Shown here in pieces: positions 1 to 64,000 of a stretch of 64,000 bases of DNA. Both the position numbers and the translations under genes were made by a program. Below the pieces are notes generated by a model. The model did not search any database. It was given only the letters and a program-made list of their open reading frames with translations, and was not told the DNA's origin. How positions within the stretch are numbered: position 1 is the stretch's first letter; every line of letters begins with the position of its first letter. The stretch lies in the IMG/VR virus record IMGVR_UViG_3300028862_000012, positions 124,001 to 188,000 of that record, one strand, 5' to 3'.

Positions 1-196
1 CTAATATACAAGCAATAATCGTGCCAACTTTACAATAGTATAATTATATTAAAATATGTATATATAATAGAAGAAACTTGACAAAAAGTATAGTATTTCA
101 TGTGCTTTTTATTAGATAAAAATTTATATACTATATTTTGACACACTATGACTAAAAGATGCGTTATTTTGACACATCTATTTTATACTATTTATG

Positions 197-225
197 TTGA
201 CAACAGAGTAAATCAGTGATAAAGT
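197..225 (+). promoter_or_regulatory. sigma70-type promoter TTGACA-17-TAAAGT with TGn extension
   Basis: TTGACA 197-202, TG 217-218, TAAAGT 220-225, directly before ORF 232. Confidence 0.6.
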
Positions 226-231
226 TTAGTA

Positions 232-489
232 ATGACTATTTTAATTACTACTTTTACTATTCGGAAAAAAGTATACGAAGTATATACAGGTGACTATATC
301 CTGTTTAATGGTGCTTGTTATCAATTCTGTACAGGCAATAAACGAGCGTTAGGTTTTGAAGGATATCATAGTTACTATTCTATACCTTTAACAGCAAAAG
401 TATTAAAATCTATTGACTTAAACTTATTACAGAAAGTTGAAATAGGACATAAAGAAGATAGATCATTACTTACTTATTATTATTTTTAG
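232..489 (+). CDS. hypothetical protein
   Basis: 85-aa ORF after promoter, first of a co-oriented gene run. Confidence 0.6.
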   Translation: MTILITTFTIRKKVYEVYTGDYILFNGACYQFCTGNKRALGFEGYHSYYSIPLTAKVLKSIDLNLLQKVEIGHKEDRSLLTYYYF

Positions 490-515
490 GAAATAGCTAT
501 GAATGGAGAAATAAT

Positions 516-1265
516 ATGGTTATTATAATGTATGGACTTCCTGCCAGTGGTAAAACCACTATGGCTATGAAACTATTTGAAGAGTACTTCAATGAAAATG
601 AAAAGAAATATGGGGATGATAAACAAAAAGTTGTCTATCTAAATGTAGATAAGCAGGATAAAAAAACCATTAGTAATACAACTAATTATGGCAGAAATGC
701 TCGTACTATAGACATACTTATTGTAGATGGTTTTTTTAAATCAACTATTAATATAGCTGAAAAAGTATGGGATACAGGTAAGTATTTAAGTTTTGATATT
801 AGAAATATTATCATAATTGAGTTTGATCAGAATATACAGGCTTGCTTATCAAATGATAAAAAGCGCAATAGAGACAATAAAGCCACTAATTCAATTACTG
901 AAGGTATTGAACCTTTTAATATGGAAACTTTTAAAAGTACTTTCTTCAAAGATAGAATGTATTATTTGAAAGATGCACAGATCGAAGTTAAAAAACAAGA
1001 GGTAGTTAACTATGCTGATGTAGATATCTGTACTATATATTCTGACTGGAAGTATGGAAATGCTATAACAGACGATTTTGATGAACTTGATGAATGGCTT
1101 GAGAAAAACTATCCTACTCTTACTTTTTTGCAGTACAAGAAAATTTGCAAATTAATTCATACAGAAGAAGATTTTACTTCTGATTATTATGATGAGCATG
1201 ATACCCGTTCTATTCAGCGCAGTATAAAAATTTCTGATATATTGGAGATATTAAGTGGCTGTTAA
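516..1265 (+). CDS. P-loop kinase, AAA_33/polynucleotide-kinase-like
   Basis: N-terminal IIMYGLPASGKTT Walker A, LIVDG strand, ACLSNDKKRNR lid-like motif. Confidence 0.65.
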   Translation: MVIIMYGLPASGKTTMAMKLFEEYFNENEKKYGDDKQKVVYLNVDKQDKKTISNTTNYGRNARTIDILIVDGFFKSTINIAEKVWDTGKYLSFDIRNIIIIEFDQNIQACLSNDKKRNRDNKATNSITEGIEPFNMETFKSTFFKDRMYYLKDAQIEVKKQEVVNYADVDICTIYSDWKYGNAITDDFDELDEWLEKNYPTLTFLQYKKICKLIHTEEDFTSDYYDEHDTRSIQRSIKISDILEILSGC

Positions 1266-1978
1266 ATCATGTTATAACTATGGCTATATTGATGAAAAAG
1301 ATTGTTATCATGTTTGTGGACATACTGTTAAGGGATACATAACTTACAGTCATGATCTTTTAATAAAGTCTCGACGAGTTCGTGGTATAAAGAATTCTGA
1401 GAGCGTAAATATTTTAGATCATAAATATATTGGTAAATCTTTTATTGATAGTGATAATAAAAAGAAAACAATAAAAGAAGTTTGGAAACACTTTGGATTT
1501 GGTGTTTACTATGTTGCTTTGTATGAAGATGAATTTAATTCACATGGAACCTTTGTATTGGAAAGTGAAGGAAATGCAATAGAAAAGTTATTTGATAATG
1601 GGCGCGGAAAGTATTATGAATTTAGAAGTAAAAGTAGTTTAAGTAACTTTGCTAATGTAGTGACAAGCTGGTATAAAGAAAACTTATATCAGCTTCCAAA
1701 AGATTTCAATGGAAAGATAAAAAGGATATAATATGTGGACAAAAGATAAGCCTATTGAATCTGGATTTTATTGGTTTTATGGTGATGTTTTTTGGGATCA
1801 ATTGCCTCATGATGAAGGTAGAAATCCATTTGAACCTAAGCTGGAATTAGTTCAGTTTAAAGTTATAAGAAATAATGATATATTATACATTTCCCACAAT
1901 ACTTTTTGTTATAATATGAAAGGTGTTTGGTGGGACGAAAAAATACAAGAACCAGAATTGCCAACAGGTATAATATGA
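1255..1978 (+). other. two small hypothetical phage genes (1255-1731, 1733-1978)
   Basis: abutting/overlapping ORFs with AT-rich phage codon usage. Confidence 0.6.
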
Positions 1979-2465
1979 GTTTACAAAACTATAGTAACTG
2001 TATTACATACTTCAAGGCTTTTTTCAAACACTACAAGTTTGGGCTTCTGAAAATGTAGGCAGTGATATTGAAATAAATTATGAAAAGCTTTGGGATTATA
2101 TTGCTTCTGAAAAAGGAATAGTTGAAAAGTTTATTAAAACAAGTAGGAGCAATGATGAGGAAGAGCTATATAAATTAGTTGAACAGGATATTATTGATGG
2201 ATGTCCAGTATGGGAATTTTTGGTAATATCTGATTGGACTCGCCATATGTTAGAAATTGAGTTTAGTCACGCCGTAGAGCAGGCCGAAGAAGATTATAAT
2301 AAATATATGTTACAATTTAAATGCACTACTTGTGAATATTTTATAATTCAGGAAACCACTTATGGAATAATTCACAGATGTCAATATAAAATAGATAAAC
2401 ATATGCGAATACCAAGAGTTTTTGAGTTACAGAAAAAATGTAAATTTTATAAGAAGGTGTTATAA
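1975..2465 (+). pseudogene. frameshifted hypothetical gene
   Basis: ATG 1975 is coupled to the upstream stop; a second frame is open from 1998 to 2465 without a start codon until TTG 2220; one added base near 1996 would join them. Confidence 0.55.
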
Positions 2466-2491
2466 GGAGTTTTAATTGTCCTTGTTGTGCA

Positions 2492-3066
2492 ATGCCTATG
2501 CTTCCTTGTGGAAACTTAGTAAAAGAAAGTTTATTCGGATTAAAATTAGTAGATCAGTGTATTATAAAAACTTGTAATAATTGTGGAATTACATTTACTG
2601 CAATTTTTAAAGTAAAAAAAGCAGAAAGATTTGAATATGAACCACTTGAATATGGAGAAATTTTATATAAAGATATCTGTGTTCCTGATAAAATAATTGA
2701 AAAAATAAATAAAGGATTAAAATAATGGAGTTTGAATCAGATAAATCTCGCTTTGAGTTTATAGTAAATTCAATGACAAATAGTTTTGGAATTCTTCATT
2801 CATTAAAGTTAGATTATAATTCTAAACTGACTGAAGTAATAAAAAAGTTTTTACCAGATGAGCAGTACAAAGAACTACTTACTTATCTTACAGAGGATAC
2901 TGTTTTTAATGTTGCAATTTCAAATGATATTGATACTACTTTTGCTGGTAATGATATTATTTGGATAAAATACGATCCAGAACAAACATTTGGATCTATT
3001 TTAATTCCATTGCCAAACAAGGAATGTTTTGTATTTAAATATAGTTTAAATAAAAATATAGTTTAG
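2492..3066 (+). other. two small hypothetical genes (2492-2725 with CxxC; 2725-3066)
   Basis: ORF track, stop/start overlap. Confidence 0.55.
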
Positions 3067-3069
3067 TAA

Positions 3070-3099
3070 TTGACAAAATAACTTATCAAGGAATATAAT
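3070..3099 (+). promoter_or_regulatory. sigma70-type promoter TTGACA-18-TATAAT
   Basis: consensus -35 (3070-3075) and -10 (3094-3099) upstream of the DnaC-like ATPase operon. Confidence 0.75.
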
Positions 3100-3266
3100 A
3101 CAAGTATGATAAATGAAACAGCCTTAAATATTGCTCGAAGAGTGTATTGGTTAAAGAAAGCAGAATTGGCAGGTATTAGAAATAATACTACAGTAGGTCA
3201 AGTAGCAGTTACTAATATTGGTATTAGTCTAACAAATAGTCTTGAAGAAAAAATTAAGGAGATACT

Positions 3267-3668
3267 ATGAATTACGATACTTTTGGAGATAGTAAAACTT
3301 ATAAAACATTACCTTATATTATTGATGCTATGAACGCAATGAGTTCAAAAAAGAATAAGGATAGACTTGCCTCTTTTCTTTATAAAGTAAATGAATGTGC
3401 AAATCAGATTGAGCATGTTCGTTTTATGGCAGAGTTTCTTAATAAGATAGATAAAACATATAAAGTAAATATGGATTATTTTTATCAGATTTCTATTGAT
3501 GATTATAAAAAGAAAATTGAAAAGTTTTTTAATAGTAAAGCTTATGAAAGTGAAGACAAAGAAATTTATATAGTTCCTTCACCTTATGCTGTTAAGCTTA
3601 GAACACATATTGAAAACTATATTGTAACTCGTTTTAAGATTGCGGTAGGACTTGGTAACAATGCATAA
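3267..3668 (+). CDS. hypothetical protein (possibly replication-associated)
   Basis: 133-aa ORF with RBS AAGGAG, two genes upstream of DnaC-like ATPase. Confidence 0.6.
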   Translation: MNYDTFGDSKTYKTLPYIIDAMNAMSSKKNKDRLASFLYKVNECANQIEHVRFMAEFLNKIDKTYKVNMDYFYQISIDDYKKKIEKFFNSKAYESEDKEIYIVPSPYAVKLRTHIENYIVTRFKIAVGLGNNA

Positions 3669-3938
3669 AAATATTCTAGTTGCAAAGCATAATCGTATTG
3701 AAATTGTTTTTATTGAAATGCAGAAGAAAGACAAGAAGCATGATAATCAGATGATTGCTGAGTATGAAGTTTATACTAATAAATGTAGTTTTGTTGGTGT
3801 AGTCTGGTATCCTGAAACAATGTTATTTAAAGATAGCTTTGATATATTGTATGAACAGCTAAATAATCATGTAAGTGATAAAATTTTTGATACTGATTTA
3901 AAATCTAAACTTGCTGTAAAGTATCATGAGGATGTAAT

Positions 3939-4667
3939 ATGAACTGTTTGTATGACAGTAAAGCAGTATGTAGATATAAGCAAGCCTGTCATAATGGATA
4001 CTTAGAAAAAAGTATTGATGAGAATATTGGATTACAGAAATGCATTATGTTTCAGGAGTATCAGAAGCAAATTGAATTAAAGTTCAATGTAGAGAAATCA
4101 GGATTACCAGTCTCTATACTTAATAAATCTTTTTCTGATTATAAAGGAAAAGATGAAAACAAGAATATAGAGTTCTTAAAAGAATACATTAAACTATTTC
4201 CTGATTCTAAAAACTTGTTTTTCTTTGGATCAAACGGGACACAAAAAAGTACAGTAGGAAGAATTATTGGGAAAGAAATACTATCTAAGGGTTTTTCAGT
4301 AAGCTATGTATTGGCTGATACACTGGTTAAAAAGTTAGGAAAAGCAGACAGAGATACAGATATTCAGAATGAAGTAACAGATATATTAAATAAAGATTTA
4401 CTTATCATAGATGAGTTTGAACGAAGCAAAATGGTTTACTTTGAAAGCGGATGGCAGTTGCGTTACATATTTCCATTCATGAAAGAGCGAATTGAAATAG
4501 TAAATAAACCAATAATTTTGATTAGTAATAGCATGATAAAAAATATAGAAAAAGATTTTGATTATAGTTTGTTTGATCTAGTTCAGCGAGAGTTTAAAGA
4601 TGTATGTATCTTTAATGATGTATATGTAAATGAAGAAACAAAATCGGATTTTAATAAACTAAGATAG
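3939..4667 (+). CDS. DnaC/IstB-like AAA+ ATPase (helicase loader)
   Basis: N-terminal Cys cluster, SFSDY motif, Walker A GSNGTQKS, Walker B LLIIDEF, PIILISN sensor. Confidence 0.8.
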   Translation: MNCLYDSKAVCRYKQACHNGYLEKSIDENIGLQKCIMFQEYQKQIELKFNVEKSGLPVSILNKSFSDYKGKDENKNIEFLKEYIKLFPDSKNLFFFGSNGTQKSTVGRIIGKEILSKGFSVSYVLADTLVKKLGKADRDTDIQNEVTDILNKDLLIIDEFERSKMVYFESGWQLRYIFPFMKERIEIVNKPIILISNSMIKNIEKDFDYSLFDLVQREFKDVCIFNDVYVNEETKSDFNKLR

Positions 4668-4674
4668 GAATATT

Positions 4675-5019
4675 ATGAGTAATAAGTCTTGTTATGAAAA
4701 AGTTTACACTAAACAGAAACCAAAAACTAGACAAGATTTACTTATTCATTTTAAGAAAAGACTTCTTGAACGATATGCTATAGAAATTTCAAATAGTGAA
4801 GTAAATGCATTAGTTGATTATATAGAAAATCATAATTTTATTTATTATAAGTTTATTGAAAATCAGTCAAATAATAGAGTGTTATTTGAAGTTCATGTAA
4901 TATCAGAAAAATATGATGCTTGGATTCCTGTTATCTATAATAGAAAATTAAATATGCTTGTTACTGTTTTGCCTAAAGGATATAACAAAGATCCTAATCA
5001 CAGATGGTTTAAGGAGTAA
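4675..5019 (+). CDS. hypothetical protein, possible BECR/RelE-like fold
   Basis: HFKKRLLERY N-terminal helix and VIY...LVTVLP C-terminal strands. Confidence 0.35.
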   Translation: MSNKSCYEKVYTKQKPKTRQDLLIHFKKRLLERYAIEISNSEVNALVDYIENHNFIYYKFIENQSNNRVLFEVHVISEKYDAWIPVIYNRKLNMLVTVLPKGYNKDPNHRWFKE

Positions 5020-5021
5020 AT

Positions 5022-5600
5022 ATGAAAAAAGTATTTGGTGCAGGAACTTATTTTATTGGTGATATTAGCTATATTTTGTCTAGAGCTGATTATGATAAAT
5101 GGATTGAATCAAATTTTGAAACAGTCTTTAGTATAAGAGGCTTTGAATTAGTAGTAGATGGCACTGCTTATGGAGATGGAAATTATAAAGCAAGTACTGA
5201 TGAAAAATTTCCTGTAGATGCAGGTATTATTGGAATAGTGCCTAAAGAACTTTGGAGTCCTGACTTTAATATAAATGATAATAGCTATGAAGATAGTGAA
5301 CCTTGTGGAAAAATAATTGAAGTAATTAATGAACTTATTTTTGAATCAAATTATGAAAATATTAACGGATTCTTTAGAATAAGTTATGATACTACTTCTT
5401 TCTGTATTGACACTTCTTATGATGAAGACGATGAAATGGATGAATTTGAAGATGAAGACGAGGAAGAAGAAATTGATGATTTTGATGAAATTATTAATGA
5501 TGATGAACTAGAAGAGGATGATCTTGAGTTTGAAGATAGTGATATAAACTGCAATGGTGATTGTACAAAATGTGATAATGTAGATATTTGTAGAGAATAA
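5022..5600 (+). CDS. phage protein with long Asp/Glu-rich tail and terminal Cys motif
   Basis: GTYFIGD...GTAYGDG...FPVDAGIIG core, ~45-aa acidic run, CNGDCTKCDNVDIC end. Confidence 0.6.
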   Translation: MKKVFGAGTYFIGDISYILSRADYDKWIESNFETVFSIRGFELVVDGTAYGDGNYKASTDEKFPVDAGIIGIVPKELWSPDFNINDNSYEDSEPCGKIIEVINELIFESNYENINGFFRISYDTTSFCIDTSYDEDDEMDEFEDEDEEEEIDDFDEIINDDELEEDDLEFEDSDINCNGDCTKCDNVDICRE

Positions 5601-5911
5601 ATGGTAAGATTAAAAGCTGATAATAAAGAAGAAATTGAAATAGAATTTGATCTACGTGCTTATACTGTTAAAGTAAATGATTTTATAACAGTATATAGTT
5701 GGTATAGATCTATTTATCCTTATGAATCAAACTATGATTTCAAACCTTATGATGTACAAGATAAACTTTTGCCAGAGGAAGTTAATAGAAAAACAGTTCT
5801 TGACAATGGAACATTAATTGAATACAATTTAGGAAGATACAAAGTTAGTAGAATAACTGGTAATAAGTTATATGCAATATTGCCTAAAGATTATATGCAG
5901 TAAAGGATTAT

Positions 5912-6280
5912 ATGAATATAGGTATTGTAGGAAGTAGAAGAATAACAGATTATTCTATTGTAGAAAACTTTATTGAAAAAACTTTATATGTTGATAGAAA
6001 CGATATTATAGTAAGTGGTGGAGCAATAGGAATAGATACTTTAGCTGAAAGGTTTGCAAAAGAAAGAACAGATACAGAACCGTTAATCTTTAAACCTGAT
6101 TGGGATACTGGTGATAGTGCACCGTTTGATAGAAATAGCTTAATTGTAGAACATAGTGATATAATAATTGCTTTTGTGGATAAATACAGTAAGGGTACAT
6201 GGGATACTATAGAAAAAGCACATAGAAAAAAGATAACCGTATATGTTTGTATGATAAATGAAGGAATAGCAGGAATATGA
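5912..6280 (+). CDS. SLOG-superfamily (YspA/DUF2493-like) nucleotide-binding protein
   Basis: IGIVGSR, IVSGGAIGID, RNSLIV, SKGTWDTI motifs. Confidence 0.8.
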   Translation: MNIGIVGSRRITDYSIVENFIEKTLYVDRNDIIVSGGAIGIDTLAERFAKERTDTEPLIFKPDWDTGDSAPFDRNSLIVEHSDIIIAFVDKYSKGTWDTIEKAHRKKITVYVCMINEGIAGI

Positions 6281-6549
6281 AAAATAGTTTTTTTAAAGAT
6301 CACACACTGCATCCAATAAAGGTTTATAAAGAAACAGGATTGGCAGTAGTGTATAACTTTGTTGAAATAATTAAATACTTATTTTATTGTATTACTAATT
6401 TAATAATTTTTATTGCATACCCTGTAGTTTATCCAGTACTTTTATTAGTTGCTTATTTGTGGTATCCTTTTATAATTAGAAAGAAAGACAAAAGAATAAA
6501 GGAATCAATGAATAGAATGTTTCCTAATAAGGATAAAAAGGAATAAATT

Positions 6550-8454
6550 ATGGAAGAATATGTACAAGAGTTAATTGAAAACATAGTTACTCGTCATAAT
6601 GAAGTACTTGATTTTTTGATGAATTGTAAAGACAGCTATTACAATGATGAGCCTGTTATTTCAGATAGCTTGTTTGATGAATTGGAAAATGCGTTTAAAA
6701 GAGTATTTCCTAAAGATGAATATTTTACTATTGTAGGAATATCTGCAAAAGGTGAAAAGGTAGAACATAAAATTCCTATGCTTAGTTGTGATAAAGGAAA
6801 GACAGTAGAAGATGTTATTAAGTGGAGGAACAAAATAGGCTATAATGACACTTTAATTTGTATGGGAAAAGGTGATGGATTATCAGGAGATATTGAGTAC
6901 GAGAATGGTGAAATTGTTTGTATTAGTACTCGTGGTAATGGTAAATTTGGCGAAAACAAAACTTGGTTGAAAGACTATTTGAATATTCCTAAGTCAATTA
7001 AGTATACTGCTACAGATGGATTTACTGGAGAAGTACGTGGAGAAATTCATTTAAAGAAATCTACAAAGATGGAAACAAATAATCGCCCCTTACGAAACGT
7101 TGCTGGTGGATTGGTTAATCGCAAAGATGATAAAACAGATTGTGAACATTTGCGATTTGTAGCTTATCAGCTATATAAAGATGATCCTAATGATTATTTT
7201 AGTAATGACTTAGCTGAACTGCAAGATATGGGTTTTGAGGTAATTTGGAATACAGAAATGTGTGCAGATAAAGATATAACTAATATCAGAGAAACATATT
7301 TGTCTACATTACGAAATCAGTTTGATTATGAAACAGATGGATTAGTATTTCAAGTTAATGATAAAACTTTGTATAACGCTATTGATAGTAAGTATGAAAT
7401 TTCTCACCACCATTATTATAATTTTGCATTGAAACCGCCAAGTGAGAGTAAAGAAACTCCTTGTACTGGTAAAACATGGGGTGTTGTGCGTTCAGGTGAT
7501 ATAGTTCCTGTTGGTTTATTTAAGCCCGTAATATTAGGAGGGCGACAGGTTAAGCAAGCATTATTGGATAACTATAGCAACGTGGTAAATCTACATATAT
7601 GTAAAGATGATATTATACTTGTGTCCTTGCGGAATGATGTAATTCCTCATGTAGAAGAAGTAGTTACTCACATTGGAACAGACTTAGATATCCCTACTTA
7701 TTGTCCTAGTTGTAGCTCTGCGTTAAGTATTATTACAAAAAGTAAAAATACAAAATCAAAGAAGCCTGTTGTTCAATACTTGCATTGTAACAATATAAGT
7801 TGCCCTGATAAAAATATTAAACAGATTACTCATTGGTGTACTGTTTTTGAATTTGATGGAGTAAGTGAATCAACCATCAGAACATTATATAATGCTAAGT
7901 TGATTTATGAAATCAAAGACTTGTATACCTTAAAAGATGCCTATGATACCCTTATAAGTATTGATGGATTTGGAAAAAAGAAAATAGATAATTTGTTAAA
8001 TCAGATTGAAAGTACAAAGTCTATCAGTATTGAAAAGTTTGTAAAAGCACTAGGTATTGAATCAGTTGGTGAACACGTTGTTAAAAACTTAGGTATAAAA
8101 TCGCTTAATGATTTTTGGAACTTTAATAACTTTGAGTATGTTACCGGTCAAAACTTAATTGCTTATCGAGATAGTAATAAAGAAGTAATAGAACATTTAC
8201 TTAAATTTGTTAGTATAAAGGAGTTAGCTATGACTACAGAAGTTAAAGGCATAGTAGCAATGACTGGCAAGGGTGCAAAAACCCGCAGTGAACTTATTGA
8301 AGATATTAAAAAAATGGGATATACTTTCAGTGACGGAGTTACTAAAGAAACAACTATTCTTGTATGTGAAAATGTGGATGGAAATTCATCGAAATTAATG
8401 TCAGCGAGAAAGAAAGGAATTACTTTAATGAGCTATGAGGAGTTTTTTAAATGA
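6550..8454 (+). CDS. ligA: NAD-dependent DNA ligase
   Basis: YY..EPVISD..FD, PMLS, KGDGLS (motif I), STRGNG, EVRGE, RNVAGG, ETDGLV, Zn finger CPSC, C-terminal BRCT. Confidence 0.95.
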   Translation: MEEYVQELIENIVTRHNEVLDFLMNCKDSYYNDEPVISDSLFDELENAFKRVFPKDEYFTIVGISAKGEKVEHKIPMLSCDKGKTVEDVIKWRNKIGYNDTLICMGKGDGLSGDIEYENGEIVCISTRGNGKFGENKTWLKDYLNIPKSIKYTATDGFTGEVRGEIHLKKSTKMETNNRPLRNVAGGLVNRKDDKTDCEHLRFVAYQLYKDDPNDYFSNDLAELQDMGFEVIWNTEMCADKDITNIRETYLSTLRNQFDYETDGLVFQVNDKTLYNAIDSKYEISHHHYYNFALKPPSESKETPCTGKTWGVVRSGDIVPVGLFKPVILGGRQVKQALLDNYSNVVNLHICKDDIILVSLRNDVIPHVEEVVTHIGTDLDIPTYCPSCSSALSIITKSKNTKSKKPVVQYLHCNNISCPDKNIKQITHWCTVFEFDGVSESTIRTLYNAKLIYEIKDLYTLKDAYDTLISIDGFGKKKIDNLLNQIESTKSISIEKFVKALGIESVGEHVVKNLGIKSLNDFWNFNNFEYVTGQNLIAYRDSNKEVIEHLLKFVSIKELAMTTEVKGIVAMTGKGAKTRSELIEDIKKMGYTFSDGVTKETTILVCENVDGNSSKLMSARKKGITLMSYEEFFK

Positions 8455-8794
8455 CAAATAGATTTACTGATGAAGGCTTTAAAGATTATATTATTAAACT
8501 AGCGCATGAAAATGCATATCAAAGAGACAAATATTATCTGTTAAAAGAGAAAATATTTAATGCCGCTTCTGCTGGAGCTATTACTTTATGTTTAAGCTTG
8601 TCAGAAGATGAGTATAAATATCTAAAAGATTTGGAGTTTTCAATGGATCATCAAGGTAGTGATAAATATTCTGTTTTATTTTATTAAGGAATTATAATGA
8701 GCCTTTGGAAAGTACTTAATTTTATAGTCAATAATTATAAATCATAGCTATTTGTCTATAAAATATTTTTAATTAAAGGAGTTATTATTATAAT

Positions 8795-9320
8795 ATGGCA
8801 ACATATAAAACAGAAATAATATTAAATAAAGAACAACAATTACTATATTATAAATCTATAGGAACTTGTAGATTCGTTGCTAACTTATATAAAGATAAAA
8901 TTGAACAAGAATATAAAGATACTAAGAAGTTTGTAACTGCTTATACTTTTTCTAAATATTTAAATAACATATATTTAGATATACATCCAGAAATGATTTG
9001 GATAAAAAATGTTTCAAGTAAAGCAATAAAGCAAGTCATTATTAATATGGAAACAGCTTATAAAAGATTTTTTAATAAAAAAGGTAAATATCCTAAGTTT
9101 AAAAATCGACATACTAATAATTGTAATTATTAGTATGTTAGATCAGATAAAAATTGCGAAATAAAATGTTATCGTAATAAAATTAAAGTTCCTTGTTTTG
9201 GATATGTTTATTTTAAAGAATATGGTTATGTACCAAACAGTAAATATGATAGAATTACCAGTGGTAGTATTAGTGTTAAAGCAAATAGATTTTTTATATC
9301 TGTAAATACAGAAAAAGCAA
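8795..9320 (+). pseudogene. tnpB: truncated IS200/IS605 TnpB remnant
   Basis: GTCRFVAN, WIKNVSSKAIKQ, AYKRFF..KGKYPKFK; after in-frame TAG 9131-9133 continues KIKVPCFGYVYFKEYGYVP..SGSISVKANRFFISV; no RuvC motifs follow. Confidence 0.8.
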
Positions 9321-9693
9321 AAAAGTTTATACAGATAATGGATATGACATATGTGAATATTCATTGTATTGTATATGTGGTGAGTATTTAGGTCATTTTA
9401 TGTATGGACATTGGGAGTATTAAAATGCAAGATAAGTATATGGTTTTAGCGTTTTTGGGACTTATTGCTATATGTATAATCTGTGAAACTCTATCAAATA
9501 TTTTTGGGCATAAAAAATAAAGGATAGTGAAGAATTACTTAAATAAAAGGATAATTATATGACTAATTTTATTTTAGGATTTATATGTGGAAGCGTTGTA
9601 ATTATTATAGCTTTTGTTATTTATAAAATAAAAGAAGCAAAAGCAAAAGCAAAATCTAAAATAGATAATGACTGTCCGTGGTAAGGAGTAATT

Positions 9694-10205
9694 ATGTTTA
9701 GACCTCAGAGATATATGCAATTTCCAATAATTAGAAAAAGTATTGCTGAAGAGACTTGTGATACTTCAATAGATATAAGTATTTTAACTAAAGCAGAACA
9801 TTATGATAATATAATATTCATGAAAGATAAGAACGATATTGATTATGTAGCAAGATATGGTTCTTCTGATCTTGATTTACTATTGGTTGAACTTATCTAT
9901 ATGAAGATTATTAGACTCATGAATAAATGGGATAAAATAAATAGGAAGTAGCTATGAAATTTAGAATTATGAAATATGATAATAAGTATTGTGTTGAATA
10001 TAAAGAGCTTTTATTTTGGCATAATGTTATGTGGTTTCGTTGTGGCTGGACTATGTTTTCTGAAAGTTTATACTGTGAAGAAGATTGGGTAGATGGAATA
10101 TATTCAGAGCAAGTTGCTAAACAGTGTTTAGAAAATTTTAAGAAATATCTAAATAAATATTATTATAAGCATATTACTAAAGTTGAAACAGTATATGAAG
10201 AGTAA
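9694..10205 (+). other. two small hypothetical genes (9694-9951, 9954-10205)
   Basis: ORF track, RBS present. Confidence 0.55.
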
Positions 10206-11178
10206 TATATTATTTGATGAATACTTTTCAATGTTTGTTACTAATATACAGCGTAAATATTTAACTCATTATCAGGATCATCTATATCACCCCGAAAGCA
10301 CAGTTTTTTCGCATAGTAGATTAGTAGCACTGCTTTTACCTAATACACCTACTATGCAAATGTGTGCTTTGTTACATGATATAGGAAAGCTTAGTTGTAC
10401 TCAAGTTCATGTGAAACATAATACCTTGCGTATTCAAAATATAGGTCATGCAGAGATTAGTAATAATTGTATTGAACCACTCCGTAAGTATTTATTTAAT
10501 GAAATAAAAGATATTGATTGGGAGTGTGTGCATCAAGTAACATATTATCATATGCGCATGCATGATTATAATGATAATAAAATAAAAAAATCTGAAAAGA
10601 GGAAAGCTATGGAAGAGTTAAAGTATTTTAAAGAATTATCTATGTTTAGCACTGCTGATAAAAATGGAGTAGGCAGTAGTGAGTCTATGCTTCCCTATGT
10701 AGTAGTAACTGTTGGTATGAGCGGTAGCGGTAAATCTACGTGGCGCAAAAGTTTTATTACAGAAATGACAGAGGGTAAAACTCCTTTTATTGCTATTTGT
10801 CCTGATGACTTGCGCAAAGAGCTTACAGGAGATATTAGTAATCAGACTAAAAATAATGAAGTATGGGATAAAGCCTTTTCAATACTTGACTATTATATTT
10901 GTAACAAGCAGAATGTAGTGTTTGATAGTACCTGTACAAACCTTGATACTATGAAGCGTATTTTACGTCATTGTCAAAGTGATACAAAGCATAAAGCAAT
11001 AGTAATTTTTAAGATATTTAATGTAGATATTGATACTTGCAAATGTAGAGTTAATGATGATATACTGCATGGTGTAGATAGATCAAAAGTACCTATGGAA
11101 GTAATTGACAGACAATATGAAGGTTATAAAAAAGTAGTTGATTGGATTAAATCAAATGATAAGTTGATAATGGAGTAA
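10183..11178 (+). CDS. HD-domain phosphoesterase fused to P-loop polynucleotide kinase (HD-Pnk-like)
   Basis: HPE..VFSH, ALLHDIGK, GHAEIS, HM, AD..G (HD domain); VGMSGSGKSTW, CPDDLRKELTG, VVFDST (kinase). Confidence 0.85.
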   Translation: MKQYMKSNILFDEYFSMFVTNIQRKYLTHYQDHLYHPESTVFSHSRLVALLLPNTPTMQMCALLHDIGKLSCTQVHVKHNTLRIQNIGHAEISNNCIEPLRKYLFNEIKDIDWECVHQVTYYHMRMHDYNDNKIKKSEKRKAMEELKYFKELSMFSTADKNGVGSSESMLPYVVVTVGMSGSGKSTWRKSFITEMTEGKTPFIAICPDDLRKELTGDISNQTKNNEVWDKAFSILDYYICNKQNVVFDSTCTNLDTMKRILRHCQSDTKHKAIVIFKIFNVDIDTCKCRVNDDILHGVDRSKVPMEVIDRQYEGYKKVVDWIKSNDKLIME

Positions 11179-11180
11179 GT

Positions 11181-14057
11181 ATGAAATATACTGATGATGA
11201 GTGTTTAGAGTGGTGTAATACTCTTTTGAAAGAATTTGGTGATAAGCAAATTTCAGGATTTAATTTTGATTATAAAATTTATGGGGTTGCTTTAAAATTA
11301 AAGGAGAAGCTTGAAGAAAAAATAGTCCATGCAGATAGTTGCATCTTTTATCCTTCTACAGACGGAATGTTTGTAAAAAAAGGATCATCTAATATAGAAC
11401 ATATTTGTGATCTTACTAAAAATGATATAATTGAAGTATCTGAAAATGGAAAAACTTGGATCAAAGCTGATATTTATAAAAACAATTTTAATTATAAGTT
11501 TTATTATCAGATACTAGTGTATTCTTGTTTTACACAGCTTTATATTAAAACAAATAAAGATATTAATGTTAGGATTAGAAAAATTAATTATGGTAATAAA
11601 GTAAGCAGAGAATATTACTATCCTAGTGAATCTGGACTTTGTATAAAAGAAGTATATGAACGTGTTTGTCAAACACTTCCAATTATGTATGTAAAATTGA
11701 ATACAGCAATTATACCTGAATATAGACATAGGTGTTCCGAAAATTGGTATCCTATAGATACAAATTTTGAATTTGAAATATACTCTAATCATATAAATGT
11801 TTGGGGTTTGCCAAAAGGTAGTTTTGTAAGAATTAGATATGTAGAAAATGGAAATGAATTAGAAAATAAAAAAGTTATTACTATAAAGGAGTTTTTTGAA
11901 TCATGATAACTTTATTAGAAAAGCGATTAATAGCTTTATCTCAGCTTGGTATCACTATTCAACATGAAAATGGTCATAGATGGATATTAGCAATGGGGAC
12001 AGACTATTTTGATTTTAATAAAGAATGTGAAATACAGAAAGTATATCTTTGTAAAGTGTACAGTGGAATAAACTGTGCTTTAGATAAAGTAGATGAAGTA
12101 TTGAAATACACTAATAAAATATCATTAATAGATGTTTACAATTCTTTAGTACTTCAATATGATTGCGAGAGCGAAGACTATATTGTTTCTGAGGGTGAAA
12201 ATTTAGAATGATGAAATGCGATATACTTTTCTTTTCAGATGAGTTTGGCTTCATTGACGATCAGATTTGGTTTCATCATATGCTAGAAATCAATAAATTT
12301 GATCCAACATCTATAACTTACATAACGGAATTTCCAACTCAAGATGAAATCTTTGGAAAAGATTTAGTATTTATAGATTTTGGTGGAATTCCAAAAGGTG
12401 AAAGTTATTATTCATTACTAAATAGAGTAGAAAATTTAATTGAGTTCAATCATGATAAACAATTTGTATTTGCACTAACTATGCCAGAGTGGTTTTACAA
12501 TAGTGAAACATTGTTTAATTTTGATAATGTAATTTCATTCGATAAAAGTGTTTATGAAAATTATAACAAAGCATTTGATTTATTCAGATAAGGAAATAAA
12601 ATGAGCAGTATAATGATACCTCCATCAAGAAAATATTATTTAACTTATGAAGAAATGGGAAAGTTAAATACTAAACGATTACTTGCTTATAAGAAAAAGT
12701 ATTTAACAAACATGCATTGCCATAATCGATCCCATAAGTGTGATGGAAAAGATTGTAGCACTTGTAGAGATTATCCAGAATTACAAGAATTACAAATTGC
12801 TTATAAAAATATTCGAGATATATTATCAACAAGAGAGCATATAAAATGAACGAAGATAAACAAGAAATGAAATGTCCTAAGTGTAATTCTGATATGAAGG
12901 AATATGTAACTTGTTTTAGATGTAGGAATAAAGATTGTAATTTTATTTATGTTAAATATTTTCAAATAAAGGAAGATAAAGAAAATGAAAAGTAGATTAA
13001 AACTCTACAATAGACTACGTGCAAGTTATAAGTTTGTTTTTATCTGTAAAGACTTAAACAGAATTGGTTTTGCTACAAGCTTAGATCAATGTAAAGGTCG
13101 ATATACTGGTCATGAAAGCAGTGTAGTGCAGGTATCAAATTTTAGAAAATTATTATTTATTATTTTTGGGAGATAATATGGAAGATAAAGAAGTTATTAC
13201 CTTTGAACAGTTTATAGAATCTGAAATAAATCCTATCCGCAAGCAAGTAGGAATGTGCAAAATAAGTGCAGAGGATATAGAAAAATGTAAGGATATACTT
13301 AAAAGTTTTAATACTAAAAGTATTCCTTTATACAATCATGGTATAATTACTAATTGACAAATATTTTAATTTATTATAGGATTAGTAAAATGAAACAAGT
13401 ACTAAAGATATATTTGAATACTGGCTATAAATGTTTAATTAGCTATAATTTTCCAATTAAGTATTGTGATTATACCTTTTGGTTTAACTCATATAATATA
13501 GAAAAAATAGAAAAAGTATTGGATAACGTAGAAGTGAATAAAGCAGAAGAGTATAAGGACAATTTGTCTTTTGAGGGACTAACTTACGCTCAAGACATGA
13601 TTCGCATAAAAGGCGAATTAAAAAATTACTTAAAATATCATGATCCAATTGTCTTAAAAAGATTTAGCTGTGGTAGTATGAGCGTAAGCGCAGAATACAT
13701 AGATGTTCCAGAAGAAACAGATTTTGAATAAGGAGAGTATAGATGAATCTTAAAAAGATTGTTATTACAATTAAGGAAATTGGATTGGTAGGTGGCATCC
13801 AGTTTGATAATCCAGAGGTTCAAAAGCAAATTGATAATTCATTGATTCAGAAAATGGCTAAGAATGCAGTAGCTGATCAGTTGGCTACCTTTGAAGCAAA
13901 GCAGAAACTTGTAGAGTATGAGCGGACATGGATTGATATTGACATGCGGAAGGCAGTTATTGGTTATATTAATTCTGCAAGTGTTAACAAGATTCCTATT
14001 TTCCCTGCGGTAACAGGATCAAACACTGCTTTTGATATTTCAAAATACACCAAGTAA
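11181..14057 (+). other. run of small hypothetical phage genes
   Basis: about eight co-oriented, tightly packed ORFs (11181-11906, 11903-12211, 12208-12591, 12601-12849, 12985-13176, 13166-13357, 13354-13731, 13743-14057). Confidence 0.6.
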
Positions 14058-14070
14058 AATAATTTAAAAA

Positions 14071-14108
14071 AGTATAAGTCAGACAATTAGATTTATCTGA
14101 TTTATACT
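14071..14108. terminator. 13-bp hairpin between 13743-14057 gene and Hen1-ligase gene
   Basis: AGTATAAGTCAGA (14071-14083) pairs with TCTGATTTATACT (14096-14108); A-run on the left, no U-run on the right. Confidence 0.45.
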
Positions 14109-14121
14109 AAAGGAAGATAAT

Positions 14122-16623
14122 ATGTTTTTAATACTGAAAGACAAAACAGATGATAATAAGTTTAGCTATCTACTTTGCAAGAATCCTGCAAATACTTATG
14201 ATAGAGATACAGTAAAAGGAAAGTATATAGATAACTTCATTTATCAGATAACTTGTAATGCAGATAGTAAAAAGATGTTATCTACTTTAAAAGATCGTAA
14301 TGAAGAAAGTTATGTAAGTTATCAGTATGAAGGTGTAACTCCTATAAACTTAAATAATATATTTGGTGCTTGTTTACGATCTGCATTAACTATGAACTAT
14401 CCTGACAAGGATATCACTGATATAGCAAGTAAACCTCGTGATCTTGAATGTATTATTGGCCCCTTTATTTGTAATAAGAAACAGTACATTAACACGTTAA
14501 ATTCTTTTAATTTAAGTGTATCTGTACAGGAAGAGAAAAGTGTAGCAACCAGCTTTAAAATAAATAGTAATTTAGATACCTTGAGTTCTTTTTTACAGAA
14601 AATATTTATTCTATCGATGTACTTTACTTTTAAATATAATTTGTTTCCTGTTCAAATGTCTCAGATTGAAAAGTATATTGCTATGAGTAAATCATGGTTT
14701 GAAAAGAATGAGTTTAGTAAATATATTATTAGAATTTTTTCTAATAATAGAAAAGATATAGAAAAAAAGATGTGTGATAATTTAATTACTGATACTGAAG
14801 ATAATCAAGAAGTAAAAGATCAGCTCTATATTGATTATATGACTTTACATCAGGTACGCCATAATTTTATTACAAAGACTATTTCTGAACTTGTTGACGA
14901 TAAGGAGTTTACAACTATTGTAGACTATGGTTGTGCAAACGGAAAACTTAGTCTTAAATTAAATGATGAGTTAAAAAAACTGGATAAGAAGTTTGAAATC
15001 TATAGTTATGATGCAAATGACAAAGCAAAAGAAAAACTTGAACGGGTAAAGCATGTACATTTTTATCAGATGAACTTACTTGTCCCTAATTTTAATATTA
15101 TTCCTATTAATATTGATATACTGATTTTGTCTGAAATCATAGAACACTTTGATGCATCAGATCGTCAGTTTATCTTATTTAAGATTGTTGAAGTATTGAA
15201 TCCAAAGATAATTATACTTACTACACCAAACGGAGAGTATAATAAAATACTTGGTGTTCCTGATGGTGAAATGCGTGAAAAGTCTCATAAGATAGAGTTT
15301 ATACAAAGTCAATATAAGAGTGAAATACGGGATTATTTTGTTGCTAATAATTATGAAGCACTTGATTATATAATTAATGAAAATAAAGAAATTGAATTTA
15401 CAGAAGATGAAAACTTAACAGGTGCCACTTTTATTACTGGATTTAATAATAAGGACTGGAACAGGAAACTATCCAGTAGAAGTTCAGATGCTTATGCAAG
15501 TTACTATCTGCCAATTAGTGATTATAGTATTGCTCCTGCTGAATTTGCTAATGGATATAGTGCTAAGTCATTTATGTTTAATAAAAATATTTTCTATATG
15601 GCTCCTACTGTTCCACCTGTAGAATATGATAGAGTGTATTCAGATTATTTGGAACATCCTATGAGTGCTTTTCAGTACTTTCAAGATAGAGGAATAAATA
15701 CTATTGTAGGTGAAAATAAGTATATGGGTTCACGCGCTCATGTATTATTGTTTAAGACTATAGATATAGCTCATCAGCATGGTTTTAATAAATGTATCAG
15801 TATTATTACTCGTAATGGGAATGAGTTCTTTTTCAAGGATGAAGAAAAACATATAGAAGATGAGTTTTATAACAGTATAGAATTAAAATATGATGTAACT
15901 GTGCTTGATTGTGAAATGATGCCGTGGAAACTTAAAGCAAGTAATTTAATTGATACAAAGTTTCTAGGTGTTGGTGAAGCATCTGTAATGAATAGACAGT
16001 ATTGCCGTGATTTAAGTTTAGCTAACTCCCTTGAGTTTATTAAAGCACTAAATCCCTATATTCAAGATAGTGAGCCTTATTGTAGAATATTTGGAATACT
16101 TGCACTTGGCACAGTTAACGGTAGAAATACTGAATGGATAATGGGAACAAGTATTGATAATATACGAAAACAATATATGATTGGAGAAATTTGTGGTACA
16201 AGCACTAAGTTTCTACCAGTAGAATATTCTGTAATTGAATTAAACGAAAGTGATTCTATTGATAAAGAAGTAGACTACTGGAAGCATTATACAGAAAATG
16301 GTGGTGAAGGTAGAGTGTATAAGCCTGTATATCCACGCAACTATACCTCTAATGGGTATATGATTCAGCCAATGTTGAAGGTTCGAGGTCGCCCGTACTT
16401 ACGAATTATTTATTCACAAGATTATTTGGAACCATCCAATTTTGCAATAGTATGTAATCGAAGTATTAAAAAGAAACGCATACAGGCTATTCAAGAAACA
16501 GAGCTAAGTGATATAATATTGAAGTCATTTCTTAATAAGCGAGATGGAATAACTAGAAAATTAGTAGCAGGTTTTATTGGAACAGAAAATGTTAATTTTG
16601 GAAATGTTGATAAAACATTATAA
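14122..16623 (+). CDS. Hen1 (N-domain + 2'-O-methyltransferase) fused to bacterial Pnkp-type RNA ligase domain
   Basis: FSYLLCKNP (Hen1 N-term), VDYGCANG, EIIEHF, TTPNGEYN, REKSHKIEF (Hen1 MTase); YMAPTVPP, YLEHP, GENKYMGSR, LDCEMMPW, GGEGRVYKP, QPMLKVRGRPYLRIIY (Pnkp ligase). Confidence 0.88.
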   Translation: MFLILKDKTDDNKFSYLLCKNPANTYDRDTVKGKYIDNFIYQITCNADSKKMLSTLKDRNEESYVSYQYEGVTPINLNNIFGACLRSALTMNYPDKDITDIASKPRDLECIIGPFICNKKQYINTLNSFNLSVSVQEEKSVATSFKINSNLDTLSSFLQKIFILSMYFTFKYNLFPVQMSQIEKYIAMSKSWFEKNEFSKYIIRIFSNNRKDIEKKMCDNLITDTEDNQEVKDQLYIDYMTLHQVRHNFITKTISELVDDKEFTTIVDYGCANGKLSLKLNDELKKLDKKFEIYSYDANDKAKEKLERVKHVHFYQMNLLVPNFNIIPINIDILILSEIIEHFDASDRQFILFKIVEVLNPKIIILTTPNGEYNKILGVPDGEMREKSHKIEFIQSQYKSEIRDYFVANNYEALDYIINENKEIEFTEDENLTGATFITGFNNKDWNRKLSSRSSDAYASYYLPISDYSIAPAEFANGYSAKSFMFNKNIFYMAPTVPPVEYDRVYSDYLEHPMSAFQYFQDRGINTIVGENKYMGSRAHVLLFKTIDIAHQHGFNKCISIITRNGNEFFFKDEEKHIEDEFYNSIELKYDVTVLDCEMMPWKLKASNLIDTKFLGVGEASVMNRQYCRDLSLANSLEFIKALNPYIQDSEPYCRIFGILALGTVNGRNTEWIMGTSIDNIRKQYMIGEICGTSTKFLPVEYSVIELNESDSIDKEVDYWKHYTENGGEGRVYKPVYPRNYTSNGYMIQPMLKVRGRPYLRIIYSQDYLEPSNFAIVCNRSIKKKRIQAIQETELSDIILKSFLNKRDGITRKLVAGFIGTENVNFGNVDKTL

Positions 16624-16629
16624 GGAGAT

Positions 16630-18014
16630 ATGATGACCATAGAACAATTATATCAAGTATGTAAATCTGCTTATTATAGTGGAAAGGGCGATCTTGAAGT
16701 AGTGTTTGATACAGAAGCTATGTGCTTTGATTCGCATTTAGTTAATGTATCACGCGCAATATTACAAGATGACATGCCCGAAGAACTAGGAAAGTATTTA
16801 ATACTTAATTATGATATGCCTAAAGAGCTTGTAACATTTTTTAGACCTGATGAGAGACATAAAGCATGATAAGAAAACATACTATACAAGAGATAGCAAA
16901 TTATTTTAATGTGTTTATAACAAGCGGATATGATAAAACCTTTTTGCTATATCCAAAGAATCCTTTTAATAATAAAGGTCTTACTGAATTTAGAATGGAT
17001 AGCCTCTTTTTTAAAGAGGATATTAATGATTATGATAATAATATTCTATTAGCAGAACCTTGTTTACATGAGCATGATTTAGTTCTTTGCTGGAATGTTC
17101 AAGATGATTTGCCTAATATTCGCAAATATTTAAGAAAAGTAATTCAAGGTTCTAAAGAAGTTTTTGAAGTTTATAATAGTAGCATTAGCTACAAGGAATA
17201 TTATACCTGTTGCATTAGATATGAAGAAAAAATAGTAACTAATTTGGAAACAAAATGATATGCCCTAAATGTGGAAAGATTTTAAAAGAAAACTTACAGT
17301 ATTCAGATCCTTGTTTTGTAAAACTTACTTGTGAGGATAGCCTTTGTGGATGTTCTTTTACATTTGATTGTAACATTACAAATAATAAGCATGATATAAC
17401 TCAGATACTTATTAATAATGCTTATAATCTTTATTATAATAAAAAAGGAAGATGGAAAGATGAATTACGATCCTAACAGGGCTTATAACATGACTATTCA
17501 AAAAGTTAAATTAGTATTTGGTAGACATGAATATCGAAAGATAGTTGAAACAATTGTTGGTGGAAATTGTTTAGGTTTTACTGTCATAGAAGCCGCAATT
17601 GAAAACATATATGATGATCTTGAAACAGAAGATGATATTCCAAAAATTACTTTATCTACAGACGATGGAAATACATTAGAATTATCAGATGAAATGTTTG
17701 AAGGTAGTGACTGGTTGAAAAACTTAGTTATTTCTGCTACTATAATAAGTATAGAAAAGGAATAGAGTCTTATGATTAAAATGTTTAGAAAATCAGATTT
17801 AGTACAAAAGCAAACTTATAAACAATATCAAGTAACTTATTATGAAATATATACATCAACAGATGATAAGGAATTTGTTGCTGAAATTGTTTATATAAAA
17901 TCTAATTTTTCTAAAATAGAAGATATGAAATATATTTTAACAAAGTTTATGAAAGATATTTATATTGATATAAAATCAATAGAATATATTGAAGAATCAG
18001 TATTAAAGTTTTAA
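16630..18014 (+). other. run of small hypothetical genes
   Basis: five overlapping/abutting ORFs. Confidence 0.55.
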
Positions 18015-18024
18015 GGATTAAATA

Positions 18025-19152
18025 ATGGAATTACTTATATCTGAGTTTATTGAGCAGAATAATCATTGGAAAGACTGTATTACTCAAAAGCCCTATTGTA
18101 TAGAAGTAAAAGAGAAAAATGAATATACTCTATTAAAATATAATCAGATAGAAAGTAATTTTAATATTCCTTTGGTTCGTGAATGTAGAGGAATAATTCT
18201 TAGAGATAAAAAAATAGTATGTTTTCCCTTCAGAAAATTCGGAAATCAAGGAGAAGGATATGCTGATGATATTGATTGGGCAAGTGCTAAAGTTTTAGAA
18301 AAAGTAGACGGAAGTATTACTAAAATCTGGTTTGACATAACGTGGCATATATCAACTAATGGATGTATAGATGCTCATGATGCAGATATTCCAGACTGGG
18401 GTAGTGATTGCGAATATAAAAATTATTATGACCTTATTGAGTGTGCTTTAAAAAAGTATATTAAATTTGATAATCTAAGTGATTTAGATATAATTTTTAA
18501 GCATGTCTACACTTATATATTTGAAATGGTTTCGCCTTATACTAAAGTAGTAGTCCCTTATCCAGAAATAGATATTTATTTAATTGGAATTCGTAATAAT
18601 ATAACCTATGAAGAAGAATATATAAAGGAGCATGAATTAAGTACTATATTTAAAACACCTAAGTATTATGATATACATAGTTTAGATGACTGTATTGCTA
18701 TGACAAAAGAAATGCCTTTCAGTGAAGAAGGCTTTGTTGTAGTAGATAAGTATTTTCATAGAAATAAAATTAAGAGCATTGCGTATCTAAAAATATTTCG
18801 ATTGAAGGGTGAGGGTGTCGTTACTCCTAAGCGAATGCTTGAACTCATCCAGACTAATGAATCAGGAGAATTTTTAGCATACTTTCCTGAATATACAGAA
18901 ATGTATAATCTGTATAAATCTAAATATGATAAGTTAATTAAATATTTAGATGATTCCTTTGCTAACTTTTGGGAAATTTCTCATAGACTCAAAATAGTTC
19001 CCTGTCGGCAAAAACGTGCAGACCATATTAATAAGTACTATAAATGTCCTGACTTTATGTTTAAGCGATATGATAAAATGATAAAAGATGGATTAGAGTA
19101 TTGTTCAACTATGAGAATGGAAAACTTAGTTGAGTTATTGAAAAGTTTTTAA
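18025..19152 (+). CDS. T4 Rnl1-like RNA ligase
   Basis: LLKYNQ, ECRGIIL, PFRKFGN, EKVDGS (motif I), FEMVSP, EEGFVV (motif IV), KIKSIAY. Confidence 0.9.
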   Translation: MELLISEFIEQNNHWKDCITQKPYCIEVKEKNEYTLLKYNQIESNFNIPLVRECRGIILRDKKIVCFPFRKFGNQGEGYADDIDWASAKVLEKVDGSITKIWFDITWHISTNGCIDAHDADIPDWGSDCEYKNYYDLIECALKKYIKFDNLSDLDIIFKHVYTYIFEMVSPYTKVVVPYPEIDIYLIGIRNNITYEEEYIKEHELSTIFKTPKYYDIHSLDDCIAMTKEMPFSEEGFVVVDKYFHRNKIKSIAYLKIFRLKGEGVVTPKRMLELIQTNESGEFLAYFPEYTEMYNLYKSKYDKLIKYLDDSFANFWEISHRLKIVPCRQKRADHINKYYKCPDFMFKRYDKMIKDGLEYCSTMRMENLVELLKSF

Positions 19153-19841
19153 AAGGAAGTAGTATGATTACAATAGAAGTAGATGAAATTATAAAGAAAA
19201 AGAAGTTAAGTTTTGAAACTCCCTATTATTATGTACATGACATTAGTGATGATTTATATGACTGCACTATTTATGGAAAGATTACTGATACAGAAGTTAT
19301 TAGTATAAATATAACTAATAAAGGAGCAGAAAAAGTTTTTGAAATCTCAAAAATCAGTATGAGTAATTTTGATAGTTATAAATGTTATCTAACAAAAGAA
19401 TTTTATAAAAGTAATGAATCAGAGTTTAAAGGAGCTTATAAAGAAGCATTGGAATTTATAAAATCTATTAAGGATAATTCATGATTAAAAACTTTATAAT
19501 AAAATTCTATAAGTATTATTTAAATAAGCATCATGAATTAGGTAGAGTATGTTTACAAAAATCAATGCGTGGTGATTGGAGTTTATCTTATACTGGTATG
19601 TTTTTTGAAATAGAGGGTGAGTTTGCATATAGTTTATGCAAAAACTTTAATGTAGATTATTATAATTTTCATAATGGTGATTTACAATTATTGAATGCTT
19701 TTTGGGTAAAGGAAACAGTATGAAACGAAAAGAATTAGCAGAACGAGTGGTTACAAGATATAATGAAACGTCAATGAAAGTGTTATAAAGTAATATATTA
19801 ATAATATCTAATTATTATGAAAAAAATAAAGGTAATTAAAA

Positions 19842-21047
19842 ATGAATAAAGCATATAAAGTTCGATTATATCCAAACATTACTCAAACTAAACTCATAAA
19901 TAAAACTTTTGGATGTACTCGATTTTTATATAATCAGATTTTGAATGAACATATTCAAGTATATGAAAAATATAAAAACGATAAAGAAGCTTTATTTAAT
20001 TATAAATACAAAACTGAAAAAGAGTACAAGCAGGAGTTTGAATGGCTAAAAGAAGTAAGCTCTCGCGCTTTACAACAGTCACATAGAGATTTACAAACAG
20101 CTTATACTAATTTCTATGCAGGATTAAAGAAATCTAAAAAAGTAGGTTTTCCAAAGTTTAAGTCAAAGCATAAATCACGCTTAAGTTATAGAGAGCCACA
20201 AGTAAGTGACTGTATTGAAATTAAAGATAATAAAATTAAATTACTAAAATTAGGCTATATAAAGTTTAGAGGATTAGATAAAAACTTCAGTGGCTGTATT
20301 AAATCAGTAATAGTTTATAAGTCTAAAACAAATAAATATTATGCTTCTATTTTAGTAGAAAAAACTATTGACAAAAAAGTTAGAATTAGTAATAATGATA
20401 TAGGAATTGATTTAGGATTAAAAGAGTTTGCTATATGCTCTAATGGAGAAATTATAAAAGGTATAAAACAAGATTTATATAATATTGAAAATACTACAAA
20501 AAGATTACATAAAAATTTAAGTAGAAAAAAGGCAGGATCAAAAAGATATGAAAAAGCGCGGCTAAAATTAGCAAAGAATTATGAATACAGTACTAATTAT
20601 TTAAATCATTTTCAGTGGAATTTAATAAAAAAGTTGTGTAGTGAAAATCAAACTATATCACTTGAAACATTGAAAGTAACTAATATGATTAAAAATAGAA
20701 AATTAAGTCATGCAATTCAGACTATTAGTTGGTCGAGCTTTGTTACAAAGTTAGAACAAAAAGCAAAAGAGTATAATACTGCTATTTATAGAGTTCCAAC
20801 TTTTTATGCAAGTTCTAAAATTTGTAGTCATTGCGGGAATAAAAAGCTAGAATTAAGTTTAGCAGAACGTGTTTATACGTGTGATGTTTGTGGATTTACT
20901 ATTGATAGAGACATTAACGCTTCTATTAATATTAAAAATTATAAGTCATTGGAGTACAATGATTACGAACGTGGAGAAAATGTAAGACCTGTAGAATTAT
21001 TTTATAATCCTGCTGGCTATTTCTATGAAGCGTTTAAGAGGAGTTAA
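19842..21047 (+). mobile_element. tnpB: IS200/IS605-family TnpB RNA-guided nuclease, no TnpA adjacent
   Basis: HTH_OrfB N-term KAYKVRLYP..FGCTRFLYN, RuvC-I IGIDLG, RuvC-II SLETL, Zn finger CSHC..CDVC, RuvC-III DRDINA; catalytic D/E/D intact. Confidence 0.93.
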
Positions 21048-21158
21048 AAAATGATAAATTATAAAACTTTTCTATACTATCAGTTTAAGCAGAGAAAGAC
21101 TTTTAGTGAAAGATTGCATAAATTTTTAGGATTACTTTTTAATATTGTTTCATAATTA

Positions 21159-21169
21159 TAACTATTATA
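21159..21169 (+). promoter_or_regulatory. candidate late-promoter motif TAACTATTATA
   Basis: intergenic, 24 nt before ATG 21193; recurs before other virion/packaging genes. Confidence 0.5.
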
Positions 21170-21192
21170 ATATAACTTTATAAGGAATAATT

Positions 21193-22545
21193 ATGACAAA
21201 AATAGAATCATTCGCTGAATCTTTTCAAGCTGGTTCAGCGCCGAGAATTATAACAAAAATAGAGAGCATACTATCCAGAAGAGTTGGTAATGTAAATATA
21301 ACTAATATACCTATAGAGTATGATAATAAATATGGAAAGTTTCAAGGATTTTATGGGTTAGTTACTGGTTATGCTCAGTTATTTCGCCTTAATTTCTTAT
21401 TAAGTGGTAGTGACTCTATCTATAGTATAGATTTATACAATGGCGTATCTGATAGTCATCCTGCCATTACTGTTGATCTTAATGGTTTTAATATAGTTCA
21501 ATGTTTAGAAGCTATTACAGAAGAGCTTGAAAAAGGGTATGTAGATACAGAGTTAAATGAAGGATACAGATATTCAAATAAAGTAGTTGCACGATTTTTA
21601 GAATATACTTCTGATGATAGAAAAAATATGTTATTTAATACGTGGATAGATCAGGAAAATGATAGTATAGATTTATTACAGAATAAAAGATTAGCTGAAG
21701 TATATACAGTTTTCCTAAAGAAAGACAAAAGATATAATAGTGAAGTAAACTTTGCTAGTTTTCAATCAATGGCTAAAACTTATTTATTTGGAAGAGGGTT
21801 AACTAATCCATCATTTAGAAAGCGCAAGAAAGGTAGTGCAGAACGAGAAGTAGTTGATAAGGCAAAAGAAGATCAGCTTCGAGATATAGTTGATGGAATG
21901 GAAGTAACAAAGAAATTTGATTTTTTAGCTTCTGCGGTTGAAGCAGTTGTGGATAATAGAATACAATCATTACTTTGTTATGGAAGTCCCGGTAGTGGAA
22001 AATCTAAAACAGTAATGGATACCTTAGATAGTTTACATGTAAAACCACAGGTATTTAGTGGTGGTTTTAAAAATACTGATGAATTATTTAAAATTTTAAC
22101 GAAGTATAATGATAATGAAATTCTGTGCTTTGATGACTGCGATTCAGTTTTTAAGTCTATAGATAATAGGAACTTATTAAAATCAATTTTGCAGAATTCT
22201 GAAAAAAGAATAGTAACGTGGCGAGACAAAAAACTTGAGTTTACGAGTGGAGTAATCTTTATTTCTAATTTAGCTAAATTTGACTCGGCTATTGCCAGTC
22301 GATCAATGACTATTGAAATTACATTGACTAATGAACAAATGCTAGATCATATTGAAAATAATTTAAAAGAGTTTATGCCTGAAGTAGATATGAAAACAAA
22401 AAAAATGGCCTTAGATTTTTTAAAGGAAATTTCTTCAGGTGTAAAAACGGTGGATTTTCGAGAGCTTCAGAAGACAATTATATCAATTCAAATTCAGCCT
22501 AAAGGCTGGAAAGATTTTGCATTACTAATGCTTTCATCACAGTAG
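21193..22545 (+). CDS. AAA+ ATPase with unique N-terminal domain
   Basis: LLCYGSPGSGKS Walker A, ILCFDDCD Walker B, GVIFISN sensor, AIASRS arginine finger. Confidence 0.8.
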   Translation: MTKIESFAESFQAGSAPRIITKIESILSRRVGNVNITNIPIEYDNKYGKFQGFYGLVTGYAQLFRLNFLLSGSDSIYSIDLYNGVSDSHPAITVDLNGFNIVQCLEAITEELEKGYVDTELNEGYRYSNKVVARFLEYTSDDRKNMLFNTWIDQENDSIDLLQNKRLAEVYTVFLKKDKRYNSEVNFASFQSMAKTYLFGRGLTNPSFRKRKKGSAEREVVDKAKEDQLRDIVDGMEVTKKFDFLASAVEAVVDNRIQSLLCYGSPGSGKSKTVMDTLDSLHVKPQVFSGGFKNTDELFKILTKYNDNEILCFDDCDSVFKSIDNRNLLKSILQNSEKRIVTWRDKKLEFTSGVIFISNLAKFDSAIASRSMTIEITLTNEQMLDHIENNLKEFMPEVDMKTKKMALDFLKEISSGVKTVDFRELQKTIISIQIQPKGWKDFALLMLSSQ

Positions 22546-22551
22546 AGTGCT

Positions 22552-24783
22552 ATGATAAATTATAATAAATTAATAGACAAAGAAATAAATAAGTTATTAA
22601 ATGAATCAGTAGATTTTGAAAAATATAACAAAATTCTTTTAGAGCATACTTTAGAGTATTTTAAATATACTAAAATAAATAAGTATTCATTAGATGATTA
22701 TTTTAGAGGTGCTAGTGAACCTGATTGGTTTTGGCTATTTTTAAATAATTTACTTAAACGTTATAATGAAGATATCTATACCGAGTATAAAGGTAAAATG
22801 ATAGAAACCTCTGAACTTGTAGGAAACACTTTTACTAAGTATTTAAATAAATTAGCAGGATCACATTTTAGACAAGGACAATGGGATTATGAAAAAATAG
22901 AAGAGTGGTTAAAAGAAAAATTGCAATTAAAAGAATCTATATTAAAAGAACAAATAACAAAAGATTCTATTAAAGAGCTTCAAAAGGAAGCGCAATTATA
23001 TAATAAAGCTATAATGAAAATAGACTCCCCTTATGATTTATATGAAGTAAGTAAGTCTATGCAGGATTATAGTATTAAATTGCATGACTACTTAGAAAAT
23101 ACTTTGAATAGTAGAATTGAAAATACTGGATGGAAGGATGGTCATGGAAATGATTTTAGCTTTTATCCTTTTCAAGAGTTTTATCAGTATTTACGAGAAG
23201 TATTAGATCCCTATAAACTTTCTGGAATTAGAAGAGCATACGATGATTGGAATAAATATGATGAAAATATATGGGTAAATCATTATAGCTCTTTTGAAAA
23301 AAGAAGAAAATCTTTATACACAATGTTTTCTCAAAAGCTAAAAAAAGCATTTGATAACTTGCAAGATTGGCTGGATACCTTTACTAATGGCTATGCACCT
23401 AATCGTTCATCAGAAGAGCTTATAACTTATAATGGTTTTAAAATTAAAGTAACATCTGATGAAGCTCACTCCAATTTCTTAAACTCTAGAGGTAGTAATA
23501 GCTACTCTGTAGAAGATTTCAAAAAAGATTTAGATAACCTAGTACATGACTTAAAGTCAAAATCTATATCACCTGCTTTTTTAAAAAATGCGGTATTTGA
23601 ATTTAATAATACTATTTCTCTGGATATAGGTGGTGATTATCAAGCAACAGGAAATATTATTTCTGTATTACCTGATAAGAAAGAATCTTATACTACTTTA
23701 GTTCATGAAGTGGGTCATTGTTATGAAGTTACTGTTATTTCAAAACAAGCAAGAAGCGCATGGCAAGAGTTTTACAGTGATCCAAAGAATTTTGTATACA
23801 TATCTGATGAGACAAAAAATAATATAAAAAAAGAATTAGAGATAATTTGTAGTAGTAAAGAAATTAAAGATGGCTATGAAGAAAACAAATATAATCATAA
23901 TGGTTTATATAGTATTAAAAATAAGATACGCTTGCAGTTATTAGCTAAGTTTAATAAAAACTCCACTGAATATAAATTATTAACTACATTATTTAATGAT
24001 ATAAAAATAGAGGCAATTGATTATCTTCCTAGCAAGCCAGATGACATTGATTTTTTTATGAGCATATTAAATAACCATGAACTAGGTGGAGTATTATTTC
24101 AAGATCGAATAATACTTAATAATATGTCATTATATAGTGCAAAAAATGAGAAGGAAGCTTTTGCAGAAATGTTTATGTACTATGTTTTAGATTATCATAA
24201 ACAAAAAGATTTCTCTGTTGATTTTATACATTTTTTTAAGTCTATTATTGGCGTATCCTCAACAATTAATGAATCTGTAAATATTACTACTTGGTATCAC
24301 GGATCACCTGATAAAATAACTCATTGGTCTACAGAGTTTATGGGCATAGGTGATGATCAAGAAGGTGCAGGAATTTATTTTACTTCCAATTATGATGACG
24401 CAAGCGGTTATAGTAAAAATAAGGGCTATGTTTATGAAGTTGAATTACATACTACTAAATGGATGAGTACTAAAGCAAAGCCAAAAGTTATTGAGTTAAA
24501 AAAACTTATAGAATTAGCAGATGATTATGAAACCACTTTAGGAAACTGGGGTAATGAAGATCCAGCTAAGGATATGAGAGACTGCTTGAATGACTATCTA
24601 CAATACAATAAAACTATGTTTGAAGCAGTTAAATCAGTATGTAATGATTTTTATCGTTATGATAGTGCAGGTTATTGTAATGCAATAATGTATATTGGAT
24701 ACGGTGGTGTAATAGTTCCAAAAAACTTAGGCGTTTTTCATGCTATAGTTTGGAATCCTAAAATAATTAAAAATATTAGTTGA
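22552..24783 (+). CDS. polyvalent-type protein: zincin metallopeptidase + C-terminal ADP-ribosyltransferase-like domain
   Basis: TTLVHEVGH and YS..NEKEAFAEMF (zincin); WYHGS, GAGIYFTS, ASGY, GYVYEVEL (ART-like). Confidence 0.7.
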   Translation: MINYNKLIDKEINKLLNESVDFEKYNKILLEHTLEYFKYTKINKYSLDDYFRGASEPDWFWLFLNNLLKRYNEDIYTEYKGKMIETSELVGNTFTKYLNKLAGSHFRQGQWDYEKIEEWLKEKLQLKESILKEQITKDSIKELQKEAQLYNKAIMKIDSPYDLYEVSKSMQDYSIKLHDYLENTLNSRIENTGWKDGHGNDFSFYPFQEFYQYLREVLDPYKLSGIRRAYDDWNKYDENIWVNHYSSFEKRRKSLYTMFSQKLKKAFDNLQDWLDTFTNGYAPNRSSEELITYNGFKIKVTSDEAHSNFLNSRGSNSYSVEDFKKDLDNLVHDLKSKSISPAFLKNAVFEFNNTISLDIGGDYQATGNIISVLPDKKESYTTLVHEVGHCYEVTVISKQARSAWQEFYSDPKNFVYISDETKNNIKKELEIICSSKEIKDGYEENKYNHNGLYSIKNKIRLQLLAKFNKNSTEYKLLTTLFNDIKIEAIDYLPSKPDDIDFFMSILNNHELGGVLFQDRIILNNMSLYSAKNEKEAFAEMFMYYVLDYHKQKDFSVDFIHFFKSIIGVSSTINESVNITTWYHGSPDKITHWSTEFMGIGDDQEGAGIYFTSNYDDASGYSKNKGYVYEVELHTTKWMSTKAKPKVIELKKLIELADDYETTLGNWGNEDPAKDMRDCLNDYLQYNKTMFEAVKSVCNDFYRYDSAGYCNAIMYIGYGGVIVPKNLGVFHAIVWNPKIIKNIS

Positions 24784-24937
24784 TTTATAGCAAATAGGGT
24801 GTATACTAATTATATAAAGCAGGAGCAAATATGAAAAAAATTGATTTTCTTGATAGCAAAAACGCCACTACCAGTAGTGTATGATATAAATAGATACCAC
24901 TATCTATAGCGTTTTTTCCATTCATTATAAACCTCTA

Positions 24938-24995
24938 ATAGATTATTAGTAAAATAATTAGTTTTACTATTGATTATTTATTACTAATAATCTAT
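24938..24995. repeat. 15-bp perfect inverted repeat, 28-nt spacer
   Basis: ATAGATTATTAGTAA (24938-24952) / TTACTAATAATCTAT (24981-24995). Confidence 0.8.
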
Positions 24996-25024
24996 ATTTA
25001 TATTACTACCTAGGAGGTTGTAAT

Positions 25025-25312
25025 ATGAGTAAGTCGATTATACGTGTAAAGCACAGAGGATTAGGAAACATTGAAATTCAAGTTGATCCTGAAGACTATC
25101 AGATGATGAAGTCTATTGAAGTGTTTGTCAAATCAGAAACAGGCAGGAAGGTTCCTCCTTATTTGCTGGTAATTGGAAAAGATGGAAAGCGCATGAATGC
25201 CAGTCGCTTTATTCTGAAGCAACATAAGCTCTTGCAGAAGGACAAGCATGTTTTCTTTAAAGATGGAAACTCATTTATCTTATGCAAAAATAACTTAATT
25301 CAGTACACTTAA
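25025..25312 (+). CDS. degenerate HNH-like protein
   Basis: VDPEDY...MNASRFIL...HVFFKDGNSFILCKNNL follows the HNH_3 pattern but lacks the catalytic DH. Confidence 0.45.
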   Translation: MSKSIIRVKHRGLGNIEIQVDPEDYQMMKSIEVFVKSETGRKVPPYLLVIGKDGKRMNASRFILKQHKLLQKDKHVFFKDGNSFILCKNNLIQYT

Positions 25313-25318
25313 TGTGTA

Positions 25319-25357
25319 AGTTGATAACACTAAAAAAACGTGCTGTCAACTTTTTTA
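25319..25357 (+). terminator. intrinsic terminator
   Basis: AGTTGATAACAC / GTGCTGTCAACT stem followed by a T-run. Confidence 0.65.
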
Positions 25358-25358
25358 T

Positions 25359-25387
25359 TTGACATATTATATATTCCATGCTATTCT
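25359..25387 (+). promoter_or_regulatory. sigma70-type promoter TTGACA-17-TATTCT with TGn
   Basis: sequence match directly after terminator. Confidence 0.7.
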
Positions 25388-25421
25388 ATATTTACTAAAG
25401 TAATTTAGTAAAGGAAAAAGT

Positions 25422-25814
25422 ATGGTTGATAATTCTTTTTTATGTACTGGTTATAGTTTGGGAAAAACAGTTTCAGAGCATAGGAAAGGAAATGAAGAAG
25501 ACAGTATATTAAATCCAAGTATAGATAAGCCTTGGTCAGAAGACGATTTACTATTACATGAGTTTATAGAGTCTAGTGATGGTGTATCTCTAACAGAGAT
25601 AGTCGAATATTTTAATTCAAAAAAGAAAACAAATTGTTCATTACCAAGCATGAATAGTAAATTAATGTCACTTTCAGGAAAGGATTACCGGCTATATCAA
25701 GACACGGTTAAAAGAAAAGAAAGTAAAAGTAAAATAGATGAGAAAACAGGGATTATAACTATTAAATCGATAACAAAGAAAGTTGAACTATATTATATAG
25801 ATGATTATATATAA
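25422..25814 (+). CDS. hypothetical protein, possibly winged-helix
   Basis: 130-aa ORF with RBS; LHEFIESSDGVSLTEIVEYF helix pattern. Confidence 0.5.
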   Translation: MVDNSFLCTGYSLGKTVSEHRKGNEEDSILNPSIDKPWSEDDLLLHEFIESSDGVSLTEIVEYFNSKKKTNCSLPSMNSKLMSLSGKDYRLYQDTVKRKESKSKIDEKTGIITIKSITKKVELYYIDDYI

Positions 25815-25832
25815 GATTAGTAAAAATACTAA

Positions 25833-25861
25833 TTGAATACTTTCTATCTTTATGATAGTAT
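25833..25861 (+). promoter_or_regulatory. sigma70-type promoter TTGAAT-17-TAGTAT with TGn
   Basis: upstream of DnaB-like helicase. Confidence 0.5.
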
Positions 25862-25888
25862 TTTATAAAATAAGGACTACATAAATAA

Positions 25889-27334
25889 ATGCTTCAAGTA
25901 AAAATTTTGGAAAAACAATTACTACATGCATATATAGATAATGCTGATATTATAAGTGAAAAGAATTATTTTGTTTCTTCATTAGCTATTCAATGTTTTG
26001 ATGCTTTAAAAGAATTGATTAACGATAATATTTCCTTCATTGAAGAAAATATATTAAAGAAATTCTCTGAAAAAGAAGTTTGTATTGATAAAGAAGTCGA
26101 AGTACTTTATAAAGCAATTATAGAAACAGAATATAAAGCAAGCGAAGTTGTTTCTTATGAAAAAGAACTTATGGGTATTTTTTTTGCAAGTGATATACTT
26201 TCAAATGACTTGAAAGATTTAACATTATCGCTAAATTCAAGTAATTCTATTGATGTTTCAAAGGTAGAAAAGCTTACTAATAATTTATCTGAAAAATTAA
26301 TTGAAATCCAAAATCATGGAGTAAAGGATAGCTATACTGTAAGTGATATTTGGAAAGAAGTAAAAAGTATAAATATTAAAAAAAGTGAAGGACAAATACA
26401 GAAATATCCTTCTGGTTGCTACTTACTTGATAAAGTACTTGCAGGTGGTAGTCTGTATCCCGGTGAATGTAGTTTAGCAACGGGTCATCCCGGTAGTGGT
26501 AAAACTACATGGATAGACTATCTTGCGAATTGTCGTCAGTTTAGAAATTATCCTACTTTGCAGATAGACAGTGAACGTACTTTTCAAGCACTGGTATTGC
26601 GTAAAGTATGTTCACGATTAAGAATAACTCGTGACCAGATGCTTGATCCTGACTATGATACTGATTATATAAATGAAATAATGGATGAAGAAATTCGTAA
26701 GGCTAACAGAAATAATTATTTTAAATACTTATTTCCATATGAAATAAAAGAAGGAAGCTTCAGCTCTACTGCTCGTTTTAATTTAAGCTATATTGAAAAA
26801 AGTATTTGGACAACACGAAAGGAAATGGGATTAACTTCAAAAGATAATTTGGTTGCTTTTATTGACTTATTGTCTATGGCAGATGAAATAGCAAAAGTAA
26901 GTAAAGGTATGAATCAAGCTAGTGCTATTACTTCAGTGTTTAATGATTTAAGTGCTTTAAGTAAAACAACAAACTCTCATCTTATGGGTACATGGCAACA
27001 GCGTAGACGAGACGAGTCTAAAAAGATTAGAGATATAGATGATCTAGAATGCTTTAGACCTACAACAGAAGATATTAAAGATAGTTCAGGTGCAGAAGAG
27101 CGTTGTCGTGTAATTTTTGGTTTGTATAGAAAAAAACATTTTATGCAAAAATATTTGAAAGATTTTCCATTGCTTGAGAGTACCCCTGATATACTCGAAA
27201 TCCAGACTATAAAAAATAATGACGGGCCAATGGGTTCAGTAATTGAATACTTATGTGAAATGCAATACAATAAGGTAACACCAATTTTTGAAAAACGCGA
27301 TGCAGATAAATCGAAACAAATAGCAGGAACTTAA
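25889..27334 (+). CDS. dnaB: DnaB-like (SF4) replicative helicase
   Basis: KYPSGCYLLDKVLAGG, ATGHPGSGKTT Walker A, IDSE, AFIDLL, TWQQRR, DIKDSSGAEE, IKNNDGP. Confidence 0.85.
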   Translation: MLQVKILEKQLLHAYIDNADIISEKNYFVSSLAIQCFDALKELINDNISFIEENILKKFSEKEVCIDKEVEVLYKAIIETEYKASEVVSYEKELMGIFFASDILSNDLKDLTLSLNSSNSIDVSKVEKLTNNLSEKLIEIQNHGVKDSYTVSDIWKEVKSINIKKSEGQIQKYPSGCYLLDKVLAGGSLYPGECSLATGHPGSGKTTWIDYLANCRQFRNYPTLQIDSERTFQALVLRKVCSRLRITRDQMLDPDYDTDYINEIMDEEIRKANRNNYFKYLFPYEIKEGSFSSTARFNLSYIEKSIWTTRKEMGLTSKDNLVAFIDLLSMADEIAKVSKGMNQASAITSVFNDLSALSKTTNSHLMGTWQQRRRDESKKIRDIDDLECFRPTTEDIKDSSGAEERCRVIFGLYRKKHFMQKYLKDFPLLESTPDILEIQTIKNNDGPMGSVIEYLCEMQYNKVTPIFEKRDADKSKQIAGT

Positions 27335-27344
27335 AGGATGGATT

Positions 27345-28220
27345 ATGATAACAGTAGGTGAGTTCAATACTTTAATAAGTAAAATTAAAAAGTTTGAAAT
27401 GAGTAAGGGTAGAGCAGATGATTGTAAACTTGCAATAATGAACTGTATTAGCTCTGCCTTATTAGGATTAAATGAAAATAATTTAGTAGAAGAGAGCAGA
27501 TCAACTTCTTTGGCTCTGATAAAGCAAACTTCAAAAAACATGATCTTGAATTTAGCTTGTTTGTGTAATTATTTAAATGTGCGAATTAAGTTAGATACAG
27601 GTGTCATGGAGTTAGCATCAGAAGATATTTATACAACTATTTTTAATTTCTATGACGTAGTTCTTAGTATAGATACATCAGATGAACATAAGTTTGAAAA
27701 AGAAAATGCTATCTCTATTTATAATATTTTTATTTGGTTTGTAAAAATATTGGAAGCAAATAATTTAGAAATAACTTTTAATGAAGTTGTAGAAATTTTA
27801 ACTATTATTAGTGAGGAATAACAGATGGAAAAGATGGACAGTGGTTTGTATGTAATTTTTAATAGACTTAATAGGGAACTTAACTTATTTAAAAGCAGAT
27901 TTTTTGCTATGTCTAAAAAAGTAAAAGATGAAGATGCACAGAAAGAGTGGGATAAGCGTAGTGTAGCAGAATTATGGTGTTATTATAATAACTTGCTTTC
28001 AAAGATTAATTTTGAAATCGAAGATCTTGAGACACGTATGCTTACTAATTTTCCTGATGATCTTGAAACTAATTTGCTTATTCAGAAAATTTATATAGCA
28101 AAACTTGAAAAGAAACTTTGTTATTATCCTGAAAATAAAGTATTTATGTTAGAGGACATGACAATTGAAGAAATCAATCAAGAGAATAAAAATCTTGCAG
28201 AACTTGAAGGAATAAAATAA
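27345..28220 (+). other. two hypothetical genes (27345-27821, 27825-28220)
   Basis: ORF track, RBS. Confidence 0.6.
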
Positions 28221-28387
28221 TGGAAACAGAAAAAGAAGAAGTGTTTGTATTGAATGGTAAACAGCTTACAAAAGAGCAGTTTGATGAAGAGTGTAAAAAG
28301 GTTGAAAGCAATAAAGGTGTTCATCTGGTAGAAGTTACTCATAAGGAATTCCGCACTCGCTTACAAGATTAATAATCAGGAAGTAAT

Positions 28388-29629
28388 ATGTTCGATAAGT
28401 TGCAACATGCTTATACACAATTAAACACATTAGCTCAAGGAAGTCCTGTAATTGCTGGTATAGTTAGTCTATACGGCTTGGGACTTCTTACTTATTTTTT
28501 AAAAGATATACCAAAAAAGTTTATTGGTTTTTTAGCAAAGCATTTAACTACACGAGTAGAAATTTCTAACATGAATGATTGTTTTCTTCATATATTAAAA
28601 CTATTTGAGAAAAACGATACTGTAAATAAAATAAGATGCATTAAGTTTTTTAATGGAAAATGGGGTAATGATCAAAGCATAACTAAAGGTATAGGAAAAG
28701 GTAAACATATAGTCTGGTTTAATCATGTGCCTATTAGTATTCAGCTTACAAAAACAGACACTACACAATCATCAGAAGAAAAACTTTGTATTGAACTAGT
28801 AAAACTAGGAAGAAGTCACAAACTTTTTGATAAACTTTTACAAGAAATGCAGTTACCAGAAGTATATGATGAAAAAATTATAGGTATATATGAGTTTGAT
28901 AGTAGCTGGAATAAGCTATTAAACATACCATCAAGAGATTTTAATACAATCTTTATTGAAGAAGATAAAAAGAAATTACTTATATCTTCTATTGAAGATT
29001 TTTTATCAAAAGAAAGCTGGTATTTAGAACGTGGTATTCCCTATCAGTTAGGCATAATGCTGTATGGTGAGCCGGGAACAGGCAAGACAAGTATTATAAA
29101 AGCATTGGCACATTATTTCAAACGAGATATTTATATACTGCCTGTATCAAGAATTTATAAATTAAGAGAATGTATTTCTACTTTGCCTAAAAATTGCTTT
29201 CTTGTTATAGAAGATATTGATAGTTGTCCTTCAGTTATAGAACGAGTAGAAGAAGAAAGTAATTTACCTAAATCAAATAAGGAATCAAGTATATTTGAAG
29301 AATATAAAAATATAGGATTAAGTGAAATACTAAACTCTATTGATGGTTTAGTTTCATTAAATGGTAGAATACTTATTTCTACTACAAATAGATATAATAA
29401 ATTGGATGATGCTTTTAAGCGTAAAGGTCGCATAGACTTAGCAGTTCATATCAGTTATGTCACTGTAGAAACATTTAAGAAGTTTCTTAAAGTATTTTAT
29501 TCAATCAATCAGCAAGAGCTAAATAAGTTTTCTATAGAAACAATTAATCCAGTTACAATAGCTGCATTGCAAAACGATTTCATGCAGGGCATAGGCTTAG
29601 AAGAAATTATTAAAAAATATTGCAATTAG
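28388..29629 (+). CDS. BCS1-like membrane-anchored AAA+ ATPase
   Basis: N-terminal TM segment, RDFNTIFI, WYLERGIPY..GIMLYGEPGTGKTS, LVIEDID, LSEILNSIDG, STTN, LDDAFKRKGRID. Confidence 0.8.
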   Translation: MFDKLQHAYTQLNTLAQGSPVIAGIVSLYGLGLLTYFLKDIPKKFIGFLAKHLTTRVEISNMNDCFLHILKLFEKNDTVNKIRCIKFFNGKWGNDQSITKGIGKGKHIVWFNHVPISIQLTKTDTTQSSEEKLCIELVKLGRSHKLFDKLLQEMQLPEVYDEKIIGIYEFDSSWNKLLNIPSRDFNTIFIEEDKKKLLISSIEDFLSKESWYLERGIPYQLGIMLYGEPGTGKTSIIKALAHYFKRDIYILPVSRIYKLRECISTLPKNCFLVIEDIDSCPSVIERVEEESNLPKSNKESSIFEEYKNIGLSEILNSIDGLVSLNGRILISTTNRYNKLDDAFKRKGRIDLAVHISYVTVETFKKFLKVFYSINQQELNKFSIETINPVTIAALQNDFMQGIGLEEIIKKYCN

Positions 29630-31070
29630 TTGTTGCTTTATTTAAAATATGGGTTTATGATACTATATGTTTATTTATAAAGGATTTTTCTATGATAGAT
29701 ACTGATCAATTACTTAATGCTACTTTAGTTTCTGCAATTTTAAGTTTTCCTTTTATTATTTATTTTATTGTAAAGCAAATAAAGCTTAGTAATTATAATA
29801 GGAAATGTAGGCAGGAGCATATAGCAAATATAGTTAATTACTTCTTTGATCTTATTCTTACTAAAGATAAGAAAACAGTGGATGGAAATAATCCGAATAC
29901 TATCAAATTCTTTTGGTGGGATTATAAACAAGCATATCATGATAAAGAAATTTTGAATTATTCCGTTGAAGATTACATAAATATATATCTTAGTCTCTTT
30001 ACGCAAAAAGAACCTATTCATATTTATCGTTCAAAACGAAAAAGAAATAAAATGGCAGAGCGCATGATAGGAAGAGAGATTATCTGGGAAGTTAAAACTG
30101 AAGACCCAGTAGAAGAGGATCTTGTTGTAAACGAAGGAAACTAATATGAATAGAGCTTTAGAAGATCTTGAAAATTGTATTGAAAATAGCAGTGCTTATG
30201 ATGTAGCTGTATTAAAAAATTTAGTTGAAAAAATAAAGAATACTTGCGTTACCGAAATTGATTTAGCTTATGAACTACAATTTGTTAAGGGAATGCCTAA
30301 TGCACATACAGCAGATTTATGTGCAGAGCTTATACTTAGTAAGTTTGAAGGACACATTATAAAAGATAGTGGTATATCAGAATTGTTTAAATAGGAAAGT
30401 ATATGACAAATGATGAAGTTCGAGAACTGTGGAAATATAGCAATTGTGATTATAACACAATGTTCGATAATATAGCTGTATTGCAAAATAATTTAACTAA
30501 AAAATTTGAAGAACATAACAAAATTAATGATCATAAATTATTTTTATCATCAAGATTTAATTATTATTTTACCGATAATACACGTATTATTTCTGATATG
30601 TATTTGTTTGTAAGCGGAACTTATTATATAGATCGTGAGTGCATTAGTTTTAATAAAGATGGTTTTATCGGCTTTGCTGGATGGGCAAGTTCAGAAAATA
30701 CTGCACCAATACTTGAAGCCTTTATAGAAACTTTATCTTTTATTACTAAACAAAGTATTGCAGAGTTACTAAATAGGGAATTAAACTAACATTCTTTAAA
30801 GAAGGTTATATGACAGTTGATAAAATTATTCAACAGGCTTTTAATCAAACAGCCACTAATTCTGATTTTGATGAAATAATGTGGCAACGTACTGCTTATC
30901 CTTTTGATGCTGTGACTGCAAAACAGATATATAAAGTAGCTAGTTCTGTGTATCGTGCAAAAACTAATCATATACCTTTATGTGAATTTTGTGAAAATAA
31001 AGCTACAGAAAATGGCTTGTGTTATATTCACAAAGATATATTTCCACTTAGTAAGTGTATCACTAATTGA
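29620..31070 (+). other. four hypothetical genes
   Basis: 29620-30144 (TM), 30146-30394, 30403-30789, 30810-31070. Confidence 0.55.
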
Positions 31071-31095
31071 CATTAGTAAAAATAAGTTTTATAAA
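31067..31095 (+). promoter_or_regulatory. sigma70-type promoter TTGACA-17-TATAAA
   Basis: sequence match 18 nt before ATG 31113. Confidence 0.7.
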
Positions 31096-31112
31096 AGATA
31101 TAAGGAAAAATT

Positions 31113-31553
31113 ATGGAAAAATTAAAAGATAATGTAACTGAATTAAAAAAACTAACAGATGAGCTGGCAGGTGTAATTAAAAGTTTGGATGAAAAAAAGA
31201 CTGAATATGAATCATCTATAAAAGAGCTGGAAGAAAAGAAAGTAGAGTTATCTACAAAGATTGCAAGTACTAAAGTGCTGATTGAAGCCGATGTCTTGGT
31301 AGATTTTAAAACTACTGCAAATAAATCTTATTATGGTGGTATTGGTGTTCAGGAGCGTAAAAAGATTACTTATGATTCTGCTATTGTATTTGCATGGGCA
31401 AAAGTAAAGGGAATGTTTATTGTACTTGACTCTAAGGCTTTTGAAAAGTCTGCTGAAGCAATGATCGCGGCTGATCCTATTATTGCAAAGGCTGTAAAAA
31501 TTACTAAAGAGCCACAAGTGACTTATCCTAAAGAAATTAAGTTAGAAGACTAA
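31113..31553 (+). CDS. Mu Gam/Gp157-like coiled-coil protein
   Basis: long N-terminal coiled coil, GGIGVQERKKITYD..AWAK..LDSKAF pattern. Confidence 0.45.
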   Translation: MEKLKDNVTELKKLTDELAGVIKSLDEKKTEYESSIKELEEKKVELSTKIASTKVLIEADVLVDFKTTANKSYYGGIGVQERKKITYDSAIVFAWAKVKGMFIVLDSKAFEKSAEAMIAADPIIAKAVKITKEPQVTYPKEIKLED

Positions 31554-31865
31554 GGAGCAAAATATGGAAGTAGCATTAATAATTTGCATTATAATAGTAA
31601 GTATGTTTATGCTGTTGTATTTTATTAGACATCTTATAATAGTTAGTACTCCTTATCATGCATATATAAGTTGGAAAGATTTTAAACGGTATCAAACTAA
31701 ATATATGACTTTTTTTGATACTCATATAAATTTTGACTATGATTGGTATTTAGTTTTTCATTTACCTACCTATATTTTATTCTTTTTCTGGTATATTAAT
31801 AAATCTATTAATAATGCAAAAGAAAATATGCATACTCAAATTATTGCTCCGTGGCTGGTAAATAA

Positions 31866-33086
31866 ATGAAACAAATTATAACCAGTTGTTTAGATACTGA
31901 TTTATATAAGTTCTCTCAAGGCCAACTATTTATGCATCAGTTTTCCGATATTGAAACTGAATGGACTTTTAAATGTCGTAGTGATGTATTTTTTACTCCT
32001 GAAATGGTAGAAGAAATTAAATTACAATTAGAAGCATATTGCAATTTGACTTTTACTAAAGATGAACTTAATTATTTATCTTCAACAAAATGGTTATCAA
32101 AAGATTACATAAGCTTCTTATCTGTATGGCATCCATTGTTTGAACATTTTACTATCAATACTAATAATAAATGTGGTTTAAATATTGTAACTCGTGGCCC
32201 TCAGTTTTTAATAAGCTACTATGAAATTCCTGCACTTGCTATTATTAATGAAGTATATTTTTATTATAAGTACAAAGATACTTATAGCAAACTTGAAAGC
32301 TCTTTTAGATATAGGTTATCTGAAAAAATAGATTCATTAGAAGCCAAAGAATTCTGTATAGGAACTTTTTCAGAGTTTGGAACGCGCCGAAGACTGTCTA
32401 AAGATATACAAGAGTATATGCTTATAAAACTTACTGAAAATTTTAATTCTGAATATGAAGATAATAACTTATTTGTGGGTACATCAAATGTATTTTTTGC
32501 TAAACAACTTGGAATAAAAGCAATTGGCACAATGGCTCATGAATCTGTAATGGTAATTGGACAAGGTTATTCAGAGTTTAATCCAGCTTATAGTAATGCT
32601 CGTATGATGGAAGCATGGCATAAAGAGTTTGGAACAGAGCTTGGTATTTATCTAACTGACACTATTACTACAGATTGCTTTTTGAAGGACTTTGATAAAC
32701 TGAATGCAACACTGTTTACAGGAGTGCGTCATGATAGTGGTGATCCCTATAAATGGGGAGAAAAAATAATAAAGCACTATATTGAATTAGATATTGATCC
32801 TCGTACTAAGACACTGCTATTTAGTGATAGTCTAAACTTTGAAAAAGCAGATAAATTATACAATGCTTTTAATAACAGAATACAGGTTGCTTTTGGAATA
32901 GGAACTTATTTATCAAATGATACTTTTGTAGACCCATTAAATATTGTTATGAAGATAACAGAAGCTAACGGAATTCCTGTTTGTAAACTATCTGATGATA
33001 TGGGTAAGTTTATGGGAAAGAGCGAACAGTATCTAAATTATCTACAGCGTTCTATTGATTGGAGAATTAATAATGAAAGTAAATAA
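31866..33086 (+). CDS. pncB: nicotinate phosphoribosyltransferase
   Basis: LDTDLYKF, YEIPALA, SEFGTRRR, GTSNV, GTMAHE, LTDT, GVRHDSGDP, FSDSL, FGIGT, LNIVMK, KLSDD.GK. Confidence 0.93.
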   Translation: MKQIITSCLDTDLYKFSQGQLFMHQFSDIETEWTFKCRSDVFFTPEMVEEIKLQLEAYCNLTFTKDELNYLSSTKWLSKDYISFLSVWHPLFEHFTINTNNKCGLNIVTRGPQFLISYYEIPALAIINEVYFYYKYKDTYSKLESSFRYRLSEKIDSLEAKEFCIGTFSEFGTRRRLSKDIQEYMLIKLTENFNSEYEDNNLFVGTSNVFFAKQLGIKAIGTMAHESVMVIGQGYSEFNPAYSNARMMEAWHKEFGTELGIYLTDTITTDCFLKDFDKLNATLFTGVRHDSGDPYKWGEKIIKHYIELDIDPRTKTLLFSDSLNFEKADKLYNAFNNRIQVAFGIGTYLSNDTFVDPLNIVMKITEANGIPVCKLSDDMGKFMGKSEQYLNYLQRSIDWRINNESK

Positions 33087-33583
33087 AGAAGTAATTTTAA
33101 ATCCTGTTATTGATTTAAGTTCAGGTAACGGATATTGGTTTTATAATAGTAAGTATGAATTATATTTTGTAGGTGTAAAAGATATTAAGCATAATTATCA
33201 TTGTAGATATTTTGAAAAATATGATAGTACTGATTTAGTTCAAATATTTTCTGATACTGAATTACTAAATGTATTAAAACAATGTATGATGAATGCAGAA
33301 GATAGCAGTAATAAAATTATTATTTATACTTCTAATGCTAAGTTTACTTCTATATTAAACCTTAAATATAGTGAAGGATTTTGTTTTTTCAAAATAATTG
33401 ACTATGATAAAATTAAAGAATATTCTTGTGGTGGAAATATTCAAGTAAATAAATATGAAAAAGTTATTAATAACTATCCCGTTATAAATATTTATGATAA
33501 CGATAATATGTTTTCTCATTGGCATAAAAATACATTAAAAGATAGTGTAGTAGAAACACTATTAAAGTTGATAAGGTAATAGT

Positions 33584-34033
33584 ATGAAATATAGCTCAAT
33601 AGAAGATACATTAAAGCATAAGCAAACAGTTACAAAGTACTTGAATATAATTATAAAGGAGCTAATTAAGCGATCAGAAGAACATGATAATAGTAAAATG
33701 GAAATAGGTGAAGTAGAATATTTTGATATTTATACACCAAAGCTTAAAGATGTTACTTATGGAAGTCCTGAATATAATGAAATGCTTAAAGAACTAAAGC
33801 CAGCCTTAGATCATCATTATGCAAATAATAAGCATCATCCGGATCACTTTGCTAATGGGATAAGTGATATGGATTTGATTGATTTAATTGAAATGGTGTG
33901 TGACTGGAAAGCAAGCTCTCAGCGTATGTCTGATGGAAATATATTGACTTCTATTCAAAAGAATCAAAGTAGATTTGGGTATGATGAACAATTAAATAGT
34001 ATTTTTATTAATACAGTAAAAAGGTTTGAATAA
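33584..34033 (+). CDS. DUF5662-like HD-related protein
   Basis: KHKQTV, EHDNSK, HHYANNKHHPDH, DLIEMVCDW. Confidence 0.7.
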   Translation: MKYSSIEDTLKHKQTVTKYLNIIIKELIKRSEEHDNSKMEIGEVEYFDIYTPKLKDVTYGSPEYNEMLKELKPALDHHYANNKHHPDHFANGISDMDLIDLIEMVCDWKASSQRMSDGNILTSIQKNQSRFGYDEQLNSIFINTVKRFE

Positions 34034-36904
34034 AATGAAAGAAATCACTTATGAAGAATTTGAAAAACTTATTACTCCTTTGATCGATTATCATAATCAA
34101 ATGGCAGTAGTTGATGATAGCCTGTCTGCTATTTTTCCAGAGTCACGACCTTTTACTGAATTAGGACTAAATGTAGAAAAAGCTTACTTGGAATTAATAA
34201 ATAAGTACTTGGATAATCTCTATTGTGATGAATGGATTAGCTATTTTATCTATGATTGTGCTATGGGTAAAAATCCTATGGAAGTAAGCTATAAAAATAG
34301 TAAAGAAAAGAAAGTAAAATATAGCATGAAAGATATTAAAACGTTGTATAAAGTTATTTATAGTAAGTGAGGTTATATGAAATTATTTGATGTTAAAGTA
34401 GGATCAATGCATTATGGGATAGCTATAGGAATCAGCAAAGAGGCGGTGCAGGATTACTATAATGCTTTGCATACTGTTGATTTTTCTATTGAAGAAATAA
34501 CAGATACAAGTGTACTTCCTAATGTAATGGAAATAAAAATTACTCAAGCTATAAAGGAAAAGTATAAATAAGGAAAGGTTAATATGGCTAAGACAAAAAC
34601 AAAATTAAATCCTGATATTATTTTGCAATGTAGGAAATGCGATCATCTATTGTATATTGATATTAAAAAGTTTATGACACAAAATATAGATAATCTACCT
34701 GATTGCGATGAATGTGGTGAAGAAGGAAATCTTAATTGGATTGTGGTACGTAGTGGAAACTTTACTAAAGACTATGGAATAAAAAATAATGAAGAATAAA
34801 ATTTTAATTATAGGTATAGCAAGTCTATGCCTTTTTTCAGGTTGCAAATATAAAAGTCTATCTGATGTAATTATTCCCTATACTATGTTATATAATGCAC
34901 CAACAGAATTAACTATTAATAATTCAAATTATGGTACTAATTATTCTTATTATTTTATTAAAAGAAATTCTTATTTTATAAGTATCGATGTTCGTAAAAA
35001 CTTATTTGGGTACTATGTATATTCTGAATATATAAAAAAGGATGGTATTATTACTTATGAAAATAAGCACAATATTATTTCTTATAAAAGTATAACTATA
35101 GAAAAGGATTATACTAATGATTGAAAAAATTGATGGTTTTGGTGAAGATATGTTTGAACTAGTTTGTGATGTCTGTGGAGATACAGCAGATATTCCTTTT
35201 GAAAGTTTTTATGATGCAGTAAGTTATAAAAAAGATAAAGATAATGGATGGACAAGCAGGTGTATAGATGATGAATGGGAAGATCGTTGCCCAAGTTGTA
35301 CTTAAAGGATTATATGAGTAGAACAATAGAAGTATCTGATGAACAGTATGAGTTACTTAAAAGTTTTAAGTCAATGCTTGTAGAACAAGACGTAAGATGT
35401 ACCAGCGATCCAGTATATGTCATTGAAGAAAATAAAAGAGTATACGGTGTAGAGGAAAATTATAGTACTGGCTTTGTTTGGTATGTCGATGCTGACGATG
35501 AAATAGAAACAAACTTAGAATTATTTCAAATGGTTTTAGAAAACTGTAAAGATACCTTAGTTAGTCTTTGGAAAGAAAGTAAAGAAACAGAATGTGAACC
35601 AACAGAAGAAGAGCTAAAGCAAAGTTTTTTAGATGATATAGAATATTGGGATGATGGCTTTATTTATGAAAAAGTTCTTGATAATTTAGCAATATCTAGA
35701 GTTTATTATAGAGAAGAGCATAATATTTCATCATCTAGTGCAGTGTTTAGTTTGTTTGAAAAAGATGCCAAAAATTATTGTAATCATGATAGTGCTAACT
35801 GGCATACCTACGCAGTAAGTAGTTATAGATCGAAGCATATGAATGAATTGCGGAAGTTACTAATTGACTTAAAGCTGGAATAAATATATTATGAATAATA
35901 AAAGAATTTCTACTTTTGTAGATAACGAGTGGTATGCTTTTTATAGGGATGTTGATAAAGATTACATTTGTAATCAAAGTATACTTACTATACTAGAACT
36001 ATTTTACAACTACCTAAATGACAAGTCAGAGTATTGTAAAAAGCTCATGGACTACTACAATTTAATTTCAGATAAATATAAAGCTGACTATTGGAAAGAA
36101 AGATACGAAAAGGAAATAAAATGATTTTAAAAGACTATCTAGAAAATACCTATACAATAGGCGAATTAATAATGCTTGATGATTGGTTTAATGGTGATGA
36201 AAATTATTCTACTTGGTGCGAAGTTTGTGTTACTTCCATAATGAAAGGAACAGATTTTGATGATTTAAAAGAAATCTGTGTATGTGTAAAAACATTAATT
36301 ATTAAAAAACTAAAATATGCTTTATCTAGTATTCATGGTAGTGAGATATACTTTAAGGAACAAATATGAGTAAACAAGCTGATTTATTTAATCAGTGGAA
36401 ATTTGAATGTGATAAAATGAAAAACACAATTAATGTTATTCAAAATGACTTTGACAGAATGCTTACAGACGGTAGTTGTACTAAGCAGGATATAGAAAGT
36501 TCCATTAACGATTTTAAGGAAATGTTTAAATATAATATTGCTAATTTTGAAGAACTAGAACAGCATGTTTGTGAGTTGCTATGGGAGAAATCAAGATGAA
36601 TAGTGAACCAGTGGATAACAGTGAAGTAGTACATAGCCTCTTTGGTACTAAAAAAGAAGTAATAAATAATCGTGAAATTTATGGTGTTGATATAGGCGAT
36701 GTATACTATCATTATGAAACTATAGGAAGTGTCTATTGGGGTATGAAGAAGTTCACAATTAAAAAAGTTGGAACAGGTTGTATGTGTTATACTCCTTTTT
36801 ATGTTGAACTTGAATTTACTAATAATGATGGAGAAATAAGTTGTCATCATGTTAGTTCAGAAGAATTAGTTAAAGATTTTTCCGTAACTGAAAAAGAAGC
36901 ATAG
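34026..36904 (+). other. run of small hypothetical genes, several with CxxC Zn-ribbons
   Basis: about nine packed ORFs incl. 34584-34799, 35117-35305 (CDVC..CPSC), 35275-35883. Confidence 0.55.
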
Positions 36905-37011
36905 ATTAAATATAGTAAACATATAGATAGAGAAATACTTCATTTTAAAAAAATTATTGAAGATTATAATATATCTAAGATAGAAGTAGAAAATAAAATT
37001 AAGGAGTTAGT

Positions 37012-37914
37012 ATGAATATAGAATTTTATGGAGTACGTGGTAGTTATTCTGTTCCCGGTTTATCTACTGTAAAATATGGTGGTAATACAACTTGTGTTAG
37101 TATTTCTACAGTATATAATGATAAAATAATTCGTATTATTATAGATAGTGGAAACGGCATAATTCCTTTGGGCAAAAAAATGATTAATAATTATTTTGCT
37201 AAAAAAGAAAATCTTATAGCTACCCTTTTGTTTACTCACTTGCATCCAGATCATACACAAGGATTTCCTTTCTTTTCACCTAATTTCTTTTCAAACTGTG
37301 AACTACACTTAATGGGAATGAAAACTTTAAAAAAGAATATTGGAAATATCTTAGAACAAGATATGAACCAGCCTACATTTCCCATAGAATATAAAGATTT
37401 AAAATCAAAGAGATTTCATTATGAAGTAGTTGATGGACAAACTTTTTATATCGATATTACTGGAAAGCCCATAATGATAAAAAATGAGCAGGCCTTGTTT
37501 GAAGTAAAAATTATGCAGTCATATTCACCGTCCCATCCACAGCAGGGTGCAGATTATTATAGAATAACTGAATTATTGTCTGGTAAAAGTGTAGCGTGTA
37601 TATGGGATTTGGAGTCACACTATGGTGGTGATAAGCGCGTTATTTCTTTTGCAAAAGATTGTGATATAATGATTCATGATACACAATATACAGATGAAGA
37701 ATATAATAATGATAAAATAGTTGTGCAAGGTTTTGGACATTCTACTTATTCAATGGCTATTGATAATGCTACTCAAGCGAATGTAAAAAAATTAATTTGT
37801 ATGCATTATAATCCAAACCATTCTGATGATACACTTGATAAAATTTCAGAATCATTAATTAGTAAAGATTTAGAAATAGTATTTTCAAAAGAAAATATGG
37901 AAATAGAAGTTTAA
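37012..37914 (+). CDS. metallo-beta-lactamase-fold hydrolase (RNase Z/phosphodiesterase-like)
   Basis: FYGVRGS, YGGNTTCV, DSGNG, THLHPDHTQG, HDTQY, GHST, HYNP. Confidence 0.9.
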   Translation: MNIEFYGVRGSYSVPGLSTVKYGGNTTCVSISTVYNDKIIRIIIDSGNGIIPLGKKMINNYFAKKENLIATLLFTHLHPDHTQGFPFFSPNFFSNCELHLMGMKTLKKNIGNILEQDMNQPTFPIEYKDLKSKRFHYEVVDGQTFYIDITGKPIMIKNEQALFEVKIMQSYSPSHPQQGADYYRITELLSGKSVACIWDLESHYGGDKRVISFAKDCDIMIHDTQYTDEEYNNDKIVVQGFGHSTYSMAIDNATQANVKKLICMHYNPNHSDDTLDKISESLISKDLEIVFSKENMEIEV

Positions 37915-37924
37915 GGAGTAAAGC

Positions 37925-38535
37925 ATGGGAATGGATAAAGATTGTGAGAAAGCAGAAGGATCAATATCTTTATTGTTAAAAGATATTTTTAGTGCATTGA
38001 AAGAATCAGACGCGATTATTAGTAATAGCTATGATAGGTTTCATGATGTAATAAAGAATGTTCCTGATACAGAGGCACCTAATGAAGAAAAAAGGCTGGA
38101 GAAAGAATCATATTTAGCTGAAAGTCTTTATAAAATCAAAGAAGAAATAGTTAGAATAAATAATTGTTATATTGATTTTAATTCAAAATGTGATTTGTAA
38201 ATTAAGGTGCTATTATGGATTTTTCAGCATTAGACACAGAGCAGAAGGAAAAGCTTGATACTACACTACAGGCTTTTTATGAGTACAAAGTACTTGCACG
38301 AGACAACACAGCAAGTGCAAATGAATTGATTAGTAATCTTATTGATGATTTTATTCCAAAGATTGAAAAAGGCACTAAAGCAAGTAGAGCAGATAAGGAA
38401 AATAATAAGCAGGAGCGAAAGGAAGCAAAGCAGACTATTGGCGATATCGTTCGTGAATTCATGCGCGAAAAGGATAGTAAGCCCGATACTACTCCTGAAG
38501 CTAGACAGGCTTATGAAAATTTGAAAAATAAGTAA
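37925..38535 (+). other. two hypothetical genes (37925-38200, 38215-38535)
   Basis: ORFs with RBS. Confidence 0.55.
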
Positions 38536-38602
38536 AACAGTGTATGTAAAAATATCTATGTAAAAAAGTTTTTATTCAGAATATGTTTTATAAGGAGTTT
38601 AT

Positions 38603-39040
38603 ATGAAAACGGAAAATGAGATTAAGCGTGGGATTAAAACAACTATTAATCCAATGATGAGAAAGCTTTCTGAAAGTTTTTATTCTGGAAGTAGTCAATT
38701 GAAGTGTAAGGAACTTTATGATGTAGTTAAGTCACAGCTTAAAGCTTCTGATTTTATTAGTCAGCAGAACATTATTGAATATAAAGGGTATAAGCTTAAA
38801 GTTCGTTTTGCAGGTCAGAAGAATTGGTGATTTTCTCAGGTCTATGATGGGAACTTTTATGACTATGATCTTTATATTCGATTCTTTAATAATGAAGATA
38901 AAGGTGTATATCTGATTAATAAGGACTATTTTAAATCATTAAAGGGAAGCAAGGCTCATGCACCTTGTAAAACTATAAAATCTTTTAATCCATCAAAAAG
39001 TGATAGAGAAGATATTGTAACTATGTATAAGGTATGTTAA
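38603..39040 (+). pseudogene. nuclease-like gene interrupted by an in-frame TGA
   Basis: frame continues past TGA 38828-38830 for 69 sense codons (FSQVYDGNFYDYDLYIRF...) to TAA 39040; sits directly upstream of MTase. Confidence 0.55.
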
Positions 39041-39053
39041 TATAGGAGACATT

Positions 39054-39836
39054 ATGATAGCGGATAAGTTTTACACTGATCCGCTTTTAGCAAAGCATTT
39101 AATAGAAGTAACTAATTCAAAAATAGATTTTAGTAAGTTTGATGTTCTTCTTGAGCCTTCTGCTGGAAGTGGTAGTTTTTATTTTAATTTAGATAAATCT
39201 AAGCGTTTAGGATTAGACTTGTATCCTGATGCAAATGAAATACTTGAGCAAGATTTTTTTACTTTTAAGTATGATAGTAATAAAAAATATATAACAATTG
39301 GTAATCCTCCCTTTGGAAGAGTAAGCTCTATGGCTGTAAAGTTTTTTAATACAGCAAGTAATTTTTCAGAGTATATATGTTTTATAGTACCTCGTACTTT
39401 TAAACGAGTGTCAGTACAGAATAGATTAAACTTAAACTTTCATTTAATCTATGAAGAAAATATTCCTGCTAATAGTTTTACCCCTTCTATGAATGTAAAG
39501 TGTGTGTATCAAATATGGGAACATAGAAAGCAAAAAAGAAACATAGTCATTCTACCAAGTTTTACTAATGATTTTAAATTTGTTTCTATAGCTAATAAGG
39601 ATAATGCTGACTTTGCTATGTTGGCTTATGGGGGAAAATGTGGAAGAATAGAAAGAGTTATTCCTACTACCGGCTTGCGTAGTTGGCATTTTATAAAAGT
39701 AATTAATGATAAAAATGTAGAAGAAATCATAGCAAGACTGAATAGCTTAGATTATTCCATTTGTGAAGATACAGCGCGACAAAACAGTATTGGGATGAAA
39801 GAAGTTTGTGAATTATATAATAATAAATATACATAA
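39054..39836 (+). CDS. N6-adenine DNA methyltransferase
   Basis: KFYT, LLEPSAGSGSF (motif I), IGNPPFG (motif IV), FIVP. Confidence 0.88.
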   Translation: MIADKFYTDPLLAKHLIEVTNSKIDFSKFDVLLEPSAGSGSFYFNLDKSKRLGLDLYPDANEILEQDFFTFKYDSNKKYITIGNPPFGRVSSMAVKFFNTASNFSEYICFIVPRTFKRVSVQNRLNLNFHLIYEENIPANSFTPSMNVKCVYQIWEHRKQKRNIVILPSFTNDFKFVSIANKDNADFAMLAYGGKCGRIERVIPTTGLRSWHFIKVINDKNVEEIIARLNSLDYSICEDTARQNSIGMKEVCELYNNKYT

Positions 39837-39864
39837 TAAAAAAGTTTATAACTATTAGTTAGTA

Positions 39865-39969
39865 GGGGTATATTTGGTTATCGATTTAGTGGTTGATTGA
39901 AGCGACGAAAGGCCCATATTACGAAAGCTTAGACTGCTAAAGACCGGAGTTCAAATCTCCGATGCTCCA
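39865..39969 (+). ncRNA. mini-tmRNA: tRNA-like domain only, no tag ORF
   Basis: acceptor GGGGTAT/ATGCTCC-A with G3-U70; 13-nt stemless D-loop ATTTGGTTATCGA; helix TTTAGTGGTT/GACTGCTAAA; GAC linker; T arm CGGAG-TTCAAAT-CTCCG; CCA not encoded. Confidence 0.8.
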
Positions 39970-39991
39970 ATAAAGTATAAAAGGAATAGTT

Positions 39992-40672
39992 ATGATTTTA
40001 CAAGAAAAAGAGTTTGAAATTACAAACAAAGATTTACAAGAAAGTTTTCCAGAATTATATGAAAAATATAAAGAAACCTTTGGTAGTAAGCGCCCTGATA
40101 TAAGCGTAGAGATACAGGATGAATATAACTTTCATGTTTCTGTAACTGATTGGCAATCTGATTACTGGAATCCAGTTATTTATTTCTTTTTGCATGATGG
40201 TAAAGTTGCTTATTTTGATGCAGGAGTAGATGGTGGAAAGGGTAATTTTCCTTTTGGAAAGTATAAATTAGGTGATTCAGATGCAATATTAGAATGTTAT
40301 ACTAAAAGTTTTAATCGTTGTAATCTAATAGTAAATAGTCATTTTATAAATAAACAAGCATTACCCGTATCAGAAGATTTAGACTTTGCAGAAGAGTATG
40401 TTTTGTGTTTAATGCATATGTATAAAGCAGCATTTAGACGTAAGAACTTTTTAAGCTATATTTATGATGGTAATTATACTGTAGATAATTGGAAACGTCC
40501 TATTAAGGAAGTGAAAAAAGCTGTGTTACAGTATGGAAACTACAAAGATGAAGCCTATGATGCAATATTACTTTCGTTGCAGATGAAAGATTTAGTTGTA
40601 ATAAATAGTGCAGGAAGTTCAAGACTTACAAATAAAGGAACAAATATAGCTATTCAATTGAACGGAAGATAA
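39992..40672 (+). CDS. hypothetical protein
   Basis: 226-aa ORF with RBS AAGGA, follows mini-tmRNA. Confidence 0.7.
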   Translation: MILQEKEFEITNKDLQESFPELYEKYKETFGSKRPDISVEIQDEYNFHVSVTDWQSDYWNPVIYFFLHDGKVAYFDAGVDGGKGNFPFGKYKLGDSDAILECYTKSFNRCNLIVNSHFINKQALPVSEDLDFAEEYVLCLMHMYKAAFRRKNFLSYIYDGNYTVDNWKRPIKEVKKAVLQYGNYKDEAYDAILLSLQMKDLVVINSAGSSRLTNKGTNIAIQLNGR

Positions 40673-40693
40673 ATATTTATACTCATATTTTTA

Positions 40694-40738
40694 ATCCCTT
40701 ATAACTATTATAGTGACACATTATAATTTATAAGGGAT
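40694..40738 (+). promoter_or_regulatory. RBS-occluding hairpin containing TAACTATTATA motif
   Basis: ATCCCTTATA (40694-40703) pairs with TATAAGGGAT (40729-40738, contains AAGGGA); motif at 40702-40712. Confidence 0.6.
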
Positions 40739-40747
40739 ATTTATTTT

Positions 40748-41494
40748 ATGGACTTAGACTTTTTAAAAACTCCGTGGGGATTTGGTAGTGTAACAGTAGT
40801 AACAGCAGGACTTTGTTTTATTTTATATCGTGTTGGTTATATAGCTTTTGGAAAGTTTCAAGCAGGTAGAAAAGAAAAAGAAAAAGAAATATCTCCTCAT
40901 GCTAGTTGCCCTCATTCAAAGGACATTATGGATATTATACATCGAACGGCAGATCATTATGAAAAAGTCCAGAACTTAAAATCCTCTATAATTAAAGAGC
41001 AAATGAGATACTATGAAGAGATTGAAGAAGAAGTATTAGGACATTTAAAACATATCTTTACAAAATTAATATCAAATAAATTATCTAATAATGAGCAGTT
41101 TATTACTCATTCTGATTATGGCTACTATATGCTTATTTTAAAAGTTATATTTTCTGATTTAAAATCCTATGTTAGAAACTTGTTTTTAGTTAATCATTAT
41201 ATAACCTATTCAATAGAAGATCAGCAAGATTATATTGAAAAGAAAAAAACTATTATAGTACAGAAAATATCAGAATCCATAAATGACTATTGGCGTGGAT
41301 CATTAATAACATGCACTGAAATTTATGAAAAAAATAAAGAACAATTATCTTTTTTTGAAAGTCAAATAAAAGATGTTTTTAATCGAGCATTCTTTACTGC
41401 TCGTGAAGTTAATACTGCAATAATTAAAATGGAAGAAAGTTATCAGAATTATATAGATTCTATAGTTGGAGTTTCTGATGAGAATAAGGAGTAA
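40748..41494 (+). CDS. membrane-anchored protein (holin-like candidate)
   Basis: single N-terminal TM segment then basic patch and helical soluble domain; heads the tail-fibre cluster. Confidence 0.35.
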   Translation: MDLDFLKTPWGFGSVTVVTAGLCFILYRVGYIAFGKFQAGRKEKEKEISPHASCPHSKDIMDIIHRTADHYEKVQNLKSSIIKEQMRYYEEIEEEVLGHLKHIFTKLISNKLSNNEQFITHSDYGYYMLILKVIFSDLKSYVRNLFLVNHYITYSIEDQQDYIEKKKTIIVQKISESINDYWRGSLITCTEIYEKNKEQLSFFESQIKDVFNRAFFTAREVNTAIIKMEESYQNYIDSIVGVSDENKE

Positions 41495-41496
41495 GA

Positions 41497-41853
41497 ATGT
41501 CAATAATTATAGATGATACATTGTCTGGTAACTTAACATTTAATTTAGCAAGTGGCGAAGAAAAGTATATACAAGTTAACAGTAATATATATTCTTGTAT
41601 TTTATCAACAAAGATGTTAGATAGTGGAGCAACATTTAGCTTAAAAAGTGCAATGGAATCTTCCGAATTTATAAAAGAAAATAATTTAGAAGCAAGTGAT
41701 ATTCAATGGGAGAATATAAAGATAGAAGGAATAGAATATACAGAGGTAACTGTAGATATACTTTCTATAACCTTTTTAAGTCCAAGTATTTTATATTTTA
41801 AAAATACTTCAGCAACTCAAATAATACGATTTTCTTTACGGGGGATTAGATAA
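41497..41853 (+). CDS. hypothetical, probably virion-associated
   Basis: beta-rich 118-aa ORF coupled to the tail-fibre-like gene. Confidence 0.45.
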   Translation: MSIIIDDTLSGNLTFNLASGEEKYIQVNSNIYSCILSTKMLDSGATFSLKSAMESSEFIKENNLEASDIQWENIKIEGIEYTEVTVDILSITFLSPSILYFKNTSATQIIRFSLRGIR

Positions 41854-44015
41854 TGGGTGGAGTATGGGATTTTACGAAAGGTGGATTATCGTTTCAGCAA
41901 GAGCAAGCAATAGCCTTAAATACATTTGTCCGTCATTCTCATACAAATAAGCTAATACTCGACAATACTGAAGCTTCTTATACTTCTGCTGAAAAAATAA
42001 AATTAGGAAATTTAACAGACTCTTTTAAGGGTGTATTTAGTAATCAAGCATCAATAGTAGCGGCTTATCCCACACCATCTTCAGGATGGAGTGCTTGGAA
42101 TTCAGCAACCAGTACAATATGGGCAGTAAGTAATTCCGCTTGGATAAATTCTGGAATAGCTTCTATAGGTAATATGCTTCAAACTGTTTATGATCCTCAA
42201 TCAATAGGTAAAGACTCATTTAGTAGAGCAAATCATACAGGTAGTCAATTAATTTCTACTATAACAAACTTAGGAAGCGCAAGTGTTGATTCGTCAGGAA
42301 GCTTATCATTACCTTCTAATTTAACTGTTACATCAAAAATAACTTCTTCCAGTTTAGTTTCTTCAAATTTAATTTTAGGAAATGCTTCTACTTCAACACA
42401 TACTTTGCACATACAGGGAATTAATAATGGTGTTGCTGGTATATATTTATCAGATGCCGTTCCTAGTAGTGTTAGTTATTCATTATATAATGATAGTGGC
42501 ACTTTAAAATGGAATGGAACTGCTATAGGAATGGGATCAAGTATATCAGGTACAACCAGATATATAGGTTTATTTACTGCCTCAAATGCTATTGGTGCTT
42601 CTGGTATATATCAAGATGCAAATAATAATATTGGTATTGGAACTATTACCCCCGGAGCAAAACTTGGTGTAAAAGTTGGTACAAATCAAGATTTTTCTGT
42701 TACGAGTACAAACGGAGTATTAAATTTACAATCTGTAAATGATGCATGGGACATATATAAACCTTTATATATTGATGGTAGCACCATTGCGTTTAATGCT
42801 AATGGTGGAGGGTATGTAGGAATTGGAACGACAAATCCCTTAGCCAGATTAAATATTAATGATGGTGGATCTTCCTCACTTTTACTTGGTGATAATGTTA
42901 CCACTGGCAAATCAGCTTTTGCTATAAGTTTATCTTCTGCTACTAATGGTTATACTAGTTTACAAGCTATTTCTGCTGGTGGTTCTAGTTATGGAAATAT
43001 CATACTTAATACCTTAGGAGGAAACGTCGGCATTGGAACAATTAGTCCTGATGCTAAACTTAGTGTGAATGGCAGTATATCAACAATGACTTCTGTTGCG
43101 GGTATTGCTGGATCACAAACTCTTGGTGATATAAACTTGGCTGTAGATACTGGTGATGCTGGACATCGTACTCGTGTCTTTGCATTTAGTAATTCATCAG
43201 ATTTAGTAGCATTTGGTTATATGGATACTATTACTGAATCAGGAGGAGCATCTTCTGTTGTGTTTGGTTCTGGATTTGGAGGTGCTGGAGACGTTCTTTA
43301 TATTAATAACAAGAGTGGTAATGTTGGTATTGGAACAACGAGTCCTCCTTGTTCATTAACATTAGGTGATTCTTCTTGTGGAACATGGGATAGTAATTAT
43401 AGAGTAATAGATCTACTTGGTTGTGGTACTATATTGGGAAGTCATAATAGTACTGGTTGGTCTGGAACAGGGTATGGCCAGACAGCTTGGGCAAACAATA
43501 CATATTATAATGGAACAAGCAAAGCAATAGGTACTGGTGCTGCAAGTTCAATATTACAAGGTACAGGGCAAATTGAATTTCAAGTTGCTCCATCCGTGTC
43601 TGCTAGTGCTACTCAAACATTCATTTCTGCTATGCATATCAATAATTCTGGTTATGTAGGTATTGGAACAAATAGTCCATTACAGCCATTGCATGTAGCA
43701 TGGGCCGATCAAAGTCACTCAAGAATAAGAATTCAAAACACCAATAGTGCTGATGGTGGAAGACCCTTTGAATTAGTAGCTGGGATTAATACCGTAAGTC
43801 AAAGTGGGTTTAGTATTTATGATGCCAGTGCTTTAGCAACAAGATTAGTTATAGATAATAATGGCAGAGTGGGGATTGGTACTATATCCCCCACTTCGCC
43901 CCTACAGGTCATAGGTGTTTCAGTATTCGCCGACAACGCCGCCGCAACCACCGGAGGCCTTACCGCCGGAGCCTTTTACCGGACATCGACTGGTCAGTTA
44001 ATGTGTGTTTATTAA
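41853..44015 (+). CDS. tail fibre-like protein
   Basis: Gly/Ser/Thr-rich, repeated GNVGIGTxSP-type units (six copies seen), C-terminal FADNAAATTGGLTAGAFYRT tip motif. Confidence 0.75.
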   Translation: MGGVWDFTKGGLSFQQEQAIALNTFVRHSHTNKLILDNTEASYTSAEKIKLGNLTDSFKGVFSNQASIVAAYPTPSSGWSAWNSATSTIWAVSNSAWINSGIASIGNMLQTVYDPQSIGKDSFSRANHTGSQLISTITNLGSASVDSSGSLSLPSNLTVTSKITSSSLVSSNLILGNASTSTHTLHIQGINNGVAGIYLSDAVPSSVSYSLYNDSGTLKWNGTAIGMGSSISGTTRYIGLFTASNAIGASGIYQDANNNIGIGTITPGAKLGVKVGTNQDFSVTSTNGVLNLQSVNDAWDIYKPLYIDGSTIAFNANGGGYVGIGTTNPLARLNINDGGSSSLLLGDNVTTGKSAFAISLSSATNGYTSLQAISAGGSSYGNIILNTLGGNVGIGTISPDAKLSVNGSISTMTSVAGIAGSQTLGDINLAVDTGDAGHRTRVFAFSNSSDLVAFGYMDTITESGGASSVVFGSGFGGAGDVLYINNKSGNVGIGTTSPPCSLTLGDSSCGTWDSNYRVIDLLGCGTILGSHNSTGWSGTGYGQTAWANNTYYNGTSKAIGTGAASSILQGTGQIEFQVAPSVSASATQTFISAMHINNSGYVGIGTNSPLQPLHVAWADQSHSRIRIQNTNSADGGRPFELVAGINTVSQSGFSIYDASALATRLVIDNNGRVGIGTISPTSPLQVIGVSVFADNAAATTGGLTAGAFYRTSTGQLMCVY

Positions 44016-44064
44016 ATTATTTTAGTTTTTAACTATTATAGTATAAGTATTTTAAGGAGACCGT

Positions 44065-44298
44065 ATGAAGTTTACAGTAGATAGTGAAGCGAAAAAGGCA
44101 TTACAGGACTTGTGTGATATTGCATTAAAGACAGGCGGAATTCAGAACTTAGTTGCAGTACAAGTTATTTTATCAAATGTTCAGGATATAGAAAAAGTTG
44201 ATAATACTGAAAAAGAAACTGATAAAAATTTAGATAAAAAGAGTTCAAATAAAAAGAGTTCGGATACAAGTTTAGATAAAAAAGAAGTAGCTAAGTAA
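44065..44298 (+). CDS. small hypothetical protein
   Basis: preceded by TAACTATTATA (44030-44040) and RBS AAGGAG. Confidence 0.6.
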   Translation: MKFTVDSEAKKALQDLCDIALKTGGIQNLVAVQVILSNVQDIEKVDNTEKETDKNLDKKSSNKKSSDTSLDKKEVAK

Positions 44299-44311
44299 TT
44301 TAGAGGTAGTA

Positions 44312-45541
44312 ATGACAGGACTTTGGGATGCAGGGAATAGCTCTTTAGATTATACAATAGTTGGAAATTGGAACGCAAATACTAATTCTCCTAATTTAGA
44401 TGTTGTATCTACAATAGGAAATGCTTATATAGTTTCTACGGCTGGCACTCATACTCTTGGAACTATATCAAATTGGAATGTTAATGATGTTGCTTTGAAA
44501 ATATCTACAGGATGGGCTATTTTATCTAATAGATTTTCATTAGTTACTAATTATTTATATGTAGGAAAGCATGGTAGTGATACAGCAGGAAATGGTTCAG
44601 TAGAGAAACCTTTTTTAACAATTCAGAAAGCAATAAGTGTAGCTACAGCAGGTACAACTATTTTTGTATGGCCGGGAGCTTATACAGAAAACCTAGCATT
44701 AAAAGCAGGAGTAAACTTAGTAGCTCCTGCAAAGTTTTCGGTAACAGTTATAGGAACTGCTTCTACTGGAATTACAGGAACAGTTTATTTAGAGAAAATA
44801 ATTTTTAGAAATTCAACTGGCTATGCTCTAAATTTTAGTGGAACTACTGCTCAAAATATACAGGCTTTAATGTGTAACTTTGAGTCAGCAACAGGAAATG
44901 GATATGATGCTGTTAATTATTCAAATTCAAATGCATCCAGTAAATTATTTATGACTGATAGTGTAGTAACTACTTATACTTCTACAACGGCTAAAGCATT
45001 AAATGTTGTAGCTGGTTCTGCTGGAAGTATTATAATGGCAAATACTACAGTTCAGTTAGTAGATAATCCTAATCATGTGGCTATTTATCTTGGTGGATCA
45101 GTTAGCTATACTCATACAATGGATGCAATAATAGGACAAGTAGTTACTGCTAATACTTCACATTTCACAGCGGCTATGTTAACTGTTACTACTTTAAGTG
45201 TCCCTACTTTAGTACATAATTCCACTTTTACAATGCCTAGTATGCTATCAAGTATTGTAACTACAACAACTTCAACACCTGCTATAACAGGTTCAGGATT
45301 ATTAACGTATGCGGCGGCTTTTTATGCAGGTACAGGAAGTGGAGGAGCGGCTACTTTAAATAATGGATTAGGCCCTTTACCTTTTGATATGGCTTCTATA
45401 AAGTTTAGGACTCAAGCAGGACTACTACCTAATACTGCTTTAGCTTTAGGATATTTAAATGGAGTTCTTGAATTTACCTCTTCTGGATTATATTTTAGTA
45501 TTGGAACAACCAGATATAAATTAAGTATGACTGCTGTATAA
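44312..45541 (+). CDS. tail/spike-like beta-helix protein (DUF1565-like start)
   Basis: YVGKHGSDTAGNGSVEKPFLTIQKAI..GTTIFVWPGAYTE followed by Thr/Ser-rich beta repeats. Confidence 0.65.
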   Translation: MTGLWDAGNSSLDYTIVGNWNANTNSPNLDVVSTIGNAYIVSTAGTHTLGTISNWNVNDVALKISTGWAILSNRFSLVTNYLYVGKHGSDTAGNGSVEKPFLTIQKAISVATAGTTIFVWPGAYTENLALKAGVNLVAPAKFSVTVIGTASTGITGTVYLEKIIFRNSTGYALNFSGTTAQNIQALMCNFESATGNGYDAVNYSNSNASSKLFMTDSVVTTYTSTTAKALNVVAGSAGSIIMANTTVQLVDNPNHVAIYLGGSVSYTHTMDAIIGQVVTANTSHFTAAMLTVTTLSVPTLVHNSTFTMPSMLSSIVTTTTSTPAITGSGLLTYAAAFYAGTGSGGAATLNNGLGPLPFDMASIKFRTQAGLLPNTALALGYLNGVLEFTSSGLYFSIGTTRYKLSMTAV

Positions 45542-45735
45542 CAAGTGATGTATACTTTTTATCTTTCAGAAAGTGAAATTAAACAAATAATTTCTTCCTT
45601 AATACTTTCTAAAGATAAAGAGTTAATAAAACTCTTATTAGAACAAATAAATAAAATAGACTTATCTGATAAGGAAATAGATATTATTATTGACAGCATT
45701 GTAGACATATGATAAAATAATATTGAGGTTTTTAT

Positions 45736-46392
45736 ATGCTTAAAAATATAGTAATTGGCGATATTCATGGTCGCAGTGATTGGAAGAAATATATAAAAGA
45801 AGAATTTGATAATTTTTATTTTGTAGGAGATTATTTTGATTCCAGAGATGGATTTTCTATTATAGATCAAATTACAAATTTTAGAGAAATCTGTAAAGTA
45901 GTCAGAAAAGATTCACGATTTCATCTTTGTCTAGGAAATCATTGCCATCAATATCTTAGAGGACTAGAACCAGATTATTATTTAAGTTGTAGTGGCGCTC
46001 AATTTTCTGCTCGATTTGATATACAAGAAGTACTTGAAGCTAATATGGACTTAATTAAAATAGTATATCAAATTGACGATACACTTATCTCTCATGCTGG
46101 AATCAGTAATAGCTTTATGAAAGTTTTAAATCTTACTAATCCACTTGATATTAATAATCGATTTAATGAATATAGAACTTCTGTTGGTTGGAACGGCTAT
46201 GATCCAAAAGGTTATGGAAATAATAAGGACAATAGCTGTTTATGGATACGTCCAGAGGCATTATTGTCTGACAAATTGACTGGCTATAAGCAAATAGTAG
46301 GGCATACTCATTTTGATATTATCACTACTATCGATGGTATTACTTTTACAGATAACAATAATAAAGAGGTCTATAGATTTTTATCTATATAA
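45736..46392 (+). CDS. calcineurin-like metallophosphoesterase
   Basis: IGDIHG, VGDYFDS, LGNH, SHAG, LWIRP, VGHT. Confidence 0.9.
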   Translation: MLKNIVIGDIHGRSDWKKYIKEEFDNFYFVGDYFDSRDGFSIIDQITNFREICKVVRKDSRFHLCLGNHCHQYLRGLEPDYYLSCSGAQFSARFDIQEVLEANMDLIKIVYQIDDTLISHAGISNSFMKVLNLTNPLDINNRFNEYRTSVGWNGYDPKGYGNNKDNSCLWIRPEALLSDKLTGYKQIVGHTHFDIITTIDGITFTDNNNKEVYRFLSI

Positions 46393-46471
46393 AATTATTG
46401 TAATTGTGAAATATTTCACAGCAAAATAGCTATTTTCAGCTTAGTTGTATTTAATATTTTCATATTATTAG

Positions 46472-46500
46472 TTGACATAAATCTATTATAGGTATATAAT
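46472..46500 (+). promoter_or_regulatory. consensus sigma70 promoter TTGACA-17-TATAAT
   Basis: perfect match; points through three small ORFs toward the type IV-B operon. Confidence 0.85.
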
Positions 46501-46506
46501 TCTATT

Positions 46507-47144
46507 ATGAATATGAAGAGATTAACTATATCTACAGTTATACAAAAGAAATCGGTACAATATACTTTGCGAATATATACAAAAAATAAGGCTACTATAA
46601 CCTACCCCGAAATAGAGAATAAACAAGTACAATATTATCGGAAATCAATTACTAATGACTCTAATATTAAGACACTTGAACGTTTTTTCAGAATTCAAAG
46701 TTTAGTAATTGAAGATACAGTAACATTGCAAGATGTTATTGAAAGACTGTAAGGAGGTAATATGAAAAATCGGGGTTTTAAGAAAGGTGATTTTACTGTA
46801 TATGTAACTATAGGAAAAGATACAAAAGGTAATGATTCCTTTGTAGGGACAATGTATGATAAAACAGAAAAGCTTATTATGCCTGTCTATTCCACTATTT
46901 CACATTTTGATTGTGCATTGAAAGGAATAGCTTATATGCGAACATTAAATGATATGCCGAGTAACTACAAATTAAAGGTGGCAGTATGAAAGAAACAGAA
47001 ATTATAGAATTTAAAAATGATTCTTTAATTATTAAAGAAAACTTTTTAATAAACTCTAAATACAAAGATATTAAAGCACTGCGAGAGAAGACCAAAGATG
47101 AAGAGGATTATATGCCAGATACTAACGCTTTGTGCTTGCAGTAA
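46507..47144 (+). other. three small hypothetical genes (46507-46752, 46762-46989, 46986-47144)
   Basis: ORFs with RBS/ATGA coupling. Confidence 0.55.
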
Positions 47145-47263
47145 TGTTAGTATAAAGTGTGATCTTATACTGAACAGTGGAATTTATGTTAGAACGACAA
47201 ACAACCGTGTACCGGCCTTGCGGCCACTACACGGATAATTTGCGGGAAGAAAAGGAGGGAAGA

Positions 47264-48091
47264 TTGACAGCATCAGAATTATTTTCTGGGAATAAACATA
47301 ATCACGGCGATCACAACTGCTATTACTGTGGTGCATCGTGTGATGAACAATATAAAACCGCTGATTACGTAAAAGATACGTTTACCAATCGCGATATTGT
47401 GAAATATCCACAGTCGCAATTTGTTTGTGTCGGCTGCGTTGAATCTCTAGGGAATGGCGAAGACAAAATGCCGTTCATCGACGGGACGGTGAAAGTCAGA
47501 GAGAACGCGCGTGGTATGTGCCCGCGAATGTATTCGTGGATTTTATTTACAGATCATAAGCTCGCCGGAACAAAGGCCCATATAAAAGAATGGCGCGAGC
47601 TTTTAGCCAATCCTCCCGAACCGCCATTTGCAGTAATCCTTGCAGATTCCGGGCAGAAGCAGTTGATATTCCGTGCACCTATCGCAATGAGTAAAAAGTG
47701 TTTTTCAATTCTTCTTGAAGATGAATGTATCGAAGTAATTCCCGAACAGCTTGCAGAACGCCTTGAAATGTGTACACCGATTTGCGCGGCTCTTGGCAAA
47801 CCTGCACTGCAGGGAGAAATCTCTTTTTCATCTTATACCCGATATAACGAATATCATGGTGAAATTGAAACTCTTGAAAAATGGTTGGCCATTCGTGACC
47901 AGCCTTTGTCGCGCCTTGCGGCGTGGTTATCGCTATCAAAGGAGAATGCACAGAATGAGTATGCAAGTATTGAGTGCGGAAAAGTTCCGGCAGGAACTCG
48001 CGGGACTAGTGGACAAAAGCCGGACGATTCCAGAAATGGAACTCGGAGTAATCAAGGATCAGGCGGTCAGGTTCTGCTCGATCTTGGCTGA
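47264..48091 (+). CDS. csf1: type IV CRISPR large subunit Csf1 (Cas8-like)
   Basis: CYYCG...TFTNRDIVKYPQSQFVCVGC Zn motif, PPEPPFAVILADSGQKQL; TTG 47264 follows SD AAGGAGG (preferred over GTG 47177). Confidence 0.85.
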   Translation: MTASELFSGNKHNHGDHNCYYCGASCDEQYKTADYVKDTFTNRDIVKYPQSQFVCVGCVESLGNGEDKMPFIDGTVKVRENARGMCPRMYSWILFTDHKLAGTKAHIKEWRELLANPPEPPFAVILADSGQKQLIFRAPIAMSKKCFSILLEDECIEVIPEQLAERLEMCTPICAALGKPALQGEISFSSYTRYNEYHGEIETLEKWLAIRDQPLSRLAAWLSLSKENAQNEYASIECGKVPAGTRGTSGQKPDDSRNGTRSNQGSGGQVLLDLG

Positions 48092-48443
48092 GGTGTTCGG
48101 CGAAGACCTTGACCGGAAAACTTTATGGGAGCGTATCGGAAACGGCCTTATTGTCGCAGCTGCAAAATGCGGCGGCGACTGGGAGCTGTTCGTCAATGAG
48201 ATGCTCAAATACATTAAGGCAGAACCGGGAAAAGTAGCGGCGAATCGCGGGCTTGCGGCTTTCATCGACGAGATGCTTGTTCGCCCGAAAGAATGGCAAG
48301 AGCAGTTTGTCCGCGAATGCGAGGCAAAGCATATGTTCATTTGCGTCAAAGCGCGGATGCTCTGGAACTCACGAAAAACACCACAGGACAATCCCGATGC
48401 AGAAGATCGTTTGACCGGAGGTGCAGAAAATGGAACTAATTAA
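47955..48443 (+). CDS. cas11: type IV-B small subunit (Cas11-like)
   Basis: all-helical 162-aa ORF between csf1 and csf2, LWERI..G and ICVKAR.LW motifs; ATG 47955 follows SD AAGGAG. Confidence 0.7.
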   Translation: MSMQVLSAEKFRQELAGLVDKSRTIPEMELGVIKDQAVRFCSILAEVFGEDLDRKTLWERIGNGLIVAAAKCGGDWELFVNEMLKYIKAEPGKVAANRGLAAFIDEMLVRPKEWQEQFVRECEAKHMFICVKARMLWNSRKTPQDNPDAEDRLTGGAENGTN

Positions 48444-49386
48444 AAACTGCAAAATACATTGCCTTTCAACGGCATTATCTCCGATCACGCACATGATGGG
48501 AACCTCTGGGAATGAATCCGTCATCAACCGCGAATCAGTCCTGTTCAAAAATAAAATCAGACAGGTTCCGGTTCTGTCTGGCAACGCAATTCGTCACAAG
48601 ATGATACGCGATCCAGGCGGCCTCTACCTTATCAAAGAGTGCGGACTTGTCGGGAAGCTGAACATCGATCAAGCGAATTACCTACTGAATGGCGGTTCTC
48701 TGACAGAATCTTCGACAACGGAAAACCTTGGGCGTATTGCAGAAATGCAAACACTCATGCCGCTCACCCGACTGCTCGGAGGATCACTACGAAATCAGGT
48801 TATCGGTGGATCTCTGTTTGTTCTTCGAGGGCTTTTGGTCTGCGAGGAAAACAGAAGCCAGATTCAGAAACAACTTCCAGAAGGCTACGAACTTCCTGAA
48901 CAGGCATTGCGTTCGGCGGAAGATTTCATCGATCAATATCAGTACACCCGCGGAGATGCGCAAAAACGGAACGACGCTGATCTTATGCTTGAAGAAAAAT
49001 CCGATGACGTAAAATCAAATCTTATGATTTACAACGGACAGGATGTAATTCCCGGTTCTGTTTTCTATCATGGGTTCACCTTACAGAATATTTCACCGAT
49101 CGAAGTAGGGGCATTGCTCCATTCGCTTATTCAGTGGGATGCAGCGGGCGGATTTATCGGAGGTCAATCACGCATAGGACATGGAAAACTCAAGATGTCG
49201 ATTTTCTTCGAGGACGGAGACGACTTCATGGGAAATGAACTCAATCCGGCTGATATCGTGAAAATGTATATCGACCACGTACACGCGAATGCAGAAAAAA
49301 TTGCGCAATGGCTCGATGATACATTCCCGAACAAAGGGAAAAAAGCGGACGCGAAAAAACTTGCTGAAGGAGCGCTCGGCTTATGA
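48430..49386 (+). CDS. csf2: type IV CRISPR backbone Csf2 (Cas7-like)
   Basis: TALSPITH, VPVLSGNAIRHKMIR, LLNGGSL, RLLGGS, YQYTRGD, MIYNGQDVIPGS, Gly-rich loop IGGQSRIGHG. Confidence 0.9.
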   Translation: MELIKNCKIHCLSTALSPITHMMGTSGNESVINRESVLFKNKIRQVPVLSGNAIRHKMIRDPGGLYLIKECGLVGKLNIDQANYLLNGGSLTESSTTENLGRIAEMQTLMPLTRLLGGSLRNQVIGGSLFVLRGLLVCEENRSQIQKQLPEGYELPEQALRSAEDFIDQYQYTRGDAQKRNDADLMLEEKSDDVKSNLMIYNGQDVIPGSVFYHGFTLQNISPIEVGALLHSLIQWDAAGGFIGGQSRIGHGKLKMSIFFEDGDDFMGNELNPADIVKMYIDHVHANAEKIAQWLDDTFPNKGKKADAKKLAEGALGL

Positions 49387-50063
49387 TAAAGAACTGGAAA
49401 GTCACCGCATGGCTTTCCAGCCCTTTGGCTGGAGAACCCCCACAGTTTGACGCAATACTCGGATGGGAACTTGCGCGTCGGCTTGGGTATAAACATTGCC
49501 GAAAGCTTACAAGAGATACGCCGTTGAGCGATATTCAAAATCCGCCGATCCCACTTGCGCAGCGTACTATTTCAGGCGTTGACGTGTTCTGCTGTTCAGC
49601 GCCGATACTTCCCGAGCCTCATGATGAATGGGTTGAGAGAATATCAAAGCGGATTGACACCGACGAAATAGCCTTGCTTCTTGCGCCTGAGTTCCGCAAG
49701 TCTCTGCTTGTAGCATCTGGCCCGTATAAGATGCGGTATGTTCCTGAGCGGATTCGCCTTATTGATTGCGTATGCTGGTTTGTACGTGGAGATAGAAAAG
49801 AAATACACAAGCTAGTAAAATCAGTCTATGCGATTGGGAAGCATCGTAATATTGGGTATGGTCAGGTTGAAGATTGGACGTTTGAAGAAACTGAAGAAGA
49901 TTATTCCATCTCTGCATTACGTCAAGGCAAGCCGGTGCTTATGAAAATAATTCCGTTCGGAAGCGAATGTCAAAATATGACTGGATACAAACATTCTTTC
50001 GGCGCGGCGAATATGCCGTATTGGCATCCGGAGAATTATCGGGAGATTGCTTCTCCATGTTGA
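49383..50063 (+). CDS. csf3: type IV CRISPR Csf3 (Cas5-like)
   Basis: WKVTAWLSSPL...FDAILGW, PIPL, WFVRGD, IGKHRNIGYGQVEDW, PYWHP. Confidence 0.85.
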   Translation: MIKNWKVTAWLSSPLAGEPPQFDAILGWELARRLGYKHCRKLTRDTPLSDIQNPPIPLAQRTISGVDVFCCSAPILPEPHDEWVERISKRIDTDEIALLLAPEFRKSLLVASGPYKMRYVPERIRLIDCVCWFVRGDRKEIHKLVKSVYAIGKHRNIGYGQVEDWTFEETEEDYSISALRQGKPVLMKIIPFGSECQNMTGYKHSFGAANMPYWHPENYREIASPC

Positions 50064-50344
50064 TTGACAAGAAGATAATATTTAGAGCCGGGACGGATAC
50101 GAAAGAATTATATTTATGTGTTGCGGCTCTAAATAAATATCTTGTAGAAAACGAGATAAGATCAAACGATAGAGAACGGACATACAACGTCCACAACAAC
50201 ACGAAAGAAATATACATACGTGAGAGAAGTAAAAGTATTTTTGTGAGGTATAAAAAATTAAAAGAACCGAAAGCGCGAGCGCGAAAAGATAAACAGTTAA
50301 CGAGAGAAACTACAAACAGTACATATGGAGATGGTAGGTGTTAA
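50057..50344 (+). CDS. small basic hypothetical protein inside the cas operon
   Basis: ATG 50057 overlaps csf3 stop, stop overlaps cysH-like start; 95 aa. Confidence 0.55.
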   Translation: MLIDKKIIFRAGTDTKELYLCVAALNKYLVENEIRSNDRERTYNVHNNTKEIYIRERSKSIFVRYKKLKEPKARARKDKQLTRETTNSTYGDGRC

Positions 50345-51033
50345 TAATAACAGATCGTCATACAGAAAAAGATTTGAAACTTTGGAAAGAGTATAAGGAG
50401 ATTGATAAAATATCAACATACTCTGAAAAGAAAATAGAGCTTGCAAAAAAATCTATCAATGAGTTTTCATGTAAACATATTGATACTGTTATATATACGT
50501 CATGGGGAAAGGATTCGATTATTCTTCTTCATCTTGTCGCGCTAATGGAATTAAAATATCCGGTTGTATATGTACGTTTTAATGACCGCGATAATCCAGA
50601 TTGTGAATTAGTTCGCGATGCGTTTCTGAAGAAATACAATATTGATTATCACGAGGAATATTTTGATTATAAACGCGTTCGTGCAAAAGATTTGCACTGG
50701 AAAGAAACGGCTAATAAATATGGGCATCATAGAATTACCGGAATAAGAAACGATGAATCAGGGCGTCGATTATTGAACTGGAAAAAATACGGCTTCTTTT
50801 CAGAAAATACTTGTCGCCCATTATCATTGCTTACAAACAAAGAAGTATTCGCATATATTTATCATAATGATTTACCGCTATGCCCTGTATATGGATACCT
50901 CGGAGGTGGAAGATGGCCACGTGAAAACATACGAACTCATTCACTCGCAGGTTCAAGTGCGGATGGTTTCGGACGAACGGAATGGGAGTTCGAATATTAT
51001 CCTGATATTTTGAACAGAATTAAGAGTTTCTAA
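50338..51033 (+). CDS. cysH: CysH/PAPS-reductase-like protein (type IV-B associated)
   Basis: PP-loop TSWGKDS, ITGIRNDESGRR, CRPLSLLTNKEVFAYI..NDLPLCPVY. Confidence 0.85.
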   Translation: MLIITDRHTEKDLKLWKEYKEIDKISTYSEKKIELAKKSINEFSCKHIDTVIYTSWGKDSIILLHLVALMELKYPVVYVRFNDRDNPDCELVRDAFLKKYNIDYHEEYFDYKRVRAKDLHWKETANKYGHHRITGIRNDESGRRLLNWKKYGFFSENTCRPLSLLTNKEVFAYIYHNDLPLCPVYGYLGGGRWPRENIRTHSLAGSSADGFGRTEWEFEYYPDILNRIKSF

Positions 51034-51037
51034 TAAC

Positions 51038-51076
51038 TGGTTCCACCTGACAATCTTGCGGATTGCAGGTGAACCA
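51038..51076 (+). repeat. bulged hairpin after cysH-like gene
   Basis: TGGTT/AACCA, CACCTG/CAGGTG, CAATC/GATTG, loop TTGCG. Confidence 0.75.
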
Positions 51077-51092
51077 AGTGTTAGGTTGACGC

Positions 51093-51130
51093 TCAATCCA
51101 TATAGCGCCAGTAGCTGCTATATGGATTGA
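51093..51130. terminator. 14-bp perfect hairpin
   Basis: TCAATCCATATAGC / GCTATATGGATTGA, followed by A-run rather than T-run. Confidence 0.6.
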
Positions 51131-51183
51131 CCGCAAAAAAGAGCGAAAAAGTGCATTTTTCTGCCTTTTTTTACATTATTTAG

Positions 51184-51212
51184 TTGACATAATATCTTGA
51201 TTGTAGTATGCT
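51184..51212 (+). promoter_or_regulatory. sigma70-type promoter TTGACA-17-TATGCT
   Basis: sequence match upstream of ORF 51285. Confidence 0.75.
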
Positions 51213-51284
51213 TTAATCAAGGTTGATAGTTAAGGCAACCAAATCTAAACGACCTACGGGCTGGTCAGTAAACCCGAAAAACAA

Positions 51285-51557
51285 ATGAAGCACGGAAAAC
51301 TTACCAGAGAACAGGCTATCGAAATCGCAGGATCAGAGATCGTCAAAAAGCTCGATTATGTTAACTGCGAACCCACAAGCCGGTTACAGTGCGACGGCGA
51401 CGACTCAACCGAGTACACCGCATCACTCAAGACCGCCAACGGCGAAACGCTTATTGCCTACTACTACACAACACCCGAGCAAGAGCAGACAATTGCAGAC
51501 GCAGACGCAGATGGTTCGGCGATAGACTGGGAAATCAACGGATACGAGGTTATTTGA
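51285..51557 (+). CDS. acidic hypothetical protein (island)
   Basis: 90-aa GC-rich ORF, TGATG-coupled to next gene. Confidence 0.7.
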   Translation: MKHGKLTREQAIEIAGSEIVKKLDYVNCEPTSRLQCDGDDSTEYTASLKTANGETLIAYYYTTPEQEQTIADADADGSAIDWEINGYEVI

Positions 51558-51739
51558 TGCAACACGGCGGCAAGCGAAATGGGGCGGGCCGCCGCCCTAT
51601 TTTTGAAAAAACAAAGCTGACCCAAATACGGGTAAATCAGGAAATCTGGGACGCTATCCCGGCACCAAAAGCGGCATGGGTTAGGGAAGCGATTGAAGAA
51701 AAAGCGAAAAAAAAGAACCTAACAACTGCCTTAACCTGA
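51557..51739 (+). CDS. ribbon-helix-helix-like DNA-binding protein with GGKRxGAGR hook
   Basis: MQHGGKRNGAGRRP..TQIRV..W...AAWVREAIEEK; ATG overlaps upstream TGA. Confidence 0.6.
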   Translation: MQHGGKRNGAGRRPIFEKTKLTQIRVNQEIWDAIPAPKAAWVREAIEEKAKKKNLTTALT

Positions 51740-51767
51740 TGTTAATTTAGAAGACGATTTAAAAGAT

Positions 51768-54432
51768 TTGAAAGGAGTAAATTCAATGGCAGTAATACAA
51801 ATGGCGCATGATCTTCCGTCTGATGTTATTGGAAAAACATGGAAGAAAAAAAATCTTGAAATTACACATAAAATTTCTTTGTGGTCATTAGTTGAAATTA
51901 ATTATGAAGATGCTCCTAATAAAGGTGTTCGCTTGTTGGTATGTAAGCATACTCGTGACTGTGATGGTACTCCACTTTATTCCTTGACTTGGGATCGTAA
52001 TTATTATGAGCAGTTTGTCAATAATCAATATATGACTGTTTCAACCAATGGATATAGCGAAGAAGATCTTAAAGTAATACTATGTTTCAATCAACATTGC
52101 TAATAAATATTGCTGATGATAAACATGAATTTTCAATATGTGGTAATAGAAGATGTGATGCTGGAATATCTAGTGTTGCTTATTCTGCTTATCATGCTGG
52201 AATATTAGGATGGAGAAATGTGGAATTGCCAAAAGATGAAGCAAAAGCATATGGGAAAAAGTTTTTATTACTTTGTCCAGAGTGTTATAGAGTATTAGAT
52301 AAGATACTTATTTATAAGGTATAAAAGGAGTTTTTTATGAAAATGACTGCTATAATTTGTCTTGAACCTGATGAAATTCAGAAAGCGGTAATAGCTTATA
52401 TTGAAAAAGAAACAAATAAAAAAGTTGATATAAAATCTTTTAGCTTTACTACAGGTACTCGGTCTGTTGGATCTGGCTTGTCAGAACATGATGAATGGTG
52501 TTTTAAAGGATGTACTGTTAAAGTTATAGATGCTTAATATTTATTGGAGTAAAAATGTTTGAGTCAAGTTGTTCAAATTGCGATGATATAGAATGTCTAG
52601 TTAGAGATTATTCCTATGACTGTTATAAGGAAGAAATTAAAGATATACAACAGTGCATGGATAGTTACGATATTGAACTTATTAAAAAGATTATTGATAG
52701 GTCGGATATTCTATATAAACAAACACAGAATGATAAGTTTTATCAGTTTTCTTATTTTGGAAAACAGATACTTGATTGCTTTAATGGTGAGTAAGGAAAT
52801 AAGTATGGAATATATTTTTAATGAACAGGAATATAAAGAATCTTTAGAAAACAAAAAAAATTGCTGAAGTATCTAAAGTTAATCAACAAGTAATTGAAAA
52901 ATACTTTAGTGAGAATTGCAATCGAAAGAAGCATGGTTATTGCGATAACTGTATTATTTTAGGAACTACTGTTTTATCAGGTGAATGGAATAAGTGTTTA
53001 GCAAATTTGTTTATAGAATGTTCAAAGTAAAAGGAATGAATATAAAGAATACAGAATTAGAAGAGTTGATTAGCCAGTTTATAGAAACACAATCTGATAA
53101 TGATACAGGTGAGTGTTGTATTTCTTCTAAAGAAATGTCAGAGCAAGTTATGGAAGGATTTAAAGATTTTCTAAAATTAAAGGGTAAACGGATTAAATAA
53201 TATGGAAAAGGTAACACCTAATGCAATACAAGCAAATGGTTTTTATAATCATTTTTCTGGTATGAAAAAATGGACCATAACTTGTGATAGATGTAACCAT
53301 ACTTGGGTAGAAAAAGTTCCAATAGTAGAACCTTCTTCAGTAGTTTGTCCCTGCTGTTGTACTCAAAATATATGGTCAATTGTTAAGTTTGAAAAAGAAT
53401 ACAATAAAGTAAATAATTAAGGAGATACTATGTACGATCCGATCTATGTAATTAATTTACAGATTCATGCTTGCTTTGCAAGCTTTTCCTCTCGTGATAT
53501 TTATATGTACAAAGAAATATCAAAATCAGAGTTTGATAAAGAAAAACTTTCTGTAACTGGTGACTATATTTTTGAAGATACAGAATATGGCTTGTTTGAA
53601 ATATTTATTGAGGATACTACTTATTATAATGTAAGCATACCTACAAACTATGCTACTCTAGCTGAGATGCAAATGCTGATTGATAAGTATACTCTTGAAC
53701 TTGGCTATTCTAGAAATAAGTCAGAAGCGTATAATGATCGTTATGAACTTAGAAAGCTAAATGAAGAAAAAATAAAAGCAGATGAAAGAAAACAAGCAGG
53801 GTATATTTATTATATCAGTGTAGACTGGAAGTATGATCAGAAATTAGCGCAAGGTGGTTTTTCTGATGACTTATGGAATTATGAAAAAACACAGCAATAT
53901 ACTAAAAGTAAATCTTTTGGATATTTTGGTCATAATGTGCGAAAAGAAGAATTGGATATTTATATAGAGAAAGCTTTGAAAGATATTCATAGTAAATCTA
54001 AATTTCCATCAATTGATTATAGAGAAATTTGCTATAGTTATTTAAGTTCCTCTGATGCACGTCATATGTGTGATACTCTTGAAGATATTCCTTTTGAAGC
54101 ACAAAAAAAAGACATTGATAATAAAATAAAATCTATGTGGAATAATGCTTATATCTATGGAAAGAAAGAGCATGATGGAACATTTTATGGAACCATGAAT
54201 TTAATGGATAAGTATAAAGAGGATTTGTTTGACTATGAATAAAGATATAACAAAACTTTTAAAGTGCTATGCTACTTATTGTGATACTAATATTGATTGT
54301 TTACTTACTGAAAGGCAAATGGTTTTATCAAAAGAATATACGATTAAAATCGATGAATTATTTGATAGATATTTATCTTCAATGGCAGAGTTTAAAAACT
54401 GCATTGAACTTATATTAAAACATAAAGACTAG
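51768..54432 (+). other. run of small hypothetical phage genes
   Basis: AT-rich packed ORFs resume after the island, incl. 53430-54242. Confidence 0.55.
52805..53030 (+). pseudogene. small gene split at an A8 run
   Basis: removing one A of 52853-52860 extends MEYIF..ENKK into IAEVSK..CSK ending TAA 53030 just before the next RBS. Confidence 0.55.
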
Positions 54433-54447
54433 AATAGGATTTTTTAA

Positions 54448-54927
54448 ATGAATACAAAAGTAAAAGAGTTAGATGAAATTGTAAAACAAATGATACTGTT
54501 ACATAAAGGTGGAGAACGATTTTTTGATAATCTGGACAGGGCTGTATGTAACTCAAATTTTTGCATGAAATTATTTTCCATGTTTACAACTTCTAATGAT
54601 GTCGATGCAATCATTGTATCAGGAAAGTTTGGTTTATACTTTAGTCAAATTCCTGATATTCAATTATATGGCGCTACAATTATTGTAGCAAATGGTGGAC
54701 TAAGACTTGCTGATTCAAAAGTAATTGATTTATCCCCTTTTAGTAATTCAATTACTAATCGGAAGTTTATGTTTATTGATGATAGCTATTATTCTGGTAC
54801 TACTCGCTTTATGATTGAAAAAGAATTAAATAAGCTTAATGCTACAATATCAAAAGTAGCAGTTTGCTATGATGGATCAAAAGATAAAGATGATTCCGTT
54901 ATTTCTTTATATAGATACTATGATTAG
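54448..54927 (+). CDS. type I phosphoribosyltransferase-domain protein
   Basis: FMFIDDSYYSGTT PRPP-binding motif. Confidence 0.75.
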   Translation: MNTKVKELDEIVKQMILLHKGGERFFDNLDRAVCNSNFCMKLFSMFTTSNDVDAIIVSGKFGLYFSQIPDIQLYGATIIVANGGLRLADSKVIDLSPFSNSITNRKFMFIDDSYYSGTTRFMIEKELNKLNATISKVAVCYDGSKDKDDSVISLYRYYD

Positions 54928-54940
54928 TATTTTTTAGTAA

Positions 54941-54969
54941 TTGACATAAAGTATATAAAAGAATAATAT
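54941..54969 (+). promoter_or_regulatory. sigma70-type promoter TTGACA-17-TAATAT
   Basis: sequence match before ATG 54975. Confidence 0.6.
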
Positions 54970-56798
54970 AATCTATGGAAAAAATTGTAGGTTTTAATAT
55001 ATTTAGACTTCAGCAAGATGATTCATTTTTTGAAGATGAAGTTTTGTTTAATAGTTTATTTAATGAGTATATGGCTTACAGCCATAATAGAAACTTTTGG
55101 GATTATCTGTTTGGAGCCTCAGATAGGCAGGAGCCATTAGATACATTATCAGAAAGAGAACTAAAGATAGTTGCATCTGTTATTCAATGGCTAGGAACAC
55201 CTGTAGGGACACAGTTTTTACATAAAGCAGGATTTGATAAAAAAGATATTGAAATAAAAAATAGATATATACCTGACTATAATACTATGACTTTCTATGA
55301 AGAATCTGCTTACGTAATGTACAAAGGTAAACTAAGTGTTGCATATGGTATAAATAATAAACCTGTTCCATTTCCAAAAGGATAATTTATGAAACAACTT
55401 AAAATGTGGATTGGTAGATATTTTGATAATGATCCTAATTATTCAAGTAGTCATACTAAAGAGTGTGCTATTATAGCTTACACTAAAAAGCAAGCTATGG
55501 AATTATCAGGTTTAAGTAATAGAGAATTAAGTGTTTATTTTCATCATGATACTTTAGGTAAATTTGGATCACCTGAAATAAAAGAGAATTGCACAAGTGT
55601 AGGCTTTTGGATTATTGATGATCCATATAGCACTCTTCATAATATACCTCGGAGAATAAAATGAATAAAACAATATATGAGCAGTTTGATGAAGCATTTA
55701 GACATCATATGAGTTCTAAACTTGAAAGAAAAGGTCAAGCTACTTTTAATGCAGTTATGACAATTGATCCGGTACTTGCAGATAGTTTGCGCGGAACAAA
55801 TATAGACTGCTATTATTTTGATGGAAAAATTAATGATTTTATGAGTGTAGTATATAATAAGTGGAGTAGTTTGTGAAACAGGACAGAAGCTATCTATGTG
55901 ATGAAAAGTGTAATGAGTGTATACTATTACAATCACCTAATAGTAGAATGGTTACTGAAGTTTTGAATGAACTGTATAATAAGTTTGGTAATGGGGTATA
56001 TGAAATAGTAGAAAAAAATTGCCCTAATCTTACTTGTTGCTATGATTGTCATATAGATGATTTTTGTCATGTTAAAGGATGTAAAATTATTAAGGAGAAT
56101 AAAATGAACATTGAAGAAGGTAAAGAATATTTTTATATAAATATAAGTTGTTCAGAAATTGATTATATTATTCAAAAAGTAAAAATACAAAAAATAATAA
56201 GTAACTATGTAACTTGTTATGATGTAGAGGATAAAGCTAAAGATAATATGTGTATTTTTACTGATGAATCATTTTTCTCTGAAAAGTATTCAGAAGCTCA
56301 TACCTATCTTATTAACGAACTTAAAAAATATGAAGAGAATGAAATGGAAATAGTAAGAAATAACATAAAAGATACTATTGAAAAATCAAATAAAGCTTGT
56401 CAAAAGTATTTTAAGGAAGAATATGGACGAAGACATAATTAGAGACTATATAGAGAAAAATATTAAAATACAGATTAATGAATATTACTCAATGAATTGT
56501 AAGCATGGATTAAGTGTAAGTTTAGTTCTTAATAGTAAAGAAGTTTCAGAAGATCATATTATGATAGAAGGGTATAATGAATAAAGAATATGAGGATATA
56601 TTTAATAATAGACTTATGGAATTAGAAAAAGAAAAAACAAGTCTTGTTGTCGATATAGATACTTATGAAAATACAGGTGGAAAAGGTATAGAATTAATGT
56701 CCGAATATCATAATACTATGATAAAGTATTGGATGCTTTGTGAAAGAATAAGTGAATTAAATAGATTAAGATATCTTATAGAAAGGGATTACTAATAA

Positions 56799-57212
56799 AT
56801 GAATATAACACCTGAAAGAATAACAGAACTAAAACCAAAGGAAGTGTTCTGCTTCGGCTCAAATGAAAAAGGTCGCCACGGACTTGGTGCCGCTAAATTA
56901 GCTTATAATGAATTTGGTGCAGTATGGGGTAAAGGGTTTGGATTGTTTGGTCAAAGTTTTGCCATTCCTACAAAAGACGAGAATATTGAAACACTTCCTT
57001 TAGATAAGATACAAACATATATTCAAGCTTTTGAAGTACAAGTAATAAATCATCCTACTCTAATTTTTTATGTTACTCAAATTGGATGTGGCTATGCAGG
57101 ATATACACCAAAAGATATAGCACCTTTATTTAAAAGTTGTTATCAATTACCTAATGTATATATGCCAGAAAGTTTTTGGGAAATATATAAAAAGGTAAAT
57201 CATGAACTTTGA
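56799..57212 (+). CDS. A1S_2505-family macrodomain-like phage protein
   Basis: TPERITEL, EVFCFGSN..GRHGLGAA, GQSFAIPT, VTQIGCGYAG, IAPLF. Confidence 0.75.
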   Translation: MNITPERITELKPKEVFCFGSNEKGRHGLGAAKLAYNEFGAVWGKGFGLFGQSFAIPTKDENIETLPLDKIQTYIQAFEVQVINHPTLIFYVTQIGCGYAGYTPKDIAPLFKSCYQLPNVYMPESFWEIYKKVNHEL

Positions 57213-58057
57213 AACATTTTTATTTATAATAAAGAATACTTTTAGGTGTAAAATAATTTGTTATTCTGACAATACTGCTATTATTATCTATAATAATAAA
57301 AAATATAAGTTTAAGTATTATAATAATTTTATTAATTGTATAGATGCAGATGCTTTTTTAAATAGTTGTACTTGTAGTTATGATTGTAACCTCGAATATA
57401 TTTCAGAGTTATCAATTATTGATTATTTTATTTCTATAGTAAAAGCTAATAATAATCTATTTGAATTTTCATACAAAGAATCAGGAGTAAAAAAGTTATG
57501 GAATACATTGACAAAGAAGTATTAAAAAACATGCTTACTTGTGGTAATTGTTATGGTGTTCATTGTGGTGTAACCGATGAGTCTACATGTCCTGCATATG
57601 ATTATAATGAATCATGTAATGTAGATATTGATGATTGCAAGTTAACTGATATAGCAATAGCCAAAATTAGAACTTATATTGAAACACAGGATGATACTAA
57701 TGAATAATAAATTTAAGATCGGAGATAATGTAAAGATACGAAAGACTTGCGCCTTTCATGGTGGAGAAATTACTAAAGTAACAGAAGTTTTTACTAAAAG
57801 TGTATGTCTTGAAATAGACAACGGATTGTTTGAATTTCCAAAAGAAGGATTAATAAAGATAGGTTTTAATTATTATTTACCTGTAATAAATAAATATTTG
57901 TATTCTATCGCTTTATATGGACTTATGGCTTATTTCTTTATAACCTGCTCACCAAATGATCTATTATTCTTTTCAGGAATAGTTTATAGCTCTATAGTAG
58001 TTTGGTGCGAAGATACTATTTTTAGTAAGCTTAAATGTTTTAAGAAAGAGGAATAAA

Positions 58058-58570
58058 ATGCTTAGACCTGCTATATCTTATAAAGCTGAACTAGATAAAA
58101 TAAATATTGAATTAATGGAAAAAGAAGAAATATATAAATATTTTATTAGTGCAGATTATTGGTACAAGTTATTCGTTATAGATGAAACAGAGTATAATCA
58201 GATATCACGAGTAAGTGTTGATAGTGATGGAAAAGTAATTGGATATATTGGTGTATCCTTAAATAAAGCTATTAATTCTGTAAATCATATGTATGTTTGC
58301 TATTTTAAAATGCCTAAAATTAGTTATACTTTTACAAAAGATGTTTTAGAATTTATTGATTATTTATTTGTATATAAAAAGTTTAATAAAATACATTGGA
58401 GTGTATATATCGGAAATCCGGCTATAAAGGTTTACAATAAGTTCATTGAGCGCTATAATGGAAAGATAGTTGGATATTTTAAAGACGATGAAAGACTACT
58501 AGATAACTCCATTGTGGATAAACAAGTATATGAAATTATACGTGAAGACTATTTAAAAGCAAAGGAATAA
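58058..58570 (+). CDS. GNAT (RimJ/RimL-like) acetyltransferase
   Basis: VIGYI, FNKIHWSVYIGNPAIKVYNK, GKIVG...YEI. Confidence 0.65.
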   Translation: MLRPAISYKAELDKINIELMEKEEIYKYFISADYWYKLFVIDETEYNQISRVSVDSDGKVIGYIGVSLNKAINSVNHMYVCYFKMPKISYTFTKDVLEFIDYLFVYKKFNKIHWSVYIGNPAIKVYNKFIERYNGKIVGYFKDDERLLDNSIVDKQVYEIIREDYLKAKE

Positions 58571-58809
58571 AGGAATAAATATTATGGGTAGAGCTAAATA
58601 TACTTTTGAGTTAGATGAAATACAAGAGAAAGAATTTGATGAGTGGAAAGAAAAGATAAAGGATCTAATGGGAAGTTATGGTGGTTATACCTTTATTTTT
58701 AGACCTAACAGTATTGGATGTGGTGTAACTATTCATAGCGATTTAATTAACAAAGATATAGATGTTTCCCATCAAGAAAATTGGTAGAATAACAGAGTAG
58801 GTTACTTAT

Positions 58810-59514
58810 ATGAAAGTTTTAATTGTAGATGGAAATAATCTTGTATGCGCGGGATATTTTGTAAGTAAAAATTACCCTGAAAAACTTATACCTATGCAAT
58901 GTGCTGATTATTTTAATAATAGAGTAAGTAAGATCGAACAACAATTAGGATGTGATGCAACCTATGTAGCATGGGATGGAATTAATAGTACTGCATGGCG
59001 TAAAACTATATTTCCTGATTACAAGGGAACACGAAAAGAAAAAGAGCCAATGTTGTATGAATGTCTAAATTATGTTCCTGATAATAATATATTTAAAAAT
59101 ATAAAAGTGGAAAATGCTGAAGGAGATGATACTATATATGCACTCTGTCGCTATATGACAGAAACGGGTAACTCAAATTATATATTATCTCATGATAATG
59201 ATATGATTCAAATAGTTCAGGAGAAATTAAGTAAAGGGGTATATACCCATATTAAAAATACTTTTAAATCTATCCCTGATTATGATATAGCTGTTTTTAA
59301 AAGCTTAATGGGAGATACATCAGATAACTTACATGGACTTATGGGGATTGGAGAAAAGAAAGCAATAAAATTAATCGAAAATAATCTAGCAGGATTAACA
59401 GGCGAACAGATACAATTGTTTAGAAAGCATAAACAAGTTATACGATTAGCAAATAATCCTTATAAAGATAATTTTCTTAATACTGTAAAGCAATATATTG
59501 TTAGTAACTCATAA
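58810..59514 (+). CDS. 5'-3' exonuclease (FEN/T4 RNase H-like)
   Basis: LIVDGNN, AWDG, WRK..FPDYKGTR, EGDD, SHDND, LMGDTSDNLHGLMGIGEKKA. Confidence 0.9.
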   Translation: MKVLIVDGNNLVCAGYFVSKNYPEKLIPMQCADYFNNRVSKIEQQLGCDATYVAWDGINSTAWRKTIFPDYKGTRKEKEPMLYECLNYVPDNNIFKNIKVENAEGDDTIYALCRYMTETGNSNYILSHDNDMIQIVQEKLSKGVYTHIKNTFKSIPDYDIAVFKSLMGDTSDNLHGLMGIGEKKAIKLIENNLAGLTGEQIQLFRKHKQVIRLANNPYKDNFLNTVKQYIVSNS

Positions 59515-59703
59515 CTATTATAATATGATAAAAGTATTTTTGAAGTGCATCAATGATGAAGATAGCTTCGAGTATGAAGAATTTTTAGCCGAGTTATCAG
59601 ATCAAAAGTTAAAGAAATATTTAATAATAAATAATTATAGTTATGAAATACTATCTAAAATAGAAACACCTGAATTTACAAAAGTAATAGTAGATAGAGT
59701 ATA

Positions 59704-60346
59704 ATGAGATTACTTGAAACAGATCATTTACTTGAGACAGAACGAGATACTTTTTCAAATAATAATATTAAAAAATATTTATATTTATTGTCGGAAGAAT
59801 TTCCTAATGATATGCCATTAGAATGTAGACAGACTATTTTAAGCTGGAAAGTAGTTTCTAAGTCACCCCTATAGCTATAGTTTTTATGATATAACAGATA
59901 AGTCATGGGACGATACTCATCAAGATTACTTCTATCGTTGTGCAGATCATTGGAATTTTCTATCACAAAGTAAAATTCATTGTCGAACACAAGACAACAA
60001 AGATTATAAGAACTTATACAGTATAGCTGAATACAATCCCGAAACTAATAGATATGTAGTTATGCAAAGTTTTAAGAAAGAAAAGTATGCTGTACCAAGC
60101 ATCATAGATAAACTATCCGGCGAAGAATTAACAGATAGTTTATTAGCATTAATTAATCAAAATGATTTAATAAACAAAAGATTAAAAGATATTATTGTAA
60201 ACTTAGTAGTAACAGAAAATGATAGCATGTTAATAACATCTAAAATTCAAAAAACCATAAATACATTTTATTATTTATTTTCAATAAACCATAGCATGAT
60301 ACAATTAAAAGATAAAGTGTATCATGCTATAAATAAAGACCTATAA
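59704..60346 (+). pseudogene. hypothetical gene split at a C4 run
   Basis: ATG 59704 frame stops at TAG 59874; +1 frame open from 59870 into ORF 60062-60346; removing one C of 59866-59869 gives 213 aa. Confidence 0.55.
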
Positions 60347-60682
60347 CTTACTTTTTAAGCTCATATTTACTTCACTCCGAAGTTGCTTAAATAAAGGACT
60401 ATCACTATAATCTTCATTATCTTCAGCTTGCTTACATTTCAATATATACTGTTCAAATTCTGGGATAGGATAAATACTCATATACACTTTATCTTCTACT
60501 ATCTTTAGTTTAAGCGTTCCAATATCAGGTAATACAATCTCATCATTACCTGCATTACAAATAGCAATATAAGTAATAATACCTTTAAATAACTTATATA
60601 CGTCTTGCTTCTTTTCAATTGAACTAAAGCAACGTATTAACTCTTTAGCCTGTTCGTTTTTATCAATAACTGCATTATTCAT
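60341..60682 (-). CDS. possible HU/IHF-like DNA-binding protein
   Basis: helix-helix then EIVLPDIGTLKL strand motif. Confidence 0.35.
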   Translation of the reverse strand: MNNAVIDKNEQAKELIRCFSSIEKKQDVYKLFKGIITYIAICNAGNDEIVLPDIGTLKLKIVEDKVYMSIYPIPEFEQYILKCKQAEDNEDYSDSPLFKQLRSEVNMSLKSKL

Positions 60683-60691
60683 ACTTCATCC

Positions 60692-61717
60692 TTATAAGTT
60701 TAAATTATATTCTTTTTCTAAGTTTTCTTTTACAATAGTAATTAATTCTCGTATATCACCTTGTGCATGGCTATCACAACGTAAATCAATTACCTTTTTC
60801 CACTGTTCTATATTTGCTGTACTCATAATAGTTGTACTTGTTCCATTTGGCAAAACTTCACGTGCTGTTTCTGGTAAAGTACCTATATCTATTAAGTCAA
60901 AGTATGCTTGTTCCGCTTGAGAATAAGCAGTAAGGTATGGAGCTATTAAAGTAGTACTGGTTAATATATCAGCATTAATCATTGATTGCCTGATTGAGTA
61001 AGGTAGAATAAAATCAATTGAATGATTGAACTTATTTGAACTATAATTACAGTATCTTTGACTGGATTGCGAAACTGAGTTCTTTCTATGGCGAACTAAT
61101 TGATGTGATACTGATCTGCTTGTAGTAAATACAAAAGATTCGTAGCAATGTTTATTAATTTCATAGTTTCTACTATTTTCATTAGGAATAAATTTTAAAA
61201 GATCTTTTATTTCTGATATAGTAAGGATAGGAAAAAGATAATCAACATAGTCATCAATATGTTCTGAAAAAATTATAGGATACAGAATAGTACATGTTTT
61301 ATAAAACTGTATATAAATATTTTGTTCTCCACATTTTAATAAAGAATAATAAGAATTTTTAAAAATATAATTTAGTAATTCATACCAAGCTCTAACATTA
61401 GCACTAATAATACTATAACAATATCCATCTTTCAATATACTACTTATATTAAAAAATCCAGCATAAAAATTACTATCAGGAATAATATTAAAAAGTTTTC
61501 TAGTTATGTCTTCAGCATTATCATACACAAGCATTGAAATACTTTCATGCTCTAATATTGATAAATGACCTTTTTCAATTATTTTTTTAATAAAAGGAAT
61601 ATAACTATCTTCTTTAATATTATTTTCAGAACGATAACATAACCTTCCAGCATATTCCATTTTCTTATATGGAACTGTATTAGGAACATAGGTAACAGAT
61701 GGATCAATAATTTTCAT
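60692..61717 (-). CDS. thyX: FAD-dependent thymidylate synthase
   Basis: AGRLCY, GHLSILEH, RSVSHQLVRHR..SVSQSSQRY, AREVLP, LRCDSHAQGDIR. Confidence 0.93.
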   Translation of the reverse strand: MKIIDPSVTYVPNTVPYKKMEYAGRLCYRSENNIKEDSYIPFIKKIIEKGHLSILEHESISMLVYDNAEDITRKLFNIIPDSNFYAGFFNISSILKDGYCYSIISANVRAWYELLNYIFKNSYYSLLKCGEQNIYIQFYKTCTILYPIIFSEHIDDYVDYLFPILTISEIKDLLKFIPNENSRNYEINKHCYESFVFTTSRSVSHQLVRHRKNSVSQSSQRYCNYSSNKFNHSIDFILPYSIRQSMINADILTSTTLIAPYLTAYSQAEQAYFDLIDIGTLPETAREVLPNGTSTTIMSTANIEQWKKVIDLRCDSHAQGDIRELITIVKENLEKEYNLNL

Positions 61718-61773
61718 ACTAACTCAAATTATTTTATAAATCATTTAACAATTTTTCATATAATTATAAACAG

Positions 61774-61802
61774 AGTATATACAAGTAATTAAATAATGTC
61801 AA
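61774..61802 (-). promoter_or_regulatory. sigma70-type promoter TTGACA-17-TATACT (minus strand)
   Basis: TGTCAA 61797-61802 and AGTATA 61774-61779 on plus strand; drives thyX. Confidence 0.8.
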
Positions 61803-61812
61803 TAAGTAACCT

Positions 61813-62506
61813 CTAAATAGATCTTATAAGATTTTTTAATAATAGATTATACTTGTAAGTAATATTTTTATTCATCCAGTCATATCCTTCTGGATGAATA
61901 TGCTTTAACCAAGTAGGATTACAAAAGTAATAAGAAAAATGTTCTGCAAAGCATTCACCTCCATTTAAAGTTCCATAACTTGAAGGTGATTCTGCCATGT
62001 CATGACAAGGCGTTTTATATTCTTTATTTTCATTATCAAATAAATGACCTATTTCGTGGACTAAAGTAAAAAAAAGAAATATATGATCCTCTTTTAATTT
62101 CAATTTCATCTATAGAAGTACCTACAACTCGGGCTTCCTCTGTACCTGAAAAACTTTTATAAACTATACTTATTCCAAAACTTTCAAGTATTTTTATAAT
62201 AGTATCATCTATTAAAATATTCATAAATAAAGGCTTATCATATTTTTTTATACCATAGGTATGGAACTTCCATTCATATCTTTTTTCACAATAATTGTTA
62301 TATTCTCTAAAGGAAATAAACTCTTTTGAGAAATAATGATTGGATGGATCTTTTTCTGTCATGTCTGTTTCATACTGTACATGAAACTTTTTAAATAACA
62401 GGTCTGTATACTTATCTCTATTTTCTTTATCATTATTTAGTGTAAAATTATCTATAGCATCTTTATAGATTTGAATAACTTCATCATCGTTTTCTTTTAA
62501 ACTCAT
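61813..62506 (-). pseudogene. zincin metallopeptidase gene split at a T8 run
   Basis: T8 to T7 joins ...KRGSYISFF to TLVHEIGH...SYG..ECFAEHF, giving 230 aa. Confidence 0.65.
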
Positions 62507-62510
62507 ATTA

Positions 62511-62529
62511 TAATAGTTAATAACTATTA
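62511..62529. promoter_or_regulatory. back-to-back TAACTATTA motifs (TAATAGTTA-A-TAACTATTA)
   Basis: perfect inverted pair between the divergent peptidase and terminase genes. Confidence 0.6.
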
Positions 62530-62572
62530 CTATATAAGGAAATAGTTTTACTATATAGGAAAATAATATAGA

Positions 62573-64000
62573 ATGTCTTCAAATATAATTGTACCTCATG
62601 GAAATCTGGACTCAAAACAATTAGCTAATCTTGTAGATCAAAGCTATGATCTTTTGCAAGGTGATATGGATGTCGCTTTACTGGATGATTTTAGTCAAGC
62701 AGATATACTTGAATTAAAGAAAGCATTAAGTGTATTAGCAAATAATCCTAATTTTTCTAATGACCAAATTTCTAATCTTTTATCTGAAAGCTGGAGAATG
62801 CTTTATTATCAAAAGCCTCCTACTATTGAAGAGTTTTTATCTCCTGAATGGTTAGGCGCGACAAGTGATACTATTCGTCCTCATATACGTGAATGGTTAT
62901 GTGAATGGTATAATCCAGAAAAAGGATATAGACACTGTTATTTAAGTACAGCTATTGGTATGGGTAAAAGTTATTTTTCGGTTTTGAATAGTTTGTTTGC
63001 AGGAACTAATATAGCATTGATGCGTAATCCTTGGAAAACAATGAGTTCTATATTAGGAGAAGCGTCACCTATAGCAATTATTTTCGTAAGCTATAGTATT
63101 GATAAAGTAACAGAAATATTAATAGAACCATTCAAACAATTTTTAATGACATCAGAATCAAGCTCAAAGCCTAAGTTTAAAAAATGTAAAACAATTGAGG
63201 GTATGAATAAATTTGCAACTGAACATAAGGGTGCAATTATTCCTTGGACTACAGCAGGAGAAACAAATATATTGACTATTGGTAATCCATTAAATACAGC
63301 AAATATAAATTTAAAAGTTGCAAGTGATCCTGCTAGATTATTAGGCTTAACTTTAGTACAAACTATATTTACAGAATTAAGTTTCTTCTTGGATAAAGGA
63401 AAATCTCCACAATACATTGACAGATTATTTAAAGACGGAGCCGGGAGAATTTTGAGTCGCTTTCCAAATCAAGAACAGCAAAAATATAAAGATAAAGATA
63501 ATAATATATTTTCTCCATCAACTACTTTTTGGGCGCGAGACATTATGGATAGCTCTCCTAATAGTTGGGATAGTCCAATTGATAAATATATTTATAGTGG
63601 TGAAGCAGATCGTAATCCAGAAAACTTAATATTCCGTGGTAGTGCTTGGGACATAATGCCAAACAGTGTACCTAATATAGAAGATAGATTTCCTGTATTT
63701 GTTGGTGGAAGCTCTAAAGAACCTCGCATAATAGATGAGTCTGAAATAAAAAACTTTTCTTTAGAAGAAGTTTTAATGGTTCCAAAGTTTTTCTATAATA
63801 AGTTTTATGAAAATATTTGTAAGTCATTAAAAGATATAGCAGGTATTCCTTCTAATGCACAAGGAAGATTAATAGAGAATATAGAACATATAGAAAATAT
63901 ATTTGTAGGTAATCTACGCAATCAATATAGTTATATCACCGCGCCAAGTAGTAGTATACCAGAGCGATTAATATGGGATCAAATAAAAAATGAGTTCTTT
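62573..64000 (+). CDS. terL: terminase large subunit, 5' partial (runs off the window)
   Basis: open frame of 476 codons from ATG 62573: PPTIEEFL..WLG, STAIGMGKS Walker A, IFTELSF Walker B, DSSP, KDIAGIP. Confidence 0.85.
   Translation, partial: MSSNIIVPHGNLDSKQLANLVDQSYDLLQGDMDVALLDDFSQADILELKKALSVLANNPNFSNDQISNLLSESWRMLYYQKPPTIEEFLSPEWLGATSDTIRPHIREWLCEWYNPEKGYRHCYLSTAIGMGKSYFSVLNSLFAGTNIALMRNPWKTMSSILGEASPIAIIFVSYSIDKVTEILIEPFKQFLMTSESSSKPKFKKCKTIEGMNKFATEHKGAIIPWTTAGETNILTIGNPLNTANINLKVASDPARLLGLTLVQTIFTELSFFLDKGKSPQYIDRLFKDGAGRILSRFPNQEQQKYKDKDNNIFSPSTTFWARDIMDSSPNSWDSPIDKYIYSGEADRNPENLIFRGSAWDIMPNSVPNIEDRFPVFVGGSSKEPRIIDESEIKNFSLEEVLMVPKFFYNKFYENICKSLKDIAGIPSNAQGRLIENIEHIENIFVGNLRNQYSYITAPSSSIPERLIWDQIKNEFF

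Follow-up and report, generated by a model that had tools for sequence, protein, structure and literature searches.

A phage-encoded fusion of Hen1 and a Pnkp-type RNA ligase in one chain that lacks kinase and phosphatase domains

The window analysed here is a stretch of 64,000 nucleotides from a roughly 224-kb, 29% GC phage from peat. The phage also encodes 10 tRNA genes and a CCA-adding enzyme. Within the window, the gene for an 833-aa protein (P0001) lies between those of an HD-Pnk-like end-healing enzyme and a T4 Rnl1-like RNA ligase (Table 1). Rfam and tRNA scans of the 64-kb window gave no matches, and a scan of this AT-rich DNA for sigma-70 promoters and terminators was uninformative (79 found, with 70 expected).

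Table 1. Coordinates of the fusion gene, its parts and its RNA-repair neighbours (positions in the window)
Feature	Position	Strand	Details and basis
HD-Pnk-like end-healing enzyme: N-terminal HD phosphoesterase, C-terminal P-loop 5'-OH polynucleotide kinase	10183..11178	+	331 aa; profiles, motifs
Shine-Dalgarno-like AAGGAAG	14110..14116	+	5 nt before the ATG of the fusion gene; read from sequence
Hen1-ligase fusion gene (protein P0001)	14122..16623	+	833 aa, ATG start; ORF list and translation
Hen1 N-terminal ligase-activating domain (Hen1-N)	14122..14829	+	aa 1-236; family profile, fold, relatives
Hen1-type RNA 3'-terminal 2'-O-methyltransferase domain	14833..15456	+	aa 238-445; PDB profile matches, fold, motifs
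Family-specific connector, methyltransferase to ligase	15457..15582	+	aa 446-487; connector HMM, AF2 model
Pnkp-type (Rnl4-like) ATP-dependent RNA ligase domain	15583..16620	+	aa 488-833; Pfam PF16542, fold, motifs
Codon of Lys533, predicted adenylylated lysine, motif I KYMGSR	15718..15720	+	invariance, CthPnkp alignment
T4 Rnl1-like RNA ligase	18025..19152	+	375 aa; RNA_lig_T4_1 E=5.4e-12, PHROG 562 E=5e-41, TIGR02308 E=2.2e-11

The order of domains in P0001 (Hen1-N, Hen1 methyltransferase, Pnkp ligase) is supported by sequence, profile and fold. Homologues of the protein are full-length and collinear, with 27-59% identity. The AF2 model of the whole chain has a pLDDT of 92.9 and a pTM of 0.88; because the chain has three domains, the largest of which makes up 43% of its length, such a pTM implies a confidently fixed mutual arrangement of the domains. 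By the model and structural alignment, the three domains and the connector cover the chain, with no stretch left over. No kinase was matched anywhere in the chain by Pfam or NCBIfam TIGR04075, nor was any metallophosphatase (Metallophos) matched by Pfam.

By itself, P0001 lies below the reach of the Pfam model Hen1_L (PF12623). The N-domain is assigned from the family profile, the Hen1_L matches of relatives (21 of 47 family members) and the fold. Compared with the PDB, the family profile matches the Hen1-N structures 4dqz_A/4drf at E=6e-9 (positions 1-211 aligned to 1-223), and residues 1-203 of the AF2 model align structurally to the Hen1-N fold with a Z of 18.6 and an rmsd of 1.6. The domain is kept in the 124 retrieved fusion proteins. 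Four of its residues (K20, P22, Y64 and W192) are common to canonical Hen1 at 94-100%, as judged from 63 canonical sequences. The methyltransferase is recognised more directly. The NCBIfam Hen1 model TIGR04074 matches residues 153-406 of P0001 at E=1.2e-20, with a score of 73.5 bits that lies below the equivalog cut-off of 340 bits for stand-alone Hen1 of about 460 aa. Matches to PDB 3jwh/3jwg reach E 6e-11 with the single sequence and about 1e-36 with the family profile, and the fold alignment of the AF2 model gives a Z of about 20-21. The SAM motif (D268/G270/G274) is invariant in the family. The metal-ligand set E338, E341, H342 and H389, together with R385 and E392, is likewise invariant, and the ligands align to EVIEH and DH of 3jwg/3jwh.

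The ligase domain matches Pfam PNKP_ligase (PF16542; E=1.7e-54) and the ligase part only (profile positions 482-628) of the NCBIfam Pnkp model TIGR04075 (E=1.4e-47). Its family profile matches the CthPnkp ligase in the PDB at E~1e-76, and the AF2 model superposes on 4e6n_A with a Z of 41.3 and an rmsd of 2.1 over 363 residues. Motif I (KYMGSR) corresponds to KHMGSR in the CthPnkp ligase, and the equivalent of Lys533 is invariant across 122 fusion, 74 Pnkp and 16 stand-alone ligase domains. K533, G536, R538, E598, E729, G730, K734, K753 and R755 are kept as in 74 canonical Pnkp sequences, and the predicted catalytic residues of the methyltransferase and the ligase are all conserved in P0001. 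Fusions have about 23 aa fewer than Pnkp in the segment that holds the insertion module (median of 57 aa in 122 fusions versus 80 aa in 74 Pnkp), and the two helices of the module (603-646) are present in the AF2 model of P0001. In the ligase tree, the fusions form a clade of their own (support 0.91) that contains 115 of the 122 fusion ligases and none of the 74 Pnkp ligases. The region that joins the methyltransferase to the ligase is also distinctive. Proteins matched by an HMM of residues 405-490 comprise 113 fusions and 13 relatives that are partial, truncated or stand-alone ligases, and no canonical Pnkp or Hen1 is among them. In the AF2 model the connector forms strands and helices (pLDDT 79-95), and its residues 458-487 superpose on CthPnkp 453-480. 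These results uphold the sequence-only reading, which had proposed a single 833-aa chain of Hen1-N, Hen1 methyltransferase and Pnkp ligase without the kinase and phosphatase domains of Pnkp: domain HMMs, PDB profiles and the AF2 fold agree on the layout, and in the predicted adenylation motif that it had picked out (ENKYMGSR, residues 531-538) Lys533 is invariant in 47 of 47 aligned family members.

The collinear architecture recurs in at least 124 protein clusters, with a connector specific to the fusion family. The family is located mostly on phage contigs, mainly of large phages, and also in three bacterial MAG genomes. No full-length counterpart was found in PHROGs, among GenBank phages or in the fold clusters of the AlphaFold DB, and the literature searched gave no published description, although a mention in earlier RNA-repair surveys or Hen1 papers is possible. 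The fusion family is a recurrent yet unnamed architecture that is mostly phage-borne. The existence of a populated family rather than a one-off had not been anticipated from the single sequence.

The closest known relative is the bacterial Pnkp/Hen1 system, in which the ligase seals only after Hen1 binds Pnkp, coupling repair to methylation (PMC3675462, PMC4411300). The fusion shares with it the three folds, the E-x-x-E-H...H metal set, the KxMGSR motif and motifs III, IV and V. In contrast to the two proteins of Pnkp/Hen1, the fusion is one polypeptide with neither the kinase nor the metallophosphatase. Its ligase follows the methyltransferase through a unique connector, belongs to a separate clade and has the shortened insertion module. 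Assembly of the canonical (Pnkp)2(Hen1)2 tetramer is ascribed for the most part to a kinase homodimer interface (PMC3675462), and the fusion lacks the kinase domain that would provide it. In the Pnkp1-Rnl-Hen1 heterohexamer of Capnocytophaga gingivalis (PDB 4XRP/4XRU), the ligase likewise does not share a polypeptide with the kinase-phosphatase, and its insertion domain is contacted by Hen1-N (PMC4411300). However, that system consists of three separate proteins, whereas the fusion carries ligase and Hen1 in one chain. The family profile is also much nearer to Pnkp/Hen1 than to Pnkp1-Rnl-Hen1 (ligase E 1e-76 versus 5e-30; methyltransferase E 1e-36 versus 1e-17). The Rnl of the heterohexamer is a weaker structural match to the fusion ligase (Z 31, 19% identity), and the PF22032-type N-domain of its Hen1 is found in 3 of 47 fusion members, compared with 21 of 47 for PF12623. 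The healing enzymes differ as well, since Pnkp1 is a kinase-metallophosphatase and that of the window an HD-kinase.

In phage T4, the phage-encoded Pnkp and Rnl1 heal and seal tRNA that an anticodon nuclease of the host has cut, and the window has a homologue of Rnl1. No methyltransferase takes part in tRNA repair by T4, so a T4-repaired tRNA can be recut. T4 Pnkp is a kinase-HAD phosphatase, unlike the HD-kinase of the window. A healing enzyme of like description is the HD-Pnk of Runella slithyformis, which combines an N-terminal HD phosphoesterase with a C-terminal 5'-OH polynucleotide kinase and lies beside an ATP-dependent ligase (Munir & Shuman 2017, as relayed in PMC6097658). According to PMC6097658, the ligase of that cluster is different and uncharacterised, adenylylating without sealing the substrates tested, and in place of Hen1 the cluster encodes Tpt1 and an MTase-HIT protein. 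The likeness to the HD-Pnk of the window lies in the described domain layout and the neighbouring ligase gene.

The separate HD-Pnk named in the sequence-only reading is present in the window, with HD motifs and a P-loop kinase. The kinase part is matched by AAA_33 (E=2.4e-13) and by the PHROG polynucleotide kinase (E=8e-15), and its sole PDB match is Pnkp1 4xrp_A. The HD part is weak by score alone (HD E=0.009, HDIG E=3.6e-4), and the motifs H..HD..GH..H..H..D and GSGKS/T are conserved in four orthologues adjoining the fusion gene. The T4 Rnl1-like ligase adds a second ligase to the cluster that the sequence-only reading had not mentioned. Linkage was compared between the window phage and its four closest relatives with usable context, in which HD-Pnk lies near the fusion in three of the four and Rnl1 in two. 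HD-Pnk is found 0-3 kb from the fusion in the window, L029, L030 and L008, and so is Rnl1 in all of these but L029; gene order varies. More distant fusion-bearing contigs, including one complete 187-kb phage genome, lack HD-Pnk. The neighbours of these distant fusions include RtcB with archease, RlaP, Thg1, CCA-adding enzyme and metallophosphoesterases, and PHROG scans of the unannotated genes beside them found no hidden kinase-phosphatase. A weak AAA_33 match in the complete phage G003 was considered as an end-healing kinase and rejected as a dNMP kinase. The pairing of HD-Pnk with the fusion is supported in the window phage and three close relatives by linkage that survives changes of gene order, and it is not a family-wide rule. 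The reliance on HD-Pnk proposed from the sequence may apply to this close group and does not extend to the distant fusions.

The preferred reading, to which we give a probability of roughly 0.6, is that the fusion is the Hen1 and Pnkp-ligase unit in one chain, with kinase and phosphatase shed, and that together with HD-Pnk it would heal, methylate and seal cut tRNA against recutting. In the bacterial system this unit consists of Hen1, whose N-domain activates the ligase and whose Mn-dependent methyltransferase modifies the 2'-O of the 3'-terminal ribose, and of the ligase domain at the end of Pnkp. In the scheme that we infer, which takes in every enzymatic step as well as activation in cis and a counter-defence role, the separately encoded HD-Pnk would take off the 3' phosphate and phosphorylate the 5' end. 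The methyltransferase of the fusion would then add a 2'-O-methyl to the 3'-terminal nucleoside. The ligase, adenylylated at Lys533 and kept competent by the covalently attached Hen1-N, would join the ends, and a transesterifying nuclease could then no longer cleave the methylated joint. A plain, T4-style sealing route with the same healing enzyme upstream may come from the Rnl1-like ligase encoded nearby.

HD-Pnk might also serve Rnl1 instead of the fusion. It is possible, although unlikely, that HD-Pnk and the Rnl1-like ligase are a real T4-like heal-and-seal pair and that the fusion is separate and independent of HD-Pnk, either taking over ends that enzymes of the host or other enzymes of the phage have healed or acting on RNAs whose ends are 3'-OH/5'-PO4 from the outset. 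Such a pair would fit the direct adjacency of Rnl1 and HD-Pnk in L030, where the two are apparently translationally coupled, and their adjacency in L008. It would also fit the distant fusions that occur without HD-Pnk beside metallophosphoesterases, RlaP, RtcB or Thg1. In L029, however, an HD-Pnk gene is 1 kb away from the fusion, and the 16 kb examined there gave no Rnl1; in the window, L030 and L008, fusion, HD-Pnk and Rnl1 occur all together. Moreover, both a 3'-OH/5'-PO4 ligase and a Hen1 methyltransferase require healed ends.

Activation of the fusion ligase in cis is a plausible conjecture. A two-chain prediction of the ligase (470-833) with Hen1-N (1-236) counts neither for nor against it, as the partner, folded without an alignment, reached a pLDDT of 29. 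In the full-chain model, the ligase resembles the Hen1-N-bound form 4e6n_A (Z 41.3, 363 aligned) more than the free forms (Z 34, about 315 aligned). This shape was considered as a sign of cis activation and rejected. A control ligase modelled alone from the same family alignment shows the same preference (Z 42.7 for the bound form versus 33-34 for the free forms), so the bound-like shape, which is also present without the Hen1-N domain, says nothing about activation. The better fit to the bound form probably reflects the longer, better-ordered chains in 4E6N/4DRF. The open, bound-like shape of the ligase modelled alone, together with the shorter insertion-module segment, would also suit a ligase made constitutively active by trimming of that module. 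Hen1-N would then be kept for RNA binding, as a scaffold on which the methyltransferase passes the 3' end to the ligase, or for activation in trans within a dimer. We regard this as quite unlikely: both insertion helices are kept in the model, the signature residues that Hen1-N shares with canonical Hen1 are conserved, and in both solved systems Hen1-N touches exactly the insertion module (PMC4411300).

One part of the methyltransferase departs from the canonical pattern. In the subclade of P0001, the RHxDH motif beside the metal ligand H389 reads RExSH (E386, S388), and the activity of the methyltransferase could be altered as a result. Asp388 is found in 109 of 124 fusions and in 63 of 63 canonical Hen1 sequences; changes like H386E/D388S are also present in P0002-P0007. 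On this basis, the methyltransferase of the subclade might be degenerate and the protein in effect only an RNA ligase that keeps its Hen1 part as a structural remnant. That outcome is very improbable, as P0001 retains all four metal ligands, R385, E392 and the SAM motif, which are invariant, and within its subclade the altered motif is itself conserved, position 386 being acidic in P0001-P0006, which looks like a compensated change under selection.

An artefact, whether an assembly chimera, a possibility raised in the sequence-only reading, or a frameshift that has merged neighbouring hen1 and ligase genes, can be discounted almost entirely, and nothing was found in its favour: an independently assembled 56.6-kb Logan contig (depth 13), which may derive from the same sample, covers 13500-17500 with zero differences, a second IMG/VR contig is 100% identical across the gene cluster, and the collinear homologues, at least 124 of them, share the fusion-specific connector. 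Identical 151-nt pieces also occur in two further sequencing runs.

A natural chain of activator, methyltransferase and ligase alone marks these three as the functional core of the system, and the healing steps can be left to an unrelated enzyme such as HD-Pnk. The fusion is a simpler object for structural and kinetic study of the transfer of a 3' end from methyltransferase to ligase; as of 2015, the Pnkp-Hen1 holoenzyme had resisted crystallisation (PMC4411300). The protein could also serve as a one-protein reagent for RNA ligation with marking of the junction. The location of the family, mainly on large phages with tRNA genes, CCA-adding enzymes, Rnl1, RtcB, RlaP and Thg1 nearby, suggests that phages counter host defences that cut RNA by repairing and immunising it. 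More tentatively, and with less than even confidence, the fusion family may represent a phage counter-defence built on a minimal seal-and-immunise enzyme that docks onto the phage's own healing enzyme, here HD-Pnk. The trimmed insertion module and attached activator would amount to a Hen1 checkpoint hard-wired on, and a tRNA that an anticodon nuclease of the host or a collateral RNase has cleaved would become permanently resistant through the 2'-O-methyl at the junction.

The domain fusion is real and was correctly read from the sequence. The gene, whose ATG is preceded at five bases by AAGGAAG, encodes P0001, in which sequence, profile and fold agree on the claimed order of Hen1-N (the ligase-activating N-terminal domain of Hen1), Hen1 methyltransferase and Pnkp ligase in one chain. 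In Pfam, residues 488 to about 830 match PNKP_ligase (E=1.7e-54), and residues 243-391 match several class-I methyltransferase models weakly. The NCBIfam model for bacterial Hen1 (TIGR04074, E=1.2e-20) aligns residues 153-406 with profile positions 172-432 of 462. The three placed domains leave no chain for a Pnkp kinase or phosphatase, the absence of which had also been proposed, and the bacterial Pnkp model (TIGR04075, E=1.4e-47) matches the ligase portion only, from profile position 482 onward. Among solved structures, P0001 searched as a single sequence matches the ligase domain of C. thermocellum Pnkp (E~3e-34) and the methyltransferase domains of Hen1 (E 6e-11). Because its first 150 residues match nothing when searched alone, the N-terminal domain was identified through the family: a profile of 47 aligned full-length fusion relatives matches 4dqz_A, the N-terminal domain of Hen1 from co-crystals with Pnkp ligase that is likewise present in 4drf and 4e6n (E=6e-9, positions 1-211 versus 1-223), as well as Pnkp ligase (~1e-76) and Hen1 methyltransferase (~1e-36). 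Individually, 21 of these 47 relatives match Pfam Hen1_L.

The AlphaFold2 model of P0001, built on the same alignment, has a mean pLDDT of 92.9, a pTM of 0.88 and no disordered segments. In structural superpositions with VIA-align, Hen1-N is the counterpart of residues 1-203 (Z 18.6, rmsd 1.6), and residues 241-445 align with Hen1 methyltransferases from bacteria, plants and human (Z 20-21). Residues 458-833 superpose on the ligase of CthPnkp (Z 41.3, rmsd 2.1, 363 residues aligned); Foldseek is consistent with this placement. The whole-chain pTM implies a fixed packing of the domains. The modelled ligase adopts a bound-like shape, but this was dropped as a sign of activation in cis, the same shape being modelled without the N-domain. 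The N-domain is kept throughout the family, with K20, P22, Y64 and W192 common to canonical Hen1, and this retention, together with the whole-chain pTM, points indirectly to a ligase that may be activated by its own N-domain.

The residues of both catalytic modules are largely conserved. Across 124 fusions and 63 canonical Hen1 proteins, the SAM motif (D268, G270, G274) is invariant or nearly so, as is the Hen1 hallmark set E338-x-x-E341-H342 ... R385 ... H389 ... E392, which aligns with EVIEH and R-H-x-D-H-x-F-E of 3jwg/3jwh. The RHxDH motif is replaced by RE-x-(S/T/G/H)-H in P0001 and the relatives closest to it; P0001 has E386 and S388, where Asp388 occurs in 109 of the 124 fusions and in all 63 canonical proteins. 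In P0001-P0006 (P0001 and homologues) the acidic residue has apparently shifted from position 388 to 386. Since the altered motif is kept across the P0001 subclade, its sequence suggests a tolerated or compensated change, which is a caveat for methyltransferase activity. ENKYMGSR (residues 531-538) had been read as the adenylated-lysine motif, and K533 is indeed in place as in 74 canonical Pnkp ligase domains, which also share G536, R538, R564, E598, P601, W602, E729, G730, K734, K753, R755 and Y764.

The possibility that the gene is an assembly chimera is contradicted at several levels. In a Logan assembly of the peat run, one 56,648-bp contig (depth 13) covers 13500-17500 with zero differences; this run may be the window's own source sample, so that the assembly is independent but the sample need not be. 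A second IMG/VR contig (103.5 kb) is 100% identical over the entire cluster, identical 151-nt pieces of the gene occur in two other runs (freshwater sediment and peat), and collinear homologues are plentiful at 27-59% identity. An HMM of the connector (residues 405-490) matches 113 fusion proteins and 13 partial, truncated or stand-alone-ligase relatives, with no canonical Pnkp or Hen1 among its matches. The fusion is thus old and stable, with a connector of its own.

Searched exhaustively, 1.84 billion representatives contain 125 matches below 1e-30, and domain HMMs assigned the activator-methyltransferase-ligase order to 124 of 237 fetched proteins. The contexts are mostly phage, with terminase, rIIB and DNA polymerase neighbours, and include IMG/VR contigs of up to 245 kb. 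The best 80 GTDB loci from 185,579 species genomes include three with the fusion (in one Candidatus Falkowbacteria and two Obscuribacterales MAGs) and 66 with separate canonical Hen1 and Pnkp genes. The fusion is not a single occurrence, and it is not a commonly annotated architecture either: there are at least 124 fusions, yet public names are generic ("methyltransferase domain-containing protein", a ubiquinone methylase label), PHROGs has no family for it, 50,697 GenBank phage records hold no fusion (the sole match is a Pnkp ligase in Xanthomonas phage XacN1) and AlphaFold DB fold clusters contain no full-length counterpart. Among the listed ESM Atlas matches in clusters of at least 50 members, phage Hen1 and phage Pnkp form separate clusters and no fusion cluster occurs. 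P0052 (eukprot), which is 894 aa long and stems from the transcriptome assembly of a eukaryote, is collinear with the family over its full length, and two IMG/VR contigs (L016 and L017, the latter named a giant-virus MAG) have weak matches to the ligase part; these may derive from a contaminant, a symbiont or a virus.

By profile search, both halves of the fusion are closer to Pnkp/Hen1 than to Pnkp1-Rnl-Hen1, and the N-domain belongs with Hen1_L, not with Hen1_N. The ligase-domain tree has one clade (support 0.91) that unites 115 of the 122 fusion ligases with 10 stand-alone and 8 partial ligases and includes none of 74 Pnkp ligases, a sample biased towards the best matches to the query. In both solved systems Hen1-N grips the ligase insertion module to unblock the ligase site (PMC4411300, PMC3675462). 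The segment containing this helical module is consistently shorter in fusions, with a median of 57 aa versus 80 aa in Pnkp, and the model of P0001 still includes two insertion-module helices (603-646).

Coordinates of the fusion gene and associated features (window positions unless prefixed G000:C1, the whole phage record)
Feature	Position	Strand	Evidence or detail
Hen1-ligase fusion gene (P0001)	14122..16623	+	833 codons open
RExSH motif of P0001	15274-15288	+	residues 385-389
HD-Pnk	10183..11178	+	C-terminal polynucleotide-kinase P-loop domain (AAA_33 E=2.4e-13; PHROG polynucleotide kinase), weak N-terminal HD domain
T4 Rnl1-like RNA ligase	18025..19152	+	
NAD-dependent DNA ligase	6550-8454	+	LigA type with BRCT
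Nicotinate phosphoribosyltransferase	31866-33086	+	
10-tRNA gene cluster	G000:C1:28682-34269	minus	outside window
CCA-adding/poly(A) polymerase family enzyme	G000:C1:207127-207504		427 aa; PF01743 E=7.6e-28; outside window

The separate HD-Pnk invoked for healing is present: its kinase domain is nearest in structure to Pnkp1, and its HD-domain His/Asp motifs are conserved in orthologues. Among close relatives, in L030 (56% identity) fusion, HD-Pnk and Rnl1 directly follow one another downstream of a metallophosphoesterase, L029 (54%) has HD-Pnk 1 kb upstream of the fusion, and in L008 (44%) the fusion is followed by Rnl1 and then by HD-Pnk; that the order differs each time argues for functional linkage. 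The exception among close relatives is P0005 (45%), with no HD-Pnk on its 78-kb fragment. Distant fusions adjoin RtcB with archease, RlaP, Thg1, a CCA-adding enzyme or metallophosphoesterases, and a complete 187-kb fusion-bearing phage has no HD-Pnk, only a dNMP kinase. The healing partner is thus not the same throughout the family, and the proposed pairing with HD-Pnk is supported by gene linkage in the window, L030, L029 and L008 but does not extend to distant fusions. A 241-aa ORF (11181-11906, +) begins 3 nt past the HD-Pnk stop; it has no Pfam, PHROGs or NCBIfam match and no counterpart beside HD-Pnk in relatives.

The window covers bases 124001-188000 of the 223,865-bp IMG/VR virus record, which is 91% complete (CheckV), and the complete locus is present in one run only, a peat metagenome. 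Nearly all genes lie on the plus strand. The window's genes for phage replication and nucleotide metabolism comprise a DnaB-like helicase, ThyX, a 5'-3' exonuclease, the LigA-type ligase and nicotinate phosphoribosyltransferase; the last two suggest a phage that helps to supply the NAD used in ligation. Within the tRNA cluster, an ARAGORN call at G000:C1 33931-34001 has a four-base anticodon (aatt) and may be either a miscall or a tRNA of the frameshift-suppressor kind; the CCA-adding enzyme is another gene for tRNA maintenance in this phage. A transposase fragment (112 aa, 8795-9133, +) lies upstream of the repair cluster, and a full-length TnpB (IS605 OrfB/Cas12f-like, 401 aa, 19842-21047, +) lies 700 bp downstream of the Rnl1-like ligase; TnpB genes also occur near the fusions of relatives L004/L007 and L009. 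An AAA ATPase (450 aa, 21193-22545) precedes a 743-aa protein (22552-24783, +) with a C-terminal ART-PolyVal ADP-ribosyltransferase domain (E=2.3e-9). GC is 29% over the record and about 26-31% in window bins, except for an island at ~42000-52000 (0.35-0.48). Its GTG/TTG-start ORFs mostly lack Pfam matches, apart from a PAPS-reductase-domain protein (50338-51033) and a 218-aa metallophosphoesterase (45736-46392); the island may represent a module for DNA modification or DNA acquired from elsewhere.

The analysis establishes the domains, residues, fold, family and gene linkage of the fusion. The fusion is most likely a phage "seal and immunise" enzyme, its chemistry, cis activation and counter-defence role being inferred from characterised bacterial systems. 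Its Hen1 module would methylate the terminal 2'-OH, and its ligase, held competent by its own activator domain, would seal the break; Rnl1 would offer a parallel, unmarked sealing route. The fusion brings no new principle; it is a clean natural experiment on the coupling of ligation to methylation, and likely a phage answer to RNA-cutting defences.

What the first reader, a model, noticed from the sequence alone, without database searches (positions are those of the whole stretch)
21159..62529. Candidate phage late-promoter motif TAACTATTA(TA)
TAACTATTATA sits shortly upstream of starts at 21159 (AAA + polyvalent protein), 40702 (membrane/tail cluster), 44030 (tail), 59512 and, on the minus strand, 62509-62519 (peptidase). 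The core TAACTATTA is at 39849 (7 nt before the mini-tmRNA), 62521 (terminase) and 27799. I saw no TTGACA promoter in these gaps, whereas replication/early genes have canonical sigma70 promoters. By analogy to T4 TATAAATA, it may be a -10-only promoter for a phage sigma factor. Caveat: the 9-mer is AT-rich and also occurs mid-gene (34910).
Basis: partly seen in the sequence, partly recalled or inferred. Interest (0 to 1): 0.6.

Follow-up and report, generated by a model that had tools for sequence, protein, structure and literature searches.

The report
Phage-specific promoter box TAACTATTA
The 9-base word TAACTATTA is most likely the middle/late promoter of an uncultivated 224-kb peat phage, a single -10-like box with no -35 partner, and the best candidate for reading it is a newly recognised phage sigma-like protein shared by a large family of giant phages.

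Summary
The window has 11 copies of the 9-mer against 3.6 expected. The 223,865-bp genome has 55, and 44 of them lie in the 8% of DNA that is non-coding. Forty of those 44 point at a gene start within 150 nt. One-mismatch variants are barely enriched, and there is no conserved -35.

The distance from box to start codon is bimodal: exactly 4 nt with no ribosome-binding site, or 16 nt and more with one. The box also sits 7-8 nt before a tRNA and a tmRNA-like RNA. This places the inferred transcription start about 5 nt downstream of the box.

Four fully fetched relatives each carry their own 'ACTA-box' variant with the same architecture. The box precedes the sheath gene in 5 of 5 genomes and the portal gene in 4 of 5. 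It precedes no orthologue of UvsX, DnaB or primase.

A separate sigma70-like class (TTAGTAATTGACA-17-TAnnnT) serves early and replication genes.

No RNA polymerase, gp55 or Pfam-recognisable sigma is encoded. A core 262-aa protein outside the window folds as a zinc ribbon plus a sigma region-2 domain, and it is my candidate reader. No RNA data exist, so timing and start sites remain inferred. I rate it a new variant of the T4-late / phiEco32 kind of promoter.

The parts
21159..21169 (+). Class-B (ACTA-box) promoter, 25 nt before the start codon of the AAA-like ATPase (21193-22545), which is followed by the ART-PolyVal protein (22552-24783)
27799..27807 (+). Class-B box in the last codons of ORF 27345-27821, 17 nt before the start at 27825; probably an operon-internal promoter
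39849..39857 (+). Class-B box 7 nt before the 5' GGGG of a tmRNA-like small RNA
39865..39969 (+). tmRNA-like / tRNA-like RNA (acceptor stem with a G3:U pair, T-arm). It is a non-coding product placed 7 nt after the box, which argues that the box acts in transcription and not in translation
   Evidence: Fold; no Rfam match; not called by ARAGORN
40702..40712 (+). Class-B promoter, 37 nt before the start at 40748 (248 aa, 118 aa and 720 aa, all without family matches)
44030..44040 (+). Class-B promoter, 26 nt before the start at 44065 (77 aa), followed by a 409-aa DUF1565 protein
59512..59522 (+). Class-B box with an ATG exactly 4 nt after the 9-mer (59525) and no ribosome-binding site: predicted leaderless mRNA
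62509..62519 (-). Class-B box on the minus strand with an ATG 4 nt downstream (gene 62036-62506, then a 98-aa gene, then ThyX at 60692-61717). It lies back to back with the next site, separated by 1 bp, forming a perfect palindrome
62521..62529 (+). Class-B box 43 nt before the start of the large terminase gene (62573)
25756..25764 (+). 9-mer copy inside ORF 25422-25814, 124 nt before the DnaB-like helicase; function doubtful
34910..34918 (+). 9-mer copy in mid-gene; probably chance or a weak internal promoter
31635..31645 (-). 11-mer copy antisense inside ORF 31564-31869; chance or an antisense promoter
3070..3099 (+). Contrast class A: TTGACA-18-TATAAT (12 of 12 matches) preceded by TTAGTAA; sigma70-type early promoter ahead of the DnaC-like region. 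Other window copies of the AATTGACA word are at 13352, 31065 and 54939

Best explanation
TAACTATTA is the core of the phage's own promoter class.

Shown:
- It is a sharply defined, strand-specific, single element with no -35.
- It lies in front of about 40 transcription units. These include sheath, tube, portal, major capsid, baseplate-module and terminase genes. They also include some nucleotide-metabolism genes, mobile-element genes, a tRNA and a small RNA.
- Family-specific variants of the same 'ACTA box' occupy the same positions in distant relatives.

Inferred:
- Transcription starts about 5 nt after the 9-mer, which puts the A of ACTA at -11 and the invariant C at -10.
- Genes whose ATG lies 4 nt after the box would then be made as leaderless mRNAs. 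All other genes have leaders of at least 16 nt with an AAGGA-type ribosome-binding site.
- The box is read by host RNA polymerase core carrying a phage sigma-like subunit. My candidate is the 262-aa core protein at genome 53297-54085, outside the window. It has an N-terminal zinc ribbon, a sigma region-2-like domain and a C-terminal helical domain.
- That gene has both a sigma70-type promoter (TTGACA-18-CATAAT) and an ACTA box upstream. This would allow early expression by host RNA polymerase followed by positive feedback.
- The canonical TTGACA class, used by host sigma-A, serves early genes.
For: Statistics and sharpness of the motif.

No upstream conservation.

Bimodal spacing. In this genome 7 exact sites have the ATG at exactly +4, none lies at 5-15 nt, and the rest are at 16 nt or more. 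Two one-mismatch sites also have +4 spacing. The same 3-7 nt cluster followed by a gap appears in all four fetched relatives.

The +4 ATG is a real start. The N-termini of the 189-aa family align at M1 across the five genomes.

The box lies 8 nt before tRNA-Gly and 7 nt before the tmRNA-like RNA.

The back-to-back pair fills the 66-bp divergent gap between the ThyX operon and the terminase gene.

Family-wide variants are the top upstream 8-mer in each genome: AACTAT[TC]T (69 of 76 intergenic), TACTAATA (19 of 24 and 27 of 44) and ACTATATA (21 of 32). More variants appear in 22-kb loci of other relatives.

Orthologue pattern. The box precedes sheath in 5 of 5 genomes and portal in 4 of 5. It precedes the terminase in G000, G001 and G012 of the five genomes and also in locus L012, at leaderless spacing (A of ACTA at -11) in G001, G012 and L012; G012's called start there is GTG, not ATG. 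It precedes no orthologue of UvsX, DnaB or primase.

The sigma candidate. The AlphaFold2 model has pLDDT 93. VIA-align matches to sigma region-2 domains: ShbA Z 9.4 (112 of 113 residues aligned), SigC sigma-2 Z 9.0 at rmsd 2.8 (88 of 88), sigma-E bound to its -10 strand Z 8.0, and T4 gp55 Z 8.0 (116 of 137). Foldseek probability is 0.99-1.0 for sigma-2 domains. The viral structure library returns mostly annotated phage sigma factors. The protein is present in 9 of 9 related records that are at least 90% complete. Its own upstream region was read.

Precedents. T4 late promoters are a -10-like element with no -35 conservation, read by gp55, which has a sigma-R2 homology domain (PMC7892883). phiEco32 has a single 9-bp element tAATGTAtA with starts 6-8 bp downstream, and phage 7-11's sigma uses 'aCTA' as its -10 element (PMC8948821).
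Against: There is no transcript evidence of any kind. The only sequencing runs that hold the phage are peat DNA runs. Start sites and timing are inferred from spacing and gene content.

The link between the sigma-like protein and the box is circumstantial. It rests on both being core to the family and on fold similarity. Z scores of 8-9 lie in the range the tool warns can arise by chance for helical bundles. The protein has no Pfam sigma match, and no sigma was found by sequence search against solved structures.

The box also precedes genes that are usually early or middle (ThyX, NrdG/NrdD), so 'late' is not established.

Eleven of the 55 copies are inside genes.

My terminator-adjacency idea was not significant: 7 of 44 box sites against 12 of 110 control starts.

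Some relatives carry a second, more conventional sigma-like family that this genome and G016 lack. That family could be the real reader in those genomes.
Confidence: 0.7

Rival explanations
1. The box is an unusual promoter read by the host's primary sigma factor alone. The -10 hexamer would be TATTAT (box positions 5-10), and the AAC before it would act as an upstream extension. No phage factor would be needed.
For: TATTAT fits the TAnnnT pattern. In this genome the common extension gives TATAAT at positions 8-13. No Pfam-recognisable sigma is encoded.
Against: With TATTAT as the -10 hexamer, the start would fall after the ATG that lies 4 nt from the box. Yet that ATG is the conserved N-terminus, and the same fixed spacing recurs in five genomes.

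The invariant TAAC occupies the positions where primary sigma factors prefer TGn (established knowledge).

The genome's own sigma70-type promoters look quite different and always have a -35.

Box variants drift between related phages, which fits a co-evolving phage factor better than a conserved host sigma.
Confidence: 0.1
2. The box is the binding site of a phage transcription activator or repressor, for example the conserved 144-aa helix-turn-helix protein next to the sigma-like gene. It would overlap a weak host-type promoter rather than being a sigma-recognised -10 element.
For: The 144-aa protein is adjacent to the sigma-like gene in all five genomes. Its C-terminal half is a helix-turn-helix with weak resemblance to phage Mu C (Z 4.9) and Mor (Z 4.6).
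Against: Mor/C-type and other class I/II activators bind upstream of -35, usually at dyads. This box is asymmetric and strictly oriented, and by the leaderless spacing it sits at -13 to -5. The structural matches of the 144-aa protein are generic helix-turn-helix hits with Z at or below 5.8.
Confidence: 0.07
3. The box is read by a phage-encoded RNA polymerase that the profile searches could not recognise, either single-subunit or a phiKZ/AR9-like split multisubunit enzyme.
For: A strictly conserved short promoter with no -35 is typical of phage polymerases. From memory and not checked here, AR9 late promoters also begin with AAC near -11. Many large proteins of this phage have no family match.
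Against: Six-frame searches found no T7-type polymerase and no beta or beta' double-psi barrel domains. The beta and beta' controls rang in 14 of 14 control genomes. The T7-type control rang nowhere, so that absence is weakly supported. None of the 37 core proteins is an unexplained set of large subunits. The record is only 91% complete.
Confidence: 0.07
4. The box acts in RNA, as a processing site or as a translational enhancer like the T7 gene-10 epsilon sequence, which it resembles from memory.
For: It lies in the sense orientation upstream of start codons, and in nine cases it replaces a ribosome-binding site.
Against: It precedes a tRNA and a non-coding RNA at 7-8 nt. The distance to start codons varies from 16 to more than 50 nt with a separate ribosome-binding site. 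It forms back-to-back divergent pairs where no upstream transcript could supply it. Several copies follow terminator-like hairpins directly.
Confidence: 0.04

Closest known systems
Phage T4 late promoters (TATAAATA) read by gp55, with gp33 and the gp45 sliding clamp
   Same: Both are a single, highly conserved -10-like element with no -35 conservation, placed before virion genes and some homing-endonuclease genes. Both are read by host RNA polymerase carrying a very diverged phage sigma that keeps only a region-2-like core (PMC7892883). The phage here also has gp23-like capsid, T4-like portal, sheath, UvsX, clamp-loader and SbcCD-like genes. The candidate sigma matches gp55 structurally (Z 8.0).
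   Different: The box sequence differs (ACTA core with an invariant C). No gp55 was found by sequence in this genome or in 30 relatives. No gp45-type clamp was found. The candidate sigma is 262 aa, with an N-terminal zinc ribbon and an extra C-terminal helical domain. The DNA polymerase is family A, not B. Many genes are predicted to be leaderless.
phiEco32 gp36-dependent middle/late promoters (tAATGTAtA) and phage 7-11 gp47 promoters (GTAAtg-16-aCTA)
   Same: phiEco32 has a single 9-bp consensus element with no -35, starts 6-8 bp downstream, and serves both middle and late genes. Phage 7-11 uses 'aCTA' as the -10 element of an ECF-like phage sigma (PMC8948821). Both phages use sigma70-type promoters for early genes.
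   Different: Those are small podoviruses of enterobacteria whose sigma factors can be recognised by sequence. Here the sigma candidate is recognisable only by predicted fold. The element sits closer to the inferred start (5 nt). It is spread over about 40 sites in a 224-kb genome.
ECF (group 4) sigma factors and their -10 elements
   Same: The best structural matches of the candidate are ECF sigma-2 domains: SigC, sigma-E, ShbA and SigW. From memory of the sigma-E / -10 complex work, ECF sigma-2 reads a short -10 element in which one base, a C at -10, is flipped out. The inferred geometry here also puts the invariant C at -10.
   Different: ECF promoters have a strong -35 (AAC-type) read by region 4, and none is present here. 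There is no Pfam Sigma70_r2 or Sigma70_r4 match. The zinc ribbon is not an ECF feature.
Group 2 jumbo phages of Iyer et al. 2021 (gp23-type capsid, no RNA polymerase, phage sigma factors plus gp33)
   Same: This phage shares the overall strategy described for that group: no phage RNA polymerase, phage-encoded sigma factors that redirect host RNA polymerase, and a gp23-type capsid (PMC7824862).
   Different: That group is defined with a family B polymerase and recognisable sigma and gp33 proteins. This phage has a family A polymerase, and no gp55-type late sigma and no Pfam-recognisable sigma were found in it by sequence. I did not search for gp33 separately.

Membership tests
T4-type late promoter system (gp55/gp33/gp45) | Conserved 8-9 bp -10-like element with no conserved -35 | tested here: met
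   The exact 9-mer is 80% intergenic. Information content is at most 0.2 bit from -42 to -4.
T4-type late promoter system (gp55/gp33/gp45) | Located before virion/morphogenesis genes and not before replication genes | tested here: met
   Sheath 5 of 5, portal 4 of 5 and terminase 3 of the 5 genomes plus locus L012 carry the box. UvsX, DnaB and primase orthologues do not. The box also precedes ThyX and NrdG/NrdD.
T4-type late promoter system (gp55/gp33/gp45) | gp55 homologue encoded | tested here: inconclusive
   phrog_234 and phrog_12791 found nothing in this genome, and phrog_234 found nothing in 30 relatives. A core protein does have a gp55/sigma-2-like predicted fold (Z 8.0 to 7d7c_F).
T4-type late promoter system (gp55/gp33/gp45) | gp45 sliding clamp as activator | tested here: not met
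   phrog_223 has no match at E <= 10. A clamp loader is present, so a clamp of another type may exist.
T4-type late promoter system (gp55/gp33/gp45) | Transcripts start a few nt downstream of the element, late in infection | not testable with these tools
   No RNA run holds the phage. The start is inferred at +5 from the leaderless spacing.
Sigma70-family protein (for the 262-aa candidate) | Region-2 (sigma-2) fold | tested here: met
   The model has pLDDT 93. It matches SigC sigma-2 over 88 of 88 residues at rmsd 2.8 (Z 9.0) and ShbA over 112 of 113 (Z 9.4). Foldseek probability is about 1.0. This rests on a predicted structure only.
Sigma70-family protein (for the 262-aa candidate) | Sequence-profile match to Sigma70_r2 / Sigma70_r4 | tested here: not met
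   None of 116 family members hits a sigma Pfam family. Six-frame searches were negative.
Sigma70-family protein (for the 262-aa candidate) | Binds RNA polymerase core and directs initiation at the box | not testable with these tools
   This needs biochemistry.
Host sigma70/sigma-A promoter | -35 TTGACA about 17 bp upstream of a TAnnnT hexamer | tested here: not met
   The box has no -35. The genome's separate class A does fit this pattern.
Single-subunit (T7-like) or multisubunit (phiKZ/AR9-like) phage RNA polymerase promoters | The phage encodes the polymerase | tested here: not met
   PF00940, PF00562 and PF00623 gave no six-frame match. The PF00940 control rang nowhere, so that absence is weakly supported.

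The most novel reading that the evidence does not exclude
A very large, uncultivated family of T4-like giant phages has more than 200 terminase relatives on contigs up to 385 kb. It may run its middle/late programme through a previously unrecognised sigma family, a zinc ribbon fused to a sigma-2-like domain, represented by 592 clusters at 50% identity with no Pfam sigma match and no sigma match in solved structures. This factor would read a drifting single-element 'ACTA box' whose invariant C sits at -10. It would launch a sizeable share of late mRNAs, including terminase and tail-tube mRNAs, as leaderless transcripts. Box and factor would co-evolve from clade to clade.
Probability: 0.45. Interest if true: 0.65.

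Novelty: new variant of a known kind. Interest (0 to 1): 0.5.

Why it matters
The box gives a ready, testable transcription map of about 40 promoters and two promoter classes for a phage lineage known only from metagenomes.

It links that map to a concrete candidate factor that sequence annotation misses.

It suggests that leaderless late mRNAs are a conserved feature of the lineage.

The clade-specific box variants could serve as a marker for sorting these contigs. They would also allow a study of co-evolution between a sigma factor and its promoter.

The mechanism is not new. It extends the T4 gp55 and phiEco32 gp36 paradigm to a new protein family and a new box.

Tried and rejected
Literature search for the 9-mer returned only primers and unrelated hits.

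Rfam found nothing in the window or around the small RNA.

The phage nucleotide collection had no near match. A single-protein search of viral contigs found nothing. An alignment-based search succeeded.

The search for sequencing runs returned only two peat DNA runs and no RNA, so I did not use read laying.

Sigma and polymerase searches in this genome were all negative: Sigma70_r2, r4 and r4_2, two gp55 PHROG families, the gp45 clamp, T7 RNA polymerase, and the beta and beta' domains. The single r4_2 hit lies in a homing-endonuclease-like protein.

A conventional sigma-like family found in relatives has no counterpart here by hmmsearch or hhalign. Synteny downstream of the DNA polymerase led to a 188-aa protein that does not look like a sigma.

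hhalign of core families against T4 gp55 gave nothing.

I tested whether boxes preferentially follow terminators. They do not, significantly: 7 of 44 against 12 of 110.

The generic sigma70 scan is at chance level in this AT-rich DNA (157 found against 147 expected). Only the extended TTAGTAATTGACA word defines class A.

Complex prediction for the sigma-like protein with its 144-aa neighbour returned no verdict (score 0.00). This is evidence neither for nor against binding.

The 144-aa neighbour shows only a generic helix-turn-helix resemblance.

Full report
WHAT THE WINDOW IS

The window is bases 124001-188000 of a single 223,865-bp IMG/VR virus record. It has 29% G+C. CheckV rates it 91% complete, and no terminal repeats were found. 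The only public runs that hold it are peat metagenome DNA runs, and none is RNA. My own simple gene caller gives about 380 genes covering 92% of the sequence.

The phage is very divergent, and most proteins have no PHROG or Pfam match. Recognisable genes include:
- tail sheath, two tail tubes and baseplate J;
- a gp23-like capsid and a T4-like portal, identified through relatives;
- large terminase;
- UvsX, a clamp loader, primase, DnaB, a DnaC-like protein and SbcCD-like proteins;
- a family A DNA polymerase, NAD-dependent ligase, anaerobic ribonucleotide reductase and ThyX;
- an ART-PolyVal polyvalent protein;
- inteins and several homing endonucleases.

THE OBSERVATION

Two copies were missed, at 25756 (+) and 31635-31645 (-).

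- In the window the 9-mer occurs 11 times against 3.6 expected, and the 11-mer 6 times against 0.41.
- Genome-wide there are 55 copies of the 9-mer.
- Forty-four of them lie essentially outside genes, although only 8% of the DNA is non-coding (P about 2e-38).
- Thirty-seven are fully intergenic, against 1.95 +/- 1.3 expected from a Markov model of the intergenic DNA itself. AT-richness is therefore not the explanation.
- Forty of the 44 point towards a gene start within 150 nt.
- The word is unusually sharp. Exact copies are 80% intergenic, and one-mismatch copies only 13%.
- An unbiased count of 8-mers in upstream regions puts TAACTATT and AACTATTA at the top.

ANATOMY

Aligning the sites shows no information upstream of the box, with at most 0.2 bit from -42 to -4. 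There is a preference for W W (not T) just before it and for T/g A a/t T after it.

The distance from the end of the 9-mer to the start codon is bimodal. It is exactly 4 nt in seven exact sites, and also in two one-mismatch sites. No site lies at 5-15 nt. From 16 nt upward the leaders carry an AAGGA-type ribosome-binding site.

The +4 ATG is a true start. For the 189-aa family the N-termini of all five orthologues align at residue 1.

The box also lies 8 nt before the mature 5' end of tRNA-Gly. It lies 7 nt before a tmRNA-like RNA at window 39865-39969.

At 62509-62529 two boxes sit back to back, 1 bp apart, as a perfect palindrome. They fill a 66-bp divergent gap between the ThyX operon and the terminase gene, where no other conserved element exists.

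Together these facts place a transcription start about 5 nt after the box. They make an RNA-level role or a translational role unlikely.

A SECOND, CONTRASTING CLASS

The word (T)TTAGTAATTGACA is the next most enriched in upstream regions. In nearly every intergenic copy it is followed 16-18 bp later (17 bp in most) by a TAnnnT hexamer.

It precedes the UvrD helicase, the DnaC-like region, the PNKP-ligase / methyltransferase (RNA-repair-like) region, a SAM-lyase-like gene, a tRNA and many small unknown genes. This is what a host sigma-A early class should look like.

It also argues that the host uses a canonical sigma70-type polymerase.

RELATIVES

The terminase has more than 200 metagenomic homologues at about 40% identity, on contigs up to 255 kb. 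An alignment-based scan fetched 74 IMG/VR loci from records up to 385 kb.

The exact 9-mer is not conserved across them. De novo counting shows that most loci have their own enriched upstream word, all on one theme: ACTAATT(A), TACTAATA, TAACTAT(T), ACTATTA, CCTATTT(A), CTTATTA.

I fetched four relatives whole. In each, the top upstream 8-mer is an ACTA-box variant:
- AACTAT[TC]T, 69 of 76 copies intergenic;
- TACTAATA, 19 of 24 and 27 of 44;
- ACTATATA, 21 of 32.

In each genome there is again no -35, and the same bimodal spacing appears, with a 3-7 nt cluster and then 14 nt or more. In four of the five genomes the first A of ACTA lies 11 nt before the A of the ATG.

Orthologue by orthologue, the box precedes sheath in 5 of 5 genomes and portal in 4 of 5. 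It precedes the terminase in G000, G001 and G012 of the five genomes and also in locus L012, at leaderless spacing (A of ACTA at -11) in G001, G012 and L012; G012's called start there is GTG, not ATG. It precedes no orthologue of UvsX, DnaB or primase.

This supports a middle/late, virion-gene-centred class. In this genome, however, the box also precedes ThyX, NrdG/NrdD, GIY-YIG and HNH homing endonucleases and a TnpB-like transposase gene.

WHO READS IT

Six-frame profile searches found no T7-type polymerase, no beta or beta' domains, no Sigma70 region 2 or 4, no gp55 and no gp45. gp55 was also absent from 30 relatives.

Some relatives have a divergent but conventional sigma-like family. This genome and G016 lack it.

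Among the 37 proteins shared by all five genomes, one caught my eye. It is a 262-aa protein at genome 53297-54085, outside the window, with an invariant CxxC...CPxC motif. This is followed by a segment whose conserved pattern (K-P-D-F-x-I-x-x-S-F-x-G-Y...L-Y-N-K) reads like sigma region 2.1-2.3.

- It has no Pfam family. Among 116 members only zinc-ribbon models hit.
- It has no sequence match to solved structures beyond the zinc ribbon.
- The exhaustive profile search found 592 representative clusters.
- With a 116-row alignment, AlphaFold2 gave a model with pLDDT 93.
- Foldseek's list is dominated by sigma factors, with probability 0.99-1.0 for isolated sigma-2 domains.
- VIA-align gives ShbA Z 9.4 (112 of 113 aligned), SigC sigma-2 Z 9.0 (88 of 88, rmsd 2.8), sigma-E bound to its -10 strand Z 8.0, and T4 gp55 in the late open complex Z 8.0 (116 of 137).
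- The viral structure library returns mostly annotated phage sigma factors.
- The protein is found in 23 of 31 related records, and in 9 of 9 that are at least 90% complete.

The tool warns that Z below about 13 can be chance for helical proteins. The weight therefore rests on four things: full-domain coverage, the consistency of the hit lists, the sequence pattern, and the protein's core status.

In this genome the gene is preceded by TTGACA-18-CATAAT and then by the box 19 nt before its ATG. This suggests early synthesis followed by self-reinforcement.

The 144-aa neighbour is adjacent in all five genomes. It has a C-terminal helix-turn-helix with only generic matches, all at Z 5.8 or below, including sigma region 4, Mu C and Mor. 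A complex prediction of the two proteins gave no verdict.

COMPARISON WITH KNOWN SYSTEMS

The architecture works like two known systems. T4 late promoters are a -10-like element with no -35, read by gp55 with its sigma-R2 core (PMC7892883). phiEco32 gp36 promoters are a single 9-bp element with starts 6-8 bp downstream, serving middle and late genes (PMC8948821).

Phage 7-11's ECF-like sigma even uses 'aCTA' as its -10 element (PMC8948821). The overall strategy matches the 'group 2' jumbo phages of Iyer et al. (PMC7824862).

It is not a member of the T4 late system in the strict sense. gp55 and gp45 are not detectable by sequence, the box differs, and the candidate sigma has extra domains.

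From my own memory of the sigma-E / -10 structures, ECF sigma-2 flips out a C at -10. The inferred geometry here also puts the invariant C at -10. I did not test this.

VERDICT

The motif is real. It is almost certainly a promoter element (about 0.8) of a phage-specific, mainly virion-gene class.

That host RNA polymerase reads it through the zinc-ribbon sigma-like protein is my best inference (about 0.5).

Nothing measures transcription, so timing and start sites remain to be shown.

Noticed in passing
window 39865-39969 (+): A tmRNA-like or tRNA-like small RNA. Its 5' end (GGGGUAUAUUUGGUUAUCGA) resembles tmRNA 5' ends. The acceptor stem has a G3:U pair and there is a T-arm (GGAGUUCAAAUCUCC). 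Neither ARAGORN nor Rfam calls it. I did not establish whether it carries a tag reading frame.
   Followed up: partly
window 3068-3099, 13352-13382, 31065-31095, 54939-54969; about 17 intergenic copies genome-wide: A second promoter class: a conserved TTAGTAA directly upstream of TTGACA, then about 17 bp, then TAnnnT. The extra upstream word is more conserved than an UP element would need to be. It might be a regulator site used for early shut-off.
   Followed up: partly
genome 53297-54516 (L003:15297-16513), outside the window: A conserved gene pair: a zinc-ribbon sigma-like protein (262 aa) and a helix-turn-helix protein (144 aa). They are adjacent in all five genomes compared, and neither has a Pfam family.
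   Followed up: yes
genome 89965(-)/90013(+) and 116432(-)/116464(+); window 31635-31645(-): Box copies that point antisense into the 3' end or interior of genes. Two of them are mirror images of a sense box across a terminator-like hairpin. They may be antisense promoters or by-products of palindromic spacers.
   Followed up: no
genome 16066-17241(-), 45125-46729(-), 51908-53179(-), 219045-220487(-): Mobile-element genes each sit directly behind an ACTA box: GIY-YIG and HNH homing endonucleases and a TnpB-like transposase gene. This resembles homing endonuclease genes behind T4 late or middle promoters.
   Followed up: partly
genome 24860-27247(-) and 109898-112126(+): Inteins in adenylosuccinate synthetase (with a LAGLIDADG domain) and probably in the anaerobic ribonucleotide reductase NrdD.
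   Followed up: no
genome 33931-34001(-), in the tRNA cluster at 28.6-34.3 kb: ARAGORN reports ten tRNAs. One is of undetermined identity, with a four-base anticodon loop call (aatt).
   Followed up: no
window 14122-16623 (+): An 833-aa protein with a PNKP-ligase domain plus a methyltransferase domain, which looks like an RNA-repair enzyme.
   Followed up: no
relatives G001 110146-110808, G003 70486-71055, G012 103710-104486 and about 12 loci: A second, more conventional sigma-like family with regions 2 and 4 is present in many relatives. It is absent from this genome and from G016, the two genomes whose box is of the TAACTAT type.
   Followed up: partly
terminase homologues: Some homologous terminases are filed in public bins labelled Patescibacteria or Pacearchaeota. 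The terminase carries the Pfam MJ0330_N domain. The host of this phage family is unknown, and the bin labels may reflect mis-binning.
   Followed up: no
genome 121432-122908 (L007:7432-8905): Two adjacent DNA methyltransferases, one N6/N4 type and one Dam-like D12 class. They are shared mainly with G016.
   Followed up: no

Follow-up and report, generated by a model that had tools for sequence, protein, structure and literature searches.

A phage-encoded 105-nt RNA with the tRNA-like domain of tmRNA and no tag template

Natural tmRNA homologs lacking a tag-coding part are on record from organelles and from a single phage. The mitochondrial mt-tmRNAs of jakobids and oomycetes and plastid forms of about 65 nt are reduced to the tRNA-like domain (TLD) and are thought to work with SmpB and without tagging (PMC11915505, PMC4131195). 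TLD-only tmRNAs co-occur with imported SmpB in some mitochondria (PMC11915505). Mycobacterium phage DS6A carries a TLD-only tmRNA (tmRNA Website tmID 11587; PMC4131195, PMC11915505), whereas other phage-borne ssrA homologs, such as those of the mycobacteriophage Bxz1 group, Bacillus phage G, and marine myophages such as Melnitz, are full length, keep a tag reading frame, are found by ARAGORN, and are often near tRNA genes (PMC4131195, PMC9004378, PMC7162821). Engineered truncations of E. coli tmRNA share the design of an acceptor/T arm, a D-loop, and a capped helix 2. Such constructs accept the peptide in vitro with SmpB (Shimizu and Ueda 2006, as cited in PMC3895274) and are reported to inhibit tmRNA strongly in E. 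coli, whether or not they can be charged, and titration of SmpB has been suggested as the cause (Mao et al. 2009, as cited in PMC4131195; PMC11915505).

We analyzed a 64,000-nt stretch (the window; positions 124,001 to 188,000 of IMG/VR record IMGVR_UViG_3300028862_000012) of a 224-kb phage, for which a mini-tmRNA consisting of a complete, unpermuted alanyl-tRNA-like domain had been predicted from sequence alone. The original prediction proved correct as an observation, and every feature listed in it was found in the sequence (Table 1). The RNA is 105 nt long and encodes no CCA. The acceptor stem contains G3-U70 and is followed by A73, the D-loop has no stem, the T arm has a loop of the GUUCRANNC type, and helix 2 comprises 10 bp, including three G-U pairs, and encloses 37 nt.

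Table 1. Features of the mini-tmRNA locus and of neighboring genes (window coordinates)
Position	Strand	Feature	Observation
10183-11178		P-loop kinase	Part of an RNA-repair set
14122-16623		PNKP-ligase/methyltransferase fusion	Part of an RNA-repair set
18025-19152		Rnl1-type RNA ligase	Part of an RNA-repair set
39849-39857	+	TAACTATTA, phage promoter-like motif	Ends 7 nt before G1; promoter role inferred
39865-39969	+	Whole mini-tmRNA gene	Single covariance-model hit in the window, 94.5 bits
39865-39871	+	Acceptor stem, 5' strand (GGGGUAU, with G3)	Pairs 1-4 invariant (G3-U70 lies within pairs 1-3), pairs 5-7 covarying in 19 relatives
39872-39884	+	Stemless D-loop, 13 nt (AUUUGGUUAUCGA)	GG and UCGA signatures of tmRNA; one extra base between them relative to the bacterial consensus
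39885-39894	+	Helix 2, 5' strand	Pairs with 39932-39941; 9 of 10 pairs changed on both sides, 97.4% of cells paired
39895-39899	+	Junction (GAUUG) between helix 2 and inner hairpin	3-5 nt and U-rich in group A relatives
39900-39903	+	Inner stem P3, 5' strand (AAGC)	Pairs with 39927-39930; all 4 pairs covary (GC, CG, AU, UA, and UG types) in 19 sequences
39904-39926	+	Core of inner domain: GA, CG (P4), 14-nt loop AAAGGCCCAUAUUA with GCCCA at 39912-39916, CG (P4), AAA	CG/CG pairs invariant in 19 of 19 sequences and therefore uninformative on pairing
39927-39931	+	P3, 3' strand (GCUU), plus unpaired A	The unpaired A is conserved
39932-39941	+	Helix 2, 3' strand (GACUGCUAAA)	
39942-39944	+	GAC linker	Invariant in the family alignments, but required by the search patterns; matches the bacterial 3' consensus GGAC
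39945-39961	+	T arm (CGGAG UUCAAAU CUCCG)	4 of 5 pairs covary, 100% of cells paired
39962-39969	+	Acceptor stem, 3' strand (AUGCUCC, with U70), and A73	
39992-40672	+	226-aa ORF	Starts 22 nt downstream of the RNA; probably co-transcribed with it

A chance match was excluded. A degenerate TLD pattern matched once in the window, against 0.00 matches expected from 100 shuffles, and a covariance model built from relatives gave no second hit in the 64 kb. Thermodynamic stability alone was unremarkable, the predicted fold being no more stable than shuffled sequence (z = -0.87), so that the case rests on covariation. In an alignment of 19 relatives, 96.6% of cells were paired, as compared with 68% in shuffles and about 50% in slid controls; 20 of 28 pairs showed changes on both sides, and the covariation score was 0.749 against 0.177. 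A related phage (locus L180; neighboring protein 74% identical) has the RNA at the same site. There, UAU/AUG of the acceptor stem is replaced by AUA/UAU, amounting to three compensatory pairs, and the other differences fall in loops and the junction. A second assembly, IMGVR_UViG_3300031918_000008, is identical at this locus.

We next compared the RNA with established families. ARAGORN reported no tmRNA, tag, or tRNA in the window, and Rfam gave no hit at gathering thresholds. At E<=10 only the T arm matched the bacterial tmRNA model RF00023, with 7.1 bits against a gathering score of 47. No mt-tmRNA model matched at E<=10, and RF04321 gave 10.1 bits against 47 over the 3' strand plus unrelated downstream sequence; moreover, the gene order here is unpermuted. 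The RNA is not a tRNA-Ala cloverleaf, as there is neither a D stem nor a 7-nt anticodon loop. The acceptor stem, the D-loop signatures, the GAC linker, the T arm, and the start of helix 2 do match the bacterial tmRNA consensus, which in 70 bacterial tmRNAs reads GGtTTCGAC at the D-loop. C21 is replaced by U, with a compensating A on the 3' strand (UA in 12 and CG in 7 relatives). A position-weight comparison with bacterial TLD ends was spoiled by a 1-nt D-loop indel and by GC bias and was not used as a test. Bacterial tmRNA is about 350-400 nt long, and its resume codon, tag frame, and pseudoknots PK1-PK4 have no counterpart in the 105-nt RNA. The 37 nt inside helix 2 form one covarying hairpin with an invariant GCCCA loop instead. 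The pattern GA...GCCCA...AAA is shared by relatives of groups A, A', and B, whereas AAA.GCCCA occurred in 0 of 74 bacterial tmRNAs. A pairing partner for the GCCCA loop (pseudoknot, D-loop, acceptor 5' strand) and resemblance to pseudoknot 1, the sarcin-ricin loop, or a Shine-Dalgarno sequence were sought by eye only, and nothing was consistent across relatives.

The absence of a tag template was examined in the relatives. No frame is conserved: counting from GCCCA, the three frames reached a stop in 6, 12, and 6 of 19 sequences. A very short tag (AHITKA in the window) was considered but rejected, because a 1-nt indel inside the would-be frame separates the window from its closest relative and because the UAG is lost wherever P3 covaries.

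The DS6A element was located at JN698994 28478-28557 (80 nt, unannotated). Like the window RNA, it is unpermuted and has a complete TLD with G3-U70 and A73, a stemless D-loop ending UCGAC, a T arm, and a helix 2 that closes over a short element with no tag frame. It differs in having a helix 2 of 5-6 bp and a small A-rich hairpin interior, and it belongs to an abundant class of 78-80 nt. The model built from the window's group hit the DS6A element at 45.5 bits, a score that comes from the TLD and helix 2; the interiors differ, and no primary sequence similarity was detectable by blastn. The phages are unrelated (68% against 28% GC). The organellar forms differ in lineage and context, are smaller than the window RNA, and lack the extra conserved hairpin.

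At least 135 distinct mini forms of 62-136 nt were found in viral contigs, and the length class recurs in many metagenomes. ARAGORN and Rfam missed all of them; ARAGORN also called no tRNA among 105 mini forms scanned, most of them short. Full-length phage tmRNAs with tags of 12-15 residues were also met (loci L005, L007, and L044). Of the 135 unique mini forms, 31 lie within 300 nt of a tRNA gene, rising to 18 of 42 in the 87-140 nt class, and some sit inside phage tRNA arrays. CCA follows A73 immediately in 10 of 10 members of group B, 2 of 2 of group A', and 5 other relatives, i.e. 17 of the longer relatives, but in none of the 20 group A members; it was also encoded in 44 of a set of 105 unique forms, most of them short. 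The search patterns did not require CCA. Most family members were, however, retrieved with patterns that force GGGG...UCCA, and the invariance of G3-U70 and A73 is therefore partly an effect of retrieval. Both features were kept in members found without constraining the acceptor, namely L180, identified by synteny, and 6 of 6 in an acceptor-blind scan. Only about 7 true mini forms were found in 185,579 bacterial species genomes. The two that were checked (L131 and L140) sit in phage-like tRNA arrays on contigs of uncultured MAGs, that of L140 being only 3.1 kb. Searches by blastn with the locus and three family representatives against 50,697 phage genomes returned nothing, and short-form queries matched only generic T-arm and acceptor ends of annotated tmRNAs, tRNAs, or att sites.

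The surroundings of the RNA were also inspected. The motif TAACTATTA occurs 11 times in the window against 3.6 expected; no shuffle out of 100 reached 11, and 9 copies are on the + strand. Most copies lie 20-45 nt upstream of ATG codons in intergenic gaps (e.g. 21159, 27799, 40702, and 44030), and the motif is conserved 6 nt upstream of G1 in L180 although the spacer sequence differs. No terminator-like site lies between the RNA and the 226-aa ORF, and the arrangement is the same in L180/L181. Homologs of the ORF product at 54-55% identity (L182 and L183) have no RNA upstream, so the link is not obligatory. The protein gave no Pfam or PHROG hits, and its AlphaFold model (mean pLDDT 55) is confident only for a winged-helix-like C-terminal part and has no significant PDB match. 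Neighboring proteins are shared among mini-form loci only within related phage groups, and no partner is universal. An HMM built from 36 bacterial SmpB sequences gave no hit in the window or in 813 kb of loci that carry mini forms. The helicase and the repair-fusion protein have only remote phage relatives, at 22-30% identity, and host assignment failed.

The interpretation offered in the original prediction is partly supported. That the RNA might be a recent deletion relic or a collapsed assembly had been named beforehand as grounds for refutation, and neither applies: relatives show compensatory changes, independent assemblies agree, and the length class recurs in many metagenomes. A genuine, unpermuted tmRNA-type TLD without an mRNA-like domain is supported. 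The description "mRNA domain deleted" is not, because it implies a truncated tmRNA, whereas the interior is a conserved, covarying hairpin domain of its own. The statement that such RNAs are known from some mitochondria but not from phages is wrong in view of DS6A. The proposed functions as an SmpB/EF-Tu decoy or a tag-less rescuer match what the literature suggests for DS6A.

We consider it most likely, with moderate confidence, that the RNA is a phage-encoded homolog of tmRNA, one member of a widespread phage family, that acts as a tag-less competitor of host tmRNA and depends on host SmpB. The analysis shows the fold, its covariation, the absence of a tag template, and the recurrence of the family; transcription, processing, charging, SmpB and EF-Tu binding, ribosome entry, and inhibition of host trans-translation are inferred, from sequence and from work on other molecules, inhibition being reported only for an engineered E. 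coli TLD. In this view, transcription from the promoter-like element would place the start at or next to G1, the 3' end would be cut after A73, and CCA would be added by the host enzyme. Host AlaRS would then charge the RNA with alanine through G3-U70 and A73, assuming that host AlaRS and SmpB are compatible with it. SmpB would bind the D-loop/helix 2 elbow, and EF-Tu would deliver the complex to ribosomes stalled on non-stop mRNAs in competition with host tmRNA. The nascent chain would receive one alanine but, for want of a resume codon or tag frame, no ssrA degradation tag. Release of the ribosome by hydrolysis or drop-off, through ArfB- or Pth-type activities, is speculative and has no support here. 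The net effect would be that host tagging is suppressed while stalled ribosomes are still recycled for phage use. Against this model, no CCA is encoded here, and because no terminator separates the RNA from the next ORF, it may remain part of an mRNA leader. The conserved GCCCA hairpin is not explained by this model; it might be either a binding site for a protein or for the ribosome or a stabilizing cap that replaces pseudoknot 1.

Other explanations appear less likely. The RNA might be a pure sponge that titrates host SmpB, and perhaps EF-Tu or AlaRS, off the ribosome, shutting down trans-translation without ever productively entering stalled ribosomes. The reported inhibition by TLD-only constructs irrespective of charging, the lack of a phage SmpB gene in the window or in any fetched flank, and the presence of the SmpB-binding elbow signatures agree with this possibility. 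A sponge, however, needs neither an intact acceptor end nor CCA, yet the acceptor stem is kept by compensatory changes and CCA is encoded in many relatives, both pointing to selection for charging; moreover, shutting down rescue without replacing it would trap ribosomes that the phage needs. We regard this reading as possible but unlikely. Still more doubtful is a counter-defense decoy that absorbs or misleads host systems sensing or cutting tRNA or tmRNA, such as RNases or systems with SmpB-like domains, for which support is weak and circumstantial. The window encodes the RNA-repair set listed in Table 1, L024 (a locus with a different class of mini form) has an Rnl1 homolog and a kinase about 8 kb away, and DS6A encodes an RtcB-like ligase. 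CoCoNuT restriction systems carry SmpB-like domains that are predicted to bind tmRNA (PMC11090510), and a phage anti-CRISPR associates with tmRNA and tRNA fragments (PMC11662646). This co-occurrence rests on three cases without statistics, large phages often carry RNA ligases, the RNA lacks an anticodon loop, which is the usual target of anticodon nucleases, and nothing here links it to any particular defense system.

The RNA might act in cis as an mRNA-processing or leader element and not as a free aminoacylated RNA, either as an RNase P/RNase Z punctuation signal or as a stabilizing 5' structure for the 226-aa gene. The lack of a terminator between the RNA and the ORF and the conserved arrangement in L180 fit this idea, and a different class (group C) is embedded in frame in the 3' end of portal genes, showing that TLD folds can sit inside mRNAs. 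Alanine identity elements and encoded CCA would nevertheless be unnecessary for punctuation, many members sit in tRNA arrays with no adjacent ORF, and the downstream gene has homologs without the RNA; we consider this reading improbable. A non-functional relic or assembly artifact is very unlikely. Such things do exist, as locus L125 from a Pseudescherichia MAG consists of two joined pieces of E. coli ssrA, each 99-100% identical to the ends of the 360-nt gene. Here, as far as sequence evidence can go, the identical assemblies, the compensatory changes in L180, and 19 or more homologs from independent metagenomes that share the architecture with strong covariation refute it, and the inner domain, although conserved, is absent from the bacterial tmRNAs compared. 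An attP or ssrA-integration remnant was rejected because the 5' acceptor strand and the D-loop are present and many copies sit in tRNA arrays.

A broader reading, which we regard as possible though less likely than not, is that phage mini-tmRNAs are a large, essentially unrecognized class, with several structural subclasses, that takes over the host's ribosome-rescue pathway. In the window's subclass, the GCCCA hairpin would be a dedicated module that could recruit a host or phage factor or contact the ribosome, turning the alanyl-TLD into a tag-free rescue or termination device or into a counter-defense tool acting together with the phage's RNA-repair genes. The variants written in frame into portal genes would then point to a cis-acting use of the same fold.

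A covariance model for these RNAs would improve phage genome annotation. The natural variants, which are conserved and carry class-specific caps, would provide probes for what the TLD alone does on the ribosome, for how ribosomes are released without a tag template, a question that applies equally to mitochondrial TLD-only tmRNAs, and for the role of the GCCCA hairpin. Trans-translation is the main ribosome-rescue and protein-tagging pathway in bacteria and a drug target. If phages commonly carry alanine-accepting, tag-less tmRNA mimics, then manipulating ribosome rescue is a widespread phage strategy that standard annotation has missed.

The RNA gene in the window was read exactly as described in the original prediction. 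The acceptor stem is formed by GGGGUAU pairing with AUGCUCC (G3-U70) and is followed by A73, and the D-loop, AUUUGGUUAUCGA, is stemless and 13 nt long. Helix 2 comprises 10 bp, UUUAGUGGUU with GACUGCUAAA, including three G-U pairs, and is followed by the GAC linker and the T arm CGGAG-UUCAAAU-CUCCG. Helix 2 encloses 37 nt, and CCA is not encoded. The window is part of IMGVR_UViG_3300028862_000012, a viral contig of 223,865 bp with 28% GC (window position + 124,000 = contig position). The genes in the window are almost all on one strand and include those for tail-fibre-like proteins, a DnaB-like helicase, a DnaC-like loader, an NAD-dependent ligase, and ThyX. Coordinates of this and all other features are collected in the table; handles beginning with L denote loci on other contigs retrieved during the analysis.

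Coordinates of the mini-tmRNA and of other features observed in the window and in the compared loci
Locus	Position	Strand	Feature
Window	39865-39969	+	mini-tmRNA
Window	21159, 25756, 27799, 34910, 39849, 40702, 44030, 59512, 62521	+	TAACTATTA motif
Window	31637, 62511	-	TAACTATTA motif
Window	10183-11178	+	P-loop kinase (AAA_33/Zeta-type fold)
Window	14122-16623	+	833-aa fusion of a methyltransferase with a PNKP-type ligase domain (Pnkp/Hen1-like)
Window	18025-19152	+	T4 Rnl1-type RNA ligase
Window	19842-21047	+	TnpB (IS605 OrfB / Cas12f-like)
Window	22552-24783	+	743-aa protein with a C-terminal ART-PolyVal ADP-ribosyltransferase domain
Window	31866-33086	+	nicotinate phosphoribosyltransferase (NAD salvage)
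Window	~47000-52000		GC-rich island
JN698994 (Mycobacterium phage DS6A)	28478-28557		TLD-only tmRNA, unannotated
L125	4791-4889	+	E. coli-type ssrA lacking its middle ~260 nt
L010	3341-3432	+	group C TLD-like element
L008	2-93	-	group C TLD-like element
L019	4649-4740	-	group C TLD-like element
L020	1802-1893	-	group C TLD-like element
L034	5970-6061	+	group C TLD-like element
L016	1567-1661	-	95-nt tRNA-like RNA
L036	2440-2534	-	95-nt tRNA-like RNA
L030	1990-3345	-	ClpX/ClpB-type AAA+ ATPase
L024	2466-4550	+	homolog of the Rnl1-type ligase of the window, and a kinase
L024	12123-12234		mini-tmRNA of a different class
L157	1977-2075	+	hit with the GCCCA inner motif and a T arm

To determine whether the element is more than a chance match or an artefact, the window was scanned with a degenerate TLD pattern, which matched once, against 0.00 matches expected. 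ARAGORN and Rfam did not recognise the RNA, and its predicted stability was ordinary (z = -0.87). The case therefore rests on comparative evidence. A second assembly from another metagenome, IMGVR_UViG_3300031918_000008, was base-for-base identical over the locus, arguing against a collapsed assembly. L125, a locus in a Pseudescherichia MAG, served as a contrast and showed what a genuine collapse or deletion relic looks like: two pieces of E. coli ssrA, each 99-100% identical to the ends of that gene, are joined there, either by a deletion or by an assembly collapse.

Pattern scans of viral contigs returned dozens of RNAs with perfect 7-bp acceptor and 5-bp T stems. The RNA of the window belongs to a group of about 104-109 nt, termed group A, to which a metagenome scan keyed on the inner motif added about 17 more members. 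One metagenome hit with the GCCCA inner motif and a T arm, L157, has a 3' end that reads CAGGUCCA, and no matching 5' acceptor strand was found for it; it may be a degenerate or differently organised member. A covariance model built from 21 sequences (R1) found exactly one hit in the window, at 94.5 bits. On the model-based alignment of 19 distinct group A sequences, 96.6% of cells were standard pairs, against 68.2% in column shuffles and 38-52% when partners were slid. In that alignment, 20 of 28 pairs had changes on both sides, and the covariation score was 0.749 against 0.177. Covariation was seen in helix 2 (9 of 10 pairs), the T stem (4 of 5), acceptor pairs 5-7, and the inner stem P3 (4 of 4). 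It has to be kept in mind that the alignment was fitted to the structure and that most sequences were retrieved with patterns demanding GGGG...UCCA. Checks that left the acceptor unconstrained were in agreement: an acceptor-blind scan gave 6 of 6 unique members with G3-U70 and A73, and the same holds for a relative derived from synteny.

This closest relative was found through the protein encoded downstream of the RNA, which has a 74%-identical homolog on two small contigs, L180 and L181. A mini-tmRNA sits at the same place there and scored 99.5 bits. Compared with the window, acceptor positions 5-7 change from UAU/AUG to AUA/UAU, amounting to three compensatory pairs, whereas the remaining differences fall in the D-loop, the junction, the inner loop (including a 1-nt indel), and the T loop. 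Helix 2, P3, P4, GCCCA, G3-U70, and A73 are unchanged. Such a pattern is what purifying selection on an RNA fold produces, and it refutes the reading as a recent deletion relic, which had been named beforehand as a way in which the prediction could fail. More distant homologs of the protein (54-55% identity) have no such RNA upstream.

We further determined whether the element could encode a tag. No reading frame was conserved across group A. In the window, GCC CAU AUU ACG AAA GCU UAG could be read as AHITKA-stop, but the 1-nt indel in L180 breaks that frame, and the UAG is lost wherever stem P3 covaries. Instead, the interior is a hairpin consisting of P3 (AAGC with GCUU, covarying), then GA opposite AAA, then an invariant CG/CG step, and then a 14-17-nt loop with invariant GCCCA. 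The GA...GCCCA...AAA core is shared with a second group (group B, 106-109 nt) and with a GC-rich variant (A'). AAA.GCCCA occurred in none of 74 full-length bacterial tmRNAs, and no pairing partner for GCCCA was found by eye.

The motif TAACTATTA ends 7 nt before G1. It is over-represented in the window (11 copies against 3.6 expected, 9 of them on the coding strand) and mostly lies 20-45 nt upstream of start codons, including those of tail genes; a back-to-back pair at 62511/62521 lies where the coding strand switches. In L180, it is conserved 6 nt upstream of G1 although the spacer differs. We read it as a probable phage-specific promoter element that, by inference, would start transcription at or next to the mature 5' end. 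No terminator separates the RNA from the next ORF, which starts 22 nt downstream, and the 3' end would therefore be made by cleavage.

Elsewhere in the family, the genes sit inside phage tRNA arrays, as exemplified by the loci L016, L023, L028, L029, L030, L040, L043, L052, L053, L055, and L056. Overall, 31 of 135 unique forms lie within 300 nt of a tRNA gene, as do 18 of 42 in the 87-140-nt class. CCA follows A73 directly in 10 of 10 group B members, 2 of 2 A' members, and 5 others, but in none of the 20 group A members. It is also encoded in 44 of 105 unique forms from two further scans, most of them short. Because CCA was never part of a search pattern, this is independent evidence that the RNAs mature into acceptor-ended, tRNA-like molecules. 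In L016 and L036, a 95-nt tRNA-like RNA that is not called by ARAGORN lies next to the group B mini-tmRNA. It has a GGAAGAG/CUCUUCC acceptor stem, A then CCA, and two T-arm-like hairpins, and both this RNA and the mini-tmRNA are preceded by CUUACAAC. In L030, the tRNA array that holds the group B mini-tmRNA lies immediately downstream of a gene for a ClpX/ClpB-type AAA+ ATPase (Pfam AAA_2 plus ClpB_D2-small; no ClpX zinc-finger hit), with homologs in L016, L036, L053, L055, and L056. ClpX is the unfoldase for ssrA-tagged proteins, but these phages are related to each other, so the association may be coincidence. No SmpB homolog was present in the window or in 813 kb of loci, so any SmpB must come from the host.

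A TLD-like element of 92 nt, termed group C, was observed in a different setting. In five loci (L008, L010, L019, L020, and L034), it lies in frame within the last ~35 codons of a lambda-type portal gene, just upstream of a ClpP-like prohead protease gene, and the codon phase is the same in all five. Substitutions are mostly synonymous (6-9 against 1-3 per pair in most comparisons) and at the same time compensatory in the T stem and helix 2. It appears to be a tRNA-like fold written into a coding sequence.

A scan for shorter forms gave at least about 93 unique sequences of 62-85 nt with length peaks at 63-64 and 78-80 nt, and a scan with a longer gap gave a further 12 of 118-136 nt. ARAGORN called none of these 105. 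In all, at least 135 distinct mini forms were seen in viral contigs. In one genome for each of 185,579 bacterial and archaeal species, the same pattern gave 95 hits, almost all of which are the 3' parts of ordinary tmRNAs. Only about seven of those hits are true mini forms, and the two that were checked (L131 and L140) lie in phage-like tRNA arrays on MAG contigs. The class is therefore essentially viral.

A phage RNA of this type is already on record. Hudson, Lau and Williams list "Mycobacterium phage DS6A (TLD only)" and note that a similar molecule, chargeable or not, strongly inhibits tmRNA, perhaps by titrating SmpB (PMC4131195, citing Mao et al. 2009). The 2025 tmRNA database paper mentions only DS6A as the phage case, beside CDS-less organellar forms (PMC11915505). 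We located the DS6A element, which is 80 nt long, was hit by R1 at 45.5 bits, and belongs to the abundant 78-80-nt class. Surveys of phage tmRNAs relied on ARAGORN (PMC9004378, PMC7162821), which misses these forms. Full-text searches, in a collection without subscription journals, found no description of a widespread phage class or of the GCCCA domain.

We favor the interpretation that the RNA is a tag-less, SmpB-dependent competitor of host tmRNA. In this view, it would be charged with alanine and delivered by EF-Tu with host SmpB to non-stop ribosomes, where it would accept the nascent chain and, having no template, prevent ssrA tagging; the ribosome would then be released by hydrolysis or drop-off. 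What the analysis itself established is the fold and its conservation, the identity elements, the tRNA-like genomic handling, and the absence of a tag frame and, in the sequences searched, of a phage SmpB. The literature reports that TLD-only RNAs accept the peptide in vitro (PMC3895274) and inhibit tagging in vivo (PMC4131195). Transcription, processing, charging, and SmpB binding are inferred for this RNA, and the release step and the benefit to the phage remain speculative.

The main rival is a passive SmpB sponge, and the conservation of the acceptor helix and of CCA argues for more than that. A counter-defence role is suggested only loosely, by RNA-repair genes in the same window, near another mini form, and in DS6A. 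The set in the window, consisting of the kinase, the methyltransferase-ligase fusion, and the Rnl1-type ligase, suggests that the host attacks tRNAs or other RNAs. The other mini form, a different class of 112 nt, is carried by L024, a 140-kb viral contig that also encodes a close homolog of the Rnl1-type ligase of the window (E = 2e-70) and a kinase about 8 kb away. The window additionally encodes TnpB inside the phage genome, the protein with an ADP-ribosyltransferase domain, and, separately, the NAD salvage enzyme. Its GC-rich island (up to 48% GC against 28% elsewhere) contains several ORFs that start with GTG, two that match PHROGs of unknown function (phrog_22746 and phrog_34599), and one that is PAPS-reductase-like, and it may be an acquired DNA-modification cassette.

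Taken together, the observation of a mini-tmRNA at this locus was confirmed. The interpretation given in the original prediction was partly supported: its structural part is right, but the claims that the mRNA domain is deleted and that such RNAs are unknown in phages did not hold. The RNA has a conserved domain of its own, and whereas TLD-only tmRNAs of phages were known from a single example, it reveals that they are common.
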